In this document: in pieces, positions 1 through 64,000 of the stretch
Layout: every line of letters begins with the position of its first letter
Position numbering within the stretch: the first letter of the stretch is position 1
DNA from: a virus
Taxonomy: Duplodnaviria > Caudoviricetes
DNA: 64,000 bases
Reading direction: 5' to 3' (one strand)
Virus record (IMG/VR): IMGVR_UViG_2868569063_000004
Span: 58,875-122,874 of that record
Program-made: the position numbers and the translations under genes
The notes under the pieces: model-generated
Told to the model about the DNA's origin: nothing
Seen by the model: the letters and a program-made list of their open reading frames with translations, nothing else
The model's database searches: none

Positions 1-50
1 TAACCGGACAAATCGCCAACCTGGAATTCACCAGGTCAGCAATTTAATAT

Positions 51-323
51 TTATTTCACTGCATCTTTTAATGCTTTTCCAGCTTTGAATTTCGGTGCAA
101 GATGAGCTTCTGTCATCATAGTTTCTCCCGTCTGCGGATTACGACACTCTCTAGCAGCTCTTTCAACAACTGAGAAAGAACCGAATCCTGTGAATGCTAC
201 TTTTCCTCCGCTTGCCAGTTCATTAGTGATAACCTGAAGAAATGCGTCAACCATTGCTCCAGTATCTTTCTTTGTGATTCCTGTTGTTTCTGCTACTTTT
301 GTAATAACTTCTGCTTTTGTCAT
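51..323 (-). CDS. hup: HU family DNA-binding protein
   Basis: 90 aa; MTKAEVI...GFGSF...RECRNPQTGE...PKFKAGKALKDAVK, canonical HU. Confidence 0.95.
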   Translation of the reverse strand: MTKAEVITKVAETTGITKKDTGAMVDAFLQVITNELASGGKVAFTGFGSFSVVERAARECRNPQTGETMMTEAHLAPKFKAGKALKDAVK

Positions 324-340
324 AATAATTATTTCTCCTT

Positions 341-1114
341 TTATTCTTTATTATTTACTACGGCATATCTAAATTTATAGCCGTGAGTTTGTTTTAGTTT
401 TCCTTTACACACCTTGCTTATAGAAGATGGATCTAAATTTAATTCTTTAGCTGCTTGACTAATACTTTCATAATTATTGATAATTTCTCCAGAAGAGGAG
501 ATTCGATCTATAGATTTTAGGGTAGAATCTTTATAATTCTTTCTTTGATGTAATCTATAAGAAATAATTTCATCAGTGGTCATATCCTTAATGTCATTGA
601 AATACATAAAAATATATCCATGACATGTATTGTTTTTCCCTGATGCCGTTTTAGAAATGTTTGTGGAAGCTATGCCATTAGCTCTGGCACAGTCTTGAAC
701 ACTTACATAATACTCCAACACTTCATAGTCAGTATCTAACTTTATAATGGGCACAGTTTCATCTATATTGTTAGAAAGCATTCCAAAATTTTTAGGAATA
801 CAATTTCTATTATAAGCTTTGTAACCTGCCAAGCCTGATCCACCAAGAGTCATATTATACCCATAATTATATGTATCTAATGTAGCTATCCAATAAATTT
901 CTTTAATATCTAACTCGTCAGGTTGGCATTCTTCAAGTATATAAAAATCAAAGTTCTCAACACCGTATTTATCCATTGCTCTATAAAGAAATGTATCTCT
1001 TACTAAAGAACTTGTATGTCTATGCTGAGTCCATCGTGATTTAATATCAATAGATTGACCAACATACTTTTTGTGATTTATTTTATTCTCAATGCAATAT
1101 ATACCACAGGACAC
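341..1114 (-). CDS. Free-standing GIY-YIG homing endonuclease with two NUMOD1-like repeats
   Basis: GIYCIENKINHKKYVGQS...R motif; two C-terminal Y.S....A......S.IS....GK....HGY.F repeats; only 6 and 17 nt of flank, so no intron. Confidence 0.88.
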   Translation of the reverse strand: MSCGIYCIENKINHKKYVGQSIDIKSRWTQHRHTSSLVRDTFLYRAMDKYGVENFDFYILEECQPDELDIKEIYWIATLDTYNYGYNMTLGGSGLAGYKAYNRNCIPKNFGMLSNNIDETVPIIKLDTDYEVLEYYVSVQDCARANGIASTNISKTASGKNNTCHGYIFMYFNDIKDMTTDEIISYRLHQRKNYKDSTLKSIDRISSSGEIINNYESISQAAKELNLDPSSISKVCKGKLKQTHGYKFRYAVVNNKE

Positions 1115-1120
1115 TCAACA

Positions 1121-1312
1121 TCAGTCCTCTACAGGGACCTCTGTTTTTTCTGTGACAGCTAAATCAAAAATACAGCCTTCAAATGTATTCTTCAGTGCAT
1201 TGATAAGATCAACTACCTCGCCATCTACGTAAATAGATCCCTGTTCATCAATTGTAGCCTTCTTGATTTTCATCTGGGTAGTAGTTGTTGTTTTAATTTC
1301 TACTCCATTCAT
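1121..1312 (-). CDS. Small protein, YonK-like (tentative)
   Basis: 63 aa from ATG 1312 after AGAAAAGG; size, C-terminal VTEKTEVPV and position near HU/RNAP recall SPbeta yonK. Confidence 0.45.
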   Translation of the reverse strand: MNGVEIKTTTTTQMKIKKATIDEQGSIYVDGEVVDLINALKNTFEGCIFDLAVTEKTEVPVED

Positions 1313-1653
1313 CCTTTTCTTCCTTTCACTCTTTCCCACAATTTTAAAGCTTCTCTGTACTCTTTAATATTATCTTTCCTCCAACGAGCACTGTAACGTG
1401 CAGAGAATTTTAAAGTAGGTTCTATTGTTTTAATTTCTCCGTCAGGCATCTTTTTCTCATGACTTGGTACTAATTTACTAAACATACCAAATCCTGTGAA
1501 CAGTCGAATTTCTACATCCTTATGTTCATTTGCTGACAGGAGTAAATCATACACAGTTTCTTCTAAAGCTTCATATATTTCAGCTATATTTTCTTCTTGA
1601 TAGCCTGTTTTTTCTGAAACCTTAGCAATCAATTCTTTTTTGGAATATTTCAT
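1309..1653 (-). CDS. Divergent HU/IHF-like DNA-binding protein
   Basis: SKKELIAKVSEKTG...IRLFTGFG...P.LKFSARYS pattern. Confidence 0.75.
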   Translation of the reverse strand: MKYSKKELIAKVSEKTGYQEENIAEIYEALEETVYDLLLSANEHKDVEIRLFTGFGMFSKLVPSHEKKMPDGEIKTIEPTLKFSARYSARWRKDNIKEYREALKLWERVKGRKG

Positions 1654-2267
1654 AATATTTCATCAATAGGGCAGTCAACGCCAACAATAGTATCAACAAT
1701 TCCCAATTCTTTAGCTTCTTCTGGGAACATATAATATTCTCGATCAGCAATACCGTCTAAAAAATCTTTGGTAATAGAAGTATTGGCATATACAAGTTCG
1801 GCTAATCTTTCATCACATTTATTATAAAAATTCATGATGTCATTTGCTTTTCTGGAAGTCTGCATAATACCGGTTTGTCCGTCATGAATACAAATTGTAC
1901 TATTAGGAAAGATATATGATTTATCACAGACCATTGGAATATAACTTGCCATACTTGCAGCCATTCCAATTATTAAGCAATAAACAGGTGTGATACTATG
2001 TTTAATACAATCAATGAGTCCCATTCCGAAGTTTACGACTCCACCTACTGAATTTAAAATAATCCAAATAGGCTTTCTTTTATCTTCAGGAACATCTTTA
2101 TCTTCCTGATTATATTTCAAAATATATAAACAGATGGACTCTAATAGATTGTTATTGATTTCATCGTTAATGATTAATCTACGATTGTCATAGTTGCTTT
2201 TGATGATATCAGCAACTAATTCATCTACTCCACTTTTCATAATTGGAAAATCAAATAATTCTTCCAT
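1650..2267 (-). CDS. clpP: ClpP-family serine protease subunit
   Basis: NSVGG, AASMAS (Ser), IHD (His), DREYYM.PEEAKELGIVD. Confidence 0.88.
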   Translation of the reverse strand: MEELFDFPIMKSGVDELVADIIKSNYDNRRLIINDEINNNLLESICLYILKYNQEDKDVPEDKRKPIWIILNSVGGVVNFGMGLIDCIKHSITPVYCLIIGMAASMASYIPMVCDKSYIFPNSTICIHDGQTGIMQTSRKANDIMNFYNKCDERLAELVYANTSITKDFLDGIADREYYMFPEEAKELGIVDTIVGVDCPIDEIL

Positions 2268-2294
2268 ATGTTTCTCCTTGTAATCCTTATATTT

Positions 2295-3506
2295 TTAGAA
2301 GTGATCCTTTTCGAAAAGATCAGCGAAGAGCTTACTGGTTTCTGATCGCACATCTTCTCCAAGATAGATACATCCAAATTTTTCATTTCCTTTAAACTCA
2401 TTACACATTTTAATGAGAGGATTATTAATCGTTTTACTTAACAGGGATTGTTTATAATCACCTGCAAGATAAATTTTACTGTTCTCTCCAAGTCGTGTAC
2501 CAATAAGTTTAATTTGACTTTCTGATAAATCTTCTGCTTCATCACAGAGAATAACAGTGTCATTATAAGTAGTACCTTTCATAAAGAACGGTACATTAGT
2601 ATCTAACACACCAGATACTTTCAAACTCTGTAATTCGAACTCTCCGCCATTAAGAGACTGAGAGAGTGGTTCAAAGAATCTCCCAACTTTATCTTCCATG
2701 TCGCCTGGAAGGAATCCGATCTCTTTACCTTCACCAGAAACTTCTCGTACACCTAAGATTTTACTATTTCTGCCTTTCTCCTTTACATTGTATAGTGCCA
2801 TTTGCATAGAAAGGTAAGTTTTTCCGCTGCCGTAACCACCGAGAATAGCCGCAATAGTGATATCTGGGTTATTCAAAATATCTAATGCACAACGTTGTAA
2901 GGAGTTTTTTGCCTTAATAAATTTGGAAGATGGCAGTTTTAGTGCCACAAACCCCTGACCATCATAGCGCATTTCTTTAGTAGTGCCATCGTCAGTATTT
3001 TCAATAATGAGATACTCATTGGTGTACCAAGTTGAATAATCTAGTTCAGCCATAGCCTGATTGATAGCATTAGTATCACCTTTAATTACTTTATATCCTT
3101 TATATATCTCGTTAGTAGGCTCTACGATTCCGTACACTGGCAGGTTAAAGACTTTCCTTGCAATATTTTTGCAGCACAAATCATCTGAAATGAATTCAAT
3201 ATCCTGAACTTTAGATAGAGTATAAGCACTAAAAACAATCCTGTTGTCTGGTCTAACTGGATCCAATTCAAAATTTAACAGTTGTTTTTCCATTTCAAAA
3301 TTATAATTTATTACGGAATACTGATCATGATTCTGATCTAAAAGACGAGCTATATGTCTAGCTTTGTATTTGATATCCTCATCTTTTCGAGAGGATGTTT
3401 TGATATTTTCGATTTCTCTAAGAGTTTCATCAGAGATGAAGAATCTTTCTTTGAATGCTGCCTCCTGGAGATTCAGGAGAGCATTGGTATCATAAAATTT
3501 AGTAAT
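2295..3506 (-). CDS. phoH: PIN-PhoH protein (PIN RNase + PhoH ATPase), probable ATT start
   Basis: Frame stays open 71 codons upstream of the tracked ATG and encodes KFYDTNALL (PIN); AAGGAG lies 9 nt before ATT 3506; GGYGSGKT, IGFLPG, DEAEDL, GDYKQ, RSETS PhoH motifs. Confidence 0.88.
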   Translation of the reverse strand: MTKFYDTNALLNLQEAAFKERFFISDETLREIENIKTSSRKDEDIKYKARHIARLLDQNHDQYSVINYNFEMEKQLLNFELDPVRPDNRIVFSAYTLSKVQDIEFISDDLCCKNIARKVFNLPVYGIVEPTNEIYKGYKVIKGDTNAINQAMAELDYSTWYTNEYLIIENTDDGTTKEMRYDGQGFVALKLPSSKFIKAKNSLQRCALDILNNPDITIAAILGGYGSGKTYLSMQMALYNVKEKGRNSKILGVREVSGEGKEIGFLPGDMEDKVGRFFEPLSQSLNGGEFELQSLKVSGVLDTNVPFFMKGTTYNDTVILCDEAEDLSESQIKLIGTRLGENSKIYLAGDYKQSLLSKTINNPLIKMCNEFKGNEKFGCIYLGEDVRSETSKLFADLFEKDHF

Positions 3507-3520
3507 AGTTAGGCACTCCT

Positions 3521-3700
3521 TTACAGTGATTTTGCTTTATCAGCATAGTAGTCCTCAATATATCTGTTGTTGCCTGAGGTCTTGTAATATCCTACATGAT
3601 ATCCTTTTTTGTTAATGTAACCTTTGTGCGTGTTTCTAATGATACCTTTGTCCATTAGTTTTTCAATTTCTTTCTTAGAAATCGGTTTAATAATAATCAA
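3521..3700 (-). CDS. Small hypothetical protein (~56-59 aa, not in ORF track)
   Basis: Open frame IKPISKKEIEKLMDKG...AKSL filling the gap between genes; TTG or ATT start. Confidence 0.6.
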   Translation of the reverse strand: MIIIKPISKKEIEKLMDKGIIRNTHKGYINKKGYHVGYYKTSGNNRYIEDYYADKAKSL

Positions 3701-3713
3701 CTCTTTCTATAAT

Positions 3714-3944
3714 TTATTTTTTATTAAATAGATGTTCGTAGATTTCCATACCCCTGTCATTCAGCATCCTGTAGTAAGGTTCCTGAGAAGACTCCCCATT
3801 TCTTCTCACAGTCACACCGGAACAGGCTGCGTTGTCACAGCGGAGGATATTTACTCCATCTACTTTTTTCAATGTTTTCCCACAGACAGGACATTTTCCT
3901 AAAAATTTCTGTCTGGCAAAATAAAGTCTATTATTGTTTTTCAT
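3714..3944 (-). CDS. Zinc-ribbon protein
   Basis: CPVC...CDNAAC; AAGGGAG RBS. Confidence 0.7.
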   Translation of the reverse strand: MKNNNRLYFARQKFLGKCPVCGKTLKKVDGVNILRCDNAACSGVTVRRNGESSQEPYYRMLNDRGMEIYEHLFNKK

Positions 3945-4040
3945 CTCTATATCTCCCTTTCATAATATGCAGAATTTAAAGAATCTCGCAAACGCGCCTG
4001 TAGAGCGCATTTGCGGAAACTGAGGTCTATTTTGATAGCG

Positions 4041-4919
4041 TTACATATGCCTTTTTTCTCTATGTTTAGCGACTCTTTGACGAGTTTTTTCTAAATCAAT
4101 AATATTTTGGCATTCAGAACAAAGCGTAGAACGATTATTCTTGGACATTGTAAAAAATTCTTTGCCACAACAATCACACGTAATAAGTTTTGTTTCATCT
4201 TTAGCATTTTTACTCTGGCAGTCGGTACAATAAGGATTCCTTGCTTTGGAACTTTTCACCTTGTACGGCTTCCCGCAGCGTTTACACAGCTTTATCTTAG
4301 ACTTCGGACCCAAGTTCTGATATTGATAGCCCAATTCACGCATATCTGTAATTTTAAGTACCGGATCAGACTCATTATCAACAAATGTGATTCTTATATT
4401 GAAGCGAGTTATCTTCTTGCTCACTTCAACCAAACCAACTTCTTTTAAGTCGTAGATCATATGTGGACGATCATCCACTTTACAGGCAACTCTGGCGAGC
4501 TTAAACCACATTTCCATAGGATAGTTGATCCAATTATTGTTAGTTTCAGATTTCAAATTATTGAACTTTGCAATGACCAAGAGTGTGAACACAAGTCTTT
4601 CCCTGGCGGGGTTTTTGATTTCCTTGATAGTATCTAACTCTTTCTGCGTAATAGGTATATAGTCAATGTTCAACAGGTCTCTTTTTTTGGCTTTACTGAT
4701 ACATTTATCTATAAATGAATACCAAGCATTAATATCAAATTCTGGTACGACTTTTGATACAAATTCTTCTATATTATTATATATTTCTTTCTGTGTATAC
4801 TTTTCCTGATACATATATCTTGTTAGAAGCGCTATGACTGAACCTAAGTCTTTAGGATTAAATTCACCTAGCTCTAACATCCTTTCAACATATTCTTTCT
4901 CATTGAGTATTAAATCCAT
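4041..4919 (-). CDS. Hypothetical protein with two C-terminal Cys4 zinc fingers
   Basis: ATG 4919 after GGAG; CKRC/CTDC and CDCC/CSEC; overlaps the RNAP stop. Confidence 0.75.
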   Translation of the reverse strand: MDLILNEKEYVERMLELGEFNPKDLGSVIALLTRYMYQEKYTQKEIYNNIEEFVSKVVPEFDINAWYSFIDKCISKAKKRDLLNIDYIPITQKELDTIKEIKNPARERLVFTLLVIAKFNNLKSETNNNWINYPMEMWFKLARVACKVDDRPHMIYDLKEVGLVEVSKKITRFNIRITFVDNESDPVLKITDMRELGYQYQNLGPKSKIKLCKRCGKPYKVKSSKARNPYCTDCQSKNAKDETKLITCDCCGKEFFTMSKNNRSTLCSECQNIIDLEKTRQRVAKHREKRHM

Positions 4920-5992
4920 TCTCTTTCTCCTTCCATGTAAACTTTTTTCATAGTAAAATGTTCTCCGCAATATTCTATATCCCCAGATGGATCCTTTACT
5001 GGTATTTGAGCATATCCTTCAGTACGTGAGAGAAGATTTTTGATAATAGTATCTCCTGACATTTCCCAGATAAAAGATTTTCCTTTTTTAGAACTGTATC
5101 CTAAATCAACAAGGATATTGCAGAGTTTCTCTGGATCAGATACATATTCAGCGCATTCAATTTTAAATGCTTTATTATATGAAGCAGAAAAAGCATCTGT
5201 TTTTGTGGTACAGGATCTGTTCATTTGTTTATTGAATTTATCATATATGCGTTCTATAAGTACTTTATCCTTATTTGTGTAGGTGGCATCTGACTTCAGA
5301 ATAGAACTGTCAAACGGTACCTTACTTTCTTTTACATCAGCCAGTGTTTTCTCAATTTCCCAACAGAGTTCATTGACTACACAGGTTTCTGCATTGACTG
5401 GATAGAATTCTTTATAGAATTTGAGAAACTCTGCCTGTTCTTCAGTCAACTCTTGTGATGACAGCAGCTCTTCCAGTGGGATGTTAAACCTGGACCTGCT
5501 CACGGCGTCTGATGTTTTGATGTAGTCTTTGTATTCCTTCATGAGAGTAGGGTAGTTGTAGATGAAGAAATATGGCTTCTTATCTGCACAAATTCTCTGA
5601 TTGAATTCCTTCTTAGTTATTTCTTCTGGTGTATCTGTTTCTTCTATACGGTTGTAGCTATTGTCATACCAATGTTTTGGCATAGGTTTAGCGATGATTC
5701 CTTTAGCTTTATCAATAGAGTTCTGTTGGAACAGCTGCCCACACAATATCCTGTAGTCTAAGACTTTATATTCCTCACTGTCTTTCGGGAACCTTGCCTG
5801 TAAGCATATCTGTGAAGTGATAACATTAGTAATAGGACCAATCGCATCACCGAAAGAACCTTTATTAGCTTGTATCATATCTGTTTCAGTCGGAACTACC
5901 TTGTTTCCTTTACGTTGGATGCAATAGATTGGCGGTAGGTTTTCTGTATGTTTTAATAAGATAGTATTGTTAGTAGTAAACATTAAGTCTCC
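4910..5992 (-). CDS. yonO: YonO-like single-subunit RNA polymerase, exon 2
   Basis: Starts GGA GAC (GD), completing DCDGD; IGPITN, QNSIDKAKG, KKPYFF motifs of the YonO/RdRP-like family. Confidence 0.9.
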   Translation of the reverse strand, partial: GDLMFTTNNTILLKHTENLPPIYCIQRKGNKVVPTETDMIQANKGSFGDAIGPITNVITSQICLQARFPKDSEEYKVLDYRILCGQLFQQNSIDKAKGIIAKPMPKHWYDNSYNRIEETDTPEEITKKEFNQRICADKKPYFFIYNYPTLMKEYKDYIKTSDAVSRSRFNIPLEELLSSQELTEEQAEFLKFYKEFYPVNAETCVVNELCWEIEKTLADVKESKVPFDSSILKSDATYTNKDKVLIERIYDKFNKQMNRSCTTKTDAFSASYNKAFKIECAEYVSDPEKLCNILVDLGYSSKKGKSFIWEMSGDTIIKNLLSRTEGYAQIPVKDPSGDIEYCGEHFTMKKVYMEGEREWI

Positions 5993-6985
5993 CGACTTAA
6001 CACCTTATGTTTCCATAAGGACTAGACTATATCTTCATCTGTAGCTCTATCACCAAGATACAGATGCTCGGCACTTCCCCTGCGAGGATTCCACTCACAA
6101 GGTACTCTACTTGCTTCTTTACTTAAGTATTTCTCTTAAGCTATGCTTTCGATAGTCGTTAAACTTTTCTCATTATTGAGACTTAGCACAGTATTGTCTT
6201 TGGAAAAATAGTATGTGTGTTTATATATGTTACCTGTTTCTATATAATATGGGATTCTTCCTGCTAGACCTGCCGGAGATGAAGAAGAGTGCAGTTGTTT
6301 CAACACATATTCTGCGCATAACTGCATGTATGGAAAAGTTGCTATTACATTTTTGTCTTTATCTAACAAACATACTGGAATAGCTCTTCCATTCTGTCCT
6401 CCGGGACGAGATTGTTTTTCTTTTGAATATGCAGGATCAGCTTTGTACTTCTGACTGAGTGTGGTGTTTCCGTAGTTGGGATTTTTCTTGCCACTATAAT
6501 CTAACGTCTGCGAAGCATGTCTGCCAGCAGCGAGAGTATAGTCAATATTTTCTTTATGTGAACACCATTCTAAGTTATCTACACTGTTGTTTGTGCGATT
6601 GTAATCTTTATGATTTACTTCCGGTAAATTTAAAGGATTAGGGATAAATGCTTTTGCTACTAATCTATGAACACTGGCAACTGTTCTGTTTCCTGTTTTA
6701 CCGACAGTAATACACATGTACCCATCTGAATTCATACGTTGTTTTATTTCCTGATGATATTTCGCTCTACCACGATTATGAGTACTAAATATTTTTCCAT
6801 CTTCACGAACTATGTAATCAATACCTTTTACATTTAAAATTCTTTCTTCTATTGTTCTCACCTTCTTTTTTATAATCTATTTTTCCAATAAGAGTTCCAC
6901 TGTTAGCCCGGTACTTCCGGACACCTTACATTTGTAAGTTCACCGAGTTTTACATATACATCGCTGTATAAGGTGACAGAGTTTT
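5993..6985 (-). mobile_element. Group I intron (993 nt)
   Basis: Exon ends in U, paired U.G in P1 (GUGAU/GUCAC); R element AACGACUAUC; S element AAGAUAUAGUCU; P9 CCUUAUG-GAAA-CAUAAGG; terminal G at 5993; removal restores frame and catalytic motif. Confidence 0.93.
6136..6861 (-). CDS. Intron-encoded HNH homing endonuclease
   Basis: VHRLVAKAFIPNP...VNHKDYNRTNN...NLEWCSHKEN; the ORF tail runs into the intron core. Confidence 0.92.
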   Translation of the reverse strand: MRTIEERILNVKGIDYIVREDGKIFSTHNRGRAKYHQEIKQRMNSDGYMCITVGKTGNRTVASVHRLVAKAFIPNPLNLPEVNHKDYNRTNNSVDNLEWCSHKENIDYTLAAGRHASQTLDYSGKKNPNYGNTTLSQKYKADPAYSKEKQSRPGGQNGRAIPVCLLDKDKNVIATFPYMQLCAEYVLKQLHSSSSPAGLAGRIPYYIETGNIYKHTYYFSKDNTVLSLNNEKSLTTIESIA

Positions 6986-8632
6986 ATCACAATCAGCTCC
7001 ATTAAGAGCTTCTTTAGTACTATCCCATGAGTTTAACAACATACATGTGTTTATATATCTATACCAATAAGTCATATCAGGAGTCCCTACTATCTTAAGC
7101 TTACGCACATTGTATTTGCTTGTCATAGGTGCTCTGAAGCAGCAGACCTCGCTGACTCCTCGATCAAGCCAATGTTTATGCCAGCATTCCCCAGCGTGGA
7201 GTAATCCTGTGACCGGTAAACCAAAGATACTCTGCATCAAGCTATACGGATCCCCTCCAATGATGGCAAAGTTACCCCTCACTTTGAGTACACCAATCTT
7301 GGCCTGTCTGATTTTTTTCTTTATCATATTGTAGATTCTGTCTCTGATGTAAGGATCATGAATCATCTGTGGCTCAATCATGAGAGCATTGATATACGGT
7401 TCTTCATCAATATAGGAATCTTCTGTAAGATTTGTTCCTCTCAGAAATAGGAGTGACTTCCTGTAATCTAATCCAAGGATTTCTTGAATTTCTTCTACTG
7501 TAGGACGGACCAATTCAGTTACTTCTTCCGGTGTAAGGTGGTAATTCTGCAGGAACTGGTAATTTGTGCTTCTGTACTCATCAAGTCTTGCAGGAGCAGT
7601 CTTGGCTATAGATATTTGATAATGATATTTTTCTATATTGGACCAGTAATCTTCGAAAGAAGAGTAGGAATCCCATAATTTAAGCATAGAAGTAGTAATA
7701 ATCAGTTCAGACTCTCTGATATCTCTCATATCTCCCCAGGCATCTTTTATATAGAAGTTTTTCGCTATAGATTCCCCAAAAGCTAAGTAATCCATTGTGA
7801 AAACCATGCCCTTTGTCCATGGAAGTCCTCTGAGATTACAGCCAGATAAAAAATCTTCTTCTTCGTCAAGCTCTCTTGCCCAACGGTAAGAGAGTGATGG
7901 AAGCATGATTCCGTAACCGTCTGATTCCATAAGCTCTATTTCTTGATCCTTGAGGAACTCTACTATTGGTTCATCAGACTGAGAGTCATCTACACGAATA
8001 ATGTCTTCTGTGAAATGAGTAATGCAGTCAGGAACGACTATGATCCCTTTTGGCATACTTACTGGAATACTACCGGAACAGATCAGTGCCTGGTACGCTT
8101 CAAGTTTAGCTGGCACAAATTTTTGTTCTAGGTTCCTACCGCAACAGAGACGCTCATAGAGCTGGGGATATAGCCTTTCAGAGACATAAACAATAGTAGA
8201 ATTCTTTATGCCCCCGTTGGTGCCTAGGAGTCTGTGATATTTTATTCCATTGATAGAAAAGCCTTTATTGGCTCTGTTATAATCAGACATTTTATCAATG
8301 ATCAGACACATGTAATCTGGAACAAATTGAAGATTATAGAATCTTTTATAGAGATTTGCTATGAGAGTATCTTTCTTAGAAGAATCAGATTTTTTGAGAC
8401 GCTTGATTTCTTTCTTTATATAAGAAGCTTCTTCTTCTCTGGCTTCACTGGTGTCTCCGTTGAGTTCATCAATGAATCTGAGAATCTGGCTATCAGACAG
8501 AGAAATAATGTCTTCTGTGTTTAGAGCTTCCTCTAATGGATATTCTAGCTTCCAGCGTGATCTGCGAAGACGTTCACTGTGGAGCTTGAATAAGTATCTT
8601 TTACATTTTTTCTGCTTTGCTATTGTAATCAT
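6986..8632 (-). CDS. yonO: YonO-like single-subunit RNA polymerase, exon 1 (spliced product ~909 aa)
   Basis: PAKLEAYQAL.CS, SDGYG, KGM, NYQFLQ, FRAP and LNGADCD at the exon end. Confidence 0.9.
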
Positions 8633-8920
8633 TCCTTTCTTTGGTAGCGAGCTATGAGGGTCTTACTTTCTTTCTCTCACTCGCTTCGCTCATTCGTTCA
8701 ATCAGTTCGAGTTGGATTTATTACACCTGTAAAAAACAACAATTATTATTTATATAAAAAATAATTACTATATTTTTTTGGTGTAATAAAAAACAATCAA
8801 CGTCTGAACGCAAAATTTTTTCAGAAGCAGCTGCTTTAGGCGAGGCGCTTAACCGCCGAGTGTAGAAAGTAGCGCTGAAAAAACTTTCATGTGTTCAGAC
8901 CTCAGGCTTCGCCTTTCGCT

Positions 8921-9787
8921 CTATTGCAACCTGACAGCGGTGTCAATTATTGAATTCATTTTCTTATTATTCAGTGCATCACATTTGGAACTTGCATCTT
9001 TCAACTTTTGTATTATTAAATTGTTTAGAGTATGAGGATCTGATAATGGAAGAGTATTAAACTGCTTAATCTCAGTAAATACGTAACATTTTGTATATCT
9101 TTTTACTCCTAGCGGCTCCAATTTTTTAAGAATAAAATCAGTATATTCTTTTGCTTTGGAACTATGTAAGATAGACCATTCATCTTTATATGAAGTTTGT
9201 GCCAAAGCTTGAGCTTTTACATCTTCCATGTAGTCTATTGGAATGTCTACTGGTTTGTGTCCTTCTTTGAATGTATAGGCATAGTCCATATGATATGAAA
9301 TACAACCTTTCTCTTCAAATTTCCTCAAATTTATATATAATATTTGTGCAATGATACAATTTATTTTTTTATGAAAATATCTATAAGAAGAAAGAGAGAG
9401 TTCTGTTGCATTCACACAATCTAAAAAATATTTTGGTCTCGTGAATCTGTCACTCGTAAACCCTAAGAGTTCATAAAGGTCTGTTACGGAATATTTCTTA
9501 TTGAGTTCCAGATGCTGTAAGTTTGCATAGATTGCTGAGTTATATTTTCCATGTGGACAATACTCTTTTTGTTTACGTTTAGGTTTAGTCTTAGGTTCTT
9601 TATATATTTCGTCAATGATCAATTTGTGGGTACCTGTAATTTTTTTCCATGAGAAATATAATTTGAATTTTTCCTGCTGTAGAACATAGCCTTTTCCGGC
9701 AGGCATCTTCTGACCAGTAAGAGCTACTGACAGTTCCTGCATGTTCTTAAATTCCTGACCGGGTAAAATTTTTGTGGTGTCGATCAA
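8921..9787 (-). CDS. Basic hypothetical protein, possibly DNA-binding
   Basis: 288 aa, TTG start after AGGAGG, Lys-rich. Confidence 0.7.
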   Translation of the reverse strand: MIDTTKILPGQEFKNMQELSVALTGQKMPAGKGYVLQQEKFKLYFSWKKITGTHKLIIDEIYKEPKTKPKRKQKEYCPHGKYNSAIYANLQHLELNKKYSVTDLYELLGFTSDRFTRPKYFLDCVNATELSLSSYRYFHKKINCIIAQILYINLRKFEEKGCISYHMDYAYTFKEGHKPVDIPIDYMEDVKAQALAQTSYKDEWSILHSSKAKEYTDFILKKLEPLGVKRYTKCYVFTEIKQFNTLPLSDPHTLNNLIIQKLKDASSKCDALNNKKMNSIIDTAVRLQ

Positions 9788-9840
9788 GTTTCTTACCTCC
9801 TAAATAATGGGTTTATTTGAGTATATGGATCAAATTTCTT

Positions 9841-9884
9841 TTGTAAGAGGCTCACTGTAAAGTTGTAAGCCTCTCACTGTAAAA
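9841..9884. repeat. 22-bp tandem direct repeat x2 (TTGTAAG...CTCACTGTAAA)
   Basis: ttgtaagaggctcactgtaaag / ttgtaagcctctcactgtaaaa. Confidence 0.75.
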
Positions 9885-9891
9885 TCAAAAT

Positions 9892-10998
9892 TTACTTACA
9901 GATTTCATAATACTGAGCAGACAGTTTCTCAATGTCTGGACCGAAGATTACACATGCTATTTCAGCTAGATCATTGAACATACCAATGTGCTCTATGTAA
10001 TCTAAACGGTTCTGTAGCTTAGGCTTATGTGTCTCATTGTAATGTTCAAGCTGTACTTTAGTATTCATATGAAACTTATTGTCGAACTCTCTGTAGAGGA
10101 ATGGCCAACGTGTATGAGGACTTCCTCCGAAGCGTACAATTCTATTGAGGATCTGACGTTTATCTGCTAATGGAATGTCTGATGTAAGATTACGAATGAT
10201 GTCTTCCTGATGTGAAATAGTGTGATTCTGCTGCTGAATTGTATTGTTCTGTTGCTGGATAGTATCAAGAGTAGTTTTAAAAAGAAGTCGAGTGTTCTGA
10301 TCCGCAAATGGGAGATAGGTGTTTAGGAAAAGGTCGGACTGTGATGGGTTAACGTAGCCCCCTGTCTTACGAATGGAGGGAAGTACTTCTGAAGTAACCC
10401 AATGCTTGAACTCTTTTGCTGATGGAAGCTTACTGCTGAGAATAAGGGAGTAGAGACCGGATTCGTTGATCCAAACGGGATGTTGAGTTCTTCCAAAACT
10501 GTCTATAATAGATGGGGCGTCTCCGGGACGGGTCATCTTATCTTCATCAGAAATATTCTTTCTAATAGCTTGTGTGGTATCTGAATATCCCAATGCTACA
10601 GCTACATCCTTACCTACGAACCATGGTTCCCCTGAGATTTCAACAGTTCTCAGCTCACCAAATTCTGGATGATTGAACACTGTTGGGGCTTCTGTTGGCG
10701 TAGACGCTTCTGAAAGATGATTTATAAACCAGTTTAGATGTTCTTCGGTAGGATCTATTTCTTTGAAACCTGCATAGTTAATGATGATAAGTTTACGGGA
10801 ATTAAAAATAGTATGATCGGTATTTTCAGGTGAAACATGGTATTTTATAGCTCGCCAGGTGTCTTTGTAACCACAGATAGCTGCAACATCTTTACCGATG
10901 AACCATGTGGTGCCTTCAATGATAGAGTATCTGAGAGGGATTGAAATTGAATCATTAGTGTGGTATAGTAATGTGTGGGTATTAGTAAAAGTCTTCAT
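9892..10998 (-). CDS. BRO-N domain (two copies) antirepressor-like protein
   Basis: WFIGKDVA and FGELRTV...PWFVGKDVA...INESGLYSLILSSKLPSAKEFKHWVTSEVLPSIRKTG. Confidence 0.9.
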   Translation of the reverse strand: MKTFTNTHTLLYHTNDSISIPLRYSIIEGTTWFIGKDVAAICGYKDTWRAIKYHVSPENTDHTIFNSRKLIIINYAGFKEIDPTEEHLNWFINHLSEASTPTEAPTVFNHPEFGELRTVEISGEPWFVGKDVAVALGYSDTTQAIRKNISDEDKMTRPGDAPSIIDSFGRTQHPVWINESGLYSLILSSKLPSAKEFKHWVTSEVLPSIRKTGGYVNPSQSDLFLNTYLPFADQNTRLLFKTTLDTIQQQNNTIQQQNHTISHQEDIIRNLTSDIPLADKRQILNRIVRFGGSPHTRWPFLYREFDNKFHMNTKVQLEHYNETHKPKLQNRLDYIEHIGMFNDLAEIACVIFGPDIEKLSAQYYEICK

Positions 10999-11010
10999 AT
11001 AAAATACTCC

Positions 11011-11280
11011 TTATGATTTATAAACTTGTTTACGGGTTAAAGCTTCAAGCTCATCATAGTCATACTCAGTTAAGTGGGAATCTGTAGTATTGATCAGGAA
11101 CTCGTTGGGTTCGAAAGATGAGAGAAGTGAGTCTAAGAGTAGAAGAGTGTTTTGTACACCTAGATTGTAGCCTTTTACTGCATCTGGAGGTGCAGTAGAT
11201 AGAATGGCTGACTTGTGAGAATCAAGTTGTTTCTGGAGTTCTTGAGTAAGATTGACTCCAATAAAAGTAATGTCGTTCAT
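11011..11280 (-). CDS. Hypothetical protein
   Basis: 89 aa, AGGAGG RBS, first gene after the leftward promoter. Confidence 0.75.
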   Translation of the reverse strand: MNDITFIGVNLTQELQKQLDSHKSAILSTAPPDAVKGYNLGVQNTLLLLDSLLSSFEPNEFLINTTDSHLTEYDYDELEALTRKQVYKS

Positions 11281-11320
11281 ATGTGCCTCCTGTGATTTCT
11301 ATCCCTTTCGGGATAAGTGT

Positions 11321-11370
11321 ATTATAGCACTGGCTACGAAAAATGTCAACAGAATTTTACAAACTTGTTT
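11321..11370 (-). promoter_or_regulatory. Sigma-A promoter with upstream AAACAAGTTTGTAAAA box
   Basis: TTGACA(11349-11344)-17-TATAAT(11326-11321); box at 11355-11370. Confidence 0.88.
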
Positions 11371-11789
11371 AGAAAAATAAAAACAGGTGAATCAGGAAAA
11401 CATATATAATAAGGAAGAAACTCTGATCTGGAAATCGAGTGAGAGAGATGTGATGATCGGAGAATCTGGGAACATGGATCCGAAATCTGAACTTGGTGTC
11501 AAAAAAGCTCTGCATCCCCCGGAAACACTGCATTTTTAAGGAAAATTTGGCATAAGTACCCTCGGTCTAAAACGTGCGAAAATGCTTATTTTCAAACCTT
11601 TAGTGGGCAAATGTGAACAGTTTGGACTGATTTTGATTGTTTCTGACTGAAATGGTAGGAATGCTAGGATTTATGCAACGGTAAGATGTATCGTTTTATA
11701 AATGCCCCGTTTTTAAGGCTTTAAAGTGATAAAGTGGATAGCCCTAGTATACTTTAATAAATCAGTGTTATACATCCGTACCGTAGCGA

Positions 11790-11857
11790 AATTTTACAGT
11801 ATTGAAATTTTACAATTGGAAAATTTTGCAGTGATAATACTACAGAATTTTACAGTA
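11790..11857. repeat. Iteron-like AATTTT(A/G)CA(G/A)T repeats x4
   Basis: Copies at 11790, 11806, 11822 (16-bp period) and 11846. Confidence 0.7.
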
Positions 11858-12092
11858 CTAAAGTAATCAGAATATTCAGTCAATATAACGAATTGTATTG
11901 AATTGTGTCTGATTTCTCAGCTCAGACCCACAGGAAAATCAAATTGTTATTATAATTGTACATTGAAGAATAATGTTTCTGGCAAATAATTATATTTGTA
12001 CTGAATTGTCTGACAATTGACTTCTGGTAAAAACAGCTCAGGTAAATTGTATATACAATTAAACAAATTGAATAGAAAAGAGGCGTATATTT

Positions 12093-12269
12093 ATGTCAAA
12101 TTATGAATATAACAAGAAATATGCAGAAGAATGGAATAAAAACAATACAAAAAACATAACTATCAGATTATCAAACTCACAATATGAAAAATTGCAAAAC
12201 TATTGTGATTCTAACAAAATTGCACGCGCAACTTTTATTAAATCACGAATAGCAGACATAATTGATTAA
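12093..12269 (+). CDS. Ribbon-helix-helix-like DNA-binding protein (58 aa, not in ORF track)
   Basis: MSNYEYNKKYAEEWNKNNTKNITIRLS...LQNYCDSNKIARATFIK; GAGG RBS; resembles 17232..17417. Confidence 0.7.
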   Translation: MSNYEYNKKYAEEWNKNNTKNITIRLSNSQYEKLQNYCDSNKIARATFIKSRIADIID

Positions 12270-12526
12270 ACTTTACTAATTAACACTCTATTCTAAATAT
12301 TTAATCTATTCTAAATATTCATATGTATTACACTGTGCATATAAGTACATACAGTAATACGTATTACGCTCTGTATGCAGACTGTCTGATCCTGTCAACC
12401 TTTATTTTTCGCTTTAATAGGAAATAATTTTTCACGAAAAAACTTTTTTTCATGCCAAAAAGCCTGTATTTATGCGGGTTTGCGGGCTTTTGTAAACGTG
12501 TAAATAAAAATATTTTCAAAAAAGTG

Positions 12527-12555
12527 TTGACATTCTATGTAATCCGTAGTAGTAT
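12527..12555 (+). promoter_or_regulatory. Sigma-A promoter
   Basis: TTGACA-17-TAGTAT with an AT-rich UP element. Confidence 0.7.
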
Positions 12556-12700
12556 AAACGTGTCGACAGGGAAGAGCAACAATCCCTAGTCGGTGGGAAG
12601 ATGCTTCTTAAGAAGTGGGAATCCCTAGTGTAAGAGATGAAACATCAAGTAACTTGTAAACTAGCAAATAAAACTTTTTCAAAAAAGTTTTAAAAAGTAC

Positions 12701-12729
12701 TTGACACAACCAAACAGTTGTGGTAAAGT
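12701..12729 (+). promoter_or_regulatory. Sigma-A promoter, extended -10
   Basis: TTGACA-17-TAAAGT with TG; A/T tracts upstream. Confidence 0.7.
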
Positions 12730-12764
12730 ACAATCATCAACAAGAGCACAACTTGTTGAGTAAC

Positions 12765-12790
12765 AAAAAAGCCCTTGCGCTAACAAGGGC
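12765..12790 (-). terminator. Intrinsic terminator on the minus strand
   Basis: GCCCTTG-TTAGCG-CAAGGGC-TTTTTT. Confidence 0.8.
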
Positions 12791-12817
12791 AGAGATAACT
12801 GAATAGGAGGTGATTAC

Positions 12818-12931
12818 ATGAACCTTAAAGGTTTTGACGTTCCAGATGGGTTCATGGGATGGGTGGACTCTATCCAGCGGTATATGCTTTTTGCTTCATA
12901 CCGTGACTATAGAGAATACCTTGAGCCATAG
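12818..12931 (+). CDS. 37-aa small protein (not in ORF track)
   Basis: AGGAGGTG RBS; MNLKGFDVPDGFMGWVDSIQRYMLFASYRDYREYLEP. Confidence 0.75.
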   Translation: MNLKGFDVPDGFMGWVDSIQRYMLFASYRDYREYLEP

Positions 12932-12971
12932 GGGGCTTTTGCCCCCTAAACCCTAAACAGTTATTGTAACT

Positions 12972-13000
12972 ATTATACCATATTGCCTTGCATGATGCAA
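12972..13000 (-). promoter_or_regulatory. Antisense sigma-A promoter
   Basis: TTGCAT-17-TATAAT with TG extension. Confidence 0.72.
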
Positions 13001-13214
13001 GAGTACGTTCCTTGAAATCATATATAGTTAGTGCGTCTACACCTTGATGGGTAGCTTGCCACGTCCAAACTTTCACCTTGATGGGATTGTCTGGAATCTC
13101 TAGTAATAGAGCGCAAGAGTGCTGTCTATATTACATATGCTTATTAACAGTCTACGGACTAACTATATATTTTAAGTGATAAACAATAAAATAAATCCAC
13201 AGGAGGAAATTATT

Positions 13215-13994
13215 ATGTCAAACAAAACTTTTAAAATTACAATCACAGGAAAGAATGAGAAAGAGTTATTTGCACCAAAACAGGTTGTCAATGTACAGCG
13301 GTTTGGTGAAGATGTACAGTTAGAATACGACAGACAGCACTATTTACAGTTGTCTGATAAATATTCTAAAGCTGTTGCATCAAGAACAAAAGCCCTTGAA
13401 AAGGGTGAAGTATCTAAGGCTAAAAAAGCTGACCTTGACGCTAAAGTTGAGTCTGCTAAAGAAGCACTTGACACTTTCAAATCAGAGCTTGTTGAAAGAT
13501 ATTCAGAGGACAGTTTCTGCCCTAAGCCTACTAGCAATCGCATTGCTTCCGTCTATGTATGGGCTTACTTCCAGACAGGCGGTACATTCACACTGACAGG
13601 CTTTCATTCACTCTATGTCAATGCTAAAGACTATCAGGCTACTTACAATGACGTTGAGTCATTCGACGCTGATAGACAGCGTGATTTCAAATATGTGAAA
13701 GAACTCTGTAAAGACATCATGTCACCAGTATTCAATACTGCCAATGACGGTACAGATGATTCCATGTATAAAAACTTCACATTAGGTGCTACACCAGCAT
13801 GGGTTGCTAACAACTTGTGTGCATTCATCTGGGGTAAATTACAGGCAGACTCTAAGGGCTTAAAGCGTAACTATGGTAAAGAAGTCGAAGCATCCAGACA
13901 GCTGATTCTGTCTTATCTTGAATACTTAGGTATTCCAGTAGATGACGCTATCAAAGTATCAGCAGAGGAATCTATGGAGACTCGTATGGCTTAA
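13215..13994 (+). CDS. Hypothetical early protein
   Basis: ATG 13215 after AGGAGG; 259 aa. Confidence 0.8.
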   Translation: MSNKTFKITITGKNEKELFAPKQVVNVQRFGEDVQLEYDRQHYLQLSDKYSKAVASRTKALEKGEVSKAKKADLDAKVESAKEALDTFKSELVERYSEDSFCPKPTSNRIASVYVWAYFQTGGTFTLTGFHSLYVNAKDYQATYNDVESFDADRQRDFKYVKELCKDIMSPVFNTANDGTDDSMYKNFTLGATPAWVANNLCAFIWGKLQADSKGLKRNYGKEVEASRQLILSYLEYLGIPVDDAIKVSAEESMETRMA

Positions 13995-14000
13995 TCGTAC

Positions 14001-14043
14001 TGATATGCTCTGCCTATGACTTCGGTCGTAGGTAGTCATATCA
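14001..14043 (+). other. Intergenic RNA hairpin with UUCG loop
   Basis: TGATATG/CATATCA plus CTGCCTATGAC-TTCG-GTCGTAGGTAG; no U tail. Confidence 0.65.
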
Positions 14044-14064
14044 ATATGATAGGAGGAATTAACT

Positions 14065-14649
14065 ATGAAACCATGTTCACAGGTCAGAGGTTTTGGCACT
14101 AACTTTCACAACTATGTGTTACCTCTTTACAGCCTTTTTGGTAATGTCAATGGCACACTTTACGTGTGTATTAGACCACATTACAGAGTGTCACGGCTCA
14201 AAGTCTGGAATGGCTACAGATGGGTAGACACCACTACTAAAGACCATCCAGATATTAGACATTTCATTATAGCTTTCATGAACTCTGCTGATTTTATCAG
14301 TGAAGAACCTGTAAAATGTCGTAGAGATACTAGAGCTATAGCTTCCATGCTTCCACGTGAGAAGAAGCATCCACAACCTATGTATGGCTCAAAAAGCGGC
14401 TGTTACTCACAGGCACGAGTTGACGGTCAGGGCTATAACATCTCATGGGAAGAAGATTCCAAACCTGTATTCGGTCATGGTTTACCTGTCAAGTATTCCG
14501 AAGGTCACAGATTACCGCCGGTGGGCTTTAATAGCTTCGAAGGTTACACCGACACGCCAGAAGCACGTCGTAGAGATGGCATGAAGATTAAACAGATTAA
14601 GTGCAGACCGGGCAAGGTCTATGTTGTTGAAACACAAGCAAAAAAATAA
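14065..14649 (+). CDS. Hypothetical protein
   Basis: AGGAGG RBS, 194 aa. Confidence 0.75.
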   Translation: MKPCSQVRGFGTNFHNYVLPLYSLFGNVNGTLYVCIRPHYRVSRLKVWNGYRWVDTTTKDHPDIRHFIIAFMNSADFISEEPVKCRRDTRAIASMLPREKKHPQPMYGSKSGCYSQARVDGQGYNISWEEDSKPVFGHGLPVKYSEGHRLPPVGFNSFEGYTDTPEARRRDGMKIKQIKCRPGKVYVVETQAKK

Positions 14650-14687
14650 TATGAGTTATGCCACTCTAAAAGGCAGGAGGAAAAATT

Positions 14688-15263
14688 ATGACAAAGACTA
14701 TCTACACAAGAATCATCAACAAGAAAACCACATCTGTAGAGCTGAAATCTGTTTTAGGCAGAGAACTCTACATCTGTAACAATGGAAACTGGACAGATGT
14801 TCTCAACGAATTTTCTTTCAGCTACACACCAGAACAGTTCTGCCAGTATATTGCCAACTATGAAGCATGGGCGGAACTCAACAATGTCTATGTAGAAATT
14901 ACAGAAGGCAAGGCAGAATTTAGGCAATCAATTAATGAAGCCAAAGACCTTCTGAAAGACTGGCTTGAGAATAATGAGCTTGATGATTTTAAATCATTGT
15001 ATTCTGGTCTTTCAGCAAGGCAGAAGGAAGCTGTCGTTCTTGTTCTTAGGTACAGTGAAATCTTTGAGTACGCATATGCGAACTTAATGTGTCCATCAAC
15101 AAGCGAACTCTCTCTTCTCTGGAAAGCTTCTGTAAAGAAACAGAAGCACAAAGCAAATCTGCTGATCACAGTGATAGGAGATAACTACGAGTATACTATC
15201 AACCTGTTCACAGGCGAAGTAGTAGATTATGTGGACATGGACATCATAGAAGGAAATTTTTAG
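14688..15263 (+). CDS. Hypothetical protein
   Basis: AGGAGG RBS, 191 aa. Confidence 0.8.
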   Translation: MTKTIYTRIINKKTTSVELKSVLGRELYICNNGNWTDVLNEFSFSYTPEQFCQYIANYEAWAELNNVYVEITEGKAEFRQSINEAKDLLKDWLENNELDDFKSLYSGLSARQKEAVVLVLRYSEIFEYAYANLMCPSTSELSLLWKASVKKQKHKANLLITVIGDNYEYTINLFTGEVVDYVDMDIIEGNF

Positions 15264-15275
15264 GAGGAAAATATC

Positions 15276-15695
15276 ATGATTAACTTAAAGAAAACAACAA
15301 AGGAACTGGAAGGAATCAACTTCGTAGCATTCAGCAACAACGTAGTAGTAGTGAACACAACTCCGCATCCTGTCACCATGCAGGATATGGACGGCACACT
15401 AATCACCGTGCCTACTTCTGTGCTGATCAATGCCAAGGCAGAAGAGCGGAAAGTCTCTGATCTGTTTGTCCGGACAGAGTTCGTAGGAACAGAAGAAGGT
15501 AAAGAAACAATAGAGAGAATCAAGTCTGTTTATAACAGACAGTTCTCCAATGGAACCCTTGTGATTGTCGGTAGTATTATAGCTGCACAGGCATACCCTG
15601 GAGAAGTAGCAGCTATGACACCTGTAGAAGGATTTGAGCGTGTAGCACCAGACCAGAAGAGAATGCGTTGTGACAAGTTCACAACTTTCGCATAA
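15276..15695 (+). CDS. Hypothetical phage protein (N-T-T-P-H type)
   Basis: VNTTPHPVT...VIVGSIIAA; AGGAGG RBS. Confidence 0.8.
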   Translation: MINLKKTTKELEGINFVAFSNNVVVVNTTPHPVTMQDMDGTLITVPTSVLINAKAEERKVSDLFVRTEFVGTEEGKETIERIKSVYNRQFSNGTLVIVGSIIAAQAYPGEVAAMTPVEGFERVAPDQKRMRCDKFTTFA

Positions 15696-15706
15696 GGAGG
15701 GAAATC

Positions 15707-15868
15707 ATGCAGAATTATAAAACCAGAATCGCACAAGCAAAATCAAGTTTCGAACTTTCCTGTATCTGGGAAGAAGTTCGCAACGCATACTGGACTAAAA
15801 AGACAATCAGCAAGGAAATGTATGAGAAACGTTCTGCTGAAATTGCAGCTAGGAGGAAATCATTATGA
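15707..15868 (+). CDS. Small hypothetical protein (53 aa, not in ORF track)
   Basis: AAGGAGG RBS; stop overlaps the next start (ATGA). Confidence 0.7.
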   Translation: MQNYKTRIAQAKSSFELSCIWEEVRNAYWTKKTISKEMYEKRSAEIAARRKSL

Positions 15869-16269
15869 ACAAAACAGATAAAATCAAACGGAAACTCATA
15901 AGGGAAGTAGTAATCCCTTCATTGATAGGAGTGTTAATAGCACTCCTTTTTTTATTAGCTGTAGTAAAGCCTACAGGAGCTACAGAAGACAGTACCCGTC
16001 CAATGATAGGCACTGTATATTTTGTTTCAGGGAGAAGTATCTCAATAGTTTCTCCTGATAAGCGCACTTGGAGTTACAAAGGAAAAGGCTTCACAGTAGG
16101 TGACACAGTATCTTGTGTTGTGTCTAATAATGGCACATCCAAAACAGTAGATGATTATATCAAATCGGCTGTTGTGAGCGAAGGACAACCAATAGAAATA
16201 GAAGCAGCTGAAGAAGGGGCTTTAGCCCACTTCGCAAGCGAAACATGGTATTTAGAAAGAAGGTATTAA
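15865..16269 (+). CDS. Membrane-anchored exported protein
   Basis: N-terminal TM helix; SCVVSNNGT...DDYI motif shared with 17880..18215. Confidence 0.75.
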   Translation: MNKTDKIKRKLIREVVIPSLIGVLIALLFLLAVVKPTGATEDSTRPMIGTVYFVSGRSISIVSPDKRTWSYKGKGFTVGDTVSCVVSNNGTSKTVDDYIKSAVVSEGQPIEIEAAEEGALAHFASETWYLERRY

Positions 16270-16270
16270 T

Positions 16271-16735
16271 ATGAACTTAGAAGTATTATATAAACAGTTC
16301 TCTGGCAATGATTCATTCAAAACACCAGAGGACAGAAAGTCAGTGTATCTTGAGTCATTAGAGAAAATGTATCCAGGAATTCTTTGTTCCATTGGTCAGT
16401 GTATGGAAGTGAAATTAACAGGTGAACCTTATGAAGATGAAGGATTCTACACAACAGAAATGAGAAAATCAGATTATCCATGGTGGATAGTGACTACTTC
16501 TGTCGGAGACGAAGGAGCAATAACTTTATTCTATCCAGGAGCAATGGAACGCTTGGCAATGGTACTAGGCGAAAGTTACTATGTAGGATGTGCTGGAGAT
16601 GATCGAGCAATATTAATCGGTGAAAGTTTTATGTCTTTGGAAAGATTCCAAAATCTCTGTCAGAGAAAATATCAAGGCAAAGGATATTTTTACAATGCTG
16701 AAACAGGAATCTTTTCACTTGCACAAGGGAACTAG
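16271..16735 (+). CDS. Hypothetical protein resembling the C-terminal part of 37529..38470
   Basis: GAITLFYPGAMERLA vs GAVAIFYPGVAERFA. Confidence 0.7.
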   Translation: MNLEVLYKQFSGNDSFKTPEDRKSVYLESLEKMYPGILCSIGQCMEVKLTGEPYEDEGFYTTEMRKSDYPWWIVTTSVGDEGAITLFYPGAMERLAMVLGESYYVGCAGDDRAILIGESFMSLERFQNLCQRKYQGKGYFYNAETGIFSLAQGN

Positions 16736-16747
16736 ATAATTTATAAT
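16719..16747 (+). promoter_or_regulatory. Sigma-A promoter for the HTH gene
   Basis: TTGCAC-17-TATAAT. Confidence 0.6.
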
Positions 16748-16768
16748 CTCTGTAGGAGGTATAAACCT

Positions 16769-16987
16769 ATGCAGAGAATTATTAATCCAGCCTTAGCCAA
16801 GGCAAACATGAGCAAAACGGAACTTGGTGCTCGTTTGGGAGTAACTCAACAGAATATATCTAAAAGAATCCAGAGAGGCAAATTCACTCTTGATGAACTT
16901 CAAGAAATAGCTCGTTGTATGGGAGCAGAATTTAACTGTTCCTTTGATTTCCCAGATGGAACTAAAATAGGGACAAAAGGAGAGTGA
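16769..16987 (+). CDS. XRE-family HTH regulator
   Basis: MSKTELGARLGVTQQNISKRI...LDELQEIA. Confidence 0.88.
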   Translation: MQRIINPALAKANMSKTELGARLGVTQQNISKRIQRGKFTLDELQEIARCMGAEFNCSFDFPDGTKIGTKGE

Positions 16988-16990
16988 TAT

Positions 16991-17191
16991 ATGTATTACG
17001 TTAGTATATTACATAGAGTACCGTATACTACTGTAGAATACACAACGGAAACTTACTTTATAGATGAAGTAGCAGCGGACAATTGGATTGATAAAATTTT
17101 TATGCCGCATGAATTTCATCCAGACTTGTGTACTATAGTAGACAGAGGACCAGCCTCATGGTCTAAAATAGGAGTGCTTTGCGCAGACTAA
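16991..17191 (+). CDS. Hypothetical protein
   Basis: 66 aa, GGAG RBS. Confidence 0.65.
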   Translation: MYYVSILHRVPYTTVEYTTETYFIDEVAADNWIDKIFMPHEFHPDLCTIVDRGPASWSKIGVLCAD

Positions 17192-17220
17192 GACATCTCG
17201 AAAGAGGTGTCTTTTTTATT
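17190..17220 (+). terminator. Intrinsic terminator
   Basis: AGACATCTC-GAAA-GAGGTGTCT-TTTTT. Confidence 0.85.
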
Positions 17221-17231
17221 GGAGAAAAGAA

Positions 17232-17417
17232 ATGGCAGTATCAGAAGCTCAGAAGAGAGCAAGTAAAAAATATTTCGATAATAACTACAGACAAGTGAAA
17301 CTGTCAATGCCTATTAAGGAAGCAGAAGCGCTTGAAGCATATTGCGAAGAACATGGATATTCCAAAGCAGGACTCATCCGGGCATTGATTAAAGAAAAAT
17401 TGGAGGAATCACAATGA
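17232..17417 (+). CDS. Ribbon-helix-helix-like DNA-binding protein
   Basis: MAVSEAQKRASKKY...VKLSM...SKAGLIRALIKEKL. Confidence 0.78.
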   Translation: MAVSEAQKRASKKYFDNNYRQVKLSMPIKEAEALEAYCEEHGYSKAGLIRALIKEKLEESQ

Positions 17418-17647
17418 CATACAAATATACAACTGTCAGAATACAACGGAAAGAGGCTCTTTTGGGTTACACAGTACCTAAAGGAGCCTTATTTATTAGA
17501 GGCAATGGACTTCAGTTCATATGTATTGAACGTCCAAAGGATCCTATGAATATTCCTGTGTTAATGTTTCAGAATGGAAACTGGCACAGAATTTCAGTGT
17601 CTGTTATGTATAGCTATCTTGCAAGAGAGATAGTGAATTTTATCTAA
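17414..17647 (+). CDS. Hypothetical protein
   Basis: GGAGG RBS, coupled start. Confidence 0.7.
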   Translation: MTYKYTTVRIQRKEALLGYTVPKGALFIRGNGLQFICIERPKDPMNIPVLMFQNGNWHRISVSVMYSYLAREIVNFI

Positions 17648-17662
17648 AGGAGGAGTTCTGTT

Positions 17663-17863
17663 ATGAATAACGTATACACAATACAAGAGATTATGACTTT
17701 GAAATTCTGTGAGTTGTCCAATGTAGTGTATGAAGCTATTCTGGCAGAACTCACAAGGCAATACAAAGATATGATTGATAGACTGTTGCCTATCTTTGAC
17801 AAGGCACCTGTATATCAGTTAGATCAATATGTAGATATCTATAAATATATCGTAGTTATATAG
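17663..17863 (+). CDS. Hypothetical protein
   Basis: AGGAGG RBS. Confidence 0.7.
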   Translation: MNNVYTIQEIMTLKFCELSNVVYEAILAELTRQYKDMIDRLLPIFDKAPVYQLDQYVDIYKYIVVI

Positions 17864-17879
17864 AAAGGAAATAAAAATC

Positions 17880-18215
17880 ATGAAGAAATTATTAGTTTTA
17901 GCATTAGCAACTATGATGGTTTCAACCCCAGTATCAGCGGCTCCAACAACAGATGGAGAATGCAAAGACCTGTACCCTCTAACAGGTATAGTAACTGAAG
18001 TCCAGGAAGTAGATAAAGACACGGACCTCGTAACTATGACATGTGCCAATGGAAATCAGTTCTCTTGGTATGTAGACAGCACAGATGATTGGTGTATCAA
18101 TGACCTTGCATCTTGCATCATGAACTCCAACGGAACTGATGAAGTCTATGACGATGAAATTGTAGACGCTCACTATGTTGGCACATTAGACCAGTTATCA
18201 CAATATACTGCATAA
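17880..18215 (+). CDS. Secreted acidic protein (Sec signal peptide)
   Basis: MKKLLVLALATMMVSTPVSA signal; SCIMNSNGT...DDEI. Confidence 0.8.
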   Translation: MKKLLVLALATMMVSTPVSAAPTTDGECKDLYPLTGIVTEVQEVDKDTDLVTMTCANGNQFSWYVDSTDDWCINDLASCIMNSNGTDEVYDDEIVDAHYVGTLDQLSQYTA

Positions 18216-18308
18216 GCAGTATATTTAAGCATCTTGAATTACTCAAAAAGGGTAGCATGAAATCTAGGGTTACCCGTTTTCCTCCAAGATGTTTAACTAT
18301 GCTGCTTA
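18213..18308 (+). other. Long intergenic RNA stem (11+12 bp with G.U pairs)
   Basis: TAAGCAGTATA/TATGCTGCTTA and TTAAGCATCTTG/CAAGATGTTTAA. Confidence 0.7.
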
Positions 18309-18321
18309 GAAAGGAAACAAT

Positions 18322-18546
18322 ATGTTAAAGAAAGTAACCAGAAGAGAAGCACAAAAAGCACTTGTTGCAGGAAATCCTGTATATTTGCTTCCGAATAGAA
18401 TGCAAGTGAATTCACCTTGGGCGCATCCATTCAAAGTGAAGACCCCTATGTCAGAAGAGAAATTTAATCGTCTGATAATGAAATATGAACATGCTTGTTG
18501 CACTGTAGATACAGGAACCGGAAGTTTCTGTTATATAGATGCTTGA
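18322..18546 (+). CDS. Hypothetical protein
   Basis: AGAAAGGA RBS, 74 aa. Confidence 0.7.
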   Translation: MLKKVTRREAQKALVAGNPVYLLPNRMQVNSPWAHPFKVKTPMSEEKFNRLIMKYEHACCTVDTGTGSFCYIDA

Positions 18547-18571
18547 CAAGGGAACAGATGTTTGCTATGAT
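18543..18571 (+). promoter_or_regulatory. Sigma-A promoter with LexA-like box in the spacer
   Basis: TTGACA-17-TATGAT; GAAC-AGAT-GTTT at 18552-18563. Confidence 0.65.
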
Positions 18572-18588
18572 TCGATTAGGAGGTAAAC

Positions 18589-18774
18589 ATGAAAATAATT
18601 TATACAACATTAATAGGACTGGGCTATGTGTCCAAAGAGTCAAATAATAAATATACTGTAGAATTTCTACATGGAAATTATATTTTTGACTTTCCTAAAA
18701 AAATAGTAGAACCATTATTGGTTCATAATACTCTTTATGAAGCGATTTTGCACAGGAAAGGAGAATGGAAATGA
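18589..18774 (+). CDS. Small protein with C-terminal tag (LYEAILHR)
   Basis: AGGAGG RBS; shared C-terminal motif. Confidence 0.75.
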   Translation: MKIIYTTLIGLGYVSKESNNKYTVEFLHGNYIFDFPKKIVEPLLVHNTLYEAILHRKGEWK

Positions 18775-19001
18775 GACATATTTATGTGAAAACACCAGAT
18801 GGTTTAGGTAAATTAAATTTTTATGATGGATCATTATGGCATTCTCACTACATAGTAGACCATTATAAACATGATTCAAAGTTTTACTCTGGATACTATG
18901 AAGGAAGATATATAACTAACGCATCCTGCTATGGCAAAGAACATATCAAGTTTCTCAGGAAGAGACCGCTGATTGATCTGATCACCAAGAGAAAGGAATG
19001 A
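18765..19001 (+). CDS. Small protein with C-terminal tag (LIDLITKR)
   Basis: Paralog of 18998..19243 (IYV...GKL...Y.V...FYSG..GR.I.N...Y.K..IK.L.K.PL). Confidence 0.75.
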   Translation: MEMRHIYVKTPDGLGKLNFYDGSLWHSHYIVDHYKHDSKFYSGYYEGRYITNASCYGKEHIKFLRKRPLIDLITKRKE

Positions 19002-19243
19002 CTATGCAGAACATATATGTATATAATCGTAAAGATAAAATAGGAAAGCTGATATGGTATAGGGGTATAGTCCCTTACCCTTATGTAGTCACTTATAGTC
19101 ATTCCTACAATAGAATATTTTTATATAGTGGCTCAGTTGATGGTAGAGCTGTTATAAACTGTATGGTTTATAGTAAAGATGAAATCAAGCTCTTACATAA
19201 GAAACCGTTGAGACATTTTATAGAAAAGAGGCAAGGCAAATGA
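18998..19243 (+). CDS. Small protein with C-terminal tag (LRHFIEKR)
   Basis: Paralog of the preceding gene. Confidence 0.75.
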   Translation: MTMQNIYVYNRKDKIGKLIWYRGIVPYPYVVTYSHSYNRIFLYSGSVDGRAVINCMVYSKDEIKLLHKKPLRHFIEKRQGK

Positions 19244-19446
19244 TAGTATACAAAATAAATGTCCTGCAAGAGTTGAAGCACAAAGGATATTCAACTTATG
19301 TCTTGCGGAGAGATAGAATCATGGGAGAAGCTCAGATACAAAAGATTCGGCAGGGTGAACTTGCTAGTAAAGAAACTCTCAATACAATCTGTCGATTATT
19401 GCAGATACAGCCCGGAGACTTGCTTGAATATGTGGAGGAGATATAG
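19240..19446 (+). CDS. Cro/C1-type HTH regulator (YozG-like)
   Basis: TLNTICRLLQIQPGDLLEY. Confidence 0.85.
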   Translation: MIVYKINVLQELKHKGYSTYVLRRDRIMGEAQIQKIRQGELASKETLNTICRLLQIQPGDLLEYVEEI

Positions 19447-19680
19447 ATGTTAGGAGAATACATTAAAGACCCATTTTATGGGTTAGGCAAAGTTATAAAA
19501 TTCAGACCTGGCAGTAGTGAACTTGTGTACTTTTTCAAAGCAAATGATAACCTACATGATGGTGCAATAGAGCCAGGTTCCTGTCCAGACAACCATGGTT
19601 GGTGGTTTGGTTCTGACGACATTAAAAGAATGAAGTACCTTCCTCCGCTAGCATCATTAATAGAGAGGAGGCAACAATGA
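19447..19680 (+). CDS. Small SH3-like protein with C-terminal tag (LASLIERR)
   Basis: YGLGKVI...LVYF.K.N..LH.G......WW family. Confidence 0.75.
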   Translation: MLGEYIKDPFYGLGKVIKFRPGSSELVYFFKANDNLHDGAIEPGSCPDNHGWWFGSDDIKRMKYLPPLASLIERRQQ

Positions 19681-19913
19681 AAATAGGTGATATAGTATGG
19701 CGAAGCAATTCTGGTATGGGAAGAATAATAGATATTAGATCTTCCTCAGCGCCATATCTAGTTTATTTTTATAAAGAAAATAACCGTTTGTATAATGGCA
19801 ACGATAGAGGCCCAGATTGTCGCTATTGGTGGTGCTTCAGAAGTTCACTTACTCTTGTCCGTTCTCTGTCTTTGTGCAAGCTAATAGAAAGGAGAAGAAA
19901 TGCAACATCCTAA
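19677..19913 (+). CDS. Small SH3-like protein with C-terminal tag (LCKLIERR)
   Basis: MKIGDIV...GMGRII...YLVYFYKEN..L.NGN...YWW. Confidence 0.75.
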   Translation: MKIGDIVWRSNSGMGRIIDIRSSSAPYLVYFYKENNRLYNGNDRGPDCRYWWCFRSSLTLVRSLSLCKLIERRRNATS

Positions 19914-20148
19914 AGAATTAAATATAGGTGACATAGTTTATCATAAATATTACGGTATAGGACAGATAGAAGATATTGACAAAGATCTTGGAGAACCATT
20001 CCAATATTTAGTCTATTACTATAAAGAAAACATTTCATTACACAATGGAAATGGTGGCTCAGATTACCACTATTAGTGGAGCTATGCTGAAGACCTGAAA
20101 CTTATTTCCTCTGTCCGTACATTAATAGAAAGGAGGCAACATGGTTGA
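19900..20148 (+). pseudogene. Paralog of 19677..19913 with internal TAG (20074-20076); tag VRTLIERR
   Basis: IGDIV...YGIGQI...YLVYYYKEN..LHNGN..DYHY*W; TAG aligns to the paralog TGG. Confidence 0.75.
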
Positions 20149-20461
20149 TTTAAGGAAGAAGCTCCGGTCTGGAATGATAGCTGTCACACCAGCAGGAAGC
20201 TATCTTGTTCTTACCGATTGCGAGACGGCGAATTATGGCAGTCAAGATTTTTGTATTATTGGACCTGATGGTTTTATGATAGGCAGTAATTACGATGAAA
20301 ATTTGAGCACTATTCGTGGCATTTGCTCTATAAAAGCTCTATATAAGTCAACTGTAAATGGACTTACTTATGAAATGAAATACAAAGATAAAGATTTAAT
20401 TTGGACAAAGGATCCAAAAAATCTTAAAGAATTAATCATATCAAGGAGGTTTTCAAAATGA
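20141..20461 (+). CDS. Small protein with C-terminal tag (LKELIISR)
   Basis: AGGAGG RBS; shared motif. Confidence 0.75.
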   Translation: MVDLRKKLRSGMIAVTPAGSYLVLTDCETANYGSQDFCIIGPDGFMIGSNYDENLSTIRGICSIKALYKSTVNGLTYEMKYKDKDLIWTKDPKNLKELIISRRFSK

Positions 20462-20691
20462 AGACAGCAAAGGAAAGACTCTACAGAGTTGATTATGCCG
20501 AGGAAAAACTCGGTGACACAGTAACTAAGGAGATGATGAATACCAGTGAGTATGAAAAAGGCTACGGAATCATTCAAGCCCTTGAATCATGCGAAACAGA
20601 CGGAGAACTTGACATATTAGATGAAGTTCTGACTGCTTTATGTGGTCATGGTATTGAGTATCTCACCAACTTAGTAGAATGTGACTGCTAA
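20458..20691 (+). CDS. Hypothetical acidic protein
   Basis: AGGAGG RBS. Confidence 0.7.
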   Translation: MKTAKERLYRVDYAEEKLGDTVTKEMMNTSEYEKGYGIIQALESCETDGELDILDEVLTALCGHGIEYLTNLVECDC

Positions 20692-20707
20692 ACTATGAAA
20701 TAAAATT

Positions 20708-20735
20708 AGAGCTGTGAAAACAGCTCTTTTTTATT
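20708..20735 (+). terminator. Intrinsic terminator
   Basis: AGAGCTGT-GAAA-ACAGCTCT-TTTTT. Confidence 0.85.
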
Positions 20736-20762
20736 ATATAAAAAAGAAAAGAGGAAAACAAA

Positions 20763-21605
20763 ATGGAAAACATCGTTTACAACACAGTTATGAGCAACTT
20801 ATTAATCTCTGGTACAAAGGCATGTGCAGTAATTCCAAGGGAATTGATGTCTGTCGATCCAGCTTACCAGCGGCTGGAAACACGAAATCATAGAAAAATT
20901 AAAGCAATGCATGACAATTTTGATCATATGATTATGGATGCATTATTAGTGGTGCCACATCCAGAAGAGTGCACTTTTTCTATTGTAGACGGTTATGGTC
21001 GTTTTATTGCATCAGAAGGTATTTTAGATAAACTCGAATGTGTTGTTATTACTTCAGCCCCATCTGATCCAGATGAGAGAAGACATTTCGAAGCAAGTAT
21101 CTTTACAAGACAGAGCTTGTATACTGAAAAAGTTACTCCGCTGCAGATGCATAAGGCAAATCTTATCTTAGGTGAACCGAATGCTGTAGCGTTGCAGGAA
21201 GTGGTTGATGAATATAATTTAAGCATTGCAGAAGACAAAGGGGTAAGAAAACCAGGAACTATTGGTAGTTACACATCCGCTTACAGGATAATTAAAGCAA
21301 AAGGTAAGATAGCTTATGAAAGTATTATATCTACTTGTTGTAAAGCTGGTTATAACTTATCAGGAGATGGATTATGTGACAAGATAATTAGGAACTTATA
21401 TAAAATTTATTGCTTCTACGGAGATATTGGATTAGTAAAAGTATTGCCTATTATGAGAGGAACTGAGCCAAGTACACTTAAAGCAAAAGGAATAGCTGCT
21501 TATCCAGAAAGAGTTGAATTAAGTCTTGCTCTCTACCTGCAGGACTATCTTGTATCTCTTGGTGAACCAAAACAGTTTAACGAGAAAGGAAAGAAAATTT
21601 CTTAA
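20763..21605 (+). CDS. ParB/Srx-superfamily N-terminal domain protein
   Basis: VDPAYQR...FSIVDGYGR...EASIF motifs. Confidence 0.7.
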   Translation: MENIVYNTVMSNLLISGTKACAVIPRELMSVDPAYQRLETRNHRKIKAMHDNFDHMIMDALLVVPHPEECTFSIVDGYGRFIASEGILDKLECVVITSAPSDPDERRHFEASIFTRQSLYTEKVTPLQMHKANLILGEPNAVALQEVVDEYNLSIAEDKGVRKPGTIGSYTSAYRIIKAKGKIAYESIISTCCKAGYNLSGDGLCDKIIRNLYKIYCFYGDIGLVKVLPIMRGTEPSTLKAKGIAAYPERVELSLALYLQDYLVSLGEPKQFNEKGKKIS

Positions 21606-21652
21606 ACAAGTTTGTAAAAAGTATTGACAAGTTTTACAAACTGGTTTATAAT
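21604..21652 (+). promoter_or_regulatory. Consensus sigma-A promoter with two inverted operator boxes
   Basis: AAACAAGTTTGTAAAA(21604-21619), TTGACA(21624), inverted TTTTACAAACTGGTTT(21632-21647), TATAAT(21647). Confidence 0.9.
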
Positions 21653-21681
21653 GCAGTTACAGTTAAGAAAGGAGAAAACAA

Positions 21682-22341
21682 ATGGCAACACTTATTAGTT
21701 TATATAAAGATAACAGAATCACTTCATCAGAGGTAGAATCTAAGGACATTGATATTGTCCTTGGATTCCTCTTCAAAAACTATGTCTTAGGAGAAGACAT
21801 CACAGAGAACTTTGACTCAAAGTTTCTCTACATTGAGGACAGCAAGTTTAAAATGAAACCTCTAAACAAGAAAATAAAAACATTTTCGCAAGAAAAAGAG
21901 GATTCTGTAGAGGTTCTGATTCAGTTTGAGGAGCTCGCTAAGAGCTACGAAGCAGCTTATATCTTTGACCAGTATGAGGTATTCAAGTTTGAAAACGGTG
22001 ACTATAAAGATCTGGATGAGAGAGATTATAAACTCTCCATTTGTAAGCACTGCGGAAAGATTATTTCCGGATCTTTAGTCAATGATTATTGTCCAGAATG
22101 CTTCGTAACCTATGGAGTACAGGAAGTGTTTGAACAGATCCAGTCAGACGACAAAGAGCTGTATACAGAGTACGAGACAGTATCAAAAGTAATGAATACT
22201 GTTGAAGCATTCTACGAAAAAATCAAAGACAAGGGAACTTTAGCTGTACAGAGAGCAAGAGAAATCTCTGAACAGTACTTAGGAAAAGAGCAGATTCCTG
22301 AGGATCTCTATGAAACAATTTTAGGAGGATTTGTAGCATGA
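21682..22341 (+). CDS. Hypothetical protein with zinc finger
   Basis: CKHC...CPEC. Confidence 0.75.
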   Translation: MATLISLYKDNRITSSEVESKDIDIVLGFLFKNYVLGEDITENFDSKFLYIEDSKFKMKPLNKKIKTFSQEKEDSVEVLIQFEELAKSYEAAYIFDQYEVFKFENGDYKDLDERDYKLSICKHCGKIISGSLVNDYCPECFVTYGVQEVFEQIQSDDKELYTEYETVSKVMNTVEAFYEKIKDKGTLAVQRAREISEQYLGKEQIPEDLYETILGGFVA

Positions 22342-23867
22342 ATAAAGAAACAATGAAACAGGGTATGATTAAGGTTCTTAATATGTATGATATCCCTTGG
22401 GGTAATTCAGCCATTGACAAAATTATCAACACATGGGCAGACAACAAAACCCCTTTGATTGAGTTATTAAGACATCATCCTAACTGGAATGATGAAAAAT
22501 GCTATGTAGCATTTGATCAGAATATCAAGGGACAGCCAGACGAGGAGAAAATTTATAATTTCATTAATTGGATGATTATCAAGGGAAGACGCACAGATGC
22601 TTTGTTTGCACTGAGAGATTACAGAGAACAGCTTTTGGACGAACGAACAGCTTCTTTAATTAAAGAATGCTATCCTGATATTAAAGGTATTTCAGCAGGT
22701 CAGAAAACCTCAAGAGCAGTGAAGAAAATCTGTACACTTATAGGTATTACTTCTAATACCTATTCAGATTTTGAAAAGAGGTATGCCAAATATTCAGATG
22801 CAATCAATCCTCTTGACGTTGTTCGGCACACTATCCTGTCAGTTAATCCAGTTGATTATCTATTGTCCTCCAATGGAAACAGCTGGTCTTCTTGCCACAC
22901 ACTTGATAAAAACAATCCTAATGGGTTCTCAGGTTGTCACTGTTCCGGAACTATGAGTTATCTCCTTGATGGAACTACAATGGTTTACTATCAGGTAGAT
23001 AAAGAGTACGACGGAAATGACTTAGAGTTCGAGCCGAAAATCATCCGTCAGTTATTCCATTATAAAGATGGAATCCTTGTACAGGGAAGACTCTACCCTC
23101 AATGTAACGATGGCAAAAACTCACTGTATACTCCAATTAGAGCACAGCTTCAGAAAATCATCGCTGATTGTTTGGTGGCTCCTAACCTTTGGAGAAAGAA
23201 AGGCGGCACCTCTGCTTGTTGCTCAGTTATTAATTCTGAAGGTACCCACTACAGAGATTATGAGTGCCAGAGTGAGTGCTCAGTAAGTAAGATTGTCAAA
23301 ATGATTCCCAAGGGAAGAGTAGATAATAGGCATATGACAGTTGGACATGATATCTACTGTGTAAAATGTGGGGATTGGCATGATATGGAAAGCACTCTTC
23401 TTTGTGAGGATTGTCATGATAACTATGGTGACAGTGGATCTCATAGATGTTGTGATTGCGGTGATCGTTATGACGAAGATGAGATGTATCGTATCAACGG
23501 AGAATGGTATTGTAGTGGTTGTTCCACTTATTGTGATCACTGCGGTAAAAGAGTACCCAATTCGAGTATTCATTATTACGGGGAGTTAGATGAGGACATC
23601 TGTGATGAATGTATCTCTGAAGATTTTTCCACTTGTGACTGTTGTGGAAAGTTAACTAACAATGATGATTTGACTTATATTGAATCTACAGATGAAAATG
23701 TTTGTGGCAGATGCTTAGAGAACAAATATGCATATGTAGATACTGAAGATGAGTATTATCCCATTGAAAAAGTAAATACTTGCGTATGTGGACAAACTTA
23801 CTTAATTGAAGAAGGTGACAAAGGACTTTGTCCAGATTGTGTAGAAAAGGAGACCGGAGATGAGTAA
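22338..23867 (+). CDS. Phage protein with C-terminal CxxC repeat array
   Basis: LSVNPVDYL.SS.GNSWSSCH, GRLYP, then about ten CxxC motifs. Confidence 0.8.
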   Translation: MNKETMKQGMIKVLNMYDIPWGNSAIDKIINTWADNKTPLIELLRHHPNWNDEKCYVAFDQNIKGQPDEEKIYNFINWMIIKGRRTDALFALRDYREQLLDERTASLIKECYPDIKGISAGQKTSRAVKKICTLIGITSNTYSDFEKRYAKYSDAINPLDVVRHTILSVNPVDYLLSSNGNSWSSCHTLDKNNPNGFSGCHCSGTMSYLLDGTTMVYYQVDKEYDGNDLEFEPKIIRQLFHYKDGILVQGRLYPQCNDGKNSLYTPIRAQLQKIIADCLVAPNLWRKKGGTSACCSVINSEGTHYRDYECQSECSVSKIVKMIPKGRVDNRHMTVGHDIYCVKCGDWHDMESTLLCEDCHDNYGDSGSHRCCDCGDRYDEDEMYRINGEWYCSGCSTYCDHCGKRVPNSSIHYYGELDEDICDECISEDFSTCDCCGKLTNNDDLTYIESTDENVCGRCLENKYAYVDTEDEYYPIEKVNTCVCGQTYLIEEGDKGLCPDCVEKETGDE

Positions 23868-24831
23868 AAATAAATATAAAATTACAGAATTAGAAGAGAT
23901 TTTGAGAATGAAACAAATGACTTTAAAGAGTCACCTGGAAGCCAAGTTGGAAGCAGCAGGTTATGAGCCTAAATCAGAAGATGGATTCCTCTATGCTAAG
24001 GGAACTTTCCCAGTACTCTTAGTTGCTCATATGGATACAGTACATGAAGAATGTGTCCAGAAAATCAAATACACTGGAGCAATCATGTCTTCTCCTCAAG
24101 GGATTGGGGGAGATGACCGGTGTGGCATCTACGCTATTCTGCAAATTATTAAAGAGTATCATTGTTCTGTATTGTTTACAGAGGATGAAGAGAAAGGGTG
24201 CGTAGGAGCTGAGAAGTTTGCTGTAAGTGACTATATAGTAAACAATGATATAAATTATATCATTGAAATTGATAGAAGAGGGACCAATGACTGTGTATTC
24301 TACTCTTGTGACAATCCAGATTTTGAAGAGTTCATAGAGTCTACTGGATATTTCAAAACAGCATGGGGTTCTGTGAGTGATATATCAACAATTGCTCCGG
24401 CACTCGGTGTAGCAGCAGTCAATTTATCTTCTGGTTATTTCGACGAACACACTACAAGAGAAACAATCAATGTAGAGGCATTACTTTCTACAATTGAAGA
24501 AGCGAAAAAGATTCTTGCTTTACCATGCGAGGAACCATTTGAGTACATTGAAGCTGCCTATGGTGGTTATGGAAACTGGTGGAGAGATTATGATGAAGAA
24601 GCATCACCTATTAGCACTGATTACACAACAGCTTATACAGATGATTGTACTTATATATTCTCGAAAGAGGAGAAGGCAAAGAAATTCTTCCATATTTATC
24701 TTCAGACTTACAGCGGAAATGAAATCTGTTGTGAAATCCTCGCAATAAATGAAATGGAAGCAATTGGTATGGCTTTAAGTCATTATCAGTATTATTCTGC
24801 TTGTGACATTATTGATATAAAATCACAGTAA
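23860..24831 (+). CDS. M28/M20-clan zinc peptidase
   Basis: AHMDTV, GGDDRCG, DEEKG, IDRRG, EHT. Confidence 0.85.
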   Translation: MSKNKYKITELEEILRMKQMTLKSHLEAKLEAAGYEPKSEDGFLYAKGTFPVLLVAHMDTVHEECVQKIKYTGAIMSSPQGIGGDDRCGIYAILQIIKEYHCSVLFTEDEEKGCVGAEKFAVSDYIVNNDINYIIEIDRRGTNDCVFYSCDNPDFEEFIESTGYFKTAWGSVSDISTIAPALGVAAVNLSSGYFDEHTTRETINVEALLSTIEEAKKILALPCEEPFEYIEAAYGGYGNWWRDYDEEASPISTDYTTAYTDDCTYIFSKEEKAKKFFHIYLQTYSGNEICCEILAINEMEAIGMALSHYQYYSACDIIDIKSQ

Positions 24832-24892
24832 AGGAGGAATGTTTATGCCAAAGTATATGATTGACCTCTAGCCCACTAAGAGGTTTTCATAT

Positions 24893-24930
24893 AAATTACA
24901 ACTGAATATAGAAAAATTACAACTGAATAT
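24893..24930. repeat. 17-bp direct repeat AAATTACAACTGAATAT x2 (21-bp period)
   Basis: Identical copies at 24893 and 24914. Confidence 0.75.
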
Positions 24931-24985
24931 GGGTAAAGATTAAAACAAACAACAAAAAACAAATTTCAAACAAGAATAGGAGATT

Positions 24986-25510
24986 ATGATTATGATGAAC
25001 ACAACTATTATTACAAAAATTATGGCAGCACTTGGACAGGACGAGCTTAAAGAACTCATCGGAGCACTTCAGGGAATGGTTGATGCACCAGAGACAGTAC
25101 AGAAACATTGGGAGCCAACAGAAGGTGAGCAGTACTTCTATCTGTGGGGTACAGGAAAGAAAGACGGTGGAGTATTCACAGCAGAGAACCAGAAAGATGT
25201 GATGCGTTTAGCAGTAGGCAACTGCTTCAAGACTGAGGAAGAGAGAGATGCAGCCGCTGAGTATCTGATGATTGTAGCAGAGCTGAAACGCTTCGCCATT
25301 GATCACAACGATGAGATTGACTGGGACGATCACTCTCAGAGAAAATACAAACTCTGCTGGAACAGAGAGACAGAGAAAGTTGATTCCACATGGAGCAGAA
25401 GGAAAATCACAGATGGTATTTACTTCAGCTCTCATGAGGTAGCAATGGCTGCTGTCGAAGCTGTAGGAGAGGATAGAATCAAAAAGTTCTATCTGCCAGA
25501 TGCTGAGTAA
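24986..25510 (+). CDS. Hypothetical phage protein
   Basis: GNCFKTEEE...IDW.D...IYFSS.E.A..A. Confidence 0.8.
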   Translation: MIMMNTTIITKIMAALGQDELKELIGALQGMVDAPETVQKHWEPTEGEQYFYLWGTGKKDGGVFTAENQKDVMRLAVGNCFKTEEERDAAAEYLMIVAELKRFAIDHNDEIDWDDHSQRKYKLCWNRETEKVDSTWSRRKITDGIYFSSHEVAMAAVEAVGEDRIKKFYLPDAE

Positions 25511-25571
25511 ACAGTAAAATAAACAGTTCTCTTGGGGTTCGACTCCCCAAGAGAATTATCAAGGAGCTATT

Positions 25572-25727
25572 ATGGAATTGGATAAGTTATTAAAAAAGAG
25601 AAGTATAATAAGCTGCACAATCAAGGACGGGATTTGTATTGTACAGTATGCTTCAAAGGAAATGAAACTATTAGACATATCAGGTATGAGCATTGCAGAA
25701 GTACTTGATTTTATATTGGAGGAATAA
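25572..25727 (+). CDS. Small hypothetical protein (51 aa, not in ORF track)
   Basis: AAGGAG RBS; ends 1 nt before the next ATG. Confidence 0.6.
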   Translation: MELDKLLKKRSIISCTIKDGICIVQYASKEMKLLDISGMSIAEVLDFILEE

Positions 25728-25728
25728 C

Positions 25729-25977
25729 ATGAAAGTTGGAGATAAAGTAATCGTTAATCCTAGACTGCCTAAATTGTGTGAAGCCATATGGGGGATCTCC
25801 CTGGAGTTAGTTAAAGATAGAATTATGACTATAAAGAGTATAGGTAATGATGATGGCACATCTTATTGCTATGTAGAGGAAGAAACATATATATTTCCTT
25901 GTAGTATATTTATTCCTGTGGAAGATACTCTATTCTTAGCAATTCGCAAAAGGAGACAGTATGGGAAAAGGAGATAA
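25729..25977 (+). CDS. KVGD-type SH3/KOW-like protein with C-terminal tag (LFLAIRKR)
   Basis: MKVGDKVIV; GGAGG RBS. Confidence 0.78.
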   Translation: MKVGDKVIVNPRLPKLCEAIWGISLELVKDRIMTIKSIGNDDGTSYCYVEEETYIFPCSIFIPVEDTLFLAIRKRRQYGKRR

Positions 25978-26206
25978 AGTAATTTTTAGATCTAATACTC
26001 CTCGTATTCTATGGGGCGTAGATATAAATTATTTATTAGGAAATATATGTACCATAAAATCAATTATAGAACTAACTTCTAAAACTTTTGAAAGAAAAGC
26101 TTATGAGTTAGAAGAAGCTAGTAATTATTGGTTTCCAGTAGAGGAATTCATTCCTTACAAAGGACTAATTGCACTAATTGATAAGAGGAGGAAACATGAA
26201 ATATAA
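25961..26206 (+). CDS. KVGD-type protein with C-terminal tag (LIALIDKR)
   Basis: KGDKVIF...WGV; paralog of the previous gene. Confidence 0.78.
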   Translation: MGKGDKVIFRSNTPRILWGVDINYLLGNICTIKSIIELTSKTFERKAYELEEASNYWFPVEEFIPYKGLIALIDKRRKHEI

Positions 26207-26483
26207 AGTTGGGGATAGAGTTATAGTTCGGAAAGATTTAGTTGGCGGATTGGAATATCCTTATTCGAATCCGTTATGCGGAAAGTTATATTTTGCTTCA
26301 GCAATGGAAAAATTTCGTGGGGAAATGTATGAAGTAATAACAGTTTCAGGTGAGTATGATTATGGTTGTGAAACTTATGAATTATCTCTGGGAGAAGAGG
26401 CATTCAGATGGCTGTTCAACGACGCAATGTTGATGTCTGCTAGTGGGTTAAGGAGCTTGATATGCAAGAGAAATATAAAATAG
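26196..26483 (+). CDS. KVGD-type protein with C-terminal tag (LRSLICKR)
   Basis: MKYKVGDRVIVRKDL...M.KF.G...W.F.D.ML. Confidence 0.8.
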   Translation: MKYKVGDRVIVRKDLVGGLEYPYSNPLCGKLYFASAMEKFRGEMYEVITVSGEYDYGCETYELSLGEEAFRWLFNDAMLMSASGLRSLICKRNIK

Positions 26484-26755
26484 GAGACATAGTAAGAGTT
26501 AGAAGTAATTTGAAAGGTAATACAAGATATTATTATGATGGTAGTGATAATGAATATTTGTTTTTTAACATTGCCATGCAAAAATTCTGTGGCCATGCAT
26601 ATAAAATCATAGATAAAGTTTCATCATTTTATCCTGGCTATGTTAACTATAGACTAGCACTAGGAGATGAAACATGCGAGTGGGTTTTCAGTGACATAAT
26701 GTTAGAACCTGTTCAGTGTTTAGGGGGACTTATATGCAAGAGAAAAAAGAATTAA
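26462..26755 (+). CDS. KVGD-type protein with C-terminal tag (LGGLICKR)
   Basis: YKIGDIVRVR...MQKFCG...WVFSDIML. Confidence 0.8.
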   Translation: MQEKYKIGDIVRVRSNLKGNTRYYYDGSDNEYLFFNIAMQKFCGHAYKIIDKVSSFYPGYVNYRLALGDETCEWVFSDIMLEPVQCLGGLICKRKKN

Positions 26756-26967
26756 AAGTTGGAGATTGGGTTCGTGTAAAACGTAACCTAGCAGTTCATG
26801 AGATAGGGGTGAAGTATCTCGGAAAAGTTTATAGAATCAATAGAATAAGTTATACAGGTTACTATCTATCTGGTACTCCAGAAGGATACTGGTACAGATC
26901 ATCACTTATTCCAGTAGGAAATTTAAGTAGACTTGTAGAAATTAGAAAGGAAAATCATGAGATATAA
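26734..26967 (+). CDS. KVGD-type protein with C-terminal tag (LSRLVEIR)
   Basis: ATG 26734 after AGGGGG; LKVGDWVRV. Confidence 0.75.
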   Translation: MQEKKELKVGDWVRVKRNLAVHEIGVKYLGKVYRINRISYTGYYLSGTPEGYWYRSSLIPVGNLSRLVEIRKENHEI

Positions 26968-27232
26968 AGTCGGAGACAGAGTAGTGATTAGAAAAAATTT
27001 AGTTAGCGGGTGGTATTACCATTATGAAAATTCAATGGGAAGATTATTTTTTAACAGCCACATGTCTAAGCTTTGTGGGAAAGTTTGTGTAATAACTAAA
27101 ATTACAGATCCTGAATTGGATGAATATTTTTTGTTAATAGGTAATGAAGAAGTAGAGTGGTATTTTAACAACGCAATGTTAATGCCAATAAAAGGTTTAA
27201 AACGTTTGATATTGTTAAGGGAGGTGATTTGA
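26957..27232 (+). CDS. KVGD-type protein with C-terminal tag (LKRLILLR)
   Basis: YKVGDRVVIRKNL...MSKLCG...WYFNNAML. Confidence 0.8.
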   Translation: MRYKVGDRVVIRKNLVSGWYYHYENSMGRLFFNSHMSKLCGKVCVITKITDPELDEYFLLIGNEEVEWYFNNAMLMPIKGLKRLILLREVI

Positions 27233-27372
27233 TGAAGATATTTACTCTTCAACAAGATATTCATGGGAGATGGTTCGGCTACTGTAAGGAGACAAAAGAA
27301 TATACACCAAGCTTCATCAAATGCAAGAACTTGAAGAAAATGCTTATCTGGAAAGGTTGGGGGTGGAAATGA
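27232..27372 (+). CDS. Small hypothetical protein (46 aa, not in ORF track)
   Basis: GGAGGTG RBS; MKIFTLQQDIHGRWFG...LKKMLIWKGWGWK. Confidence 0.6.
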   Translation: MKIFTLQQDIHGRWFGYCKETKEYTPSFIKCKNLKKMLIWKGWGWK

Positions 27373-27647
27373 TTGAACTTAGAGACTGTATTGTGGGAGT
27401 TAAAGATGAAAAAGAATATGAAAAAGTAATTCAGATTGCGAAAGAACAAGGATGTGAGTGGAATTCTGGAGACTCTTTAGATTATATCTACTGTACATTT
27501 CCAACAAGATTGTTTTTTGATAAAAGAGGAAGGGTCACATTTGGGGGATATCATGAAAAATATTGTGACTATCATTGTAAAAATTTGATGAGTAGATTAC
27601 AAGAATTGATAATTATAAGACAGAAGGGAAAGTTATGGTTGATCTGA
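27369..27647 (+). CDS. FPTRL-family small protein with C-terminal tag (LQELIIIR)
   Basis: M..LR.C.V.V....EY......A..QG..W.SG..L....C.FPTRL. Confidence 0.78.
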   Translation: MIELRDCIVGVKDEKEYEKVIQIAKEQGCEWNSGDSLDYIYCTFPTRLFFDKRGRVTFGGYHEKYCDYHCKNLMSRLQELIIIRQKGKLWLI

Positions 27648-27906
27648 GAGATAGTACAGTATTGGTTAACAATGTAGAAGAATATATAGCTGTGGCTAAA
27701 ATTGCTAAGAAACAAGGCTTTAGATGGGTGAGTGGGGCCCCCCTTTAAATAGAGTCCTTTGTGAGTTTCCAACGAGATTAGAATTTAGTAGGAGATATGA
27801 AACATATTGGGGTTCTAGCCGTGGCAGATGTGCACGAGATTATCCTAAATGCATGGCTCTAGTTGGAGGATTGCGGAGACTCATAATGGTCAGAAAGGAA
27901 ACGTAA
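27635..27906 (+). pseudogene. FPTRL-family paralog frameshifted at a G4C6 tract; tag LRRLIMVR
   Basis: MVDLRDSTVLVNN...QGFRWVSGAP then stop; removing one C at 27738-27743 gives LNRVLCEFPTRL. Confidence 0.78.
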
Positions 27907-28182
27907 ATGATAGATTTGGAATGTTGTACTGTTTTGGTGAATAATAAAGCAGAATATATAGCGTTAATCAAAGAAGCTCAAAAGCAAGGTTTCACATGGG
28001 CATCTGGGTATGATTTAACTAATATATTTTGTGATTTCCCAACAAGATTACGCTTTAATGGAGAGTGTAAAGTATATTATAATTCTTCCGCCTATTATTA
28101 TAATCGTGATTACAAGTGCAAGGAAATAGTTGGTGCATTAAGAAATATGATATTGAAAAGAAAAGAGGGACAACTATGTTAA
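27907..28182 (+). CDS. FPTRL-family small protein with C-terminal tag (LRNMILKR)
   Basis: Third tandem paralog. Confidence 0.78.
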   Translation: MIDLECCTVLVNNKAEYIALIKEAQKQGFTWASGYDLTNIFCDFPTRLRFNGECKVYYNSSAYYYNRDYKCKEIVGALRNMILKRKEGQLC

Positions 28183-28589
28183 AAGAAAAATTATCTATTG
28201 AGCGGAAAAAGGCTGTAATGATTACAGCCGATTTTACAGCACCTACAACAGAAAGCTATGCAATGGCATGGCTAAAACTGTGCAACAACGCAAGAGAGTA
28301 CAAAGACGTTATCTGGAGAGTAGAGAATGATTCAGGAAATAGGGTATATGTCTGGTGCAATCCAAAGTATAAAGAAACAGTAATAGAATTCCTCACAGGA
28401 ATAGTTTACTATCATCAGGAAGATAAAGGGCCTACATCAGTAGGAAAAGTTATTGAGGCAGAAGATGTTACAGTTGGTTTCCCGGTGTATGAGTATGAGA
28501 GTACATGTTCTTCACATGAGGAGCAATGGGGCATAGATATTGATAATTCAATTATGTTTTGGGGAGCAGTAAAAGAAATTTTTTATTGA
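28176..28589 (+). CDS. Hypothetical protein
   Basis: ATG 28176 after GAGGG. Confidence 0.7.
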   Translation: MLKEKLSIERKKAVMITADFTAPTTESYAMAWLKLCNNAREYKDVIWRVENDSGNRVYVWCNPKYKETVIEFLTGIVYYHQEDKGPTSVGKVIEAEDVTVGFPVYEYESTCSSHEEQWGIDIDNSIMFWGAVKEIFY

Positions 28590-28590
28590 G

Positions 28591-29061
28591 GTGATTTTTA
28601 TGAAAAATAAGGAAAATTTTGCAAAAGAAATTTTAGATATTGCTTGCAAAGGGTATCCATTTTCAGTTACAAAGTCAGGTGAAATTACTTTTTGTGATTG
28701 TTTTAAATGTGATATGTGCAAATTTTATGTTCCTGCTGATTATAAAAGTTGCAGAATTAGGCGATATGAATGGTCAGAATTAGAATATGTAGAGAAACAT
28801 ACAATTACATCAAAAGAAAAGAAATTTCTTGATCTACTTTTGCCTAATTATAAATATATTGCAAGAGAGAAAAATGGTTTCTTATTAGTCTATACAGAAA
28901 AGCCAATTAAAATATTAGAAACTTGGGGATTAGCAAACTGTGCATTAATGAATATGTTTGATATTAAATTTGATTTTATCAAATGGGAAGATGAAGAACC
29001 CTGGAGTATTGAAGATTTAAAGAATCTGGAAGTAAGAGATGATGGAAAATCTAACGGCTAA
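28591..29061 (+). CDS. Hypothetical phage protein
   Basis: YKYIARE.NG...KP...F.FIKWEDEEPWSIEDL motif common in Clostridia phages. Confidence 0.78.
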   Translation: MIFMKNKENFAKEILDIACKGYPFSVTKSGEITFCDCFKCDMCKFYVPADYKSCRIRRYEWSELEYVEKHTITSKEKKFLDLLLPNYKYIAREKNGFLLVYTEKPIKILETWGLANCALMNMFDIKFDFIKWEDEEPWSIEDLKNLEVRDDGKSNG

Positions 29062-29129
29062 AATAAGAAAATCAATAGTTGTACAGAATGGACCACTAAC
29101 AAATTTATATTAATGGAGAAGAAATCATT

Positions 29130-30206
29130 ATGGATAAATTAATAGCAAAAGAAGTAGAATTTAACGGAGATATTATTAAAGCAGCACAGGATCCTGATGG
29201 AAATATTTGGGTTGGTGCTCGCTGGGTATGTGAAGCTATCGGTTTAGATGATAACCGGATCAAATATGAAAGAAGAAAAATGCAAACGGATTCAGTAATT
29301 TCAAAGGGGGTACAAAATTTTACCCTCCTTACCAATGGCGGGAATCAGAATGTTATGTGCTTACAATTAGATTATTTACCATTATGGTTGGCTAAAATCT
29401 CAATTACTCCAACTATGAAAAAGGAAATGCCGGGAATAGCAGAAAAACTTGTAGCATATCAGCTCAAAGCAAAAGATGTACTGGCAGCAGCTTTCCTTGA
29501 GAAAAAAGTTAATAATCCAAACGTTATTCAGTTACAGCTGCCAGATTTCAATAACAAAATTGAAGTATTAGAAAGAAAAGTAGATAAAATCTTTGAAGAT
29601 ATGGGGCGTTTAGCTTCTATGATGGTTCAGGAGAAAATTGTTACGACACCTATCCCAGTGAAGAAAGTAGAGAATCCTGGTAAAAAATGGAAAAATGATA
29701 TGTACCAGATGATTGATGCTCTTACCACTTGTGACAAGTTCTCTGATCGTGGCTCTGTAATGAAAACTGTATATAAGTATATGAATAAAAATTATGGTGT
29801 CTGTTGGGATCAGGAAGTGAAAGATTACAAAGAAAAATATAATCCAGTAAGTAAATTTAGTACTTATGATGTTGTCTATGCCAATGATACTTTAAGATCT
29901 ATCTTCAGTGCTGCGTTAGGAGATCTGTATGAAAAATATAAATCAATCTGTAATCAGGATGCAACAGATTCTATTATTGCTCCTCTCGTAGAAAAATATG
30001 GAGATAAGAGCAACGGAGGAATGGTTACATATAGAAAAGTATACAAAAAGATGGGAGAAATGAGTCCGATCAATTGGCATAATTTAGAAGTTCGTTATAT
30101 TAACAAACATGGCAAAGCAGGAGCAAGAAGAAAGAAAATCATTTCTTCTAATCCGGAAATGCTGAGAAAATTTAAGAATGCAGTTGATGTCATGATGGTT
30201 GGGTAG
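29130..30206 (+). CDS. Antirepressor-like protein (P22 Ant N-terminal type)
   Basis: VEFNGD...IWV..RWVCEAIGL...GGNQNVMCL.LDYLPLWLAKI. Confidence 0.8.
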   Translation: MDKLIAKEVEFNGDIIKAAQDPDGNIWVGARWVCEAIGLDDNRIKYERRKMQTDSVISKGVQNFTLLTNGGNQNVMCLQLDYLPLWLAKISITPTMKKEMPGIAEKLVAYQLKAKDVLAAAFLEKKVNNPNVIQLQLPDFNNKIEVLERKVDKIFEDMGRLASMMVQEKIVTTPIPVKKVENPGKKWKNDMYQMIDALTTCDKFSDRGSVMKTVYKYMNKNYGVCWDQEVKDYKEKYNPVSKFSTYDVVYANDTLRSIFSAALGDLYEKYKSICNQDATDSIIAPLVEKYGDKSNGGMVTYRKVYKKMGEMSPINWHNLEVRYINKHGKAGARRKKIISSNPEMLRKFKNAVDVMMVG

Positions 30207-30209
30207 ATT

Positions 30210-30506
30210 ATGGTAAAGATAGGAAAGAAATATAAAGTTCGTTCTTGGGATGATATGGAAAGAGAGTTCGGAACCGCTCAAACTGGGGATGAAACATATA
30301 TACCATGTTTGGCATTTTTTGTTAAAGACATGTGTAGATTTTGTGGAACTACTATAACTGTTTCATATTTTATATACAACAATGTTTTTAGAATCGAAGA
30401 AGATAACGGTAGATATATGTGGTCTACAGACATGATCACACCATTAGGAGATTTATATGAAGCGATACAAAGTAGGAGACATAGTTCAGATTCGTCAATG
30501 GGATGA
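30210..30506 (+). CDS. SH3-like protein with C-terminal tag (LYEAIQSR)
   Basis: KIG.KYKVRSWDDM..EFG...FV.DM..FCG...W..DM family. Confidence 0.78.
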   Translation: MVKIGKKYKVRSWDDMEREFGTAQTGDETYIPCLAFFVKDMCRFCGTTITVSYFIYNNVFRIEEDNGRYMWSTDMITPLGDLYEAIQSRRHSSDSSMG

Positions 30507-30741
30507 TATGGTTAAAGAATTTGGTGTTAATTATTATGGTGTTATTCGATGTAACAATTGCGGTTTTGTAAGAGAAATGAAAAAATATTGTGGCCAAAAG
30601 TTGCGGATACGTGCTATACAGAAATTTGATGATATCTATTATTATTTGAATACTGCAGATACATGGACTTTTACAAGTGAGATGTTTGAAAAAGGAGACT
30701 TATCAATGTTAATCACAAGGAGACAGGAATGTATAAAGTAG
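30457..30741 (+). CDS. SH3-like protein with C-terminal tag (LSMLITRR)
   Basis: YKVGDIVQIRQWDDMVKEFG...FVREMKKYCG. Confidence 0.8.
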   Translation: MKRYKVGDIVQIRQWDDMVKEFGVNYYGVIRCNNCGFVREMKKYCGQKLRIRAIQKFDDIYYYLNTADTWTFTSEMFEKGDLSMLITRRQECIK

Positions 30742-31034
30742 GACAGAAAGTAAGAGTTAAATCTTGGGGGCAGATGGCACAGGAGTACGGAGTTACAGAT
30801 GGAACTATAAACACGCCATCAAGTTTTGTCCCAGATATGCGATGCTTTTGTGGGAAAGAGTACAGAATTAAAGCAATATATGATCCCGTTAATAACATAT
30901 ATGATTTAAAAACTATTACGGGAGACGAAGATGAAAATAGAGAACTGCTTTATTTCTGTTGGGATGAAGTGATGCTTATTCCAATCGCTGGGAAACTAGA
31001 AACTATGATTAAGGAGAGAAGAAAAAATGTATAA
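30729..31034 (+). CDS. SH3-like protein with C-terminal tag (LETMIKER)
   Basis: YKVGQKVRVKSW..M..EYG...FVPDM..FCG. Confidence 0.8.
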   Translation: MYKVGQKVRVKSWGQMAQEYGVTDGTINTPSSFVPDMRCFCGKEYRIKAIYDPVNNIYDLKTITGDEDENRELLYFCWDEVMLIPIAGKLETMIKERRKNV

Positions 31035-32091
31035 ATACTATGATAAGAAAAACAACTTTGTAGAAACATTTAATCCGGAGACAGGATTCTATATCCGGTC
31101 CGATGATCTTACAACAGGAAAAGAACCATTTATGAGAAATTTTCCTGCTTTGTTAGATATTGGTGTTATGGGACATTGCGTCCATGGGGCATCTGGTTTG
31201 TGTATTCAGTCAGGGGTTCAGTGTTATCAGAATGGATTACACACACAGGAGCCTAATATGTCCCTTGAGAATTTCAAGAGAATAGTAGATGAATGTAAAG
31301 GAAAAACATTTCAGTTTGCTCTTGGCGGCAGAGGAGATGTAGACCAGCATGAAAATTTTGAAGAAATCCTTAAGTATTGTTGTTCACAAGGGATTGTGCC
31401 AAACTTTACAAGTTCCGGTTTAGGATTCAATGAAAAAATTGTTTCCTTATGTAAAGAATATTGCGGAGCCGTAGCTATTTCTTGGTATAGAAGTGAATAT
31501 ACACAGAAAGCGATTGATATGTTAGTATCTGCAGGAGTTACTACCAATATTCATTATGTCCTTGGACGGAATTCTATTGATGAAGCTATTGAACATTTGC
31601 AGCAGGAAGATTTTCCTGATGGTATCAATGCAGTAATTTTCTTGTTGCATAAGCCAGTAGGTTTAGGAACTCAGGCAAATGTATTGTCTCCTGATGATGA
31701 AAGAGTCAAAGAATTTTTCTCTTTGATTGATAAACATGATTATAAATTTCAGATTGGATTTGATTCATGTTCTGTGCCTGGACTGTTGAATTTTACAGAA
31801 GAGATTTTAAATTCTACTCTGGAACCGTGTGAAGGAGCAAGATTTTCTGGGTATATTACCTCTGATATGAAGATGCTGCCATGCAGCTTTGACAATCAGG
31901 AACTTAAGTGGGCAGTTGATCTTAATGAACACACTATTCAGGAAGCATGGGATTCAGATGTGTTCGATGATTTCAGAAGCCATTTCAGGAATTCTTGTAG
32001 AGGTTGTAGTCGTCAGTGTGATTGCTTAGGTGGATGCCCGATCAGAAGAGAAATTGTCTTGTGCACAAAAGAGGAGAAAGATTTATGCTAA
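31027..32091 (+). CDS. Radical SAM/SPASM-domain enzyme
   Basis: Cx7Cx6CYQ cluster motif; ALGGRGD; SPASM CEGA...YI...LPCSF...CRGC...CLGGCP. Confidence 0.82.
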   Translation: MYKYYDKKNNFVETFNPETGFYIRSDDLTTGKEPFMRNFPALLDIGVMGHCVHGASGLCIQSGVQCYQNGLHTQEPNMSLENFKRIVDECKGKTFQFALGGRGDVDQHENFEEILKYCCSQGIVPNFTSSGLGFNEKIVSLCKEYCGAVAISWYRSEYTQKAIDMLVSAGVTTNIHYVLGRNSIDEAIEHLQQEDFPDGINAVIFLLHKPVGLGTQANVLSPDDERVKEFFSLIDKHDYKFQIGFDSCSVPGLLNFTEEILNSTLEPCEGARFSGYITSDMKMLPCSFDNQELKWAVDLNEHTIQEAWDSDVFDDFRSHFRNSCRGCSRQCDCLGGCPIRREIVLCTKEEKDLC

Positions 32092-32405
32092 CAATTGGGC
32101 TAAGTGCTGTATTAATAGTGACATTGATAATTTTATTCGCTTGCATAAGCAAAAATATAAATTTGAAAATGGAAGTAGAAGAACTAAAAATAAAGAACGA
32201 GACCCAACGCTTGAGTTATTCTAGCGTATACCGAGATTATGTAAAGTTACTAATGAAACCTGATGCATTAAAGCCTACTACATCAGACATAAAAGAAGCT
32301 GTTCACTATGCAATGATTAAAGCTCATCCTGACAATGGAGGTAAACAAGAAGATTTTGTAAAGTTTAGAAAGCTATATGAGAGGATGAATAATGAATACA
32401 GATAA
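32085..32405 (+). CDS. Membrane-anchored J-domain-like protein
   Basis: N-terminal TM; DIKEA.....KAHPDNGG..EDF....K.YE. Confidence 0.75.
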   Translation: MLTIGLSAVLIVTLIILFACISKNINLKMEVEELKIKNETQRLSYSSVYRDYVKLLMKPDALKPTTSDIKEAVHYAMIKAHPDNGGKQEDFVKFRKLYERMNNEYR

Positions 32406-32682
32406 ACTTAAATTTCTTAAACTTGGCGGGCAATATAAAGTAAAATCATTTGCTCGTTTAATGGAAGAATATGGTTCTGATAACTCTAGTGGAATGCCGA
32501 ATGTCATCTGCGGTTTTAATAAGCAAATGAAAAAATTGTGTGATCAAAAAATTACGATACAAGATACATTCTATAAGCATGAAGATAAGTTTTATCAAAT
32601 AAAAGAAGCAAGATATTGTTGGAATAGTCAGATGTTAGAACTTCCTTTAAGTACATTGATCTATAGGAGGAAACATGGATAG
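32392..32682 (+). CDS. SH3-like protein with C-terminal tag (LSTLIYRR)
   Basis: KLG.QYKVKSF..L..EYG...MKKLC...W...ML. Confidence 0.78.
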   Translation: MNTDKLKFLKLGGQYKVKSFARLMEEYGSDNSSGMPNVICGFNKQMKKLCDQKITIQDTFYKHEDKFYQIKEARYCWNSQMLELPLSTLIYRRKHG

Positions 32683-32920
32683 AAATGAAATATATTTCAA
32701 GTTAAGTGGATTTTGCTCCGATCATTTTTGCTTTAATTGTCCAATATTTTTCATAAATCCCAAGTATAAATGTGGTAATGGTTGTGGATACAGTTTATGT
32801 GGAAATCCGGTGCCGCTATCAGAAGCATTGAAGTATTATTCTATCATATTTGAAAAACAGAATCTGAGAGCACTTATAGTAAGAAGAAGGGGGTATTATA
32901 AATATGAAAGAAGGATATAA
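32675..32920 (+). CDS. Cys-rich small protein with C-terminal tag (LRALIVRR)
   Basis: FC...CFNCP...C...C; body unrelated to other tagged genes. Confidence 0.72.
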   Translation: MDRNEIYFKLSGFCSDHFCFNCPIFFINPKYKCGNGCGYSLCGNPVPLSEALKYYSIIFEKQNLRALIVRRRGYYKYERRI

Positions 32921-33350
32921 ATTAGAAGACACTATTATCCTCAATGGAAAAGTAGGGTGGGTAAACACAGGAGATGATGCTGATAGCATTATTAGAATAC
33001 AAAATATTCAGAAAGTAAAAAGATTTTCTGGTGAAGAAATTATTGTATCTAATAATGGATTTGCTTTTTCAAAAGAAATGGAAAGTCGATGCGGGTGGCT
33101 TGACAGATATGCAAGTATTCAAATGCTTACAGGAGATACACCTATTGATATGGATCACATTGATGAGACAAAGATTGTATCAATGGAAGGAATCACTGAG
33201 TCTGAATATTATCATCGGTATAGTGATTATACTGGATATCTTTGGACTGAAGAAGAATTCAAATGTGGCGGTCATGATCTGTTAAAAATCTTAGAAGGGA
33301 ACATGGGAAAATATATTCATATGGAAATTGAATTATATTCGAGGTGTTGA
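32904..33350 (+). CDS. Hypothetical protein
   Basis: YSDYTGYLWT...GGHDL. Confidence 0.75.
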   Translation: MKEGYKLEDTIILNGKVGWVNTGDDADSIIRIQNIQKVKRFSGEEIIVSNNGFAFSKEMESRCGWLDRYASIQMLTGDTPIDMDHIDETKIVSMEGITESEYYHRYSDYTGYLWTEEEFKCGGHDLLKILEGNMGKYIHMEIELYSRC

Positions 33351-33351
33351 T

Positions 33352-33747
33352 ATGACATTTGAAGAAGCTAAACAGCGTTCGGATTACTGTTTTAGACTCA
33401 ACGGAATCCAACTTCTAATAAGGAATATAAGAGAAGAGCATTTAGAAATTGATCTCGATAATGGTCCTCTTATAGGTAAAGCTGTATTGGAAATAGGTTA
33501 TGTTGATATTGAAGTAAATATTTCTGTTCTCGGAATGTTTAACGAAATACCAACATATAAACCGACTATTGAATATTTTACTTGTTTAAAAACGGAGAAT
33601 GATTGGGAGCCTATTGAATATATTGGGACTGGAGCAGATGTGGATTGGTGGAGTAACAGATGGAAAGAAGAGTTGGAAGAAGATATGTTTTTAGCATTAA
33701 ATGAATATGTGGAAAGTGCAGGACTCAGCTATGATGAACCAAATTGA
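33352..33747 (+). CDS. Hypothetical acidic protein
   Basis: ATG after GAGGTG. Confidence 0.7.
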   Translation: MTFEEAKQRSDYCFRLNGIQLLIRNIREEHLEIDLDNGPLIGKAVLEIGYVDIEVNISVLGMFNEIPTYKPTIEYFTCLKTENDWEPIEYIGTGADVDWWSNRWKEELEEDMFLALNEYVESAGLSYDEPN

Positions 33748-33761
33748 AGGAGGAAAGAAGA

Positions 33762-34553
33762 ATGGATAAAGCTTGGTTAGAACAGAAAATAAAAGAATGT
33801 GAAAGTGCCCGGCCTGAGATTGAAAAAATACTTAGGAACAAGCTGCATTTGGATGATAAGGAATTTGAGAAAATCATGGATTGTCTCGAATCTCCTTGTT
33901 ATACTACTGCAATACAAGAATTAAACATGGTACTTATTATGAAATATGTGGATGATTCTACAAAAACTTATGAAGAATATAAAGAATTATCAGAACTTAC
34001 AGGAATTGAAGAGCTGTTTTATAAATACACCAAGAAAAATTGGATTGATGCATATTTAGATGGAGAGCCAATGGAATTTGATGGAGATATTATTATCACA
34101 GATCCTTGTTATATCATGAAAGAAGATGATGATTGGGCAACATGTGCCTACGGAGAGGATATGGAAGCACTTGGAATAACTCACTATATGACAAGAGATA
34201 CTCTCTATGGAGATTGGAGTTGTACTACTTTTGATACTGATACAAAAGAAGCTATTGGTGAGTTTTGTGCAGATGCTGGTTTAGTGTCAGTATTTTTATT
34301 AGATGAAGTCCTGAAATATAATCCATATTATAAAGATCATTTAAAAAATAAATGGACGGTTACTTGGATTAAAGATTTCAAAGGAACTGTAGAATTTGTC
34401 GTTAAGCACATTGAGGGCTACTATGAAGAAGATACCGACTACTGGAAAAAAGGTGACTACTGGGAAGATTATGTTTTAGAAGTAGTAGGACATGGCATTA
34501 ACAAAGTTACTGGTAAACCAATTAACTTTGTTGGAAAGCAAACAGGTTTATAA
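33762..34553 (+). CDS. Hypothetical protein
   Basis: ITDPCY...T.YGD...ADAGLV motifs. Confidence 0.78.
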   Translation: MDKAWLEQKIKECESARPEIEKILRNKLHLDDKEFEKIMDCLESPCYTTAIQELNMVLIMKYVDDSTKTYEEYKELSELTGIEELFYKYTKKNWIDAYLDGEPMEFDGDIIITDPCYIMKEDDDWATCAYGEDMEALGITHYMTRDTLYGDWSCTTFDTDTKEAIGEFCADAGLVSVFLLDEVLKYNPYYKDHLKNKWTVTWIKDFKGTVEFVVKHIEGYYEEDTDYWKKGDYWEDYVLEVVGHGINKVTGKPINFVGKQTGL

Positions 34554-34554
34554 T

Positions 34555-34776
34555 ATGATTCCGAACAAAAAAGGATTACAAGTTATTATGAAAGGCACTT
34601 TTACTCCAGGATGGGAAAATAGAATTTTTACATTAACTGGAGAAAAACAAATAAATGATTGGGTAAATGTCTACTATCCAGTAATGGAGAATGTTAATCC
34701 TGTCAATAGATGTTTTATGGTGCCGCTAAATTCGTTAAAATTATTAATTTTAAATAAACAAGAAAAGGAGAACTAA
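34555..34776 (+). CDS. Small protein with variant tag (LKLLILNK)
   Basis: ATG 34555; KKG.QV SH3-like start. Confidence 0.6.
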   Translation: MIPNKKGLQVIMKGTFTPGWENRIFTLTGEKQINDWVNVYYPVMENVNPVNRCFMVPLNSLKLLILNKQEKEN

Positions 34777-34780
34777 AATT

Positions 34781-35047
34781 ATGAAAATGAGCTATGATGT
34801 ACAGGTTGAGGAGTTAGGAGCAAACAGAAGAGGTCTTGTTACTTCAGAAGAGGGAAGAGCTATTGTTGAGTTTATGAAAACAAGTAGAGCCAACATGTGC
34901 TTTGAGTACGATGATGAGGCTGAAGCTAAAAGAAGAGCTTCTGCAGTAATGAATTGTTGCAAGAGACTCAATGAAGAAGGCGAAAAAGAAGTTATTAAAT
35001 ACGCTAAACGTGGAAATAAAATCTACGTCATTAAAGTGACGGAATAA
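34781..35047 (+). CDS. Hypothetical protein
   Basis: AAGGAG RBS. Confidence 0.75.
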   Translation: MKMSYDVQVEELGANRRGLVTSEEGRAIVEFMKTSRANMCFEYDDEAEAKRRASAVMNCCKRLNEEGEKEVIKYAKRGNKIYVIKVTE

Positions 35048-35058
35048 GGAGGAGTCTT

Positions 35059-35478
35059 ATGTTAGACATTAACAAGAGAGTGAGGTGTGAGGGAACAACT
35101 GTTGCAGAGATGATTGAAGCTCTGCAGCGGTTGCCTCAGGATGGTGTTGTCCATTTCACAGGGAAAAAGAAAGGTTATATCCACTGTGATCCAGAGAGTA
35201 AAACAATAGATTTTGATACTGATGAACTTAGTGCCATGTATGAAGAAGTTTCAGAAGAACCTAAGGAATACTATCTAGTGTATATAGATACTTATTTCAA
35301 AGAATATGTAGCCGTAAAAGCACAGAATCATTTCGAAGCCGAAGCAAAAGCACGAGATTTAAGCCAGATAAACTTTAATGGAATGAATAAAGAAGTCTAT
35401 GTTTGTGCTACATGTAATGCTCATACAAAAACTTATGCACAAGAACGTAATTACAGAATTATAGAGGAGGACGTATGA
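35059..35478 (+). CDS. Hypothetical protein
   Basis: AGGAGG RBS; Y.V.I......V.V.A....EAE segment also seen in 40216..40416. Confidence 0.75.
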   Translation: MLDINKRVRCEGTTVAEMIEALQRLPQDGVVHFTGKKKGYIHCDPESKTIDFDTDELSAMYEEVSEEPKEYYLVYIDTYFKEYVAVKAQNHFEAEAKARDLSQINFNGMNKEVYVCATCNAHTKTYAQERNYRIIEEDV

Positions 35479-35747
35479 AATTAAGAATAGGCTTTGTAAC
35501 TAATAGTTCCTCATCCAGTTTTACTATTGCTAAAAGTGATTTAACAGATGAACAGATTGAGAAGATTAAAAATTACTTTGAAGTTGCAAAAGAAGTTGGA
35601 ATGAATGATTTCGATGATTTGTGGGATATTGATGAAACAAATTTTGGAATTAGAGGCTTTACATGTATGGACAATGGAGATATGAACAAGTTTCTAAGGC
35701 TAATTGGTATTAACAGAGATATTGTTGAATGGGAGGATTGGTCATGA
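35475..35747 (+). CDS. FVTNSSS-motif protein 1
   Basis: MKLRIGFVTNSSSSSFTI. Confidence 0.82.
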   Translation: MKLRIGFVTNSSSSSFTIAKSDLTDEQIEKIKNYFEVAKEVGMNDFDDLWDIDETNFGIRGFTCMDNGDMNKFLRLIGINRDIVEWEDWS

Positions 35748-36202
35748 AAATTAGAAAAGGATTCGTAACTAATAGCAGCAGCAGTAGTTTCATTCTTGGT
35801 TTTACAAGTGAAGAAAATATCAAAAAAGAATTGGAAGCAGAGGATCTCAAAGAATATTTTGATGAGGTCCTGGAAGATGTAATGAGAGCTACAAAATTGA
35901 CTAAAGATGAAGCTTTGGAAGGGTATTCAAAAGAAATTTATTATGATACTCTCTGGGATTTAGAGTATAGACTTGATGTACCTTATGATAAGAAGTTCGA
36001 AATACGAGAAACGAAAGAGTTTCAGAATAAGCTCAATAAAGCAATAACAGATAGGGTGTCTGAGTTAGAGGAAGATATGCAAGGGTACTCTGTATTTGTA
36101 GAGATTAATTATTCAGACGAGGATGGTCTTAGGTATTCAACCCTTGAACATCACATTGCACTGAATATGAATTGTTGTCTTGCTGTTATTAGTCATCATT
36201 AA
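35744..36202 (+). CDS. FVTNSSS-motif protein 2
   Basis: MKIRKGFVTNSSSSSFIL. Confidence 0.82.
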   Translation: MKIRKGFVTNSSSSSFILGFTSEENIKKELEAEDLKEYFDEVLEDVMRATKLTKDEALEGYSKEIYYDTLWDLEYRLDVPYDKKFEIRETKEFQNKLNKAITDRVSELEEDMQGYSVFVEINYSDEDGLRYSTLEHHIALNMNCCLAVISHH

Positions 36203-36233
36203 AAATGTAGGTATTAGAAAGGGTGTGGAGAAA

Positions 36234-36776
36234 ATGGGAAATTACTATGAAGGAAAATTAATTTTTGGATTGAAAAGAAATCTTCCAGATGAACTGTTAC
36301 ATGATTTATCAGTGCTTGCAAGCGAGCGGAGCTGTGATAGAGATATAAAACCACTGTTACAGCATAGAGAATTAAAAGAGTCTAAATGGATGAATCATTA
36401 TAGAGCTTTATATCCGACTTACACATTAGAATTTTCAGAAGGAGTGTGGTTCTTGACTGCCAGCTTCTGTATGAAAGGATACATGTACCTAGGTGATGAC
36501 TTAGGGCAAGATATTTATGACTTTCTGTATCCATATTTTAATTCAGACATTCTTGATGAAGCAGATGGTGGCTATATAGGCACTATTGAAGATGAAGATG
36601 GAACCTACCGGAAAGAATTCTATGCAAACTATGAGCGATTCAATAAAATCATAGAAAATAGAGAATACTTGTGTAAAGGTTGCTATAAGAAAATGGATGG
36701 ATCGTTGTGTAATGATTGGAAGTATTGTAAAAGAGCATATGATATAGGAAGGGGTGATACCATTGAAGATTCGTAA
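36234..36776 (+). CDS. Hypothetical protein
   Basis: ATG 36234 after GGAG; C-terminal Cys cluster. Confidence 0.72.
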   Translation: MGNYYEGKLIFGLKRNLPDELLHDLSVLASERSCDRDIKPLLQHRELKESKWMNHYRALYPTYTLEFSEGVWFLTASFCMKGYMYLGDDLGQDIYDFLYPYFNSDILDEADGGYIGTIEDEDGTYRKEFYANYERFNKIIENREYLCKGCYKKMDGSLCNDWKYCKRAYDIGRGDTIEDS

Positions 36777-37512
36777 CGGATTTGTAACTAATAGTAGTTC
36801 TTCAAGTTTTATTATTGGCAAAGCAAACGACAACACAGTAACTATTGATTCGGTATATCAAGAAATAAAAGAACTTTATAAACAATATTATAAATCTTGT
36901 TCTGAAATGTATAGCTATGTAGAAGAGTATTATCCTGATGTATTTGAAGTTGTCACTGAAAAAAGAGGTAAATATTTACACTCAAAGAAATCATGGGATT
37001 GTACAAAAATTGCTGACACTCAGTTAAGATTGATGTTTGGTCTTGATCATTATGAAGAATTACCGGAAATAATTGATTGGATCGGCTGTGAGACATACAA
37101 AGATTATGTTAATTTTTGGACTCCTAGAATGGAAATCGGAGTTCATGCACCTTTTTATATAAGAGACTTTTCCTGCAATGATCCATATATTCCTCTTGAT
37201 TTCAGTACACAAATGAGAGAGTGCTCAGGAGACAACGGCAATGGAATTGAATCTGATATCTTAGCTTGGTATTTTCCTTGGATTGAAAATATAAAGTATG
37301 ACTGCGATAGTTGCCCAGACAATGAATACTGCTATAAAGAGGAATGTCAGGAAACTAAACAACAATTCATGGGAAAAGAAATTCCAAGAGATCAGGCATG
37401 TTTGTATATCTTAGGAAAGATTTGTATTTGTTCAGAATGTGGCTATATACCAGATTTTATAGTTAAAAAGTTAAGCGAAATGTCGGAATATTCATGTAAC
37501 CATATGGGTTAA
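36763..37512 (+). CDS. FVTNSSS-motif protein 3
   Basis: TTG start; KIRNGFVTNSSSSSFII; Cys-rich tail ending CNHMG. Confidence 0.82.
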   Translation: MKIRNGFVTNSSSSSFIIGKANDNTVTIDSVYQEIKELYKQYYKSCSEMYSYVEEYYPDVFEVVTEKRGKYLHSKKSWDCTKIADTQLRLMFGLDHYEELPEIIDWIGCETYKDYVNFWTPRMEIGVHAPFYIRDFSCNDPYIPLDFSTQMRECSGDNGNGIESDILAWYFPWIENIKYDCDSCPDNEYCYKEECQETKQQFMGKEIPRDQACLYILGKICICSECGYIPDFIVKKLSEMSEYSCNHMG

Positions 37513-37528
37513 GAAAGAGAGGGTAGTT

Positions 37529-38470
37529 ATGATGAATTATGAAATGTTTGTAGAAGAACTTAAAAATAAAATAAGTGCAGCTATCAACATTCCTATTGAG
37601 AATATAGAATTTTCAAAAGATGGAGACAGATTTTCTCCGACAGGAGACAGACTGCTGGTGAAATTTGCAGAGCATGATGATGCCTACGAAGTGTGCGGAT
37701 TACATACAAAAGAACTCTTTAGAGAATTCTTAAATGGAACATCATTTGACACCATTCTTAATAGTACTGTAAGAGACATTAGACAATTACAAGGACAAAA
37801 TTCTTATGAAAAAACAAAGAAAATTTGGAACTATGAAACTGTTAAAGATTCTCTTTTTATAAGGCTGCTTAATTATGATGATAATTCTAAAGAATTGAGT
37901 AATGCTGTTTATAAAAGAATAGGTGATATTGTTCAGGTATTATATATGAAGGTGTCTGAATGTGATGGAAACATTATGAGCACTAAGATTTTTAAATCTG
38001 TAGTAGAGAAATGGAAGGAAGATGGTTTGACCTTAAGTGAAGACAATATTCTGGAAGAAGCATTAAGAAACACAGAACGTATGTATCCACCGAGAATTTA
38101 CAGATGGGATCAGATGCTCTTTAATCCGGAATATGAAGGAGAAGAGTTTATGAGTCCTGGCACAGAAGAAGTAATTAGTCAAGATTTTATTGGAAATTGT
38201 CTAACTACAGCAAAGAAAACAAACGGTGCGGTAGCTATATTTTATCCCGGTGTGGCTGAACGCTTTGCTGATGTACTGGATTCAGATTTGTATTTAGTGT
38301 TTACCAGTGTACATGAGGTAATGGTACATAAAGCAGATGCTGTTGATGCGGTAGACTTATCAATAATCTTACAGGATACGTTGGAAGAAGCGACACCTAA
38401 AGAAGATTTCCTCACAAGGAAAATATATAAGTATGAAAAAGATACTCATAGATTTCTTTGTGCCATATAA
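37529..38470 (+). CDS. DUF5688-like protein
   Basis: RL.NY..N...NGAVAIFYPG...DLYL.FTSVHEVM. Confidence 0.72.
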   Translation: MMNYEMFVEELKNKISAAINIPIENIEFSKDGDRFSPTGDRLLVKFAEHDDAYEVCGLHTKELFREFLNGTSFDTILNSTVRDIRQLQGQNSYEKTKKIWNYETVKDSLFIRLLNYDDNSKELSNAVYKRIGDIVQVLYMKVSECDGNIMSTKIFKSVVEKWKEDGLTLSEDNILEEALRNTERMYPPRIYRWDQMLFNPEYEGEEFMSPGTEEVISQDFIGNCLTTAKKTNGAVAIFYPGVAERFADVLDSDLYLVFTSVHEVMVHKADAVDAVDLSIILQDTLEEATPKEDFLTRKIYKYEKDTHRFLCAI

Positions 38471-38515
38471 AAAATAGCCTCTCTCTTCTTGAGAGGGGCT
38501 GATAGGAGGGTAGTT

Positions 38516-39073
38516 ATGAGAGAATACCATATTTATATGCAGCGTACAAAGCGTACAGAATGGCATTGCGACTATAGCATATATAAATGGCTTCCGTGGG
38601 AATATGTAGGATATGTAGAAGGGACTAAAGAGCTGTATACATGCTTTAAGTTGAAGTTCCCATACAGCACAAGAAGTATTAATTTTTACCATTCATTCAA
38701 CTATTTTGATAGTGAATATGTTAGAACGGATAACGATTGGGATTTTATGTATTACCCACACGAATATCACAGATATTTGATCATGGATGATTATGGTAAT
38801 GTACGAGACTTTCATCAGCTTACTAAGAAATATAAAAAGAAATACTATCGTACATATCATAAACATCATGGATGGAATATTCATTGGGCTTCAACAGTGC
38901 CGGATCAGCGCAAAAGTATTACACCAGAAGAGATTGTAGAAGTAAGAAATGAATATGGTATTACCCTCAAGCCTATAAAACCAAAAAGAAAAATAAATCC
39001 ATGGGATTATGAGAAAGAATCCAAAGTGTCTGGTTGGAAGATGCAAAGTAAAAGAAGGAAACAGTGGAGGTGA
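38516..39073 (+). CDS. Hypothetical aromatic/basic protein
   Basis: ATG after AGGAGG; ends WK...KRRKQWR. Confidence 0.72.
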   Translation: MREYHIYMQRTKRTEWHCDYSIYKWLPWEYVGYVEGTKELYTCFKLKFPYSTRSINFYHSFNYFDSEYVRTDNDWDFMYYPHEYHRYLIMDDYGNVRDFHQLTKKYKKKYYRTYHKHHGWNIHWASTVPDQRKSITPEEIVEVRNEYGITLKPIKPKRKINPWDYEKESKVSGWKMQSKRRKQWR

Positions 39074-39076
39074 AAA

Positions 39077-39919
39077 ATGAAGATATATTTACTATGTACA
39101 TTGGATAGTGAACATTATAGAGAACCATATTTTTACTTTTTCAAAACTGCTTTTGCGGCTCATAAATGGGTTATAGACAACTTAGTCAGTATTACAGAGG
39201 AAAGCCGAGAAGAAGTAATAAGTGAGCTTGAATATAAAAATGTAGACGGATCCGACGACCAGATCATGCGAATTGATTATTCATACGGAGATGGAGAATT
39301 CTATGTTAACACTATTCATGAAATTGAAATAAAAGATGGAGATTATCTTTGTATTTATCATCATGCTTACGAAGGTGTTGGATTCTATGTAGAGAAGATT
39401 GGCACTTTGGAAGAATGTAAAAATCATATGTTAGATTCTACAGCTAAAATGGCTAATGATTATGACATTGATATAACTAATGATGATATATTCGAAGTTA
39501 ATTCATTTGATTCATGTATTGATGATGATTATCAGTGGCATATGAACAATATTATTCTGTTCAAGGCAGATGAAATTATTCAAGACGAAAAAAAAGAGTC
39601 TAAAGAAACTGAACCAGAAGAAACTGGAGCAACAATATTAACATCAAAGGAATCAAATAATAACGGTCATAAATACAGTGATGAAATTTATGAAGAGCTA
39701 AAAGATTATATGTATGGACCTATTCCTGGATATGGTGTTACTTCTGATTATGTTGGAACTTCGTTAGAAGAAATAATTGAAGATATTGATGCCAGACCAA
39801 AATATGAAGTATTTAAAGAATTGTGTAACTATCATGGAATTGCACCTAGTACGGTAGAGTATCTGTACGAATCTATTTGGGGAAAGCCAAAGGATAAAAC
39901 AGTTGGATATTTCTTATAA
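39077..39919 (+). CDS. Hypothetical acidic protein
   Basis: GGAGGTG RBS, 280 aa. Confidence 0.75.
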   Translation: MKIYLLCTLDSEHYREPYFYFFKTAFAAHKWVIDNLVSITEESREEVISELEYKNVDGSDDQIMRIDYSYGDGEFYVNTIHEIEIKDGDYLCIYHHAYEGVGFYVEKIGTLEECKNHMLDSTAKMANDYDIDITNDDIFEVNSFDSCIDDDYQWHMNNIILFKADEIIQDEKKESKETEPEETGATILTSKESNNNGHKYSDEIYEELKDYMYGPIPGYGVTSDYVGTSLEEIIEDIDARPKYEVFKELCNYHGIAPSTVEYLYESIWGKPKDKTVGYFL

Positions 39920-40017
39920 TACAAATAAAAATAAGGGGATAAAATTGCAGTATTTTTTAATAGGAGTTATAGCAAGAGTTATTATTGAATGGATATTTAA
40001 ATGAAAGAAGGTGAAAC

Positions 40018-40206
40018 ATGAAAACTTATAACAGAAGAGAAGTTGAGAGAATCATTCTAAAAAATGGTTGGGAGTTAGATCATTGTACTGGTGGTCATAG
40101 TATTTATAAGAAAGAAGGAGTAAGTAAAACACTTTCAATTGCTTATAAGAAATGTAACCGGATGGTTGTGCAGAGACTTATTAAAGAATTTGGGTTAGTT
40201 ACATAG
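40018..40206 (+). CDS. hicA: HicA-family toxin-like protein
   Basis: REVERII..NGW.....GGH..YKK.G....I......V...I.KE.GL. Confidence 0.75.
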   Translation: MKTYNRREVERIILKNGWELDHCTGGHSIYKKEGVSKTLSIAYKKCNRMVVQRLIKEFGLVT

Positions 40207-40215
40207 GAGGGCGCT

Positions 40216-40416
40216 ATGGGTAAATACTTAGTAACAGTAAGAGAAATCTTCGAACATACTTATTTAGTTGAAGCAGATTCTAGTGGAGAAGCAGAGAGTA
40301 TTTGTAACGCAGAATCAAATGGTTGCGATGTTGATGATTATGTAGATACTGAATATGATTCTGAACTGATAGAGGATGAAGAAGATTTGGAAAGTATTGA
40401 TTATGATGAATTATAG
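40216..40416 (+). CDS. Small very acidic protein
   Basis: AGGAGG RBS. Confidence 0.72.
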   Translation: MGKYLVTVREIFEHTYLVEADSSGEAESICNAESNGCDVDDYVDTEYDSELIEDEEDLESIDYDEL

Positions 40417-40468
40417 AAGGAATTTTGATGAAACAAGTGTTTTAACAGACGAACGGAGAGAAAATATT

Positions 40469-40708
40469 ATGAAACTATCAGAATGGAATGAAATTATAAG
40501 CTATGCAAAAGAACTATGCCAAAAGCGTACCAGTAATATAAGGCCAATTACATATTCGATGTATGATGGCAGAAAAGGAATTTATCTTGCATTATATGAT
40601 AGTGAAGGCAAACTATACGATCGAATTGCAAGTGGGGTGCATGACACAGTAGATGAATATAAAAAAGCACTTGATTCTATATACAATATTATTTGTGAAT
40701 TGATTTAA
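40469..40708 (+). CDS. Hypothetical protein
   Basis: MKLSEW start after GGAG. Confidence 0.65.
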   Translation: MKLSEWNEIISYAKELCQKRTSNIRPITYSMYDGRKGIYLALYDSEGKLYDRIASGVHDTVDEYKKALDSIYNIICELI

Positions 40709-40742
40709 AAGGATAATTTCAGGTTAAGAAAGAAAGGTAAAT

Positions 40743-40922
40743 ATGAGTTGGCATACAAAATGGGGAGATTTTCCAGAACTATATAAAGAAGTAGAAATTC
40801 TTATGACTGATGGCAGCATCAAAAGAGATATAATGGTTAAAGGAAAATATGGAAATTATGAATGGAGGAATTGGACAGATAAGTGTGTTGTAGGATGGAG
40901 ACCTATTGAAAAAACTACATAA
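40743..40922 (+). CDS. Small hypothetical protein (59 aa, DUF551-like, not in ORF track)
   Basis: MSWH....FPE...V.....VVGWRPI. Confidence 0.6.
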   Translation: MSWHTKWGDFPELYKEVEILMTDGSIKRDIMVKGKYGNYEWRNWTDKCVVGWRPIEKTT

Positions 40923-40970
40923 ATACTATAAACTGTAAATAGCCATCTTTTTGTATCAAGGAAAGGTAAG

Positions 40971-41687
40971 GTGAATTTGGGAAAGAAAGTTAAAGTAAGA
41001 GATATGAAGCCAGGTTGGACATATAGAGTACCTGGCAAAACATTGGAAGAAATTTATGAAAGTGCGCATGAATATGCTAAATGGCCTCCGGTACAAATGA
41101 CAGACGCAAAGCAAAATACAGGTTTATTATTGCTCAAAGTTACTGAAGACAATAAAAACAATTGGGATGAAAAATACGGGTTCAATCTATATCCTATACA
41201 TGAAGAAGTTGAGCTGACAGAAAAAGCACTGAGGCCCGGTCAGCAAGGAACTTTTCAAGTAGTAAGAACCGGGAATAAGGTTTGGAACTATCATCCCAAT
41301 TGTACTGTCCGAGTAGAAGTAGACTCATTAGATTTTGAAATGGAAGAAGCTTATCCATTCCCTATTGCTGTAGTGAGAGATGACTATGAGCCAATACCTT
41401 TGCCGAATCCATGGACATGGGGGGAAACAAGCGATCCTGATTCTAAGGCAGCAAAGCATGTAGATGTTTGGGACGAGTCTGATGCAAAGACTATAGTTAT
41501 ATTAGGAATAATATCATTTGTACTGCTAATGGCTGGACTTTCTGGTTTGAGTCTACTGATAACAATGTGGGCGGTAGCAGCAGCTTATTTTCATTCAAAG
41601 CATGAAAAAGTAAGAAAAGAAATCCTTGAACAAAGAAATAAACATGGAATTAGTGGAAGTGGATTAGACCACAAATTTAGATGGTGA
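40971..41687 (+). CDS. Membrane protein (two C-terminal TM helices)
   Basis: IVILGIISFVLLMAG...LLITMWAVAAAYF. Confidence 0.75.
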   Translation: MNLGKKVKVRDMKPGWTYRVPGKTLEEIYESAHEYAKWPPVQMTDAKQNTGLLLLKVTEDNKNNWDEKYGFNLYPIHEEVELTEKALRPGQQGTFQVVRTGNKVWNYHPNCTVRVEVDSLDFEMEEAYPFPIAVVRDDYEPIPLPNPWTWGETSDPDSKAAKHVDVWDESDAKTIVILGIISFVLLMAGLSGLSLLITMWAVAAAYFHSKHEKVRKEILEQRNKHGISGSGLDHKFRW

Positions 41688-41697
41688 GGTGAATTGC

Positions 41698-42696
41698 ATG
41701 AAAGGAAGAGAAGAACATAAATATAAATCAGAAAGCAAGATGAGAGCATTGCTTAGGGATAAGCCACAATATTTCACTGGTTATTATAATGGTCTATTCA
41801 ATTCATGCGAATATCTTACTGCGCAAAATTATACTATGACGGCTGTTAGGTTTATGAACTATTTGAAAGAAAACGGGTTTATAGAGTCAATAGAAGATTG
41901 TAATGGAGCGATGACTATTGACAATGTAAACTCTTATCTCTCTTGTTTAAGAGGAAGAGATGGAGGATACAGTTCAGATAGTGCTAAAGCAACTACTTAT
42001 ACGGCATTAAAATCATTTGCTGATTATTTGTTAAGTAGGAAAATGATTTCAGAGAACCCTTTTGATTGTGGCATAAAAAGAGTTTCTGTAAAAGATCCGC
42101 TTAAACAGGTTGCAATGACAGCTGCAGAGTTGAAAAAAGTTGTTGAAAGAATAAATGATAATTCTATTGGTACAAAAAGGGCCAACGCAAGAAGAGAAGC
42201 ATGGAAGGAAAGAAACCTTGCTATATTTACTCTTCTTATGGTAACTGGTATTCGTGTTACTGCGCTTACAGAACTTAATATGGAAGATATATTCTGGGAT
42301 CAGAAGATTATTAGGGTTACTGATAAGCGCAGAAACACTTATGAATGTGAACTTGATGATGATAGTATGGATATTTTAAGAAATTGGGTAATAAAACGTG
42401 CAGAACTTTTGAATAAAAGAGATTGTAATGCTCTTTTTATTTCTAACAGACGAACAAGAATCACTGACAAATCAGTGAGAGATTTAGTTAAGGCATATAC
42501 CGCAGATTTTGAAAAACATATTACTCCTCATAAATTTAGAAGTACTTTTGCTACATTATTATATGATCAGACAGGAGACATTGCATATGTACAGCAATTA
42601 ATGAATCATTCTCGACCTGACACGACACAAAGATACATCGTTCGAAAGCCCATTAATGCTGAAGCTGCTAAATATGTAAATAGTTTATTGAAATAA
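41698..42696 (+). CDS. Tyrosine recombinase (yopP/SroD-like position)
   Basis: TGIRV, K, HKFRST, MNHS, TTQRY: full catalytic set. Confidence 0.9.
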   Translation: MKGREEHKYKSESKMRALLRDKPQYFTGYYNGLFNSCEYLTAQNYTMTAVRFMNYLKENGFIESIEDCNGAMTIDNVNSYLSCLRGRDGGYSSDSAKATTYTALKSFADYLLSRKMISENPFDCGIKRVSVKDPLKQVAMTAAELKKVVERINDNSIGTKRANARREAWKERNLAIFTLLMVTGIRVTALTELNMEDIFWDQKIIRVTDKRRNTYECELDDDSMDILRNWVIKRAELLNKRDCNALFISNRRTRITDKSVRDLVKAYTADFEKHITPHKFRSTFATLLYDQTGDIAYVQQLMNHSRPDTTQRYIVRKPINAEAAKYVNSLLK

Positions 42697-42716
42697 GTTC
42701 TAAACAATGATATAAT
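42688..42716 (+). promoter_or_regulatory. Internal sigma-A promoter for the DGQHR-like and repressor-like genes
   Basis: TTGAAA-17-TATAAT with TG. Confidence 0.72.
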
Positions 42717-42736
42717 ACAAGAAAGGAGGTTGCAAA

Positions 42737-43945
42737 ATGTTAAGAAGTGAAAACCTGTATGAGATACTGGATAAGTATTTTTCTCAAATCCAGAAAAATT
42801 CATATTACAAGAGAGAAGTACAAAAATTTCTTATGAAAAAATATGAATACTCAGATATTGAATATATGCAGTATATCATTGGAGCAAAAAGCAAAGATGA
42901 AATTCCAGACAATGAAATGTATTGGCTTATTGATGCGTTTAATAATGTTTTTAGGACAAATATGGAAATGAAAACATATTTTTCTGATAAGGAAATAGTA
43001 AGATTTTCGAGCCTAAAGGCAGATTATTTAAAAACAGATATTTATCCAATAAGAATAAGTCCAGTGATAGAGATAGCTGAAGATCAATGGGTGACAAAAA
43101 TAAGTATTGATTTACTAAAAGAGTTTTATGATAACCAGCTTATAATATACAATCCAAGGACTCAGCGTCAACTTAAACAGAGACGTAGAGGACAAGATGT
43201 ATCATATACAATTGATATAGTTTCTTCATCAGTAAACGCTATTGAAGGTTTAATGAGCAAGGGAGAATTTGTACCTAATGCTTTAACTCTTAATCTCAAT
43301 GTTGATGATCCAGAGGTAGATTTTGATATTGTTGGATCAGAATTGATACTTAATTCTGGTAAATTTGATATCATTGATGGTTTTCACCGGTTTAGAGCTG
43401 CAATAAACACGAAAATTAAGAATCCTGATTTTCAGTTTAATTTTATTCTGAATATCATGAATTTTACAGAAGACAAAGCATGTCAGTATATCGAGCAGGA
43501 AGATAAGAGAAATAAGATTTCTAAAAGTTACTTAGCTTCTATGGATAAGTCGTCTCCTACTAATATAATTATTGACAAACTAAACAACACATTGGATAGT
43601 CCAGTAAGAGGTAAAATTGAAAGAGCACATAGAGGAGAAATAGACAGAGCTACTTTGTTTTCATTATTGGAGTTTATTCTTAAAACTAAAAATATGAACC
43701 GGAGTCAGTGTATCAAAACTGCGGTATTTATCATAAATATTTTGAAGATAGTTCAAGAGAATAATCCAGATGTTGTATTTGATGACACCACTATGCCAGT
43801 AGTGTTATATGGTTCATCTATCTCAAAGGATGCATATGAATGTGCAGAAAAAATAGAAAGTGCATTAGGAAAAGATGTGCCGATTATTAGTAGTGTTACA
43901 AACATGAAAGTAAATAAAATAAAAGCTTTATTTGAGGAGGTGTGA
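42737..43945 (+). CDS. DGQHR/DndB-like ParB-superfamily protein (yopQ/SroE-like)
   Basis: YNPRTQR...FVPNALTLN...IIDGFHR. Confidence 0.78.
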   Translation: MLRSENLYEILDKYFSQIQKNSYYKREVQKFLMKKYEYSDIEYMQYIIGAKSKDEIPDNEMYWLIDAFNNVFRTNMEMKTYFSDKEIVRFSSLKADYLKTDIYPIRISPVIEIAEDQWVTKISIDLLKEFYDNQLIIYNPRTQRQLKQRRRGQDVSYTIDIVSSSVNAIEGLMSKGEFVPNALTLNLNVDDPEVDFDIVGSELILNSGKFDIIDGFHRFRAAINTKIKNPDFQFNFILNIMNFTEDKACQYIEQEDKRNKISKSYLASMDKSSPTNIIIDKLNNTLDSPVRGKIERAHRGEIDRATLFSLLEFILKTKNMNRSQCIKTAVFIINILKIVQENNPDVVFDDTTMPVVLYGSSISKDAYECAEKIESALGKDVPIISSVTNMKVNKIKALFEEV

Positions 43946-43947
43946 TT

Positions 43948-44853
43948 ATGTATAATGAAGAACGGAAGAAAGAATATCTGCGACATGTAGTAGAAGATCT
44001 CGGACAAACTCCACAAAGTGCGAAAGCTCTTTTTAACAAAACGGAAGACTATGAGGACTTACTTAACAAGGACTTATGTGATTTTACTTTTTCTGAAATA
44101 GATAAATTGTTGTCTACATTTGCAGCCTCATCAATAAATGCCTTAAGGAAAAATATAAGTGTTTTACGGAAATATGCTGACTGGTGTTGTTCCTGCAACA
44201 TATCTATAGACAACATAAATCACTATGATGAAATAAATATGGAAATTGAAAGTCTACAGAAATATCTTAATAAGGAGAGAGCGGTGTGTCCCAGCAGAGA
44301 ACAGGTTTTAAAGGATATTTCTAAAATTAGAAACTATTCTGATAAATTTTTAATTCTGGCTTTGTTTGAAGGAGTAAGAACAGAAGCCCCCGGTGAGCTT
44401 TTAAGAGCTAAAATAAGTAAGTTGAATGGTAATATCCTTACTTTCGAAAACGGAGAGGAAAAAACTTTGTCAGAGACGCTGGTAGACTTGGCTAAAGTTA
44501 GTTCACAAGAGGAGGAGTATATATCTTTTACTGGAACTGCTTCTTTATTAAGTATGAAGGGGAATATTGTTAACTCCAGGAATAATACACGTAGTGATTC
44601 ATTAGAAGCTTTAAATCTAAGACTGACAAATAGGTTAATTGCGCTTAGAAAAGAGCTTAATATTCCGTATCTGACTATTCCTCGACTCTATACAGCCGGA
44701 ATTGTAGAGCAGTTTAGAGAAATAATGAAGAAATATAATGTTTCTAAGGAAGATATCTTTGAAAGCCAGTATGTTGAAATGGTTAGTTCAAATTATAATA
44801 TAAGTTCTTATGGCAAAGGAACTCTTAAAAATAAATTTTATAGTTATTTATAA
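43948..44853 (+). CDS. Degenerate tyrosine-recombinase-fold protein, candidate master repressor (yopR/MrpR/SroF-like)
   Basis: MYNEERKKEYL, E....KDL.DF, DKFLILALFEGVR; HxxR replaced by PRLY. Confidence 0.7.
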   Translation: MYNEERKKEYLRHVVEDLGQTPQSAKALFNKTEDYEDLLNKDLCDFTFSEIDKLLSTFAASSINALRKNISVLRKYADWCCSCNISIDNINHYDEINMEIESLQKYLNKERAVCPSREQVLKDISKIRNYSDKFLILALFEGVRTEAPGELLRAKISKLNGNILTFENGEEKTLSETLVDLAKVSSQEEEYISFTGTASLLSMKGNIVNSRNNTRSDSLEALNLRLTNRLIALRKELNIPYLTIPRLYTAGIVEQFREIMKKYNVSKEDIFESQYVEMVSSNYNISSYGKGTLKNKFYSYL

Positions 44854-44873
44854 TAGATAATACCACACATAGA

Positions 44874-44930
44874 TTGACTTAATTTGCTGTGTGTGGTAAT
44901 ATTTAAACATAATAAGCGAACAAGCGTTCG
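44874..44930 (+). promoter_or_regulatory. Sigma-A promoter with downstream LexA (Cheo) box
   Basis: TTGACT-17-TAATAT; CGAAC-AAGC-GTTCG at 44917-44930. Confidence 0.8.
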
Positions 44931-44948
44931 AACATTGGAGGGATTGCA

Positions 44949-45215
44949 GTGTTAGAGAGACTTTATGAATGTTTTGGAACTGAGGAGAGAATTGGATTAA
45001 TTTGTCACATAAATGGCATGGAAATGGGGTGGATGAACTTTGTAATTGAAAATATATATGAAGAGGGAGATGTTGTAAGAGTAGAAACCGGAGATTCCTA
45101 CATAAGACTGGAGCCGAAGCTTTATGAAGAGGTTCCAGTTGGAGAAGGGGAAAAATTTGTTCATGGTAAAGATTATGTTATATTGTATAAAATGGAGGAA
45201 GAAGAGTGCTTTTAA
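44949..45215 (+). CDS. Hypothetical protein
   Basis: GTG start after GGAGG. Confidence 0.7.
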   Translation: MLERLYECFGTEERIGLICHINGMEMGWMNFVIENIYEEGDVVRVETGDSYIRLEPKLYEEVPVGEGEKFVHGKDYVILYKMEEEECF

Positions 45216-47251
45216 AAGAAATGCGTGAATTAGTGGAAGAATTAAATATATATGCTCATGCGTATTATATGGAAGATACTTCTCTAATTTCTGATTATGA
45301 ATATGATAAAAAATATGATCGACTTAAAGAACTTGAGAAAGTTACAGGTATTATTTTAGCCAACAGTCCCACTATCAATGTTGGCTCAGAAACAGTTAGT
45401 GAGTTAGAAAAAGTCGAACATGATCATCCAATGTTGTCCTTAGACAAAACAAAGGATATAAATGAAGTTGAAAGTTTTATGAATGGTTTGCCAGGATTAG
45501 CCATGCTAAAAATGGATGGGCTTACTATTTCAGTAAAATATATAGATGGTAAATTGGTTGCTGCAGAAACTAGAGGGAATGGAATCATCGGAGAGAATGT
45601 TTTACATACAGCAAACAGTTTTGTAAATCTTCCAAAGGAAATTCCTTATAAAGATGAAGTAGTAGTTGATGGAGAAGCTGTCATGGAAATCCATCATTAT
45701 ACTTATCTTAAAGAGCTAAAAGATATTGATTTGAAAAAAGATGGAGAAAGAAAGGGACTTTTTGGTGAAGAATTAGAAAAATATATTAAAGATAATGGTA
45801 TTAAGAATATCAGAAATTTAACTGCTGGCTCTGTTAGACAGCTTGATAACTCCGTTACAAAAGAAAGAAAAATCAAGTTCATTGCTTGGAAGGCCGTTCG
45901 TGGAATAGATGGAAATAGTTTCATGAAAAGATTACAGATATTAGATCTGTTAGGATTTGAAGTGGTCCCTTGGGTAAAAGTTGATAATATTGAAGAGAAT
46001 ATTAAAGAACTTAGAAAAACCGCAAGAGAAAAAGATGTTCCTATTGATGGAATCGTATTTTCATATGATGATATTGATTATAGTGAAAGCTTAGGAAACA
46101 CATCACATCATGTTCGATCACAATTGGCATATAAATTTGCAGATGATAAGTTTGAAACAGTAATTAGAGATGTGGAATGGAGCATGGGAAAGACTGGACA
46201 GTTGACACCTGTGGCAGTTTTTGATCCGGTTGAAATAGATGATACTATTGTTGAAAGAGCTAGCTTACATAATGTGAGTATTTTCAAAAGTTATGAACTG
46301 TCAGTAGGAGATACGATTACGGTATATAAGGCAAACATGATCATTCCGCAGATCGCAGAGAATTTGACCAGAAACGGTGACAAATTGTTTACTGTGCCTG
46401 ACAAGTGCCCTATTTGTGGTGGTCATGTAAAAATTACAGGTGAAAATGAGACAGAAGAGCTTCAGTGCATGAACCTTGAATGTAAAGGGAAACTTCTTGG
46501 TGAATTATGTACTTTTGTAAGCAAAGAAGCACATGATATTACAGGGCTTTCTAAATCTACTCTGAGTCTATTAATAGAGAAAGAATTTATTAAAGGGCCT
46601 TTAGACTTATTTTATCTAAAAGACTGCCGGGGAATGTTAGTGACATTACAAGGGCTAGGAGCAAAAAAGGTTGATAAAATCCTGGAATCAATAGAAAAAT
46701 GCCGCAAGACAACTCTGCCTAAATTCCTTTATGGGCTGTCCATACCTTTAATCGGTCGAAGTGTTAGTAAGCAGCTAAACATTGTTGAAGAGAAGAGAGC
46801 AAGAGAAAAAGGGTTAAAAACAGCTTTTGATAGCTTTATTAAAGATATGGATTCTCAGTATGATTTTACATGTTTGGAAGACTTTGGTTTTGCGAAAGCT
46901 TCTTCTTTGAAAAATTATTTTGAAGAAAATCAAAGATACATAACTGAGCTTGCTGCGGAATTCCAGTTTGAAGAAATTTCTCAGGAGACGGTAAAAGATG
47001 TTTTGAATGGGGCAATATTCTGTATTACTGGGACACTCACCGAGTTTGCCAATAGAGCAGCTCTAGTAGAGAAAATAGAGTCTCTTGGAGGTAAAGTCAC
47101 AGGATCAGTAACTAAAAAAACTAACTACCTTATTAATAATGATACATTGTCAAAGAGTAGCAAGAATGTGAAAGCTATGCAGCTTGGTATCCCGATAATT
47201 TCAGAAAAAGAATTTTTAAACAAGTTTGTAAAAAAAGTGTTGACAAGGTAG
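45206..47251 (+). CDS. ligA: NAD+-dependent DNA ligase
   Basis: SDYEYD, HPMLSL, KMDG, TRGNG, DGIV, AYKF, zinc finger, HhH, C-terminal BRCT. Confidence 0.97.
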   Translation: MLLKEMRELVEELNIYAHAYYMEDTSLISDYEYDKKYDRLKELEKVTGIILANSPTINVGSETVSELEKVEHDHPMLSLDKTKDINEVESFMNGLPGLAMLKMDGLTISVKYIDGKLVAAETRGNGIIGENVLHTANSFVNLPKEIPYKDEVVVDGEAVMEIHHYTYLKELKDIDLKKDGERKGLFGEELEKYIKDNGIKNIRNLTAGSVRQLDNSVTKERKIKFIAWKAVRGIDGNSFMKRLQILDLLGFEVVPWVKVDNIEENIKELRKTAREKDVPIDGIVFSYDDIDYSESLGNTSHHVRSQLAYKFADDKFETVIRDVEWSMGKTGQLTPVAVFDPVEIDDTIVERASLHNVSIFKSYELSVGDTITVYKANMIIPQIAENLTRNGDKLFTVPDKCPICGGHVKITGENETEELQCMNLECKGKLLGELCTFVSKEAHDITGLSKSTLSLLIEKEFIKGPLDLFYLKDCRGMLVTLQGLGAKKVDKILESIEKCRKTTLPKFLYGLSIPLIGRSVSKQLNIVEEKRAREKGLKTAFDSFIKDMDSQYDFTCLEDFGFAKASSLKNYFEENQRYITELAAEFQFEEISQETVKDVLNGAIFCITGTLTEFANRAALVEKIESLGGKVTGSVTKKTNYLINNDTLSKSSKNVKAMQLGIPIISEKEFLNKFVKKVLTR

Positions 47252-47268
47252 AATGACTATGGTATACT
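47218..47268 (+). promoter_or_regulatory. Sigma-A promoter with operator box
   Basis: AAACAAGTTTGTAAAA(47218), TTGACA(47240)-17-TATACT. Confidence 0.85.
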
Positions 47269-47307
47269 TAGAGCAAGTTAAGAGAAAGGAGAACAGTTTC
47301 AAGCAAT

Positions 47308-47358
47308 AAACAAGTTTGTAAAAAACTTGTTGACACAGAATACGGAGTATGTTATAAT
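47308..47358 (+). promoter_or_regulatory. Sigma-A promoter with operator box
   Basis: AAACAAGTTTGTAAAA(47308), TTGACA(47330)-17-TATAAT. Confidence 0.88.
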
Positions 47359-47384
47359 ACATATATCACAAAAGGAAGAGGAAA

Positions 47385-48020
47385 ATGAGATATGTTTTAG
47401 AAAGTGAAAAATATCCTGGAAATTATTTGGTGTTTAAACATGGAAGTCCTCCTCATGTGGTGGATTTAAAATCTGCTCAGAAGTTTGACAATGTACCGAA
47501 AGCTTTAAACAGGATATCAACAATTCCTAAAAATTTAAGCATATACGCCCCTTGGAAAGTAACATCAGTTGATGAGAGAGTTGGTTTTGTACAGCAGAAT
47601 AAATCTCTTGTAGAGATTGGTGATTATAAAAAGAAAATAGATGACAGCATATTGCCTATTAAAGAAATATTAGGTAATAGAAAACCTTTAGAAAAACAGC
47701 TAAAGGAACTGGAGCTTATATCTCAGGATCTTGATCACTATATAGAATTTAATAAACTGAATGTTACTTCTGGATATTGGGCCTATAAAATAAAAAAAGC
47801 AATTAGAGAGAAACGAAGAAGTATAAAAGAAGATCTATATTATATAGATTATCTTCAGACAGCTTCATTACCTCAAATTGTAAACGGGGAAGGGAGGCCT
47901 AATTTAGATAATCAAAAATATCGAATTAGATCAGATATTGGACAAGAGTTTTTTAATCAGAAGTACATATCTAAAGAAATAGCAGAGAAGATTTGCAAAG
48001 AAATAGAGGAGATTACATAA
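47385..48020 (+). CDS. Hypothetical coiled-coil protein
   Basis: DLDHYIEF...RR.IK motif; GAGG RBS. Confidence 0.78.
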   Translation: MRYVLESEKYPGNYLVFKHGSPPHVVDLKSAQKFDNVPKALNRISTIPKNLSIYAPWKVTSVDERVGFVQQNKSLVEIGDYKKKIDDSILPIKEILGNRKPLEKQLKELELISQDLDHYIEFNKLNVTSGYWAYKIKKAIREKRRSIKEDLYYIDYLQTASLPQIVNGEGRPNLDNQKYRIRSDIGQEFFNQKYISKEIAEKICKEIEEIT

Positions 48021-48925
48021 TGAATGAATTAATTATGCTGGTAGGTTTACCTGCTTCCGGTAAAAGTACATGGGCTAAAGAGTATTCAGAAACTCATCCT
48101 GATTATATAGTGCACTCTTCTGATAAACTCAGAGAAGAAATGTATGGAGATAATTATGATGACGCAGACAACAGTAAAGTATTTGAAGAACTGCATCGTA
48201 GAATACTGGAAGATTTGAAAATGCATTCGGTTATTTATGATGCTACTAATTTGGTAAAGAAAAGAAGAGTGCATTTTTTAAAAGGAGTTCCTAAACATGT
48301 TTATAAAACATGTATTATGTTTTTGAAAACGTATGAAAAATGTTTAAAGGATAACTCAAAAAGGGAAAATTCAGTTCCAGACGAAGTGATTACAAGAATG
48401 AGGAAAGTATTTTCTCCACCAATGTACCATGAAGGGTTCAATGAAATTAGAGTTGTACAAGATGATCATAAAGATATAAAAGAATTAATAGATATGGCTC
48501 GTGACTTCGATCAAGAGAATCCACATCATTCTCTTACTCTTTATGAACATCTGAAAAAGGTTTCAGAAGGAGTACCTAGAGAAGAAAAAAATTTATGGGT
48601 GGCGGCCTGTCTCCATGATATTGGAAAGCTTTTCACTAAATCAAGAATTAATGGAAAAGGTGAAGAGGATGATTACTGTCACTATTATCAACATCATTGT
48701 GTTGGAGCTTATGAATGTTTAACATGTTTTGATTTTTCCGGTGCACTTACAGGAAAAGATATATATGATGCTTTTTATACAGCAAATTTGATTTATTATC
48801 ATATGCATCCCTATTTATCATGGTCGCAATCAAACAAGGCAAAGAATAAAGATAAGTATTTAATTGGAAAACAGATGTTTTCAGATGTGATGTTATTACA
48901 TGAAGCAGATGTTAAAGGGCATTGA
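48020..48925 (+). CDS. Polynucleotide kinase (AAA_33) fused to HD domain
   Basis: GLPASGKST, SSD..R, DATN; HH...EH, LHDIGK, HM, D. Confidence 0.88.
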   Translation: MNELIMLVGLPASGKSTWAKEYSETHPDYIVHSSDKLREEMYGDNYDDADNSKVFEELHRRILEDLKMHSVIYDATNLVKKRRVHFLKGVPKHVYKTCIMFLKTYEKCLKDNSKRENSVPDEVITRMRKVFSPPMYHEGFNEIRVVQDDHKDIKELIDMARDFDQENPHHSLTLYEHLKKVSEGVPREEKNLWVAACLHDIGKLFTKSRINGKGEEDDYCHYYQHHCVGAYECLTCFDFSGALTGKDIYDAFYTANLIYYHMHPYLSWSQSNKAKNKDKYLIGKQMFSDVMLLHEADVKGH

Positions 48926-48965
48926 TTTTCGATATAAACAATGATATAAAACAGGAGAATAAAAA

Positions 48966-50066
48966 ATGAGAATTATTAAGGTAGGAAACACATTTAGAAC
49001 TTACGACGATTCATTAGAAACTTTCGACAAGCTTCCGGCTCAGAATTATGTCGTGAGGTTTCAAAAGAATTCTGGTTTCTTTTTAGAAAAATATGCAGAC
49101 ATAGAAATCAAAGAAAAAACCTACGGAGTACATATGAGTAAGGTTGAAAAAGTTCTTAAGGCTTTTCCAAAAGCAGAAAAGAACCTTGGCGTTATCCTGT
49201 CAGGCAATAAAGGAATCGGCAAATCATTGTTTGCAAAGACATTGGCTGTGGAAGCAACAAAAGTTGGTTTACCAGTTATCATTGTAGACACGTATATTCC
49301 TGGAATTGCAAGTTTCATAGAAGAAATTGAACAGGAAGTAATGATACTGTTTGATGAATTTGATAAAACATTTGGCAGTATTAAAGCTGCTGATGGCATG
49401 GCAGATCCTCAAACAGAAATGCTTACATTGTTTGATGGATTGTCTCAAGGGAAGAAAATGTTTGTGATTACTTGTAATGACCTCAACTCGTTAAATAGTT
49501 ATTTAGTAAACAGACCTGGAAGATTCCACTATCATTTTAGATTTGAGTATCCGTCAGATGCTGAAATTACAGAGTACTTAGAAGATAAGTTAGATAAACA
49601 GTATTACAGTGAAATTGAAAAAGTAATTTCTTTCGCTCACAAAGTAGATTTAAACTATGACTGCCTGAGAGCAATTGCATTCGAGTTGAATTTTGGAGAG
49701 CCTTTTGAGATAGCAATCAAAGATTTGAACATTATTAATCTGAATAGTGTTATATATGAAGTCATTTTACATCTTGAAGATGGTTCTGAAGCAACTACAA
49801 AATTGACTATTGATTTCTTTGATAAGAGCGCAACGATTGAACCAGAATTCTGCTTTAAAGGAACCTATGTAGATGCTTCTTGTAAAGTTCTTGATTGTGA
49901 GTTTGATCATAAAAAAGGCATCATTTATGTATCTGGAAATGATATTAAATTAGAAAGTGATAATTACTACAATGATGAAGAAGATAAAAAGATCATCAAA
50001 ACAATGAAGCCAGCATATATGACTTTTGTAAGAGCAAAAAGTAGAGAATTGCATTATGCAGTATAA
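48966..50066 (+). CDS. AAA+ ATPase
   Basis: GNKGIGKS, LFDEFDK, NRPGR. Confidence 0.9.
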   Translation: MRIIKVGNTFRTYDDSLETFDKLPAQNYVVRFQKNSGFFLEKYADIEIKEKTYGVHMSKVEKVLKAFPKAEKNLGVILSGNKGIGKSLFAKTLAVEATKVGLPVIIVDTYIPGIASFIEEIEQEVMILFDEFDKTFGSIKAADGMADPQTEMLTLFDGLSQGKKMFVITCNDLNSLNSYLVNRPGRFHYHFRFEYPSDAEITEYLEDKLDKQYYSEIEKVISFAHKVDLNYDCLRAIAFELNFGEPFEIAIKDLNIINLNSVIYEVILHLEDGSEATTKLTIDFFDKSATIEPEFCFKGTYVDASCKVLDCEFDHKKGIIYVSGNDIKLESDNYYNDEEDKKIIKTMKPAYMTFVRAKSRELHYAV

Positions 50067-50103
50067 ATAATCTGTATATAGATACCTTCATAGGTATCTA
50101 TAG

Positions 50104-50175
50104 AGGGTAGTGGCCAAGCGGTAAGGCACAGCACTTTGACTGCTGCATTCATGGGTTCGAATCCCATCTACCCCG
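50104..50175 (+). tRNA. tRNA-Gln(TTG)
   Basis: Cloverleaf; CAGCA-CTTTGAC-TGCTG; GGTTCGAATCC. Confidence 0.9.
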
Positions 50176-50580
50176 TAGTTCTAAGTTAGCTCTGAAGGCC
50201 AAAGAGGTAACCGATAGAGCTAAGGTATACCTACTTATGTTCATGGCGGACATAGATAAAACTTAAGTGAAAATTTGGATGGTTTAATAACTGGAACCTG
50301 TTCAAAAAAGGGAACACAGTACATTGGTAGCAATGGTTTGGATGTACGAAACATTTATATAGATGTGCTTTGTGCTAATGAGGAAGTGGAGTGGAGAGGA
50401 CTGTACAAGTATGGTACGTGTAGTTAGTATGAAGCAAAAAGTAATTGCGTTAGCGAGGGTGATGGAAAGAGAGAAGGTCTGAGAATGATGACGATCATTC
50501 ATGTAGCTGACATGATTACAAATCAATCATTATAGTTGTTACGTTTTTATATGTGGGTGTTTTCAAAGTTCACCCACTAT

Positions 50581-50654
50581 GGAAACTTAGCTCAGTTGGT
50601 TAGAGCAACCGGCTCATAACCGGTCGGTCCTGGGTTCGAATCCCAGAGTTTCCA
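50581..50654 (+). tRNA. tRNA with CAT anticodon, probably Ile2 rather than initiator Met
   Basis: ACCGG-CTCATAA-CCGGT; paired 1:72; lacks the initiator GGG/CCC anticodon stem. Confidence 0.85.
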
Positions 50655-50878
50655 TTTCTCCTGACGAAGGAGTGACTTTTGAGAGCTCTAATTTTCAATA
50701 GTAAAGAGCCGTTGCTGATTTGGTAGTGAGAATCAGATGGCGCTGGAAAGACAGATAGTTTTTGAGATGTTTTGTAATGAGACAAACATTCAGCTTTAGA
50801 GAAAATGTAGGGAATTGAGCTGATCAAAGAACACATAATCCTGTTGTGACTGCAGCACGACAGGTCATGCATGAAAAG

Positions 50879-50951
50879 TGATAAGTAGCTCAGTTGGGAG
50901 AAAGAGCGCACTACAAAAGTGAGGTCGGTGGTTCGAGTCCACTCTTATCAC
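50879..50951 (+). ncRNA. tRNA-like element with truncated anticodon arm
   Basis: TGATAAG/CTTATCA acceptor, GCTC/GAGC D stem, GGTGG-TTCGAGT-CCACT T arm; anticodon arm only CAC-TACAAAA-GTG. Confidence 0.7.
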
Positions 50952-50992
50952 AGGCAATTAAATTAAAGTTTAAAATTCAGGAGGTATTTATC

Positions 50993-51631
50993 ATGACAAC
51001 AGAAAAAATGAATGTACACAAAGCATTAGCGGAACTGAAGATCTTAGATGATCGTATTGTAAAAGCAATTAACAGTGTAGAAGCTTGTATTTCAAATAAG
51101 CATTCTAACACAAAAGTCAAAGGTGTAGATATCAAAGTTTACACAGGGGTTATGAAATCTTCTTATGATAAAGCAACTGATTTAATCAAGAGAAGAGAAG
51201 CTATTAAAAGAGCTGTAGTTCTTTCAAATGCAGTAACTAAAGTCACTGTTGCTGATAAAGAGTATACAGTAGCTGAAGCTATTGAAATGAAAAATCATGG
51301 AATGGACTTCAAGAAACTTTTAAAACAGAAAATTAAAAAACAGTATGATGCTGCTATGGCTCAGATCATAACTGAGAATGGTAAATTGGAAGATAAAGCT
51401 GAAAATTATGTTGTAGGGCTCTATGGTAGCAAAGAAGGTAAAACCTCTACTGAAGAGTTTACAAAAACTAGAGAAGCCTATATAGAAGCTCAGACAATGG
51501 AACTTGTTGATCCAATTGGTGTTCTTAAAGAAATGGAGGATTTAGAAACAGAAATTGCAGAGTTCACTGCTGAAGTAGATGCGGCACTTTCAGTAAGTAA
51601 TTCTCTGACAGAAATAGAAATTACATACTAA
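50993..51631 (+). CDS. Coiled-coil protein, DIP1984/DUF6847-like
   Basis: ATG 50993 after AGGAGG; M.V..AL.ELK.L..RI...TVAEAI...VD.ALS.SN..T.I. Confidence 0.75.
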   Translation: MTTEKMNVHKALAELKILDDRIVKAINSVEACISNKHSNTKVKGVDIKVYTGVMKSSYDKATDLIKRREAIKRAVVLSNAVTKVTVADKEYTVAEAIEMKNHGMDFKKLLKQKIKKQYDAAMAQIITENGKLEDKAENYVVGLYGSKEGKTSTEEFTKTREAYIEAQTMELVDPIGVLKEMEDLETEIAEFTAEVDAALSVSNSLTEIEITY

Positions 51632-51635
51632 GATA

Positions 51636-52015
51636 TATTCACTGCTTATCGAAAACTTTAAACTATAATCTATATGTCTTTTTAGCTGGGTTAGACATAT
51701 ATAAAACAATAAAGAAACCACAGCATTACTTATACAGTAGATAATAGTATAAAATACAAAATGGATTAGGATTACGTGGTCGTATAGGACCTGTAAGCTT
51801 AATATATTATATTATTGGATGAGGCAGATAGCCATAGTACTGTAAAGTTCAAAGATTAAAACTCAAATCTTAAAATTCAAAATTCAAAGTTTATCCCAGT
51901 TTAAAGATTAAAGAATAAAGCATAAAGAATAAAGATTTATCAAATCCTTGGTAAAAGTTTATGAGCATGATTATACTTGGCTCTTAGTTTGTACAAGGCT
52001 GGTAAGTAGTGAATA
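51636..52015 (+). ncRNA. Candidate ~380-nt structured RNA with heptamer repeats
   Basis: 15-bp closing stem with two G.U pairs; 12 YAAA-initiated 7-mers at 51843-51936; no ORF. Confidence 0.68.
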
Positions 52016-52073
52016 AGTAAATATAATAGTCGCTTTCATTATTAACAATTGGCAGTTGAACTGCCAGTTGTAC

Positions 52074-52155
52074 CCACCCATGGTGGAATTGGCAGACACG
52101 TTAGATTTAGGTTCTAATGCTTAATAGCGTGAGAGTTCGAGTCTCTCTGGGTGGA
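52074..52155 (+). tRNA. tRNA-Leu(TAG)
   Basis: CCACCCA/TGGGTGG; TTAGA-TTTAGGT-TCTAA; long variable arm. Confidence 0.92.
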
Positions 52156-52179
52156 TTAATAAATAGAAAGGAGTAAAAA

Positions 52180-52779
52180 ATGTTTCAAGTAGGAGATATA
52201 GTACAAGTAATAATAGTGCCTAAAAAATATAAACAATATGATATTGCAGGTGCTACAGGCGTTGTAAAAACAGTTTATTCTAACAATATAAGAATACATA
52301 TCTCTAGTTATTACAATGAAGAATCAGAAGAAGGAGATTTTTATTTTAAAGAAAATGAGCTAAATAATTTTACAAGAAAGGAAAATGATATGTCAATTAT
52401 AGAACTTTGGGAGAAAAGAAGTATTGAAAAGATTGATAAGGAAGCTGAAATTAAATTAATGGAATTGCTTGCAGAAGATGAATATACTCATGATTTAATT
52501 TTACACATGAATGATCTAAAAGATGCCGGGTTTAAAGTTGAAATACCAAATAATATTTATGATATGACTTCTGATTATACCAGAGGAATGAGAACTATTA
52601 CTTTAAGTTCAGCAGAAGAGAAAAAAGTTGAAATTAAAAAAGTAGCAGAAGAGATTGGTGTCTTATTAGAGATGTGTAAAGGAGACGTTGTTAAAGAAAT
52701 GGAGATTCTTTGTAGCTATAGAGTTGTAGAATATCCATTCGGGAGAATGACTGTTGGAGGTAGTACTTGTGGAAAATAA
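52180..52779 (+). CDS. Hypothetical protein with N-terminal KOW/SH3-like domain
   Basis: MFQVGDIVQV; possible internal start at MSIIELW. Confidence 0.75.
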   Translation: MFQVGDIVQVIIVPKKYKQYDIAGATGVVKTVYSNNIRIHISSYYNEESEEGDFYFKENELNNFTRKENDMSIIELWEKRSIEKIDKEAEIKLMELLAEDEYTHDLILHMNDLKDAGFKVEIPNNIYDMTSDYTRGMRTITLSSAEEKKVEIKKVAEEIGVLLEMCKGDVVKEMEILCSYRVVEYPFGRMTVGGSTCGK

Positions 52780-53302
52780 AAAGAAAATTTTGATTGTTAT
52801 TGATGTTCAGAATGATTTTGTGACAGGTTCGCTAGGTACACCGGAAGCTCAGGCAGTTGTACCGAATATAGTGAAAAAAGTGGAAGAATATAGATCAAGA
52901 GATGATGTGATTATTTTTACAACTGATACTCATTACGATGATTATTTGGAAACACCAGAAGGCAAAAAACTTCCAGTGTCACATTGTATTGTAGGAACTT
53001 CTGGCTATGAAATTATTCCAGAATTAAATGTTGAACTTTCAACAATGGAAAAGATTTATCCTAAAAATACTTTTGGATATAGATGGAATATAAGCCATTG
53101 GATATGTTGTTATGATGTTGAAATTATTGGTGTATGCACAGATATCTGTGTAGTAACTAATGCATTAGTATTAAAAACACATTATCCGGATATAGAAATT
53201 ACAGTTGATGCGTCATGCTGTGCCGGGACTTCACCGGAGAAGCATAAAGCAGCTTTAGAAGTGATGAAAAGTTGCCAGATTAATGTGATAGGAGAGAAAT
53301 AA
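52769..53302 (+). CDS. pncA: Nicotinamidase (isochorismatase family)
   Basis: VIDVQNDF, DTH, HC..GT.G, K, GVCTDICV. Confidence 0.85.
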   Translation: MENKKKILIVIDVQNDFVTGSLGTPEAQAVVPNIVKKVEEYRSRDDVIIFTTDTHYDDYLETPEGKKLPVSHCIVGTSGYEIIPELNVELSTMEKIYPKNTFGYRWNISHWICCYDVEIIGVCTDICVVTNALVLKTHYPDIEITVDASCCAGTSPEKHKAALEVMKSCQINVIGEK

Positions 53303-53303
53303 G

Positions 53304-53765
53304 ATGGTAGGAGAAAATACTGTGAAAATGAAGAAATTAGAAGAAATTACATTAGAGGATATTCAGAATTATTTATATGATAATGATTGTGATGAAACAA
53401 TCACAACAAAAATCGTTACAAAAAATGATGTGGAAACATTGCAGATTTTGGAATTTGATGGACATTATGACGATGATATTTTAGTTTGTTCAATCTATAA
53501 AAAGAATGGTGATTTTATTATATGTAGAAATGAGGGGATGATTTGTCCATTTAATCATGCAGATGGTATTGAATATGATGATGAAGAAAATGAACTGTTT
53601 AAGATTAGTACAATTGTCGCAGGATTATTAAGCGAAGCGAAAACTTCATTATGTGAATCTATTGATTACTTTCAAAGACAGGTGGATTTTATTAATAATT
53701 TCTGCAATGGTAATCATTTGAATAATCCGTCTGTAATAACTACCTGTGATATTGAGCATAAGTAA
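53304..53765 (+). CDS. Hypothetical acidic protein
   Basis: ORF with GGAG RBS. Confidence 0.7.
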   Translation: MVGENTVKMKKLEEITLEDIQNYLYDNDCDETITTKIVTKNDVETLQILEFDGHYDDDILVCSIYKKNGDFIICRNEGMICPFNHADGIEYDDEENELFKISTIVAGLLSEAKTSLCESIDYFQRQVDFINNFCNGNHLNNPSVITTCDIEHK

Positions 53766-53782
53766 AGGATAAGTTAACTAAA

Positions 53783-53968
53783 ATGAAAAATAACAATGTT
53801 ATGAGTATGAATCTTGGGGATGCTATTGTATTTGTCCTAGATAGAGATGACAGCGAATGGACATCTTATAATGATTTATTAGATGATTTAACAGAATGTT
53901 TTTGGAAAATGTTGCCATATTATCTTAAAGGAGTATCTAATAATGGCGAACAAAACAACGCATTATGA
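53783..53968 (+). CDS. Small hypothetical protein
   Basis: Fills the gap; weak RBS. Confidence 0.5.
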   Translation: MKNNNVMSMNLGDAIVFVLDRDDSEWTSYNDLLDDLTECFWKMLPYYLKGVSNNGEQNNAL

Positions 53969-54749
53969 AGTTTTTGATTATTGGAAAGATAAAAGTATTG
54001 ATAAATATGGAAATTGTTATATAGGTGATAATGTTGATTTTCATAATACAATTCCCATAGTGAATGATTGGGGAGAACCAGAATGCTATGCGTGTGGACA
54101 TTCTGCAATAGATTATTCTCACATGGAAGACAATGAAAGATATAATCAGGCGTTAGGAGAAGACGATGGTTTAAAGTATATATATTCAAGAAAAGATGTA
54201 AAACATAATTTACAGCTAGCACACATTAGACCAAAAGCATTACAAGGAGAAGATATACCGTCTAATTTTGTTTTATTATGTCCAAGATGCCATAGAGATG
54301 CGCCTGATATTTTAAATAGAAAATTATTCTTATCATGGATATACGGGCGTAGAAAAGAAGGAACAATTTATGTACGATGTAGAGAAAAAGCAAAAATAAT
54401 TTTGCATGATGCATATGGTATGAATGATTTTTATGCTTTGGCATTGATGAAAGACGCATCAACTGCATTAGATAGGACTAAGGTAAATACACATGGTTCA
54501 ATATTGTGCGAAGATACAATTACATATGGATTTGTACAAGAAGCATTTTTAAATAGAACCAAATTGAAAGAAGAGTATGAAAAGATGTTTAAATTTACAA
54601 TAGAAGAACAAATTAGAAAAATTAAATCAAAATACAATATGACAACCAGCACAGAACATTATTCAGAAGTGGACAAAGCGATTTTAGATACGTTGAGAAG
54701 TGTTTTAACACAATACGATACATTTAAAACGTTAGAAATGGCTGAATAA
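53943..54749 (+). CDS. HNH-like nuclease domain protein
   Basis: CYAC...AHIRP...G.D...N..LLCPRCH. Confidence 0.75.
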   Translation: MANKTTHYEVFDYWKDKSIDKYGNCYIGDNVDFHNTIPIVNDWGEPECYACGHSAIDYSHMEDNERYNQALGEDDGLKYIYSRKDVKHNLQLAHIRPKALQGEDIPSNFVLLCPRCHRDAPDILNRKLFLSWIYGRRKEGTIYVRCREKAKIILHDAYGMNDFYALALMKDASTALDRTKVNTHGSILCEDTITYGFVQEAFLNRTKLKEEYEKMFKFTIEEQIRKIKSKYNMTTSTEHYSEVDKAILDTLRSVLTQYDTFKTLEMAE

Positions 54750-54774
54750 GTGGATTAACATAATAGGGAAAAAA

Positions 54775-55137
54775 ATGATTTTTGGGTATAGAGTAGAAGA
54801 CCAAGTTGAAAAACATGGACTGTGGCGGAATTTTGATGGAACATGGAATCCTGTATTCGACCAGCTCTCAGAAGGATTGAGTAGAAACCTGCCAATGGAA
54901 GATAGTGAATTATACAGAGAAGGTGGGGAACAGTGGTTTTCAGCAGCACCGTCAAAAGAAACATTAAAACACTGGTTCAGTCTTACCGATGTTCTTGAAC
55001 TCCAGAAACTTGGGTATAAGATTTATGAATTTCAGCTTGTTGGAACGAAACAGATTTCAGATTTTGAGATTATTTTTACAAGAGATAACATTATTGAGCA
55101 GCGAGAAATAGATTATAAGGAGATTTGGAATGATTAA
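54775..55137 (+). CDS. Hypothetical protein
   Basis: YRVE...GLW...WFSA......L..WF. Confidence 0.72.
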   Translation: MIFGYRVEDQVEKHGLWRNFDGTWNPVFDQLSEGLSRNLPMEDSELYREGGEQWFSAAPSKETLKHWFSLTDVLELQKLGYKIYEFQLVGTKQISDFEIIFTRDNIIEQREIDYKEIWND

Positions 55138-55933
55138 ATTAAACGGCGTAGAAATCAAACTTGACAAATATCCTGATGGGACATTCTTATTTAAGAATAT
55201 CCCACCCATCGGAGGATGGTGTAGAGATAATATTGAATGGTTCTTTGAATCAATGGAAGAATTAACAGCAGTTGAATATATTACTAGATATTGTTGGGAT
55301 CATAGAGTAGTGCCTAATTTATATATGCCTTATATCCCAGATGCTCGTATGGATCGAGTTAAGTATGAGAACGAATTATTTACTTTAAAATATTTTGCTC
55401 AGACTATCAATTCATTACATTTTGGAAGAGTAGAAGTTTTAGATCCTCACTCTGATGTATCTGCCGCATTATTTAATAAAGTACATGTAGAGTCACCGAA
55501 TCGAATGATTGAAGATACTGTCAAGAAGATTGCTAGTGATAATCTTATGATGTTTTATCCGGATGCAGGATCTATGAAAAGATATTCTTCAGCAGTACAT
55601 CTTCCATATGCTTTCGGTATTAAGAATAGAGATTGGGAGACTGGAGAAATTAAAGGTTTAGATTTATCAGGTGAAATTAATCAACTGCCAGGTAAAGATA
55701 TCCTTATTGTAGATGATATCTGCAGCAGAGGTGGTACTTTTTATTATAGTGCTAAGAAACTAAAAGAAACAGGAGTAAATAAGATTTATCTTTATATAAC
55801 TCATTGTGAGAATACTATTTATGAAGGAGAACTTCTGAAAAACAATGGACTGATTGAGAAGATTTATACGACAGATACGATTCTAACAAATCTGGAAAGT
55901 CCTAAGATTGAATTGGTTGAGAGATTTAGATGA
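55130..55933 (+). CDS. prs: Ribose-phosphate pyrophosphokinase-like enzyme (candidate ADPR-PP synthetase)
   Basis: YPDGT, PY.P.ARMDR, DPHS, PDAG, K.R, IVDDICSRGGTF, TH. Confidence 0.88.
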   Translation: MIKLNGVEIKLDKYPDGTFLFKNIPPIGGWCRDNIEWFFESMEELTAVEYITRYCWDHRVVPNLYMPYIPDARMDRVKYENELFTLKYFAQTINSLHFGRVEVLDPHSDVSAALFNKVHVESPNRMIEDTVKKIASDNLMMFYPDAGSMKRYSSAVHLPYAFGIKNRDWETGEIKGLDLSGEINQLPGKDILIVDDICSRGGTFYYSAKKLKETGVNKIYLYITHCENTIYEGELLKNNGLIEKIYTTDTILTNLESPKIELVERFR

Positions 55934-55985
55934 ATCAGTCCTGTACACACGCAGCATTCTTGCAGAAAAGAGGTAAGAGAAGAAA

Positions 55986-56273
55986 ATAAGTAAATCAGTA
56001 TTAGTGATTGATACGCCAGAGAAATGTATACGTTGTCCGCTATTAAACGATGCAGATGAATGCACAGTACAAGATGCTAATGCAAATTTCAATGCTGGTG
56101 ATTCGTGGGATGAGTTAATGAAAGGATGTCCTTTGAATCCATTGCCGGATAAAATGAAATTAACAGGAGTGTACGGAAGAGAGTATTTTCAAAGCAATGG
56201 AAAAATGCCTAGCTACAAGATTGGTTGGAATGATTGTTTGAGAGAAATTACAGGAGAAGATAATAATGAGTAA
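55986..56273 (+). CDS. Cys-containing phage protein, probable ATA start
   Basis: (I)SKSVLVIDTPEKCIRCP parallels MSKVMLSIEEPNSCDECP of the next gene. Confidence 0.7.
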   Translation: MSKSVLVIDTPEKCIRCPLLNDADECTVQDANANFNAGDSWDELMKGCPLNPLPDKMKLTGVYGREYFQSNGKMPSYKIGWNDCLREITGEDNNE

Positions 56274-56634
56274 AGTTATGTTATCTATAGAAGAACCTAA
56301 TTCATGTGACGAATGCCCATTTTCAGAATTAGAAACGTATGGATATTATTGCCAATTATTAAATAAATACATTAATTCCTTAAAAAGGAAAGAACATTCA
56401 ACGATTCCTAAATTATGTCCATTAAGAGAATTACCAGATTACCGTACAGAAACATACAAATGGGAAGATAGACTTCTAAGCTTACAAGACGTGATTGAAT
56501 CAATGGCTTATGAAATTGCTACATATAGACACTCTAATAGATATTCTCATATAGAAGATGTGGATGATATTTTAAGAGAATATGAAGTTGATAAAATTAT
56601 AAAGGAGATGAGAAAGTATGGAACCAATTATTAG
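56266..56634 (+). CDS. Cys-containing phage protein, paralog of the previous gene
   Basis: P..C..CP...C...CPL..LPD. Confidence 0.75.
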   Translation: MSKVMLSIEEPNSCDECPFSELETYGYYCQLLNKYINSLKRKEHSTIPKLCPLRELPDYRTETYKWEDRLLSLQDVIESMAYEIATYRHSNRYSHIEDVDDILREYEVDKIIKEMRKYGTNY

Positions 56635-56959
56635 TCCTTGGTTGATTTATTTTGCAAGTAGAGCAGATGCAGTGGGGACTTTATTTCTGATTGTTGCAGT
56701 AGCTGCATTTGCAATATGTTTGATAGGATTTGATGATTTAACAAAGAATGGATTCAAGTTATTTATTTCAATTGGGATTATTTCTGTAATTTTAACAGTT
56801 CTTACACCAACTACCGAAACCGTTTATACAATGATGGTTGCAAATGAACTAACATCGGACAATGTTCAAGCAATTGGGAAAACCGGCAAGGATGTTATTG
56901 ATTACATTACTGATCAGATTGATAAAGTTGTAAACGACAAAGAGGAGGATAAAAAATAA
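56618..56959 (+). CDS. Membrane protein (two TM)
   Basis: PIISPW.IY, hydrophobic helices, P..ET.Y.M. Confidence 0.78.
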   Translation: MEPIISPWLIYFASRADAVGTLFLIVAVAAFAICLIGFDDLTKNGFKLFISIGIISVILTVLTPTTETVYTMMVANELTSDNVQAIGKTGKDVIDYITDQIDKVVNDKEEDKK

Positions 56960-58434
56960 TGGATACCTTAGCAATTCTGTTAAGCGATACTTACAAACAA
57001 GTACACCACAATATGTTTCCGAGAGGATTGACGAAGTTAGTCTCTTATTGGACTCCGAGAAGATCAATGTTAAAGGAGCAGGATCATATGGTTTTCTTCG
57101 GACTGCAGGCTTTTATTAAAGAATATCTTATTACATATTTTAAAAGAGATTTCTTTAAATTAAGCACTGATGAAGTTCAAGAACTTTATACAATTAGTAT
57201 GGACATTCAGTTAGGAGAAGGAAATTACGATATTTCTCCAATCCTTAAACTTCACGAATTAGGGTATCTTCCGATTCAGATCCGTGCATTACCGGAAGGT
57301 ACATTAGTGCCTATGGGAGTGCCATGCATTGAAATCACGAATACACATCCAGATTTTGCATGGGTTGTGCAGTGGATTGAGTGTATTCTGCAGGTTGAGC
57401 TTTGGAAGCCGTGTGCTCATGCAACAATTGGACATATGTACAGAGAACTGGCAAATTTCTACTATAAAAAGACCTGCGACGACATTTTAAGACCTGAAAT
57501 GGCCTGCTCAGACTTTGGAATGCGTGGAATGTCCTGTATGGAAGAAGCAGAGAGATGCTCCGTTGCTTGGCTATTATCCTTTGATAAGACAAGTACGATC
57601 CCGGCAATTGATTATTTGGACAAATATTATTTCAATGACTGTAGCGTGAGTCATATTGGAATTGGTGCGATTTCTACCGAACATGCGGTCATGGCTTCAA
57701 ATTATGCTGTGGACGGAGACGAAATTACATTTGTGAAAAGACTACTTACAGAATTATATCCGAATGCATCTTTCAGCATGGTATCTGATACATATGATTA
57801 CTGGAACATGATTGACAATATTCTTCCAGCTTGCAAAAAAGAAATTATGCAGCACAATGGTAAGCTCTTGGTTCGTCCGGATTCTGGTGATATGGTAGAG
57901 ATTTCAGTTAAGACTATCGAAAAACTCTGGAATACATTTGAAGGATCAGTAAATAGCAAAGGTTACAAAGTACTGGACCCTCATATTGGAATTATCTATG
58001 GTGATGGCTGTACTCTTAACAATGTAAAAAAGGTATGGGAAGAACTTGAGAAGAAAGGATTCGCTGCAAACAACATTGTATTTGGAGTTGGGGCTTTTTG
58101 TTTCTCGGCAGTTGTAGAACCTGATGGACGTATGGTCGTTGTAACCAGAGATATGTTCGGCATTGCTATGAAAGCTACATTTGGAGAAGTTAACGGACAA
58201 CCGATTATGATTTACAAAGATCCAAAGACAGATGTAAGCCATTTAAAGAAATCTCATAAAGGATGTTGTCATGTATATTACGATGAAAATGGAGAATTAA
58301 GGTGCAGAGATGGATATGACAGCTTTGTTTATGATGGGGCATTAAAAACTGTATTTAAAGACGGTGAAATATATCATACAGAAATATTTAAAGAAATCAG
58401 AGACAGATTAAACGGAAGAAACAAAGATGAGTAA
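56959..58434 (+). CDS. nadV: Nicotinamide/nicotinate phosphoribosyltransferase (Nampt-like; candidate Namat)
   Basis: DTYK..H, FFGLQ, DFG.RG, TEH.VM, VSDTYD, VRPDSG, GDG, FGVG, RD...A.KAT, KDPKTD...KKS.KG. Confidence 0.92.
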   Translation: MDTLAILLSDTYKQVHHNMFPRGLTKLVSYWTPRRSMLKEQDHMVFFGLQAFIKEYLITYFKRDFFKLSTDEVQELYTISMDIQLGEGNYDISPILKLHELGYLPIQIRALPEGTLVPMGVPCIEITNTHPDFAWVVQWIECILQVELWKPCAHATIGHMYRELANFYYKKTCDDILRPEMACSDFGMRGMSCMEEAERCSVAWLLSFDKTSTIPAIDYLDKYYFNDCSVSHIGIGAISTEHAVMASNYAVDGDEITFVKRLLTELYPNASFSMVSDTYDYWNMIDNILPACKKEIMQHNGKLLVRPDSGDMVEISVKTIEKLWNTFEGSVNSKGYKVLDPHIGIIYGDGCTLNNVKKVWEELEKKGFAANNIVFGVGAFCFSAVVEPDGRMVVVTRDMFGIAMKATFGEVNGQPIMIYKDPKTDVSHLKKSHKGCCHVYYDENGELRCRDGYDSFVYDGALKTVFKDGEIYHTEIFKEIRDRLNGRNKDE

Positions 58435-58900
58435 AATTACAGATTATTTATTAAAAGATGATGTGATTGTAGTAATGGATGTAGATGGAGTACTTGCTCC
58501 GTATGAGTTTTCTGAATTAAGTCATAGTATGACTGACGATGAATGGGACAGACTTGTAGCTTCCGGTGAGAATCCGTATAAAGATGTGCGTCCGATCAAA
58601 TTAATACAGGAGTTTATTCAGAAGAAAGGCGTGAATAAAGTATATACCTGTTCAAAGAGTCCTTTAAATGAAATTCCTGGTAAAAGAGCTTTTATAAAAG
58701 ACAATTATGATCTGCCAGATGATAATATCTATTTCACTTTAGAAAAGACAGAAAAACTTACTGTGCTTCAAACGCTGCAACAAAAGCTCGGACTTAAGCC
58801 ATCTCAGATTGCAATTGTAGAAGATACAGTTAAAACTTTGGATTATATTCGTGCACATAGCGATTTTGTAACTGTACATGTTTCATCATTTATGGAGTAG
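58427..58900 (+). CDS. HAD-superfamily phosphatase
   Basis: MDVDGVLA, CS, K, VED. Confidence 0.8.
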   Translation: MSKITDYLLKDDVIVVMDVDGVLAPYEFSELSHSMTDDEWDRLVASGENPYKDVRPIKLIQEFIQKKGVNKVYTCSKSPLNEIPGKRAFIKDNYDLPDDNIYFTLEKTEKLTVLQTLQQKLGLKPSQIAIVEDTVKTLDYIRAHSDFVTVHVSSFME

Positions 58901-58919
58901 ATATAGGGAGGTATTAAAA

Positions 58920-59321
58920 ATGAGTTATTTTACTGATTCAGTTTCAGATCTTTGTCAGGGGATTATTGATAAAGTAGATACTTATGAAAAACGAATCAAA
59001 TACTTAGAAGAAGAAAACAAAAAGCTCAAAGATGAGCATTATAAAGACTCTGAAATGCAGAGAATGAAAACAGAGTTGGAAAAAGCAAAAGATGATTTAC
59101 ATAGAGGATTTCCAATTTCTAAAGAAGAAGAGGAGAAAATCAAAGAGTGGCAGTTAAAACATGACGCTGAGAAACATGGTTTGAAAACTATGGAACAGAG
59201 ATTGAGAGCTGGCGGATGTTGTGGCGGGAGATATACATATCAATTTGTTCCCACAAGCATTGGAACTATTGGAGAAGTGATTTGCTCCTGTGGCGAGAAG
59301 TTTACATTTCAGGATTTATAG
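58920..59321 (+). CDS. Hypothetical protein
   Basis: Coiled coil then GG..TY.F.PT.IG....V.C.CG. Confidence 0.75.
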   Translation: MSYFTDSVSDLCQGIIDKVDTYEKRIKYLEEENKKLKDEHYKDSEMQRMKTELEKAKDDLHRGFPISKEEEEKIKEWQLKHDAEKHGLKTMEQRLRAGGCCGGRYTYQFVPTSIGTIGEVICSCGEKFTFQDL

Positions 59322-59331
59322 GAAAAGATTT

Positions 59332-59832
59332 ATGATTAAAATTATTGAAGGTAACATTGTAGATGCACAGACCGATTATATAATTCATCAAGTTAATTGC
59401 CAAGGAGAAATGAATACTGGAGTTGCTAAAGCATTAAGAGATTATGACGAAGGTATTTATATACATTATAGAAACGTCTGTAAATTACGTGAGTTTAATC
59501 CAGAATTACTTCTTGGAACATATGACGAGTACTTTATCAGAAGGAAAAATCAAGAGATATTGTCCTTATTTGCACAAGACAAGTATGGATATGATGGAAA
59601 ACAGTATACTGATGTTAAAGCTTTTCGAGAAGGATTAAATTTTATTCGACAACAAATACCTGTTTATTGGTTTGATGCTGATAACAGACCTCACAAGACA
59701 ACCATTGCACTCCCATATAAAATAGGCTGCGGAAGAGGAGGAGCAGACTGGGAAGTGGTTTATAAGATTATAGAAGAAGAATTAAGTAGTTTTGAAGTAG
59801 AATTGTGGAAATTGGAGGAGCAGAATGTTTAA
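59332..59832 (+). CDS. Macrodomain ADP-ribose processing protein (Poa1/DarG-like)
   Basis: IIEGNI, IIHQVNC.G.M..GVA, LFAQ, IALPYKIGCGRGGADW. Confidence 0.88.
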   Translation: MIKIIEGNIVDAQTDYIIHQVNCQGEMNTGVAKALRDYDEGIYIHYRNVCKLREFNPELLLGTYDEYFIRRKNQEILSLFAQDKYGYDGKQYTDVKAFREGLNFIRQQIPVYWFDADNRPHKTTIALPYKIGCGRGGADWEVVYKIIEEELSSFEVELWKLEEQNV

Positions 59833-60970
59833 TGTAGAAAAAGCAACAAATGATTGTATTCAGTGGATTAGAGATTGGAGAGAAGAGAATGGTCCTGGAT
59901 GTAATCTCATAGTAGGTATTTCCGGTGGCGTTGACTCTTTAGTAGCTGCTAAGCTATGTGTGGAAGCCGTTGGAGCTGACAAAGTTCTCGGAGTAATCAT
60001 GCCGAACTATAAACAGGATGATATTGATGTGGCTTATGATATTTGCCAGCATGTATTAAACATTGATTATCTTACTATTAATATTGGATCAGCTTATGAT
60101 GATATTATTGATCAAATTGATGCTGCATTTAATGTAACAGATCAGACATTAATTAATCTCGCTCCTAGACTAAGAATGACCACTCTATACGGGGTGTCAC
60201 AGTCACACAATGGAAGAGTGGTTAATACATGTAATCTTTCTGAGGATTACATCGGATACTCCACTAGATATGGTGACGCAGCAGGGGACTTTTCACCGTT
60301 GGCTCAGTTCACAAAGAGTGAAGTAAAAAGAATCGGTTATTATTTAGGACTACCTAAAAAATATATAGAGAAAACACCATCAGATGGGTTATGCGGTAAA
60401 TCAGATGAAGATAGCTTCGGATTTACCTATGCAGTATTAGATAGATATATTCGTACAGGTATTTGCGATGATCCGGAAATTAAAAGACGGATTGATCGTT
60501 TACATACAAAAAATAAGTTTAAACTGAAACCAATGCAGTATTTTAATTATAAAGAGGAGAAAACAGATATGAATATGTCACCAGATGAGATTTTAAAAGC
60601 ACTTGAAAAAGCAGTAGCGAAAAAAGAAAAAGAGCATACTATTGGAGAAGAGCTTAGAAGCTGTGAGCGTCAGATTAAAGATGCTTTAGGCATTGATGTA
60701 TATATTGTACCTAAAAATAAAACTGATAAACAGGTTTGTAAAACACTTTCGAAAGATGATATCACATTTGTAGGAAGAACAAAAGATATTGCTACAGGAA
60801 AAATTAGAACTACTGTAGGGTTCAAAGATGGAACACAGACTTCTGTAGTCTTAAATGATTGGGAAGACGAAGATGATACTGAAAAAGCCATTATGTGGTG
60901 TTTGCTTAAGAAGTGTTTCAAATCAAAAAGAAGCTTAGAAAAAGTAATTTATTCAATGGAGGACATGTAA
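59825..60970 (+). CDS. nadE: NH3-dependent NAD+ synthetase with in-frame C-terminal extra domain
   Basis: GISGGVDS, N..PR.RM, NLSE..IGY.T.YGD, K.PSDGL, DE..FGFTY. Confidence 0.92.
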   Translation: MFNVEKATNDCIQWIRDWREENGPGCNLIVGISGGVDSLVAAKLCVEAVGADKVLGVIMPNYKQDDIDVAYDICQHVLNIDYLTINIGSAYDDIIDQIDAAFNVTDQTLINLAPRLRMTTLYGVSQSHNGRVVNTCNLSEDYIGYSTRYGDAAGDFSPLAQFTKSEVKRIGYYLGLPKKYIEKTPSDGLCGKSDEDSFGFTYAVLDRYIRTGICDDPEIKRRIDRLHTKNKFKLKPMQYFNYKEEKTDMNMSPDEILKALEKAVAKKEKEHTIGEELRSCERQIKDALGIDVYIVPKNKTDKQVCKTLSKDDITFVGRTKDIATGKIRTTVGFKDGTQTSVVLNDWEDEDDTEKAIMWCLLKKCFKSKRSLEKVIYSMEDM

Positions 60971-60971
60971 T

Positions 60972-61160
60972 ATGAGATCAAAGAATTCCTGGAACAAAGA
61001 GTATGAGACAAAAGTAGATAAAAACGGAAAGAAACATACTAGAATGGTTAAACATGGGATGAAGCAGTCTAAGAAGTCACTTGCTTTTTCTAAACATGTA
61101 AATAAAATGAAAACTGATAAACCTAAGTGGAATAAGAAATCTAGTGGCGAGAGCCACTAG
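60972..61160 (+). CDS. Small Lys-rich protein
   Basis: GGAGG RBS. Confidence 0.6.
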   Translation: MRSKNSWNKEYETKVDKNGKKHTRMVKHGMKQSKKSLAFSKHVNKMKTDKPKWNKKSSGESH

Positions 61161-61172
61161 AAAGGAGGGCTC

Positions 61173-61568
61173 ATGAAAATACGGAAAGGATTTGTTACTA
61201 ATTCAAGCTCTAGCAGTTTCATTATTTGCTTTGCAAGGATTGCTGACAAAGAAAAAGCTCAGAAGATAATTGATCAGTTCAATCTTGATGTATTAGATGT
61301 TACTGGTGTAAATGATGAAAAAAACTGGTCTGGTGAGCTTGGTGCTAGTTGGTGCGGAGCGGTCATTTATGGGGTTGATGACATTTTAGAAAAGCACCCT
61401 GATGGAGAATATATCGTAATTAAGGACAGTAACGATGCTTATTATGATGAATGGGGCGATGCTATATATGATTATGATTACTCTATGGGTGAAGCGATAA
61501 ATGTTATTACGAAAGTAAATGGATTTGCTGATATAAAAGTTGCCGAAGGAGAAGGGAGAGATGGTTAA
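61173..61568 (+). CDS. FVTNSSS-motif protein 4
   Basis: MKIRKGFVTNSSSSSFII. Confidence 0.82.
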   Translation: MKIRKGFVTNSSSSSFIICFARIADKEKAQKIIDQFNLDVLDVTGVNDEKNWSGELGASWCGAVIYGVDDILEKHPDGEYIVIKDSNDAYYDEWGDAIYDYDYSMGEAINVITKVNGFADIKVAEGEGRDG

Positions 61569-61951
61569 TGAAAATAAGAAGAGGATTTGTCACTAATAGT
61601 TCGTCTTCAAGTTATATTATTGCAAAAAAGAAAGATGCAACATTGACAGACATTAAAAACTCACTGTTGAAAGTAAGAGACAACGCTAAATCTTTTTTGA
61701 TTGAACAGCATAAATGGATTGATCTTGAGCCGGATGTAGAAGAGTCAATAAGAAAAGAAGATTATGATAAGGCTGCAGATGCGTTTTTAGAATATGTGGC
61801 AGATTATTTATACGGTAACTTTAATGCTGGAACATTGGGCGATTGGGAAGTTGGATCGGATGAGTTCTGGAATGACAATGGTGATCCATATGAAAATTTT
61901 ATTTTAGATTCTGCATGGCTTATTGGTGATGAAAACTTACAGATTATCTGA
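61568..61951 (+). CDS. FVTNSSS-motif protein 5
   Basis: MKIRRGFVTNSSSSSYII. Confidence 0.82.
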   Translation: MKIRRGFVTNSSSSSYIIAKKKDATLTDIKNSLLKVRDNAKSFLIEQHKWIDLEPDVEESIRKEDYDKAADAFLEYVADYLYGNFNAGTLGDWEVGSDEFWNDNGDPYENFILDSAWLIGDENLQII

Positions 61952-61960
61952 GGTGCAAAC

Positions 61961-62479
61961 ATGGAAATAAAAGCAAAGGAAATAATTGTAGATGGCAACA
62001 CATCTTATAAGTATTATAAACCAAAGTTCTGCTGTAAGGCATTGGAAGAAAATCCTAGAATAATTATTTCTAATGAATACCCTGATGCCTACTTATGTAG
62101 AACTTGTGAAACTGTAGTATGCCAAGACTGTGACTACGAAAGTAATGAAACTTTTGGAATTTTCTTTTACGTAAGCGAAGAAGTCCAAGACTGGGGAGAT
62201 ACATGGCCTGATGATTATTATTACCCTCTTAAATTCTGTCCATTTTGCGGAGAACCAATTGAAGTTGATGTCATAGAAACCATTGATAAAACAGAAGAAG
62301 CAGAAAAGGTATCTGAGGTTGCAACGAAGCTACGAAAACAGTTATGGGCATGTGATAGCAAGAAAAAGTGCGCAGAGTTAGAAAAAGAGATAAGGAACTT
62401 AGACGATATAGTAAATTATTATTATTCAACAGGAGAAATTGATGAAAATAGAGAAAATCAAAAAATTGTTGAAAAGTGA
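61961..62479 (+). CDS. Zinc-binding hypothetical protein
   Basis: FCC, CRTC, CQDC, FCPFCG. Confidence 0.75.
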   Translation: MEIKAKEIIVDGNTSYKYYKPKFCCKALEENPRIIISNEYPDAYLCRTCETVVCQDCDYESNETFGIFFYVSEEVQDWGDTWPDDYYYPLKFCPFCGEPIEVDVIETIDKTEEAEKVSEVATKLRKQLWACDSKKKCAELEKEIRNLDDIVNYYYSTGEIDENRENQKIVEK

Positions 62480-63473
62480 ACACTATGATTTCTTAAGAGC
62501 GAACGAGCACCTGGGGAGTAACATAATTCTATTAGGCTTAGGTGGGTCTCATGCTTATGGTACAGATACAGAAAACTCCGATCTGGATATTAGGGGTTGT
62601 GCTTTAAATAAAAGAGAAGAAATCCTGATTCCTACACATAATTTTGATCAGGTAACGGAAGAAACAACAGATACAACAATCTATTCTTTTAATAAATTGA
62701 TAACTCTATTGTCAAACTGCAACCCAAACACAATTGAGCTGATAGGATTGAAGCCAGAACATTATCTTTATATTCATCCAATTGGTCAAGAACTTCTTGA
62801 TAATGCTGAAATGTTTTTATCTAAGAAAGCAATCTATTCTTTTGGAGGCTATGCTACAAGCCAGTTAAGAAGGCTTGATAATAAAGCTGCCAGGAAATTG
62901 AGACAAGAAGAAAGAATGCAGCATGTTCTTAATAGTATTATGAATGCTTTTTATACTTTCCCTGAAAAGTATTTCAATTTTCCAGAAGATGCAATAAAGC
63001 TTTATGTAGATAAAGGTATTCAGGAAGATTATGAAACAGAAGTATTTATGGATATCCAGTTGAAGCACTATCCTTTGAATGATTATCAGGGGATGTGGGC
63101 CGAAATGAAAAACATTATTAGGGATTATTCCAGAATTGGGAAGAGAAATAAGCATGCCATAGAACATAATAAGTTAGGAAAGCATATGTGCCATTTAGTG
63201 AGATTGTATCTTATGTGTTTTGATATTCTTGAAAAAGGCAAAATTATTACATATAGAGAAGATGATCATGAGCTTCTTATGGCTCTACGTAATGGAGAAT
63301 ATTTGGATGCAAACAGTCAGCCTATCCCAGAATTTTTTGAAATGGTAAACGAGTTAGAGAAAAGACTTGAGTATGATTCAAAGAATACCTTATTGCCTGA
63401 TAAACCAAATTATAAAGCTATAGAAGAATTTGTAATGTCTGTCAATGAAAGAATTGTATTAGGAGAGATTTAA
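62442..63473 (+). CDS. Pol-beta superfamily nucleotidyltransferase (YcgL/RlaP-like)
   Basis: GGSHAYG....SDLDIRG, NPN.IE, SF.GYA..Q, K...H..RL. Confidence 0.88.
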   Translation: MKIEKIKKLLKSEHYDFLRANEHLGSNIILLGLGGSHAYGTDTENSDLDIRGCALNKREEILIPTHNFDQVTEETTDTTIYSFNKLITLLSNCNPNTIELIGLKPEHYLYIHPIGQELLDNAEMFLSKKAIYSFGGYATSQLRRLDNKAARKLRQEERMQHVLNSIMNAFYTFPEKYFNFPEDAIKLYVDKGIQEDYETEVFMDIQLKHYPLNDYQGMWAEMKNIIRDYSRIGKRNKHAIEHNKLGKHMCHLVRLYLMCFDILEKGKIITYREDDHELLMALRNGEYLDANSQPIPEFFEMVNELEKRLEYDSKNTLLPDKPNYKAIEEFVMSVNERIVLGEI

Positions 63474-63475
63474 GA

Positions 63476-64000
63476 ATGAATTTTAATGGATTAAAAAGTA
63501 GCGAAGTAGAGGTTAGTAGGACTACATATGGAAGTAATAAGCTTCCGGAGCCTGAATTGAAGAAATGGTATCATTTTGCTAAGGAGGCATTAACTGAACC
63601 AATTACTATGATTCTAATAATAATTGCTTTGTTTCAGTTGGTTTTAGGAGCTATGGGAGTAATGTCTCTTTCTGAACCTGTAATGATTATAGTGGTTTTA
63701 GCTATTGTTACTGGAATTGCTATTAAGACAGGTCTAGGCGTACAGAAATCTGCAGCAGAGCTAAGAGCAAAAACGGCAGTTAGATATTGTGATGTTGTCC
63801 GAGATGGAAGCGTACAGACAATTAATAAAGATGATCTGGTAGTAGGTGATTTAGTTCTATTGAGAACTGGACAAGAGATTTTTGCAGATGGATTTATTGT
63901 TGATGGAGAAATTTCTGTTAATAACGCCGCTATCAATGGAGAGACAAAAGAATGTAGAAAAATTCCTAGAGCGTGTCTGAAAAACATTTTAAATTGTTTA
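63476..64000 (+). CDS. Cation-transporting P-type ATPase, N-terminal part (runs off the window, not in ORF track)
   Basis: GL...EV..SR..YGSNKL, two TM helices, V.RDG....I...DLVVGD...L..G..I.ADG, AINGE. Confidence 0.88.
   Translation, partial: MNFNGLKSSEVEVSRTTYGSNKLPEPELKKWYHFAKEALTEPITMILIIIALFQLVLGAMGVMSLSEPVMIIVVLAIVTGIAIKTGLGVQKSAAELRAKTAVRYCDVVRDGSVQTINKDDLVVGDLVLLRTGQEIFADGFIVDGEISVNNAAINGETKECRKIPRACLKNILNCL

Follow-up and report, generated by a model that had tools for sequence, protein, structure and literature searches.

Two open reading frames on the minus strand of a viral genome fragment together resemble a single RNA polymerase gene, and the locus raises the question of what separates them and whether one enzyme or two polypeptides are made. 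Within the window (the whole stretch of DNA analyzed, 64,000 nt), the frame at 6950-8632(-) ends in ...NGADCDKTLSPYTAMYM and the frame at 4910-5983(-) starts with MFTTNN. Removal of 5993-6985 in silico yields a single open frame of 909 aa, whose junction, NGADCD|GDLMF, aligns with NGCDFD|GDAIY of PMBT24 and with DND|GDKAL of YonO. A preliminary description had read the interruption as a group I intron inside the DxDGD motif of a YonO-type RNA polymerase gene, and the features it named (the two frames, the DCD|GD joint, P1, P7, P9, the terminal G and the HNH gene) are all present at the positions it gave (Table 1). We conclude that 5993-6985(-) is very probably a mobile, self-splicing-type IA2-like group I intron located between the second Asp and the Gly codons of DxDGD. 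This reading is built on the anatomy of the element, covariation, an exact presence/absence polymorphism, co-conversion tracts, and the homology and fold of the polymerase. The motif split by the intron is the Mg-binding site of the YonO-type polymerase; GGA GAC at the start of exon 2 encodes the Gly and the third Asp of the triad.

Table 1. Features of the polymerase operon and its intron, listed in the direction of transcription
Feature	Position	Strand	Remarks
Sigma-70-type promoter	11321..11349	-	12/12 perfect, extended -10; heads leftward operon with polymerase gene
Exon 1, YonO-type RNA polymerase gene	6986..8632	-	549 codons; 3′ end GAT TGT GAT = Asp-Cys-Asp
P1 5′ strand, GUGAU	6986..6990	-	Final 5 exon bases; U6986 in U.G pair, 5′ splice site
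Group I intron, IA2-like	5993..6985	-	993 nt; P7.1/P7.2 present; last base G at 5993
Internal guide sequence	6973..6981	-	P1: GUCAC (6973-6977) with exon 1 end; P10: CUCU (6978-6981) with exon 2 GGAG
P2 hairpin	6954..6971	-	GCGA loop
P3 5′ strand, CUCGGUG	6941..6947	-	Covariation
Two extra hairpins, P3 5′ strand to J3/4	6907..6938	-	6925-6938 and 6907-6921; both covary in relatives
P4 5′ strand, ACAGUG	6898..6903	-	J3/4 CUAAC just before; covariation
P5 5′ strand	6878..6888	-	11 bp perfect pairing with 6200-6210; closes HNH-gene loop
I-HmuI-like HNH endonuclease gene, P5 loop	6136..6861	-	241 aa as listed, GTG start; PF13392, E 7e-8
P5 3′ strand, J5/4, P4 3′ strand	6188..6210	-	P5 3′ strand 6200-6210; J5/4 CAAU; P4 3′ strand UACUGU 6188-6193
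P6 hairpin	6168..6181	-	Folds locally
P7 5′ strand, GACUA	6153..6157	-	J6/7 ...UUUAAC just before
P7.1 and P7.2 hairpins	6077..6140	-	P7.1 6122-6140, P7.2 6077-6102; subgroup IA hallmark
P3 3′ strand, UGCCGAG	6067..6073	-	Covariation
P8 hairpin	6037..6065	-	Folds locally
J8/7 and P7 3′ strand	6025..6036	-	J8/7 GAAGAUA; P7 3′ strand UAGUC
P9 hairpin	6003..6020	-	GAAA loop; folds locally
Exon 2, YonO-type RNA polymerase gene	4910..5992	-	360 codons plus stop; opens GGA GAC
Overlapping downstream gene	4041..4970	-	309 aa; C-terminal CxxC zinc ribbon, YonO C-terminus-like (E 5e-4)
Intrinsic-terminator-like hairpin, strong	3987..4015	-	Closes polymerase operon

The identity of the interrupted gene is supported at the levels of both sequence and predicted structure. 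Exon 1 matches residues 131-494 of YonO (BLASTP, E 1e-25, 27% identity over about 400 residues), SPbeta-group yonO genes were matched in a tblastn search, and among the PHROGs families exon 1 matches phrog_25339 end to end and phrog_8308 (E 3.8e-67). An alignment of 57 homologues has six invariant residues here, R500, A501, P502, D547, D549 and D551; an R-x-P motif upstream of the catalytic aspartates is defined for two-barrel polymerases in PMC2919709. A PDB search with the exon 1 sequence returned zero matches, but a fold search did succeed. The AlphaFold2 model of an intron-less allele (pLDDT 89.3, pTM 0.83) has Foldseek matches to RDR2 and QDE-1 (E 1e-15 to 1e-12, TM 0.38-0.49), as well as to gp62 of phage P74 and gp64 of phage P32 (E 1e-4) and to the RNA polymerase of the crAss-like phage phi14:2 (E 3.6e-4). 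The 909-aa product is thereby supported, from sequence and model, as a YonO-type single-chain two-barrel RNA polymerase, which agrees with the earlier assignment. In YonO the triad is catalytic, and a triple Asp-to-Asn mutant is inactive; DNA-dependent RNA synthesis and transcription of late phage genes have been demonstrated for YonO alone (PMC5467207).

The intron contains the full set of group I core elements. Its guide pairs with both exons, the P10 partner in exon 2 being GGAG at 5989-5992, and P7.1 and P7.2 lie between the P7 5′ strand and the P3 3′ strand, the arrangement that makes the intron IA2-like; many other phages contain sequences with 80-88% similarity to this P7.1/P7.2 module. 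Across 17 related introns, 116 of 119 possible P3 pairs and 98 of 102 possible P4 pairs are formed, values reached in 0 of 2,000 shuffles in either case, and the compensatory changes in the two helices involve several pair types. The core elements AACGACUA and GAUAUAGUC are also conserved in the related introns. The guide changes in step with the codon for x in DxD, from GUGAU/GUCAC here to AAGGAU/GUCCUU in L024, UUCGAU/GUCGAA in L109 and GGAU/GUCC in phage c-st, and covariation of guide and exon is also seen in L074. All same-site relatives end in a 3′-terminal G. Two other pairings were considered and rejected: CUCGGUG/UACCGGG as P4, given that a Q-like element in related introns, CAAUxCUGUGCyAAG, fixes P4; and ACAGUG/UACUGU as P6, which the related introns contradict, the strand preceding P8 fixing P3.

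Scoring with Infernal group I models, one of the checks proposed in the preliminary description, gave a divided result. A local search with RF00028 matches 6003-6418(-) with 43.3 bits (E 2.6e-9), and 41.8 bits are obtained over the whole record; the match is far beyond chance, since in five near-identical phages precisely these 993 bases are missing. The score stays under the gathering score of 50, however, which is why a scan of the whole window at gathering thresholds does not report the intron. Owing to the extra hairpins and to 668 nt inserted in P5, the 5′ half of the RF00028 alignment is misplaced. The same-site intron of phage c-st scores merely 20.4 bits, and a pooled Rfam E-value scan of seven related loci detected zero introns because the model handles this intron subclass badly. 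The intron call is based instead on manual anchors and covariation. A loose pattern scan for the layout P3-hairpin-GGUGU-stem-CUAAC gave 82 matches, 29 of them with a downstream core; chance matches are expected in such a scan, which demonstrates that other phage introns have the layout too and does not measure its frequency. A literature search for P3.1 found nothing useful.

The gene carried in the P5 loop matches phrog_59 (E 1.8e-34) and I-HmuI (1U3E, E 2e-7), with the catalytic His and Asn positions aligned. Its last approximately 75 nt double as P5′, P4′, P6, J6/7, the P7 5′ strand and the first bases of P7.1, and this overlap would set translation of the gene and folding of the ribozyme in competition. 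The start codon is uncertain: the listed GTG sits within a Shine-Dalgarno-like GAAGGUGA, and alignment with the ORF of a relative suggests a start near an AUA codon.

Introns related to that of the window occupy the same site in c-st, CB457P1, CB473P3, MT835481, L024, L074 and L109, a set that spans phage c-st, Enterocloster phages and metagenomic phages. Those of c-st and CB473P3 are ORF-less, and ORF-less versions at this site measure 317-433 nt. A second insertion hotspot, occupied by GIY-YIG genes, lies 94 codons downstream of the DxDGD site. An intron is an ordinary, unannotated habit of the YonO-type gene family; our literature search found no paper tying YonO to group I introns. The preliminary description had held that homologues without a contiguous motif would speak against an intron, and the motif is contiguous at this position in about 60 of 73 more distant homologues.

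The most powerful evidence comes from natural alleles with and without the intron. Among 19 near-identical phage contigs, 12 carry the intron and 5 do not, and in those five the two exons meet precisely where splicing is predicted. Together with the core elements and the covariation of P1, P3 and P4, these exact boundaries bear out the claim of a group I intron. Both exons are open in all 12 carriers. Variants flanking the insertion site at -10, -7, -4 and +6 to +42, mostly synonymous, are common to all 13 intron-bearing alleles. Five of nine flank variants are missing from all intron-less alleles, a count that excludes +42 and the codon at +28-30, where one intron-less contig matches at one base. 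The shared tracts have at least four right-hand and at least two left-hand end points. On the evidence of these alleles, shared flank variants with differing tract ends are the co-conversion signature of homing. The flank pattern could also stem from a single ancient insertion and subsequent ordinary recombination, without ongoing homing. Homing by the HNH enzyme, presumably through nicking of the intron-less allele, is backed indirectly by the presence/absence polymorphism, the varied co-conversion ends and the similarity to I-HmuI.

The intron might instead be spliced but fixed, an immobile passenger that derives from one old insertion and later recombination, with an HNH enzyme that no longer drives homing. 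Co-conversion-like tracts alone cannot separate repeated homing from post-insertion recombination, and loss of the endonuclease does occur, as the ORF-less introns of c-st and CB473P3 show. Yet the intron is 98.2-99.9% identical among the 12 carriers, whose exon 2 backgrounds are only about 88% identical to that of the window; the HNH gene is intact in 12 of 12 (234-241 of 242 positions identical, counting 241 residues and the stop) and retains catalytic residues that align with I-HmuI; and the tracts end at multiple points on both sides. We consider an immobile passenger improbable.

Under the favored reading of a mobile, self-splicing-type intron, we propose the following course of events, in which catalysis, nuclease specificity, timing and target genes are what we infer. 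The host RNA polymerase would start at the consensus promoter at 11349 and read through the leftward operon. The intron RNA would fold with P1 GUGAU/GUCAC and its U.G pair, the P3-P8 core and the G-binding site in P7, and an external guanosine would attack after U6986. P10 (CUCU/GGAG) would then bring exon 2 into line, with displacement of the terminal G at 5993. The ligated message, TGTGAT|GGAGAC, would encode the 909-aa enzyme with the full triad D547/D549/D551, and unspliced RNA would give only a fragment ending in ...DCDKTLSPYTAMYM. Translation from Met 5983 could also produce a C-terminal fragment, although one devoid of the third Asp. Late transcription may depend on splicing, as the preliminary description proposed. 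In co-infected cells, the HNH enzyme encoded in the P5 loop would presumably nick the intron-less allele close to where the intron inserts, and repair templated by an intron-bearing genome would then transfer the intron along with about 10-100 bp of adjoining exon.

Such fragments are central to another explanation, in which the insertion is decayed or does not splice and the polymerase consists of two separately translated polypeptides, one stopping inside the intron and the other starting at Met 5983. Split polymerase subunits are found in jumbo phages (PMC2919709), an SD-like GGGAG lies four bases upstream of the ATG at 5983, and the halves are handled as separate proteins in GenBank and PHROGs. 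However, neither fragment would contain the third Asp, as Gly-Asp-Leu is encoded upstream of Met 5983, and all three Asp are invariant in the 57 homologues, with the triple Asp-to-Asn mutant of YonO being inactive (PMC5467207). Moreover, all ribozyme helices are intact and covarying, excision at the boundaries recreates the reading frame precisely, and the gene runs uninterrupted in intron-less alleles, which leaves two polypeptides highly improbable. Inteins too target polymerase catalytic motifs, but an intein or a free-standing endonuclease gene insertion can be set aside with near certainty: the frame closes 14 codons past the junction, leaving no continuous host-intein-host frame, the group I core elements are present, and ORF-less introns exist at the same site.

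It is conceivable, if doubtful, that the DxDGD-site introns are more than passengers, with the HNH enzyme serving as an inter-phage weapon in the manner demonstrated for PhiPA3 gp210, splicing as a delay or checkpoint and the extra hairpins as the mark of a distinct subclass. In that case, the HNH enzymes would nick the catalytic-triad codons in polymerase genes of intron-less rivals during co-infection, splicing of the polymerase message would delay the step from host-driven early to phage-polymerase-driven later transcription, and the two P3-J3/4 hairpins would define a structurally distinct, widespread subclass of phage group I introns.

The phage is a gut prophage of Clostridia type; a search for close relatives in GTDB genomes found no host genome, and comparing the whole region with the phage collection by megablast gave no match, so that protein-level searches were needed. 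The intron corrects the annotation of phage c-st and of Enterocloster phages CB457P1, CB473P3 and CB457P2, in which the polymerase halves are listed as separate hypothetical proteins, and that of the PHROGs families built separately from the two halves; CST177 of c-st is annotated as "YonO-homolog (C-ter only)". The locus also offers a convenient natural system for homing and co-conversion, with plus- and minus-intron alleles whose exon 1 sequences are 98-99% identical co-occurring in gut metagenomes.

The intron reveals no new mechanism, and its parts can be matched to known systems. IA2 phage introns include those of the SPO1/SP82 DNA polymerase genes (with I-HmuI/I-HmuII), T4 td/nrdB/nrdD, Twort and SPbeta bnrdE/F. 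Like the SPO1/SP82-type introns, the one described here has P7.1/P7.2 and a nicking-type HNH endonuclease, is inserted where an essential nucleic-acid enzyme has a catalytic motif, and shows co-conversion of flanking markers; unlike them, it interrupts an RNA polymerase gene and carries its HNH gene in the P5 loop. The two extra covarying hairpins between the P3 5′ strand and J3/4 are absent from the Rfam consensus. YonO of SPbeta (Forrest et al. 2017, PMC5467207) is likewise a single-chain two-barrel enzyme with a conserved Asp triad, but yonO is uninterrupted and encodes 839 aa, and its zinc ribbon is C-terminal, whereas here the gene is intron-split, the product has 909 aa and the zinc ribbon lies in a separate downstream gene. 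A phage RNA polymerase subunit gene is also split in 201phi2-1, for which a mobile intron between gp273 and gp274 (beta-like subunit) is mentioned by citation in PMC2919709; as far as that mention goes, the enzyme is of the multisubunit jumbo-phage type and the insertion site is different.

The closest published case is the gp210 intron of PhiPA3, which interrupts the virion RNA polymerase beta-like gene gp211/gp209 (Birkholz et al., Science 2024, PMC11620839). Both are group I introns with an I-HmuI-like HNH gene, inserted in a phage RNA polymerase gene directly after conserved aspartates. The PhiPA3 intron sits in the beta (RpoB-like) subunit of a multisubunit enzyme of a Pseudomonas jumbo phage, whereas the intron of the window splits a beta-prime-type DxDGD triad in a single-chain YonO-type enzyme of a gut Clostridia-type prophage. 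The PhiPA3 nuclease nicks the homologous intron-less site of a rival phage, with both activity and competition measured (PMC11620839); here, a corresponding role is presumed. The precedent of an intron nuclease acting against a rival's polymerase gene would be extended from multisubunit jumbo-phage enzymes to single-chain YonO-type enzymes and to their Mg-binding triad.

Within the 122,874-base IMG/VR provirus record that includes the window, one minus-strand ORF (8632-6950) ends in ...NGADCDKTLSPYTAMYM, and a second minus-strand ORF (5983-4910) has the N-terminus MFTTNN. Joining 8632-6986 to 5992-4910 (exons 1 and 2) produces one open frame of 909 codons, whose junction, NGADCD/GDLMF, aligns column by column with uninterrupted homologues (PMBT24, NGCDFD/GDAIY; YonO, DND/GDKAL). 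Exon 1 matches YonO over about 400 residues (E = 1e−25) and, by tblastn, the yonO genes of the SPbeta group. Residues R500-A501-P502, D547, D549, and D551 are invariant across 57 aligned homologues, all uninterrupted; these are the counterparts of the R-x-P and Asp-triad positions by which two-barrel polymerases are defined (PMC2919709), and the Asp triad of YonO is catalytic (PMC5467207). An AlphaFold2 model of a natural intron-less allele (contig L011; mean pLDDT, 89.3) matched the eukaryotic RDR2 and QDE-1 in Foldseek (E = 1e−15 to 1e−12), as well as the phage two-barrel polymerases P74 gp62, P32 gp64, and crAss-like phi14:2. The YonO match, the invariant triad, and the fold matches bear out the preliminary description, which had named a YonO-type polymerase as the host gene of the intron. 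In the uninterrupted homologue of Bacillus phage BUCT082, DFDYD stands in place of the DxDGD found in others, reflecting either a variable catalytic loop or a shifted alignment.

The insertion within the Asp triad (site 1) is a group I intron, and every structural element named in the preliminary description was found in its place. In the Infernal-type check, Rfam model RF00028 matches the intron at 43.3 bits (E = 2.6e−9, 1.6-kb search) and, over the whole record, at 41.8 bits, yet both scores are under the gathering threshold of 50 bits, with the 5′ half misaligned by the model. The helices were assigned by manual mapping. Across 17 related introns, 116 of 119 P3 pairs and 98 of 102 P4 pairs are formed, the variable positions of each helix show several compensatory pair types, and none of 2,000 partner shuffles matched the observed values. 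The guide sequence changes along with the codon for the x of DxD: the window has GUGAU/GUCAC, the related loci L024 and L109 have AAGGAU/GUCCUU and UUCGAU/GUCGAA, respectively, and Clostridium phage c-st has GGAU/GUCC.

Coordinates of the intron, its neighbors, and related introns (window coordinates unless a locus is named)
Feature	Position	Strand	Details
P1	6986-6990 / 6973-6977	minus	GUGAU/GUCAC, U.G at splice site
P10	6978-6981 / 5989-5992	minus	CUCU/GGAG
P2 hairpin	6954-6971	minus	
P3	6941-6947 / 6067-6073	minus	CUCGGUG/UGCCGAG
Two extra hairpins	6907-6938	minus	between P3 5′ strand and J3/4
P4	6898-6903 / 6188-6193	minus	ACAGUG/UACUGU
P5	6878-6888 / 6200-6210	minus	11 bp; HNH gene within closed loop
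P6 hairpin	6168-6181	minus	
P7	6153-6157 / 6025-6029	minus	GACUA/UAGUC
P7.1, P7.2 hairpins	6122-6140, 6077-6102	minus	
P8 hairpin	6037-6065	minus	
P9 hairpin	6003-6020	minus	GAAA loop
Terminal G	5993	minus	final intron base
RF00028 match	6003-6418	minus	
HNH ORF	6861-6136	minus	241 aa
GGGAG	5983-6000	minus	Shine-Dalgarno-like
309-aa gene	4041-4970	minus	
Sigma-70-type promoter	11349-11321		perfect
Terminator-like hairpin	4015-3987		strong
tRNA genes	50104-52155	plus	four
RAGATH-27 RNA	51638-51725	plus	91 bits
Second RF00028 match	G000:C1:40253-40432	minus	17 bits; L010, outside window
c-st intron, site 1			317 nt; no ORF; halves annotated "YonO-homolog N-ter only / C-ter only"
Enterocloster phage CB457P1 intron, site 1			531 nt; ORF of 35 codons only
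Enterocloster phage CB473P3 intron, site 1			433 nt; no ORF noted
Fecal contig MT835481 intron, site 1			948 nt; NUMOD4 + HNH
L074 intron, site 1			1007 nt; NUMOD4 + HNH
L109 intron, site 1			901 nt; NUMOD4 + HNH
L024 intron, site 1	L024:1753-2743		991 nt
L078 intron	L078:6571-7588		6 nt upstream of site 1
Enterocloster phage introns, site 2	L003:2558-3062, L006:3060-3531, L007:2073-3204		
Other site-2 loci (second gaps)	L037, L049, L051, L077, L079, L080, L082, L074, L109		

Two covarying hairpins with a conserved GGUGU between them separate the P3 5′ strand from J3/4, whereas in the Rfam group I consensus J3/4 and P4 come directly after P3. Because the same arrangement precedes a group I core in other viral contigs (29 of 82 pattern matches), it represents a recurrent subclass that is not tied to the polymerase gene. 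A second, weak RF00028 match lies elsewhere in the provirus.

Nineteen IMG/VR contigs, one of them truncated, were compared with the window (exon 1 DNA identity, 94 to 99.6%). Twelve carry the same 993-nt intron (98.2 to 99.9% identity), followed by an exon 2 only about 88% identical to that of the window; in five others (L011, L012, L018, L023, and L025), exons 1 and 2 abut exactly at the predicted splice sites; and one, L024, has a different intron at the same site. All 13 intron-bearing alleles have common variants at −10, −7, −4, and +6 to +42, nearly all synonymous. P1 is completed by the −4 variant, U in place of C. Inspection of a junction listing by eye found five of nine common variants to be absent from every intron-less allele; the remaining four are the three bases of the +28-30 codon, one of which is shared by an intron-less contig, and +42, which lies beyond what the listing covers. 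The left tract ends between −10 and −19 or beyond −19, and the right tract at +42/+55, +72/+75, +81/+108, or beyond +108. Presence and absence of the intron combined with varied tract ends is the pattern classically left by endonuclease-driven homing with co-conversion; less probably, one old intron insertion followed by recombination lies behind the flank pattern. Both exons and the HNH gene are open in all 12 carriers, which argues that the polymerase gene is still in use and hence that its RNA loses the intron. The intron of L024, whose exon 1 is 94% identical to that of the window, resembles the window intron in its 3′ 144 nt only (78%) and encodes a 242-aa protein with an AntA/AntB domain and no recognizable endonuclease domain.

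The HNH ORF between the polymerase halves has an HNH_3 domain and matches phrog_59 and I-HmuI (PDB 1U3E; E = 2e−7), with the HNH histidine and asparagine positions of I-HmuI aligned. In SPO1, I-HmuI is the nicking enzyme that belongs to the DNA polymerase intron. Because the final ~75 nt of the HNH gene double as P5′, P4′, P6, J6/7, the 5′ strand of P7, and the initial P7.1 bases, translation of the gene must compete with folding of the ribozyme. Its listed GTG start falls within the Shine-Dalgarno-like GAAGGUGA; when the gene is aligned with the L109 ORF, translation seems to begin near an AUA codon.

At the identical site, c-st, CB457P1, CB473P3, MT835481, L074, and L109 have related introns. 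The polymerase genes of PMBT24 and BUCT082 are not interrupted anywhere, that of CB457P2 is uninterrupted at site 1, and about 60 of 73 homologues (about 50% identity) are also uninterrupted. A second hotspot (site 2), 94 codons farther downstream, falls within the invariant motif QQNxID/KxKG (D643/K644, L011 numbering) and is occupied in at least 10 of the 73 metagenomic loci and in three Enterocloster phages; the window gene is uninterrupted there. The introns of both sites have a common core architecture, those at site 1 carrying NUMOD4+HNH genes and those at site 2 mostly GIY-YIG/NUMOD3 genes. In the relative L078, a related HNH-bearing intron separates the first Asp from residue x (D/KDGD). 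Its guide, GUCG(CC), and target, ...CGAU/, are similar to those of introns at site 2, and its placement may represent transposition to an ectopic CGAU site.

The leftward operon, bracketed by the promoter and the terminator-like hairpin, consists of a Bro-N gene, a 288-aa ORF, polymerase exon 1, the intron, exon 2, and the 309-aa gene, which overlaps the polymerase stop by 61 nt. Given that a sigma-70-type promoter heads the operon, the host polymerase probably makes the precursor RNA, and it is reasonable to infer that genes dependent on the phage polymerase would have to wait for splicing. The GGGAG sequence lies across the 3′ splice site, four bases 5′ of the ATG at 5983, so that unspliced RNA could give a C-terminal fragment without the third catalytic Asp. 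Tandem CxxC zinc-ribbon motifs at the end of the 309-aa protein match the YonO C-terminus (E = 5e−4), and PMBT24, BUCT082, and c-st have equivalent overlapping genes 3′ of the polymerase. While the zinc-ribbon tail is fused in YonO, it seems to be a separate gene in the window phage and its relatives. The window also contains a RAGATH-27 RNA and four tRNA genes.

In public annotation, the intron-split halves are entered as separate proteins (c-st CST179/178/177; the Enterocloster phages L003, L006, and L007). Of the PHROGs families phrog_25339 and phrog_35857, one of 558 positions matches exon 1 from end to end, and one of 354 positions matches exon 2; by these matches, both half-gene families look like products of unrecognized introns. 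In the library searched, no publication contains both "YonO" and "group I intron"; introns are likewise absent from the PMBT24 paper. The value of the window intron lies in annotation and in a natural homing system rather than in a new mechanism. Its closest published case is PhiPA3 gp210, in which an HNH-bearing group I intron follows aspartates conserved in the beta-like subunit of a jumbo-phage virion polymerase and the intron nuclease nicks the rival PhiKZ gene (PMC11620839); a mobile intron is also on record in the beta-like gene of 201phi2-1 (PMC2919709).

Follow-up and report, generated by a model that had tools for sequence, protein, structure and literature searches.

A short C-terminal helix on unrelated small proteins of a large Clostridia prophage is a candidate docking motif

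About 20 fast-evolving small early proteins, drawn from at least three unrelated families, end in one short helix, Leu-x-x-Leu-Ile-x-x-Arg. The record analysed is a 122.9-kb provirus, a large gut Clostridia prophage; coordinates refer to the window, a stretch of 64,000 nucleotides. We favor the reading that the tag is a portable docking helix on a library of binders, and we put the probability of this reading at roughly 0.5.

Results

The motif L-x-x-[LIVMAF]-I-x-x-R occurs 22 times in the provirus record, and 20 of these occurrences lie within 20 residues of a C-terminus. Among the 39 plus-strand genes at 18.5-34.8 kb, 19 have the strict motif within 20 residues of the protein's end, compared with 1 of 132 genes elsewhere in the genome (Fisher p = 1.6e-13). 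Internal occurrences amount to 2 per 35,571 residues, a rate at which about 0.03 C-terminal matches would be expected for 39 genes, against the 19 observed. When approximately 500 kb of related phage DNA lacking the tag was scanned, only scattered matches were found, mostly on the opposite strand to the matched gene.

These counts confirm the common C-terminal tag that a sequence-only reading of this DNA had described through 22 octapeptides. Every one of the 22 was located where it had been placed, and in all carriers the tag lies 2-10 residues ahead of the stop (Table 1). The strict pattern fits 19 of them, with VRTLIERR, LSRLVEIR and LKLLILNK as variants, and one additional variant, absent from the earlier list, was found in a 47-aa ORF. 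A search of PDB sequences with the tag profile gave nothing meaningful, which leaves no known motif as a guide.

The first tagged operon is bounded by a sigma-70-type promoter and a terminator, and the tagged genes share promoter-driven operons with HTH and antirepressor genes. The tagged proteins are probably expressed early. Two carriers are broken in the present genome, g06 by an in-frame TAG and g15 by a frameshift; the counterpart of g15 in the relative L078 is an 89-aa called gene with one open frame.

Table 1. Tagged genes and flanking operon elements, in window coordinates
Feature	Position	Strand	Length (aa)	Tag	Body or remark
Sigma-70-type promoter	18543..18571	+			TTGACA-17-TGnTATGAT, 11/12; ahead of first tagged operon
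g01	18589..18774	+	61	LYEAILHR	GLG-type body
g02	18765..19001	+	78	LIDLITKR	Family A
g03	18998..19243	+	81	LRHFIEKR	Family A
g04	19447..19680	+	77	LASLIERR	Family B
g05	19677..19913	+	78	LCKLIERR	Family B
g06	19900..20148	+		VRTLIERR	Family B; in-frame TAG at 20074-20076 is Trp in relative G001
g07	20141..20461	+	106	LKELIISR	Singleton body
Terminator-like hairpin	20708..20727	+			End of first tagged operon
g08	25729..25977	+	82	LFLAIRKR	SH3_15-like KVGD family
g09	25961..26206	+	81	LIALIDKR	KVGD family
g10	26196..26483	+	95	LRSLICKR	KVGD family; tag contains next start codon (26462)
g11	26462..26755	+	97	LGGLICKR	KVGD family; tag contains next start (26734)
g12	26734..26967	+	77	LSRLVEIR (variant)	KVGD family
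g13	26957..27232	+	91	LKRLILLR	KVGD family; model: barrel 1-77, tag helix 80-90
ORF	27229..27372	+	47	LKKMLIWK (variant)	Kept in relatives
g14	27369..27647	+	92	LQELIIIR	FPTRL family
g15	27635..27906	+		LRRLIMVR	FPTRL family; frameshifted here, single open frame in relatives
g16	27907..28182	+	91	LRNMILKR	FPTRL family
g17	30210..30506	+	98	LYEAIQSR	KVGD family; next gene's start (30457) upstream of whole tag
g18	30457..30741	+	94	LSMLITRR	KVGD family (weak Pfam SH3_15)
g19	30729..31034	+	101	LETMIKER	KVGD family
g20	32392..32682	+	96	LSTLIYRR	KVGD family
g21	32675..32920	+	81	LRALIVRR	Cys-rich singleton
g22	34492..34776	+	94	LKLLILNK (variant)	Singleton

At the L1, L4 and I5 codons, the information resides in positions 1 and 2, with third positions near zero. 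L1 is encoded by five different Leu codons, and the tag Leu and Ile codons are used at the frequencies of the gene bodies. Selection on L1, L4 and I5 is therefore at the protein level, as had been claimed for the whole motif. The claim does not carry over in full to R8, whose codon is always AGR. AGG makes up 48% (10/21) of these codons compared with 6% in the bodies, an eight-fold enrichment, and a purine-rich run follows. R8 is confounded: its codon is also the first of the downstream gene's Shine-Dalgarno sequence, and the protein accounts for only part of the conservation of R8. The sequence-only reading had noted that the Arg often coincides with the next Shine-Dalgarno but stays where that sequence lies elsewhere. 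The motif does persist at three junctions where the next start lies upstream of R8, but the AGG bias means that the two signals are not cleanly separable.

A nucleotide-level signal would account for such a bias if the tag belonged to the initiation region of the next coupled gene, or were a recombination linker between cassettes, with the peptide as a by-product. The AGR codons, the purine-rich run and the tight coupling of all carriers to a downstream gene fit this explanation. The uninformative third positions and background codon usage at L1, L4 and I5 do not, and the next start lies anywhere from -17 to +25 nt from R8, a 42-nt spread, with the whole tag of g17 downstream of the next start. 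The control for translational coupling that the sequence-only reading had called for comes out on its side: the motif is missing from more than 100 further genes of the genome that are tightly packed and coupled. Direct repeats at gene junctions are only short and rare. For L-x-x-L-I the nucleotide-level reading is largely refuted, and overall it is scarcely probable. Cassette-boundary DNA repeats of the PeSL type were also considered; PeSL-like elements are nucleotide-level repeats at small ORFs in the hyperplastic regions of T4-type phages. This candidate was rejected given the uninformative third codon positions and the shortness and scarcity of direct repeats where genes meet.

L033 and L034 are divergent members of the clade. 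Identity in these two is 33-63% for tagged orthologues, compared with 79-90% for untagged neighbors. Within the tag cells of these two genomes, the anchors are identical in 28 of 32 cases and the x positions in 8 of 32. About 70 distinct octamers across the clade retain the pattern, and the tag is present in 117 of 120 GLGK-family proteins and in every full-length FPTRL protein. These alignments indicate purifying selection on the anchors amid fast-diverging bodies, and the tag is restricted to one phage clade.

The possibility that the tagged proteins are RiPP-like precursors of the neighboring radical-SAM/SPASM enzyme was examined in 31 loci whose SPASM protein is 51-69% identical, none of which had tagged genes within 10 kb. 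In the four of these loci that were read gene by gene, the genes after the enzyme have FVTNSSSSS as their N-terminal leader. Without co-occurrence of tag and maturase across the 31 loci, this candidate was rejected.

The carriers comprise an SH3_15-like superfamily of ten members, a plausible second group of six, a third group of three, and four singletons. The description of several unrelated families thus holds, although not as 22 independent bodies. When the KVGD, FPTRL and GLGK family profiles were compared with hhalign, the aligned region consisted of 12-13 tag columns only. The bodies share nothing else detectable, and the tag is portable, as had been proposed. For the KVGD domain there are 6466 homologues, most of them SH3_15 proteins with several repeats, in which the match stops at about position 77. 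In SH3_15 homologues elsewhere the motif is absent apart from 4 chance matches in 44.8 k residues, which places the tag outside the SH3_15 fold.

Against the Pfam profile SH3_15 (Mind bomb SH3 repeat), g18 scores only E = 0.007 and 17 bits, under the 24-bit cut-off, and the homologue P0066, found with the KVGD family profile, matches it at 2.7e-73 with 8 repeats. The g13 model has a confident barrel (residues 1-77, pLDDT about 90), after which the tag is predicted as a low-confidence terminal helix (residues 80-90, pLDDT 67 dropping to 49). Residues 1-78 of this model superpose on the solved Mib repeats 4tse, 4xi6 and 4xi7 (rmsd 2.4-3.2 over 68-74 residues) with a Z of 7.7-7.8, which, being below 8, is only moderate; the match to YorP has a Z of 6.2. 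Nearly all structural matches stop at model residue 78-88, before the full helix. With moderate confidence, the modeled KVGD body would be an SH3-like barrel superposable on Mib repeats. The FPTRL model was unusable (pLDDT 45).

The sequence-only reading had noted that the last helix could simply be structural if all bodies were one fold. The tag would then be the remnant of one ancestor, or a product of convergence on a small fold needing a terminal capping helix, and its retention would be ordinary fold conservation. Two groups, each perhaps of SH3-like barrels, do account for sixteen of the 22-23 carriers, the linker is short, and a capping residue stands at the helix start. However, no body similarity among the three families was found by profile comparison, thousands of SH3_15 relatives end without the helix, and the helix has low confidence beside a confident barrel. 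The FPTRL, Cys-rich and 106-aa bodies also look different, judged by sequence only. We regard a structural remnant as quite unlikely.

Another possible explanation is self-assembly, with the tag as the ligand of the phage's own SH3_15-like barrels, so that the mini-proteins chain or cluster and the non-SH3 families are cargo. Half of the carriers have SH3_15-like bodies, solved Mib repeats are known to bind short peptides (title of PDB entry 4xi7), and co-evolution of reader and ligand within the clade would explain the clade restriction. Yet SH3_15 domains elsewhere occur without such a ligand, and from a conserved reader pocket one would expect the reverse of fast bodies with a fixed tag. 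We consider self-assembly very unlikely.

On a helix, L1, L4, I5 and R8 fall at 0, 300, 40 and 340 degrees, on one face. C-terminal amphipathic helices target MinD and FtsA to the membrane, and the tag could likewise hold its carriers at the inner membrane face, through hydrophobic insertion and basic residues on anionic lipids. The tag fits in being a short amphipathic helix at the C-terminus with Lys/Arg behind it, and in several copies x6 and x7 are hydrophobic as well (LILLR, LIIIR, LIMVR). Lipid binding, though, needs amphipathicity rather than a near-invariant Leu1 and Ile5. The hydrophobic face has Arg8 at its center, and x6 is Glu or Asp in many copies (LIERR, LIDKR, LIEVR). Eight residues are short for a membrane anchor, and much of the basic tail is explained by the Shine-Dalgarno sequence. 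We consider membrane targeting quite unlikely.

The helix could instead be a built-in degron or timer that gives the early mini-proteins a short life, ending, for example, at the early-late switch or as the phage enters lysogeny. Its reader would be an AAA+ protease of the host (ClpXP, ClpCP, Lon or FtsH), or a protease that works with the phage's own ClpP-like subunit. Instability is classical for potentially toxic early proteins of temperate phages, as established for lambda CII, N, O and Xis, and the element is a provirus that encodes a ClpP-family peptidase at 1650-2267; the tag itself is hydrophobic and basic and near the C-terminus. In contrast, R8 is followed by a variable polar or basic tail of 2-10 residues with no free non-polar end, the strict helical periodicity (1, 4, 5, 8) is atypical of extended degrons, and ClpP-like genes are present in tag-less relatives and absent from others, with no co-variation with the tag. 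A degron is, in our judgment, unlikely.

Discussion

In the docking reading that we favor, the tag would be a short linear docking motif on small, rapidly evolving proteins of unrelated folds. A 3-6-residue linker would join the body to a capping residue (G/P/S/N/D/T), the two-turn amphipathic helix L1-x-x-[L/M/A]4-I5-x-x-R8 and a short basic unstructured tail. We infer that one conserved receptor would offer a hydrophobic groove, acidic at its rim, into which the face formed by L1, L4, I5 and R8 inserts. The variable binder-type bodies, ten of them SH3_15/Mind-bomb-repeat-like barrels, would thereby be tethered to one machine. Fixed anchors on quickly diverging carriers point to a conserved host component as the likelier receptor, rather than to a phage protein. 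The bodies may form an effector library, as had been suggested, and their rapid divergence is in keeping with that idea.

Some observations sit less easily with docking. The AGG bias at R8 shows that the downstream Shine-Dalgarno sequence shapes part of the motif. The linker to the SH3-like barrel is short, and the helix could pack on its own body. Approximately twenty proteins vying for one site would also be unusual unless the receptor is abundant.

A wider proposal, which we rate as unlikely and offer tentatively, is a "common-handle" system in which large Clostridia prophages present about 20 fast-evolving binder mini-domains (SH3_15-like and others) through one C-terminal helix to one host or phage machine, such as an unfoldase/protease, the divisome or the ribosome. 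A single receptor would in this way be steered towards, or obstructed by, many different targets. This would be an undescribed system and a prokaryotic-virus analogue of viral substrate-adaptor families.

Several known systems resemble the present tag in part. ssrA-like degrons are common terminal peptides on unrelated proteins, read by one machine. These best-known C-terminal degrons need a free terminus with non-polar final residues, whereas the present motif is helical in its periodicity and internal to a variable tail; an ssrA-like degron was rejected on the polar or basic residues that follow R8.

T4 internal proteins carry a capsid targeting sequence (PMC3012670, PMC9026906), which, like the present tag, is one short portable peptide on several unrelated phage proteins with one destination. 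That sequence is N-terminal and removed by the prohead protease, and its carriers are in the virion, whereas the present carriers are in early-type operons with no link to head genes. A T4-type signal was rejected since the tag is near the C-terminus in all carriers. Encapsulin cargo-loading peptides are closer in position, being short and C-terminal and docking in a pocket of the HK97-fold shell protein (PMC7355545). Here too a short C-terminal peptide is found on diverse proteins. Encapsulin cargo genes adjoin the shell gene, in contrast to the present carriers, and the cargo-loading consensus is Gly/Ser/Leu-rich and extended. Pfam Phage_capsid was not detected in the provirus record, which is 76% complete. 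Capsid loading, one destination suggested in the sequence-only reading, thus finds no support in operons shared with HTH and antirepressor genes and without an adjacent shell gene. What stands of that interpretation is protein-level conservation of L1, L4 and I5, portability, a tag outside the SH3_15 fold, a predicted terminal helix and the outcome of the coupling control, while the Arg signal is partly a Shine-Dalgarno by-product.

The SspB adaptor has a C-terminal ClpX-binding motif that docks on the ClpX N-domain (PMC9963277). SspB is one adaptor rather than a library of about 20. Its XB peptide, LRVVK, is at the very end of the chain, whereas the present helix is followed by a variable tail. 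Both share a folded binding body, a linker and a short hydrophobic and basic C-terminal peptide, whose sole job in SspB is to tether the body and its cargo to one machine. In layout, the present tag is nearer to the tethering peptide of an adaptor than to a signal that is cleaved off.

A C-terminal motif marks the small genes of one island

The tag is a C-terminal octapeptide, L1-x-x-[L/M/A]4-I5-x-x-R8, in which L1, L4, I5 and R8 are the anchors and x the other positions. A six-frame scan of the window with the strict pattern L..[LIVMA]I..R gave 19 matches on the + strand between 18.7 and 32.9 kb, every one of them 2-10 residues ahead of a stop in an ORF of at least 50 codons. The remainder of the window and of the genome held only a handful of matches, in short or antisense frames. 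Enrichment was calculated from a crude gene call, with the motif scored in the last 20 residues. The strict motif was found in 19 of the 39 + strand genes in the island region (21 including variants), compared to 1 of 132 genes elsewhere in the genome and 1 of 45 when only small genes were counted (Fisher p = 1.6e-13). Inside proteins it occurred twice in 35,571 residues, a rate at which about 0.03 C-terminal matches are expected for 39 genes. Carriers are 47-108 aa long and make up 21 of the 26 small genes of the island. The set of tagged small proteins proposed in the sequence-only reading is therefore real, although its list of tags had missed one variant, LKKMLIWK, which is kept in relatives.

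Two of the tagged genes (numbered g01-g22) are broken in this genome. g06 is a nonsense mutant whose tag remains encoded downstream of the TAG, and g15 is frameshifted. Frameshifts into the same alternative frame recur in many metagenomic versions of its neighbor g16 (P0059-P0065), suggesting that loss is frequent or the tract slippery. A look-alike that is not a carrier, a 61-aa ribbon-helix-helix-like protein ending in …GLIRALIKEKLEESQ, fits the loose pattern only; its counterpart in L078, a relative's locus, is annotated RepB-RCR_reg.

The first tagged cluster forms an operon of its own, bounded by a promoter and a hairpin (see table). Early, host-polymerase-driven expression of the tagged genes is predicted and fits this arrangement. 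As the sequence-only reading had noted for the HTH gene, interspersed genes lack the tag; they include the HTH protein, an M28/PepT-like peptidase, a P22-antirepressor-like protein and a J-domain-like membrane protein. The last is small, has an N-terminal transmembrane helix and, by eye, shows a C-terminal J-domain-like HPD signature (…IKAHPDNGG…F…YE…). It had no Pfam match at E <= 0.001 and may be a membrane-anchored DnaK recruiter. A 509-aa protein is matched by phrog_18912 over its N-terminal part only; its C-terminal third is very acidic, and the roughly ten C-x-x-C pairs in it point to about five zinc ribbons.

Features of the window, by position
Feature	Position (strand)	Remarks
ClpP-family peptidase gene	1650-2267 (-)	Pfam E = 1e-27
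PhoH-like ATPase gene	2295-3293 (-)	adjoins ClpP-family gene
Ribbon-helix-helix-like protein	17232-17417	look-alike
Sigma-70-type promoter	18543-18571	11/12, extended -10; opens first tagged cluster
g06, family B carrier	19900-20148	in-frame TAG 20074-20076; Trp (…HYWWSY…) in G001, a complete relative
Terminator-like hairpin	20708-20727	closes first tagged cluster
Perfect consensus promoter	21624-21652	ahead of next block
509-aa protein	22338-23867	
174-aa protein	24986-25510	just upstream of largest tagged array
47-aa ORF	27229-27372	variant LKKMLIWK
g15, FPTRL family	27635-27906	frameshifted; single open frame in relatives, 89-aa gene in L078
g16	27907-28182	
SPASM-like gene	31027-32091	
J-domain-like membrane protein	32082-32405	untagged
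Leader-type gene	35475-35747	
Leader-type gene	35729-36202	
Further stretch	36754-37512	noted together with SPASM-like and leader genes
Two tyrosine-recombinase-type genes	41689-44853	mid + strand block; Phage_integrase; MrpR N-terminal core-binding domain
NAD-dependent DNA ligase	45206-47251	after recombinase-type genes
Four tRNA genes	50104-52155	Gln-TTG, Met-CAT, Cys-ACA, Leu-TAG

The motif is conserved as protein

The 22 paralogous tags were aligned as DNA and information was scored per codon position. Information was concentrated at codon positions 1 and 2 of L1, L4, I5 and R8, with almost none at third positions. Five different Leu codons (TTA, CTA, TTG, CTT, CTG) were used at L1, and in the tag Leu and Ile codons occur as often as they do in the bodies of the carriers (ATA, for example, 57% vs 56%). 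Since third positions are nearly empty and codon use matches that of the bodies, L-x-x-L-I is selected as amino acids, which bears out the protein-level conservation first claimed from sequence. R8 differs. Its codon was AGR in 21 of 21 Arg cases, the share of AGG was 48% vs 6% in bodies, and a purine run follows, so R8 is in most cases the codon that opens the Shine-Dalgarno sequence of the following gene.

The earlier claim that the Arg often coincides with the Shine-Dalgarno sequence but persists where that lies elsewhere held in part. At three junctions (g10/g11, g11/g12 and g17/g18) the next start lies upstream of R8, with the entire tag of g17 downstream of it, and the motif is kept there and in orthologues; elsewhere R8 usually does double duty. 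An RNA-level signal would account for the R8 codons, but with the information of the remaining anchors lying in amino acids, it is the least probable explanation we considered. The notion that any translationally coupled genes would carry the motif equally often fails, because the R8-to-start distance varies from -17 to +25 nt, over 100 further closely spaced genes of this genome lack the motif, and the few DNA repeats at junctions are short.

The tag is an appendage on unrelated bodies

BLASTP among carriers gave four sequence groups (g02 and g03; g04, g05 and broken g06; ten members, g08-g13 and g17-g20; g14, g16 and broken g15) and four singletons (g01, g07, g21 and g22). Judged by sequence, g01-g06 plausibly form a single family, GLGK. 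When the KVGD, FPTRL and GLGK families were compared profile to profile, alignment was confined to 12-13 tag columns in all three pairs, in agreement with the differing bodies first described. Searches of carriers and neighbors against Pfam, PHROGs and NCBIfam returned only phrog_7488, the M28/PepT-like peptidase, the P22 antirepressor N-domain and SPASM, and the ESM Atlas gave only unnamed viral clusters for the FPTRL and 106-aa bodies. An untagged 191-aa protein in a relative (L078:19335-19910) has the same N-terminus as the FPTRL family (M-I-N-L-K-x-x-C-I-L-V).

The KVGD body matches the first ~70 of 144 profile positions of phrog_7488, a family of unknown function, and weakly matches SH3_15. 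A KVGD profile search found 6466 relatives. Most are long proteins of 2-8 repeats; one has an ADP-ribosyltransferase domain followed by eight SH3_15 repeats. Alignment to multi-repeat relatives stops at about profile position 77. Among the relatives, the motif occurred 4 times in 44.8 k residues, and the tag was present only on single-domain proteins of 92-103 aa; those traced to contigs showed the synteny of this clade. The AlphaFold model of g13 has a barrel at residues 1-77 (pLDDT ~90) and a helix at 80-90, where confidence drops to 67 and 49. Its structural matches include a Mind bomb repeat (Z 7.7-7.8) and SPbeta YorP (Z 6.2), and nearly all stop at model residue 78-88, before the helix ends. 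Because homologue and structure matches end before the helix, the tag is an appendage outside the SH3-like fold.

A structural cap is improbable for a segment outside the fold and shared by families that align nowhere else. Self-assembly through SH3-like barrels, which would draw on the KVGD bodies, is likewise improbable. The AlphaFold model for FPTRL was unusable (pLDDT 45), so the putatively different folds of families other than KVGD are a sequence-based assignment.

Bodies diverge faster than the tag across one phage clade

In close relatives (marker 95-99% identical) the tag is retained while x positions vary, as in the sets LETMIKER / LAQIIQRR / IRKLIERR and LKRLILLR / LRYLVMTR / LEHLIIAR. 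In two divergent syntenic contigs (L033 and L034), tagged orthologues are 33-63% identical to those of the window, compared to 79-90% for untagged neighbors (peptidase 79%, 51-aa protein 84%, 174-aa protein 90%, SPASM 90%). The pattern fits 8 of 8 tags there, with 28 of 32 anchor cells identical and 8 of 32 x cells. About 70 distinct octamers occur across the clade, and the tag is present in 117 of 120 GLGK-family clusters and in all full-length FPTRL clusters. Because bodies diverge more than their neighbors while anchors persist, the carriers are fast-evolving accessory genes bearing a slowly evolving label. The 174-aa protein, which has no family match, is the most conserved island gene (90% identity in a contig with tagged genes at 44-63%).

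The record is a single 122,874-bp IMG/VR entry, classed as provirus, with an estimated completeness of 76%; the window is its final 64 kb. Related elements reach 162.6 kb at 100% completeness (G001), and one relative, the one behind L078, is embedded in a 618-kb metagenomic contig and is therefore integrated. GC content is ~33-36%. Among named genomes, the nearest that have relatives of a marker gene belong to Clostridia, chiefly Lachnospiraceae. At the DNA level, the phage GenBank collection held a single, unrelated match of 455 nt; as its source was human feces, relatives probably come from human gut samples. The tag is restricted to a single phage clade. G001 has 18 carriers in one ~15-kb block and none elsewhere, and the SPASM module is the sole thing that tag-less relatives have in common with the island. 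Recombinase-type, ligase and tRNA genes follow further along the window.

The SPASM enzyme belongs with an N-terminal leader family

The island's radical-SAM/SPASM gene, with non-canonical Cys spacing near its N-terminus, was considered as a partner of the tag and rejected. In 31 loci of other phages and prophages the SPASM protein is 51-69% identical, nothing else is in common with the island, and no tagged gene lies within 10 kb of it. In the four of these distant-phage loci that were gone through gene by gene (L021, L027, L029 and L032), the SPASM-like gene is directly followed by two to five FVTNSSSSS-leader genes, which start M-K-I-R-x-D-F-V-T-N-S-S-S-S-S. Because these, not tagged genes, directly follow the enzyme there, its partner is the N-terminal leader family, which points to an enzyme and leader module distinct from the C-terminal tag. 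In this clade, ~3.4 kb of other genes, some tagged, separate enzyme and leader genes.

Candidate readers of the tag

On a helical wheel, L1, L4, I5 and R8 fall on one face. Nearly all copies have a helix-capping residue before L1, and the tail beyond R8 is polar or basic and variable in length. The near-invariant Leu1 and Ile5 point to a defined pocket instead of generic amphipathicity, and a tail this variable speaks against a reader of the free C-terminus. For these two reasons we favor docking, with a probability of about 0.5: as a docking helix, the tag would hold variable, binder-type bodies on a single conserved receptor. A membrane helix could present such a face too, but is unlikely where a defined pocket is indicated. 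A degron, one of the destinations first suggested, is doubtful; a ClpP-family gene is encoded in the window and in some tag-less relatives, is missing from others, and does not co-vary with the tag.

Known peptides with some resemblance to the tag were considered as leads: the ParB N-terminal peptide (GL-x-AL[IL]), the FtsZ C-terminal peptide (I-P-x-F-L-R), the MinE contact helix, the ComS/ComK MecA motif and DnaK-binding cores. Every one of them fails at a conserved residue; the mismatches are the lack of Pro at x2, the lack of a basic residue before L1 and an acidic x6. A ParA/MinD-type ATPase (PF13614) was not found in the provirus record, and the tag profile had one chance match only (E = 2.4) among PDB sequences. 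Of the sequence-only reading, in which a portable helix addresses an effector library to one destination, the protein-level tag on fast-evolving bodies of unrelated families stands; the search identified no destination.

The shared protein-level tag is real and statistically overwhelming, on a fast-evolving gene library with predicted early expression. Small early phage genes are mostly orphans that offer no experimental handle. With a strictly conserved eight-residue helix common to ~20 proteins, the tag peptide is a single reagent with which to fish for the receptor, and finding it would tie one gene in ten of an abundant gut prophage lineage to a common pathway. Should a host machine be the receptor, the tag would be a new recruiting short linear motif in Clostridia, and the variable bodies a natural binder library leading to host targets, possibly defense proteins.

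Comparison with known systems

Full-text literature searches, covering C-terminal motifs conserved among early proteins of phages as well as YorP, SPbeta and SH3, turned up no description of the motif or of such a library. The logic of one portable peptide, many carriers and one reader is shared with the T4 capsid targeting sequence (PMC3012670), encapsulin cargo-loading peptides (PMC7355545) and SspB-type tethering peptides (PMC9963277). C-terminal degrons follow it as well. Each of the four differs from the tag in a defining feature, whether chain position, the need for a free terminus or gene neighborhood.

What the first reader, a model, noticed from the sequence alone, without database searches (positions are those of the whole stretch)
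50993..52015. Coiled-coil protein gene followed by a closed ~380-nt RNA displaying twelve 7-nt repeats: candidate RNP system
Seen: 5 nt after the stop, TATTCACTGCTTATC pairs with GGTAAGTAGTGAATA (15 bp, two G.U, implying RNA-level pairing). Inside are two arrays: TAAAGTT CAAAGAT TAAAACT CAAATCT TAAAATT CAAAATT CAAAGTT and TAAAGAT TAAAGAA TAAAGCA TAAAGAA TAAAGAT, bracketed by AGGATT/AATCCT. The unit is flanked by tRNA elements. Inference: an oligomeric protein binds one heptamer per subunit on its cognate RNA, giving a type III TA-like, sponge or scaffold RNP that I cannot match to a described system.
Basis: partly seen in the sequence, partly recalled or inferred. Interest (0 to 1): 0.8.

Follow-up and report, generated by a model that had tools for sequence, protein, structure and literature searches.

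The report
Knotted heptad-repeat phage RNA with partner gene
Right behind a small helical-protein gene in this gut phage's tRNA cluster lies a real, conserved, doubly knotted non-coding RNA of about 380 bases carrying twelve 7-base units; the same gene-plus-RNA pair occurs in hundreds of phages including model phage T5, only its first 86 bases are catalogued (RAGATH-27), and its function is unknown.

Summary
Window 51636-52015 (+) is a structured RNA closed by a 16-bp long-range stem, with two in-phase heptamer arrays of 7 and 5 units.

Its 5' 88 nt score above threshold for Rfam RAGATH-27, an orphan motif. The whole RNA is far larger. It has P1, a 5' H-type pseudoknot, a variable insert, the heptad track, P2/P3, and a second pseudoknot between the joining strand after P1 (J1) and the P3 loop.

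All these helices are kept through fully different sequences in 23 loci of 16 or more lineages: gut Clostridia phages, T5-like, rV5-like, Vibrio, Pseudomonas, Bacillus, Lactococcus, C. difficile and jumbo phages. P1 has 77 G.U against 2 A.C pairs, so the fold is on the gene's strand.

The RNA always follows the same 212-aa gene (phrog_1491, mislabelled "tail fiber"). That protein has a confident helical fold whose best match is the unknown-function protein 3kdq.

I read the pair as an RNA-protein module of phage tRNA and RNA-repair islands. Binding is inferred, not shown. "One subunit per heptamer" is untested, and the family's acidity weakens it. The type III toxin-antitoxin reading is rejected.

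This scan already found the same RNA on other DNA. New here: tRNAs nested inside one homologue, terminators or tRNAs defining the 3' end, and a speculative match of the units to U-rich anticodon loops.

The parts
50993..51631 (+). Partner gene, 212 aa. It is a helical protein of family phrog_1491; the 'tail fiber' label is propagated annotation.
   Evidence: ORF. phrog_1491 at E 6e-52. No Pfam, NCBIfam or PADLOC family. AF2 model with pLDDT 95.8. Best PDB fold match is 3kdq.
51636..51651 (+). P1 5' arm (UAUUCACUGCUUAUCG), ending in the conserved CG followed by AAAA.
   Evidence: Across 22 RNAs P1 has 248 Watson-Crick, 77 G.U and 2 A.C pairs.
51638..51725 (+). Stretch matched by Rfam RAGATH-27 (RF03100). 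It covers the 5' domain only.
   Evidence: 91.3 bits against a gathering score of 76.1.
51664..51670 (+). J1 segment UAUAAUC, the 5' strand of the long-range pseudoknot with the P3 loop.
   Evidence: The pairing sits at the same offset (about 12 nt after P1) but has a different sequence in each lineage.
51671..51725 (+). 5' H-type pseudoknot. Helix a is 51671-51679 with 51693-51701. It crosses helix b, about 51684-51690 with 51718-51725, which is the Rfam hairpin.
   Evidence: An equivalent crossing pair of helices is found at the same offsets in T5, Vibrio, rV5-like, RAY and gut lineages.
51726..51839 (+). Variable insert. It is lineage-specific, nearly absent in Dulem virus 39, and holds two tRNAs in locus L018.
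   Evidence: Alignment. tRNA-Ile and tRNA-Gln lie inside the L018 RNA.
51843..51891 (+). Heptad array 1: seven YAAANNU units in exact phase.
51902..51936 (+). Heptad array 2: five UAAAGNN units in exact phase.
51946..51998 (+). 3' domain. P2 is 51946-51950 CCUUG with 51994-51998 CAAGG. It encloses hairpin P3 (51963-51966 with 51980-51983), whose loop segment 51969-51975 GAUUAUA pairs with 51664-51670.
   Evidence: P2 shows 0 broken pairs in 21 sequences, and 4 of its 5 pairs have double compensatory changes.
52000..52015 (+). P1 3' arm (UGGUAAGUAGUGAAUA), preceded by the near-invariant GGC.
50878..50952 (+). Upstream flanking tRNA-like gene. ARAGORN calls anticodon 'aca'; the Rfam tRNA score is weak at 41 bits.
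52074..52155 (+). Downstream flanking tRNA-Leu(tag). It probably sets the 3' processing point of the transcript.
   Evidence: In other lineages a tRNA or an intrinsic terminator follows P1'.

Best explanation
Window 51636-52015 encodes a genuine sense-strand structured non-coding RNA. It is the full-length form of what Rfam lists as the 86-nt RAGATH-27 motif. Its ends pair (P1). A 5' H-type pseudoknot and a 3' P2/P3 domain are tied together by a second pseudoknot between J1 and the P3 loop. This compact core holds out a large loop containing a lineage-variable insert and a track of about twelve 7-nt A-rich units that I infer to be single-stranded. The RNA is made as the 3' part of the transcript of the upstream gene. 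Its 3' end is set by a terminator or by processing of the next tRNA. It is inherited as a fixed two-part module with that 212-aa helical protein inside phage tRNA and RNA-repair islands. The most likely working model is an RNA-protein particle in which the periodic track is a multivalent binding platform, read every 7 nt much as HutP reads UAG repeats, acting on phage or host tRNA biology. Shown here: the RNA structure, its strand, its conservation and its linkage to the gene. Inferred: protein-RNA binding, the role of the track, and the tRNA-related function.
For: Structure: the P1 stem is present in all 22 RNAs that were scored, 13-22 bp wherever it runs ungapped, and its sequence differs between lineages. 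An RNA's own arms pair at 11.8 of 13 positions against 7.6 of 13 for arms taken from different RNAs. P2 has no broken pair in 21 sequences. The J1 x P3-loop pseudoknot and the 5' H-type pseudoknot keep their positions while their sequences are fully replaced.
Strand: P1 has 77 G.U against 2 A.C pairs. A + strand intrinsic terminator lies 2-47 nt after P1' in 9-10 lineages, and a tRNA gene follows directly in at least 6 others.
Linkage: all 37 IMG/VR loci found by an RNA-only DNA pattern have the protein gene ending a few nt upstream. All 23 loci found through the protein have the RNA. The 381-nt T5 version is at least 89% conserved in 440 T5-like records and is almost never annotated.
Track: 7-nt periodicity has z > 2.5 in 17 of 21 RNAs, and AAAG is enriched in 16 of 21.
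Context: tRNA genes flank or neighbour the unit in the window and in most of the loci examined. A Pnkp-like kinase/HD protein lies upstream in the window, RtcB downstream in Dulem virus 39, and a peptidyl-tRNA hydrolase nearby in XaC1.
Against: No experiment and no usable RNA-seq shows the transcript or its ends. No fold or docking of protein with RNA could be run. The protein family is mildly acidic (median pI 5.7) and has no known RNA-binding domain. Gene adjacency alone would also fit a cis-acting 3' element or simple co-transcription. In three lineages (BCP8-2, Xoo-sp15, REC1) the units are spaced 8-15 nt apart rather than 7, so a strict one-subunit-per-heptamer register is not universal.
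Confidence: 0.6

Rival explanations
1. The RNA works mainly by base pairing, and the protein is only a helper or a co-transcribed neighbour. In this reading the 7-nt units, which are the size of an anticodon loop, pair with U-rich anticodon loops of tRNAs. NAAAG pairs with C32-U33-U34-U35-N36 of tRNA-Gln(UUG), Lys(UUU) or Glu(UUC). UUAAG pairs with tRNA-Leu(UAA). The RNA would hold, shield or present these tRNAs, for example against anticodon nucleases or for repair.
For: UCAAAG is the exact complement of positions 32-37 of the phage tRNA-Gln(ttg) loop CUUUGA. That loop is encoded in the window, Dulem virus 39, BCP8-2 and L019, and UCAAAG occurs 2, 2, 4 and 1 times in their arrays. No other local tRNA gave more than a single hexamer hit there. 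Vibrio phages use UUAAG-type units instead. In all three, tRNA-Leu(taa), loop CUUAAAA, sits directly upstream of the partner gene. Both Y variants of YAAAG can pair with CUUUG, by C-G or by U.G. The RNA always lies in tRNA or RNA-repair islands. L018 carries a tRNA-Gln inside the RNA.
Against: The test has little power. A/U-rich hexamers are expected in A/U-rich arrays, each lineage counts as roughly one observation, and registers were chosen after looking. Many units fit no natural loop, for example UUCAACA and GUUAACG in 4MG. pVp-1 has no exact 6-mer hit, and 4MG none for its local tRNAs. Sequestering tRNAs by the anticodon would also hinder translation.
Confidence: 0.15
2. The element is cis-acting, with no free-standing product: a 3' UTR or processing cassette that stabilises or regulates the upstream mRNA, or directs maturation of the polycistronic tRNA transcript. 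P1 could, for example, be an RNase III site.
For: P1 starts only 1-63 nt after the stop codon. The element is flanked by tRNAs, or in L018 contains them. Long end-to-end stems are classic processing sites, by established knowledge of rRNA operons and of T7/T4 RNase III sites.
Against: Two pseudoknots, three further helices and a periodic track, kept over 300-480 nt from Firmicute phages to T5, go far beyond what a processing or stability signal needs. P1 is often shorter than a typical RNase III substrate, at 13-16 bp.
Confidence: 0.12
3. It is a DNA-level element: an inverted repeat with iteron-like 7-bp repeats, serving as an origin, a packaging site or a site for a DNA-binding protein.
For: Inverted repeat plus direct repeats is the textbook look of an origin or iteron region. 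T5 records annotate putative promoters at the 3' edge.
Against: 77 G.U against 2 A.C pairs in P1 make the pairing strand-specific. Pseudoknotted helices covary. Terminators follow on the + strand. The 5' part matches an Rfam RNA covariance model.
Confidence: 0.03
4. It is a type III toxin-antitoxin-like pair, or a catalytic RNA of a known class acting on tRNA (RNase P-like or tmRNA-like).
For: For the TA reading: repeats next to a small protein gene. For the catalytic reading: about 380 nt, closed by P1, two pseudoknots, a small protein partner and a location among tRNAs, which loosely recalls RNase P RNA or tmRNA topology.
Against: The protein has no ToxN/AbiEii-like or defence family hit. 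Units are 7 nt and lie downstream of the gene. No RNase P, tmRNA, GOLLD or ROOL match was found at Rfam E <= 10 in the window, nor at E <= 1 in the T5 and BCP8-2 versions. ARAGORN finds no tmRNA. The RNA has no T-loop.
Confidence: 0.05

Closest known systems
RAGATH-27 RNA motif (Rfam RF03100)
   Same: The window's 51638-51725 matches the model end to end at 91.3 bits against a gathering score of 76.1. So does Dulem virus 39, at 77.2 bits. The strand and position, directly after the partner gene, are also the same.
   Different: The Rfam model has 86 positions with a single 7-bp hairpin and no assigned function. The RNA described here is 290-485 nt, and the model covers neither P1, P2/P3, the two pseudoknots nor the heptad track. 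The T5 and Bacillus versions are not recognised by the model at all. A full-text search for 'RAGATH-27' found no paper, and the 2017 survey paper I checked does not mention RAGATH in its text. I recall from memory that the motif comes from the Breaker-lab surveys.
GOLLD and ROOL large ornate RNAs of phages and prophages
   Same: These are large, elaborately folded, function-unknown RNAs that sit next to tRNA genes in phages. That location is from my knowledge and from the papers listed.
   Different: There is no Rfam match to either. This RNA is smaller, has a periodic 7-nt track, and has a dedicated adjacent protein gene.
HutP and TRAP: ring proteins that read periodic short motifs on single-stranded RNA
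   Same: The geometry is alike. From my own knowledge, HutP reads UAG triplets spaced by 4 nt, which is a 7-nt period, in two separated sets. Here there are two sets of 7-nt units, 7 and 5 of them.
   Different: The partner protein is a helical bundle unrelated to HutP or TRAP. The motif is NAAAG or UUAAG. Binding is not shown. This is an analogy of mechanism only.
3kdq, the Corynebacterium diphtheriae protein of unknown function
   Same: It is the best fold match by two methods: Foldseek prob 1.0 with E 0.024, and VIA-align Z 9.6 with 151 of 152 residues aligned.
   Different: Identity is only 11-15% and rmsd is 8.6 A. No sequence-profile link was found. Helical folds give middling Z scores by chance. 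3kdq has no known function either.
Type III toxin-antitoxin systems (ToxIN)
   Same: A tandem RNA repeat array lies adjacent to a protein gene in a phage or defence context.
   Different: In ToxIN the repeats are about 36 nt and lie upstream of an endoribonuclease toxin that processes them. Here the units are 7 nt, sit inside a folded RNA downstream of the gene, and the protein has no nuclease family hit.

Membership tests
RAGATH-27 (Rfam RF03100) | Covariance-model score at or above the curated gathering score of 76.1 bits, over the full model | tested here: met
   91.3 bits over model positions 1-86 at window 51638-51725 on the + strand.
RAGATH-27 (Rfam RF03100) | Conserved 46-nt leader followed by a hairpin of about 7 bp | tested here: met
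   The alignment to the consensus shows the leader nearly identical and the hairpin present, with one non-canonical pair.
Type III toxin-antitoxin (ToxIN/CptIN/TenpIN) | A ToxN-type endoribonuclease toxin | tested here: not met
   No Pfam, NCBIfam or PADLOC hit. The predicted fold is a helical bundle.
Type III toxin-antitoxin (ToxIN/CptIN/TenpIN) | Tandem RNA repeats of about 34-36 nt upstream of the toxin gene, separated from it by a terminator | tested here: not met
   The units are 7 nt and lie downstream of the gene, inside a 380-nt folded RNA.
DIP1984-like proteins (PDB 3kdq) | Sequence-profile similarity to the family | tested here: inconclusive
   3kdq is not found by phmmer or by the A1 profile at E <= 1.
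DIP1984-like proteins (PDB 3kdq) | Shared fold | tested here: inconclusive
   3kdq is the top hit by Foldseek (E 0.024, prob 1.0) and by VIA-align (Z 9.6, rmsd 8.6 A, 151 aligned). Helical folds reach such Z scores by chance.
RNase P RNA | Match to the Rfam RNase P models (conserved regions CR-I to CR-V, P4 pseudoknot) | tested here: not met
   No RNase P hit at E <= 10 in window 50000-52400 or 51600-52080, nor at E <= 1 in the T5 and BCP8-2 versions.
tmRNA | tRNA-like domain with a T-arm, plus a tag reading frame | tested here: not met
   ARAGORN finds no tmRNA, and Rfam gives no hit.
GOLLD / ROOL | Match to the Rfam models | tested here: not met
   No hit at gathering score or at E <= 10.
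HutP/TRAP-type periodic RNA readers (a works-like comparison only) | An oligomeric ring protein that contacts one short motif per subunit | not testable with these tools

The most novel reading that the evidence does not exclude
The module is a new class of phage ribonucleoprotein that acts on tRNAs. The knotted core positions a track of anticodon-loop-sized 7-nt units. These base-pair with U-rich anticodon loops: Gln-UUG, Lys-UUU and Glu-UUC through NAAAG, and Leu-UAA through UUAAG. The particle would shield or hold these tRNAs for repair against host anticodon nucleases. That would explain why the module always travels with phage tRNA and RNA-repair genes.
Probability: 0.1. Interest if true: 0.95.

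Novelty: new variant of a known kind. Interest (0 to 1): 0.78.

Why it matters
A 300-480-nt RNA with two pseudoknots and a dedicated protein partner, conserved from gut Clostridia phages to Bacillus, Lactococcus, Vibrio, Pseudomonas and jumbo phages and to the model phage T5, has gone unannotated. In the T5 st0 record AY692264, for example, the partner gene is replaced by an ORF called on the opposite strand. Elaborate conserved RNAs of this size have usually turned out to be ribozymes, scaffolds or RNP cores. Because T5 infects E. coli K-12, the function can be tested directly by deletion, pull-down and structure work. The module's constant association with phage tRNA, RNA-repair and NAD-restoring genes suggests a role in the contest between phage translation supply and host tRNA-targeting defences.

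Tried and rejected
- **Expression:** no RNA holder is listed among the public runs. When the contigs of four runs labelled RNA? were laid on the window, short low-depth contigs fell inside the RNA at 51657-51862, 51749-51957, 51786-51951 and 51696-52099. Only one 170-nt contig fell in the protein gene. The runs may be DNA, and contigs cannot show expression, so I do not use this as evidence.
- **Literature:** a search for 'RAGATH-27' gave 0 papers. The 2017 survey text has no 'RAGATH', and no supplements are held. Searches on T5 stable RNA and T5 transcriptomes found nothing on this locus. The phiR2-01 proteogenomic paper does not mention the homologue g074.
- **Known RNA classes:** there was no hit to RNase P, tmRNA, GOLLD, ROOL or Y RNA models.
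- **Host similarity:** blastn of the T5 RNA against all complete E. coli genomes gave no match, so there is no detectable similarity to a host sequence.
- **AGGATT/AATCCT bracket:** rejected, because it is not conserved and AATCCT belongs to P2.
- **Cas9 REC Pfam hit:** E 8e-4, below the family cut-off and seen in 1 of 63 family members, so I treat it as noise.
- **Single-sequence AF2 model:** poor, with pLDDT 65, and discarded.
- **Distant-homologue locus search:** The search for related loci with alignment A1 failed because no stretch was conserved enough.
- **First pseudoknot control:** the generic test (longest complementary run with G.U allowed, own against foreign partners) did not discriminate in these A/U-rich RNAs, 7.36 against 7.27. 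The position-resolved Watson-Crick analysis did.
- **Anticodon-loop complementarity:** suggestive but statistically weak. I keep it only as a rival and as the novel case.
- **Protein Atlas search:** returned only unnamed clusters.

Full report
**What is in the window.** The window is the 3' half of a 122,874-base IMG/VR virus record. This part of it is a phage tRNA island. It holds tRNA-Gln, tRNA-Met, an odd tRNA-like gene and tRNA-Leu. A polynucleotide-kinase/HD protein and an AAA ATPase lie upstream, and an isochorismatase-family protein lies downstream.

The gene at 50993-51631 encodes 212 residues. Four bases after its stop codon, 51636-51651 pairs with 52000-52015.

Seven heptamers start every 7 nt from 51843 and five from 51902. 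Tandem Repeats Finder and autocorrelation confirm period 7, with z = 6.5. The exception is the AGGATT/AATCCT "bracket", which is present in the sequence but is not a conserved pair.

**It is partly catalogued.** Rfam RAGATH-27 (RF03100) matches 51638-51725 at 91.3 bits, above its gathering score of 76.1. It is a single copy in the record. That model has 86 positions and one hairpin and carries no assigned function. I found no paper that discusses it.

**The real RNA is much larger and widely conserved.** A DNA pattern taken only from the RNA found 37 IMG/VR loci. Every one has the partner gene ending a few bases upstream. Going the other way, tblastn finds the protein in 736 GenBank phage records, and its family has 2,236 clusters at 50% identity.

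I examined loci from these sources:
- Dulem virus 39;
- Bacillus phages BCP8-2 and Xoo-sp15;
- T5, a T5-like 'Campylobacter' record, and Salmonella phage 41;
- phiCD211;
- the jumbo phages RsoM2USA, XaC1 and RAY;
- Vibrio phages Luma, pVp-1 and JSF12;
- Pseudomonas REC1;
- 4MG, KNP2 and NINP13076;
- Lactococcus AM3;
- two Clostridia MAG contigs and several IMG/VR lineages.

All 23 have an unannotated 290-485-nt stretch with the same design behind the gene. The T5 version is at least 89% identical in 440 records and is almost never annotated. In the T5 st0 record an ORF was called on the opposite strand instead of the partner gene. Rfam does not recognise the T5 or Bacillus versions.

**Architecture and covariation.**
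- **P1.** It is 13-22 bp wherever it runs ungapped; in five lineages, where it appears bulged or its boundary is uncertain, only 6-9 ungapped bp were scored. It always ends ...CG|AAA on the 5' side and GGC|UG... on the 3' side, and its sequence is otherwise different in each lineage. An RNA's own arms pair at 11.8 of the 13 junction-proximal positions, against 7.6 for arms taken from different RNAs. Across 22 RNAs P1 contains 248 Watson-Crick, 77 G.U and only 2 A.C pairs, which fixes the fold on the gene's strand.
- **P2.** CCYNG pairs with CNRGG. No pair is broken in 21 sequences, and four of the five pairs show changes on both sides.
- **Second pseudoknot.** P2 encloses hairpin P3. A segment of the P3 loop pairs with J1, the joining strand after P1, at a point about 12 nt after P1. 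The window has UAUAAUC/GAUUAUA, Dulem virus 39 has UACAAUC/GAUUGUA, T5 has AUCUUA/UAAGAU and 4MG has AUCUUG/CAAGAU. REC1 has UCACGCA/UGCGUGA, XaC1 has AAUUGCA/UGCAAUU and phiCD211 has UAUAAGUU/AACUUAUA. All sit at the same offsets.
- **5' pseudoknot.** Two crossing helices follow J1 at conserved offsets, again with unrelated sequences between lineages. One of them is the Rfam hairpin.
- **Large loop.** Between the two domains lie a lineage-specific insert and the repeat track.

**The 3' end.** In 9-10 lineages a canonical + strand intrinsic terminator lies 2-47 nt after P1'. In at least six others, this window included, a tRNA gene follows. This fits a transcript that runs through the gene and the RNA and ends by termination or by tRNA processing. 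In locus L018, tRNA-Ile and tRNA-Gln lie inside the RNA, between the 5' domain and the track. There the RNA is probably cut into two pieces held together by P1 and the long-range pseudoknot, so the insert need not be continuous.

**The track.** Seven-nt periodicity has z > 2.5 in 17 of 21 RNAs, and AAAG is enriched in 16 of 21. Units are NAAAG in most lineages and UUAAG-like in the three Vibrio phages. In BCP8-2, Xoo-sp15 and REC1 the same UCAAAG units are spaced 8-15 nt apart. No covarying partner strand for the track was found, so I treat it as single-stranded. That is an inference.

**The protein.** It has no Pfam, NCBIfam, PADLOC or PDB-sequence relative. phrog_1491 carries a "tail fiber" label. 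The gene nevertheless sits in early, tRNA-containing regions, while the true T5-type tail fibres are encoded elsewhere, so I regard the label as propagated annotation.

With a 63-sequence alignment, AlphaFold2 gives a confident model with pLDDT 95.8. It is a helical bundle with a small sheet formed by the two termini. The best structural match by two methods is 3kdq, a C. diphtheriae protein of unknown function.

The family is mildly acidic, with median pI 5.7. It does keep several conserved basic and aromatic positions: K16, R21, R67, K72, K100 and Y163.

**Interpretation.** Firmly supported: a real sense-strand, doubly pseudoknotted RNA, inherited as a module with this gene. Binding of the protein to the RNA is the most economical reading of the invariant adjacency, but it is inferred. 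The protein's acidity and the irregular spacing in some lineages count against a strict one-subunit-per-heptamer model.

A second idea arose here. NAAAG is complementary to C32-U35 plus N36 of U-rich anticodon loops. UCAAAG is the exact complement of the phage tRNA-Gln loop encoded in four of these loci. The Vibrio UUAAG units match tRNA-Leu(UAA), whose gene sits directly upstream of the partner gene in all three Vibrio phages. The statistics are weak and the registers were chosen after looking, so I keep it as a low-probability rival.

The type III TA reading, the known catalytic RNA classes and a DNA-level element are each contradicted by specific tests.

**Relation to earlier work of this scan.** The same RNA was already found and followed up on other DNA, with the same verdict: a real, knotted, heptad-repeat RNA with a partner gene, conserved to T5, with RAGATH-27 covering only the first 86 bases. 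I reached these points independently before reading those notes and re-tested them here.

Noticed in passing
window 50878-50952: A tRNA-like gene directly upstream of the partner gene. ARAGORN calls anticodon 'aca', the loop is CUACAAA, and the Rfam tRNA score is only 41 bits. It may not be a normal decoding tRNA.
   Followed up: partly
window 50176-50579 and 50656-50877: Two ORF-less spacers between tRNA genes with no Rfam match. Short contigs of runs labelled RNA? lie on them at 50204-50385 and 50668-50883.
   Followed up: no
window 47993-50066 and 52754-53302: The neighbours fit an RNA-repair and NAD-restoring island. They are a kinase (AAA_33) plus HD protein resembling polynucleotide kinase, an AAA ATPase (phrog_2376), and an isochorismatase/nicotinamidase-type protein.
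   Followed up: no
L018 3269-3437 (IMGVR_UViG_3300028242_000213): tRNA-Ile(gat) and tRNA-Gln(ttg) are nested inside the homologous RNA (3143-3627), between its 5' domain and the heptad track. This implies a two-piece RNA after tRNA processing.
   Followed up: partly
L012 1011-1647 and L038 (IMGVR_UViG_2857949459_000001): In this near-identical phage variant the partner gene matches in two frames, residues 1-33 and 32-212, so it has an apparent frameshift. The RNA's variable insert also carries a deletion.
   Followed up: no
window 52047-52071: A strong hairpin, CAAUUGGCAGUU-GAA-CUGCCAGUUG, lies between the RNA and tRNA-Leu with no U tract after it. Variant L006 has a different hairpin sequence at the same place.
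   Followed up: no
L074 844-1641 (T5 st0 record AY692264, T5p083): This reference T5 annotation calls an ORF on the opposite strand across the partner gene and leaves the RNA region unannotated apart from putative promoters. The gene-plus-RNA module has therefore been overlooked in T5.
   Followed up: partly
L058 2955-2985, and L065/L070 about 2160-2200: In Bacillus and rV5-like phages an extra hairpin lies between the stop codon and P1, for example CCCUCCCUCUAAGGAGGG in BCP8-2. The RNA there starts 35-63 nt after the gene instead of 1-20 nt.
   Followed up: no
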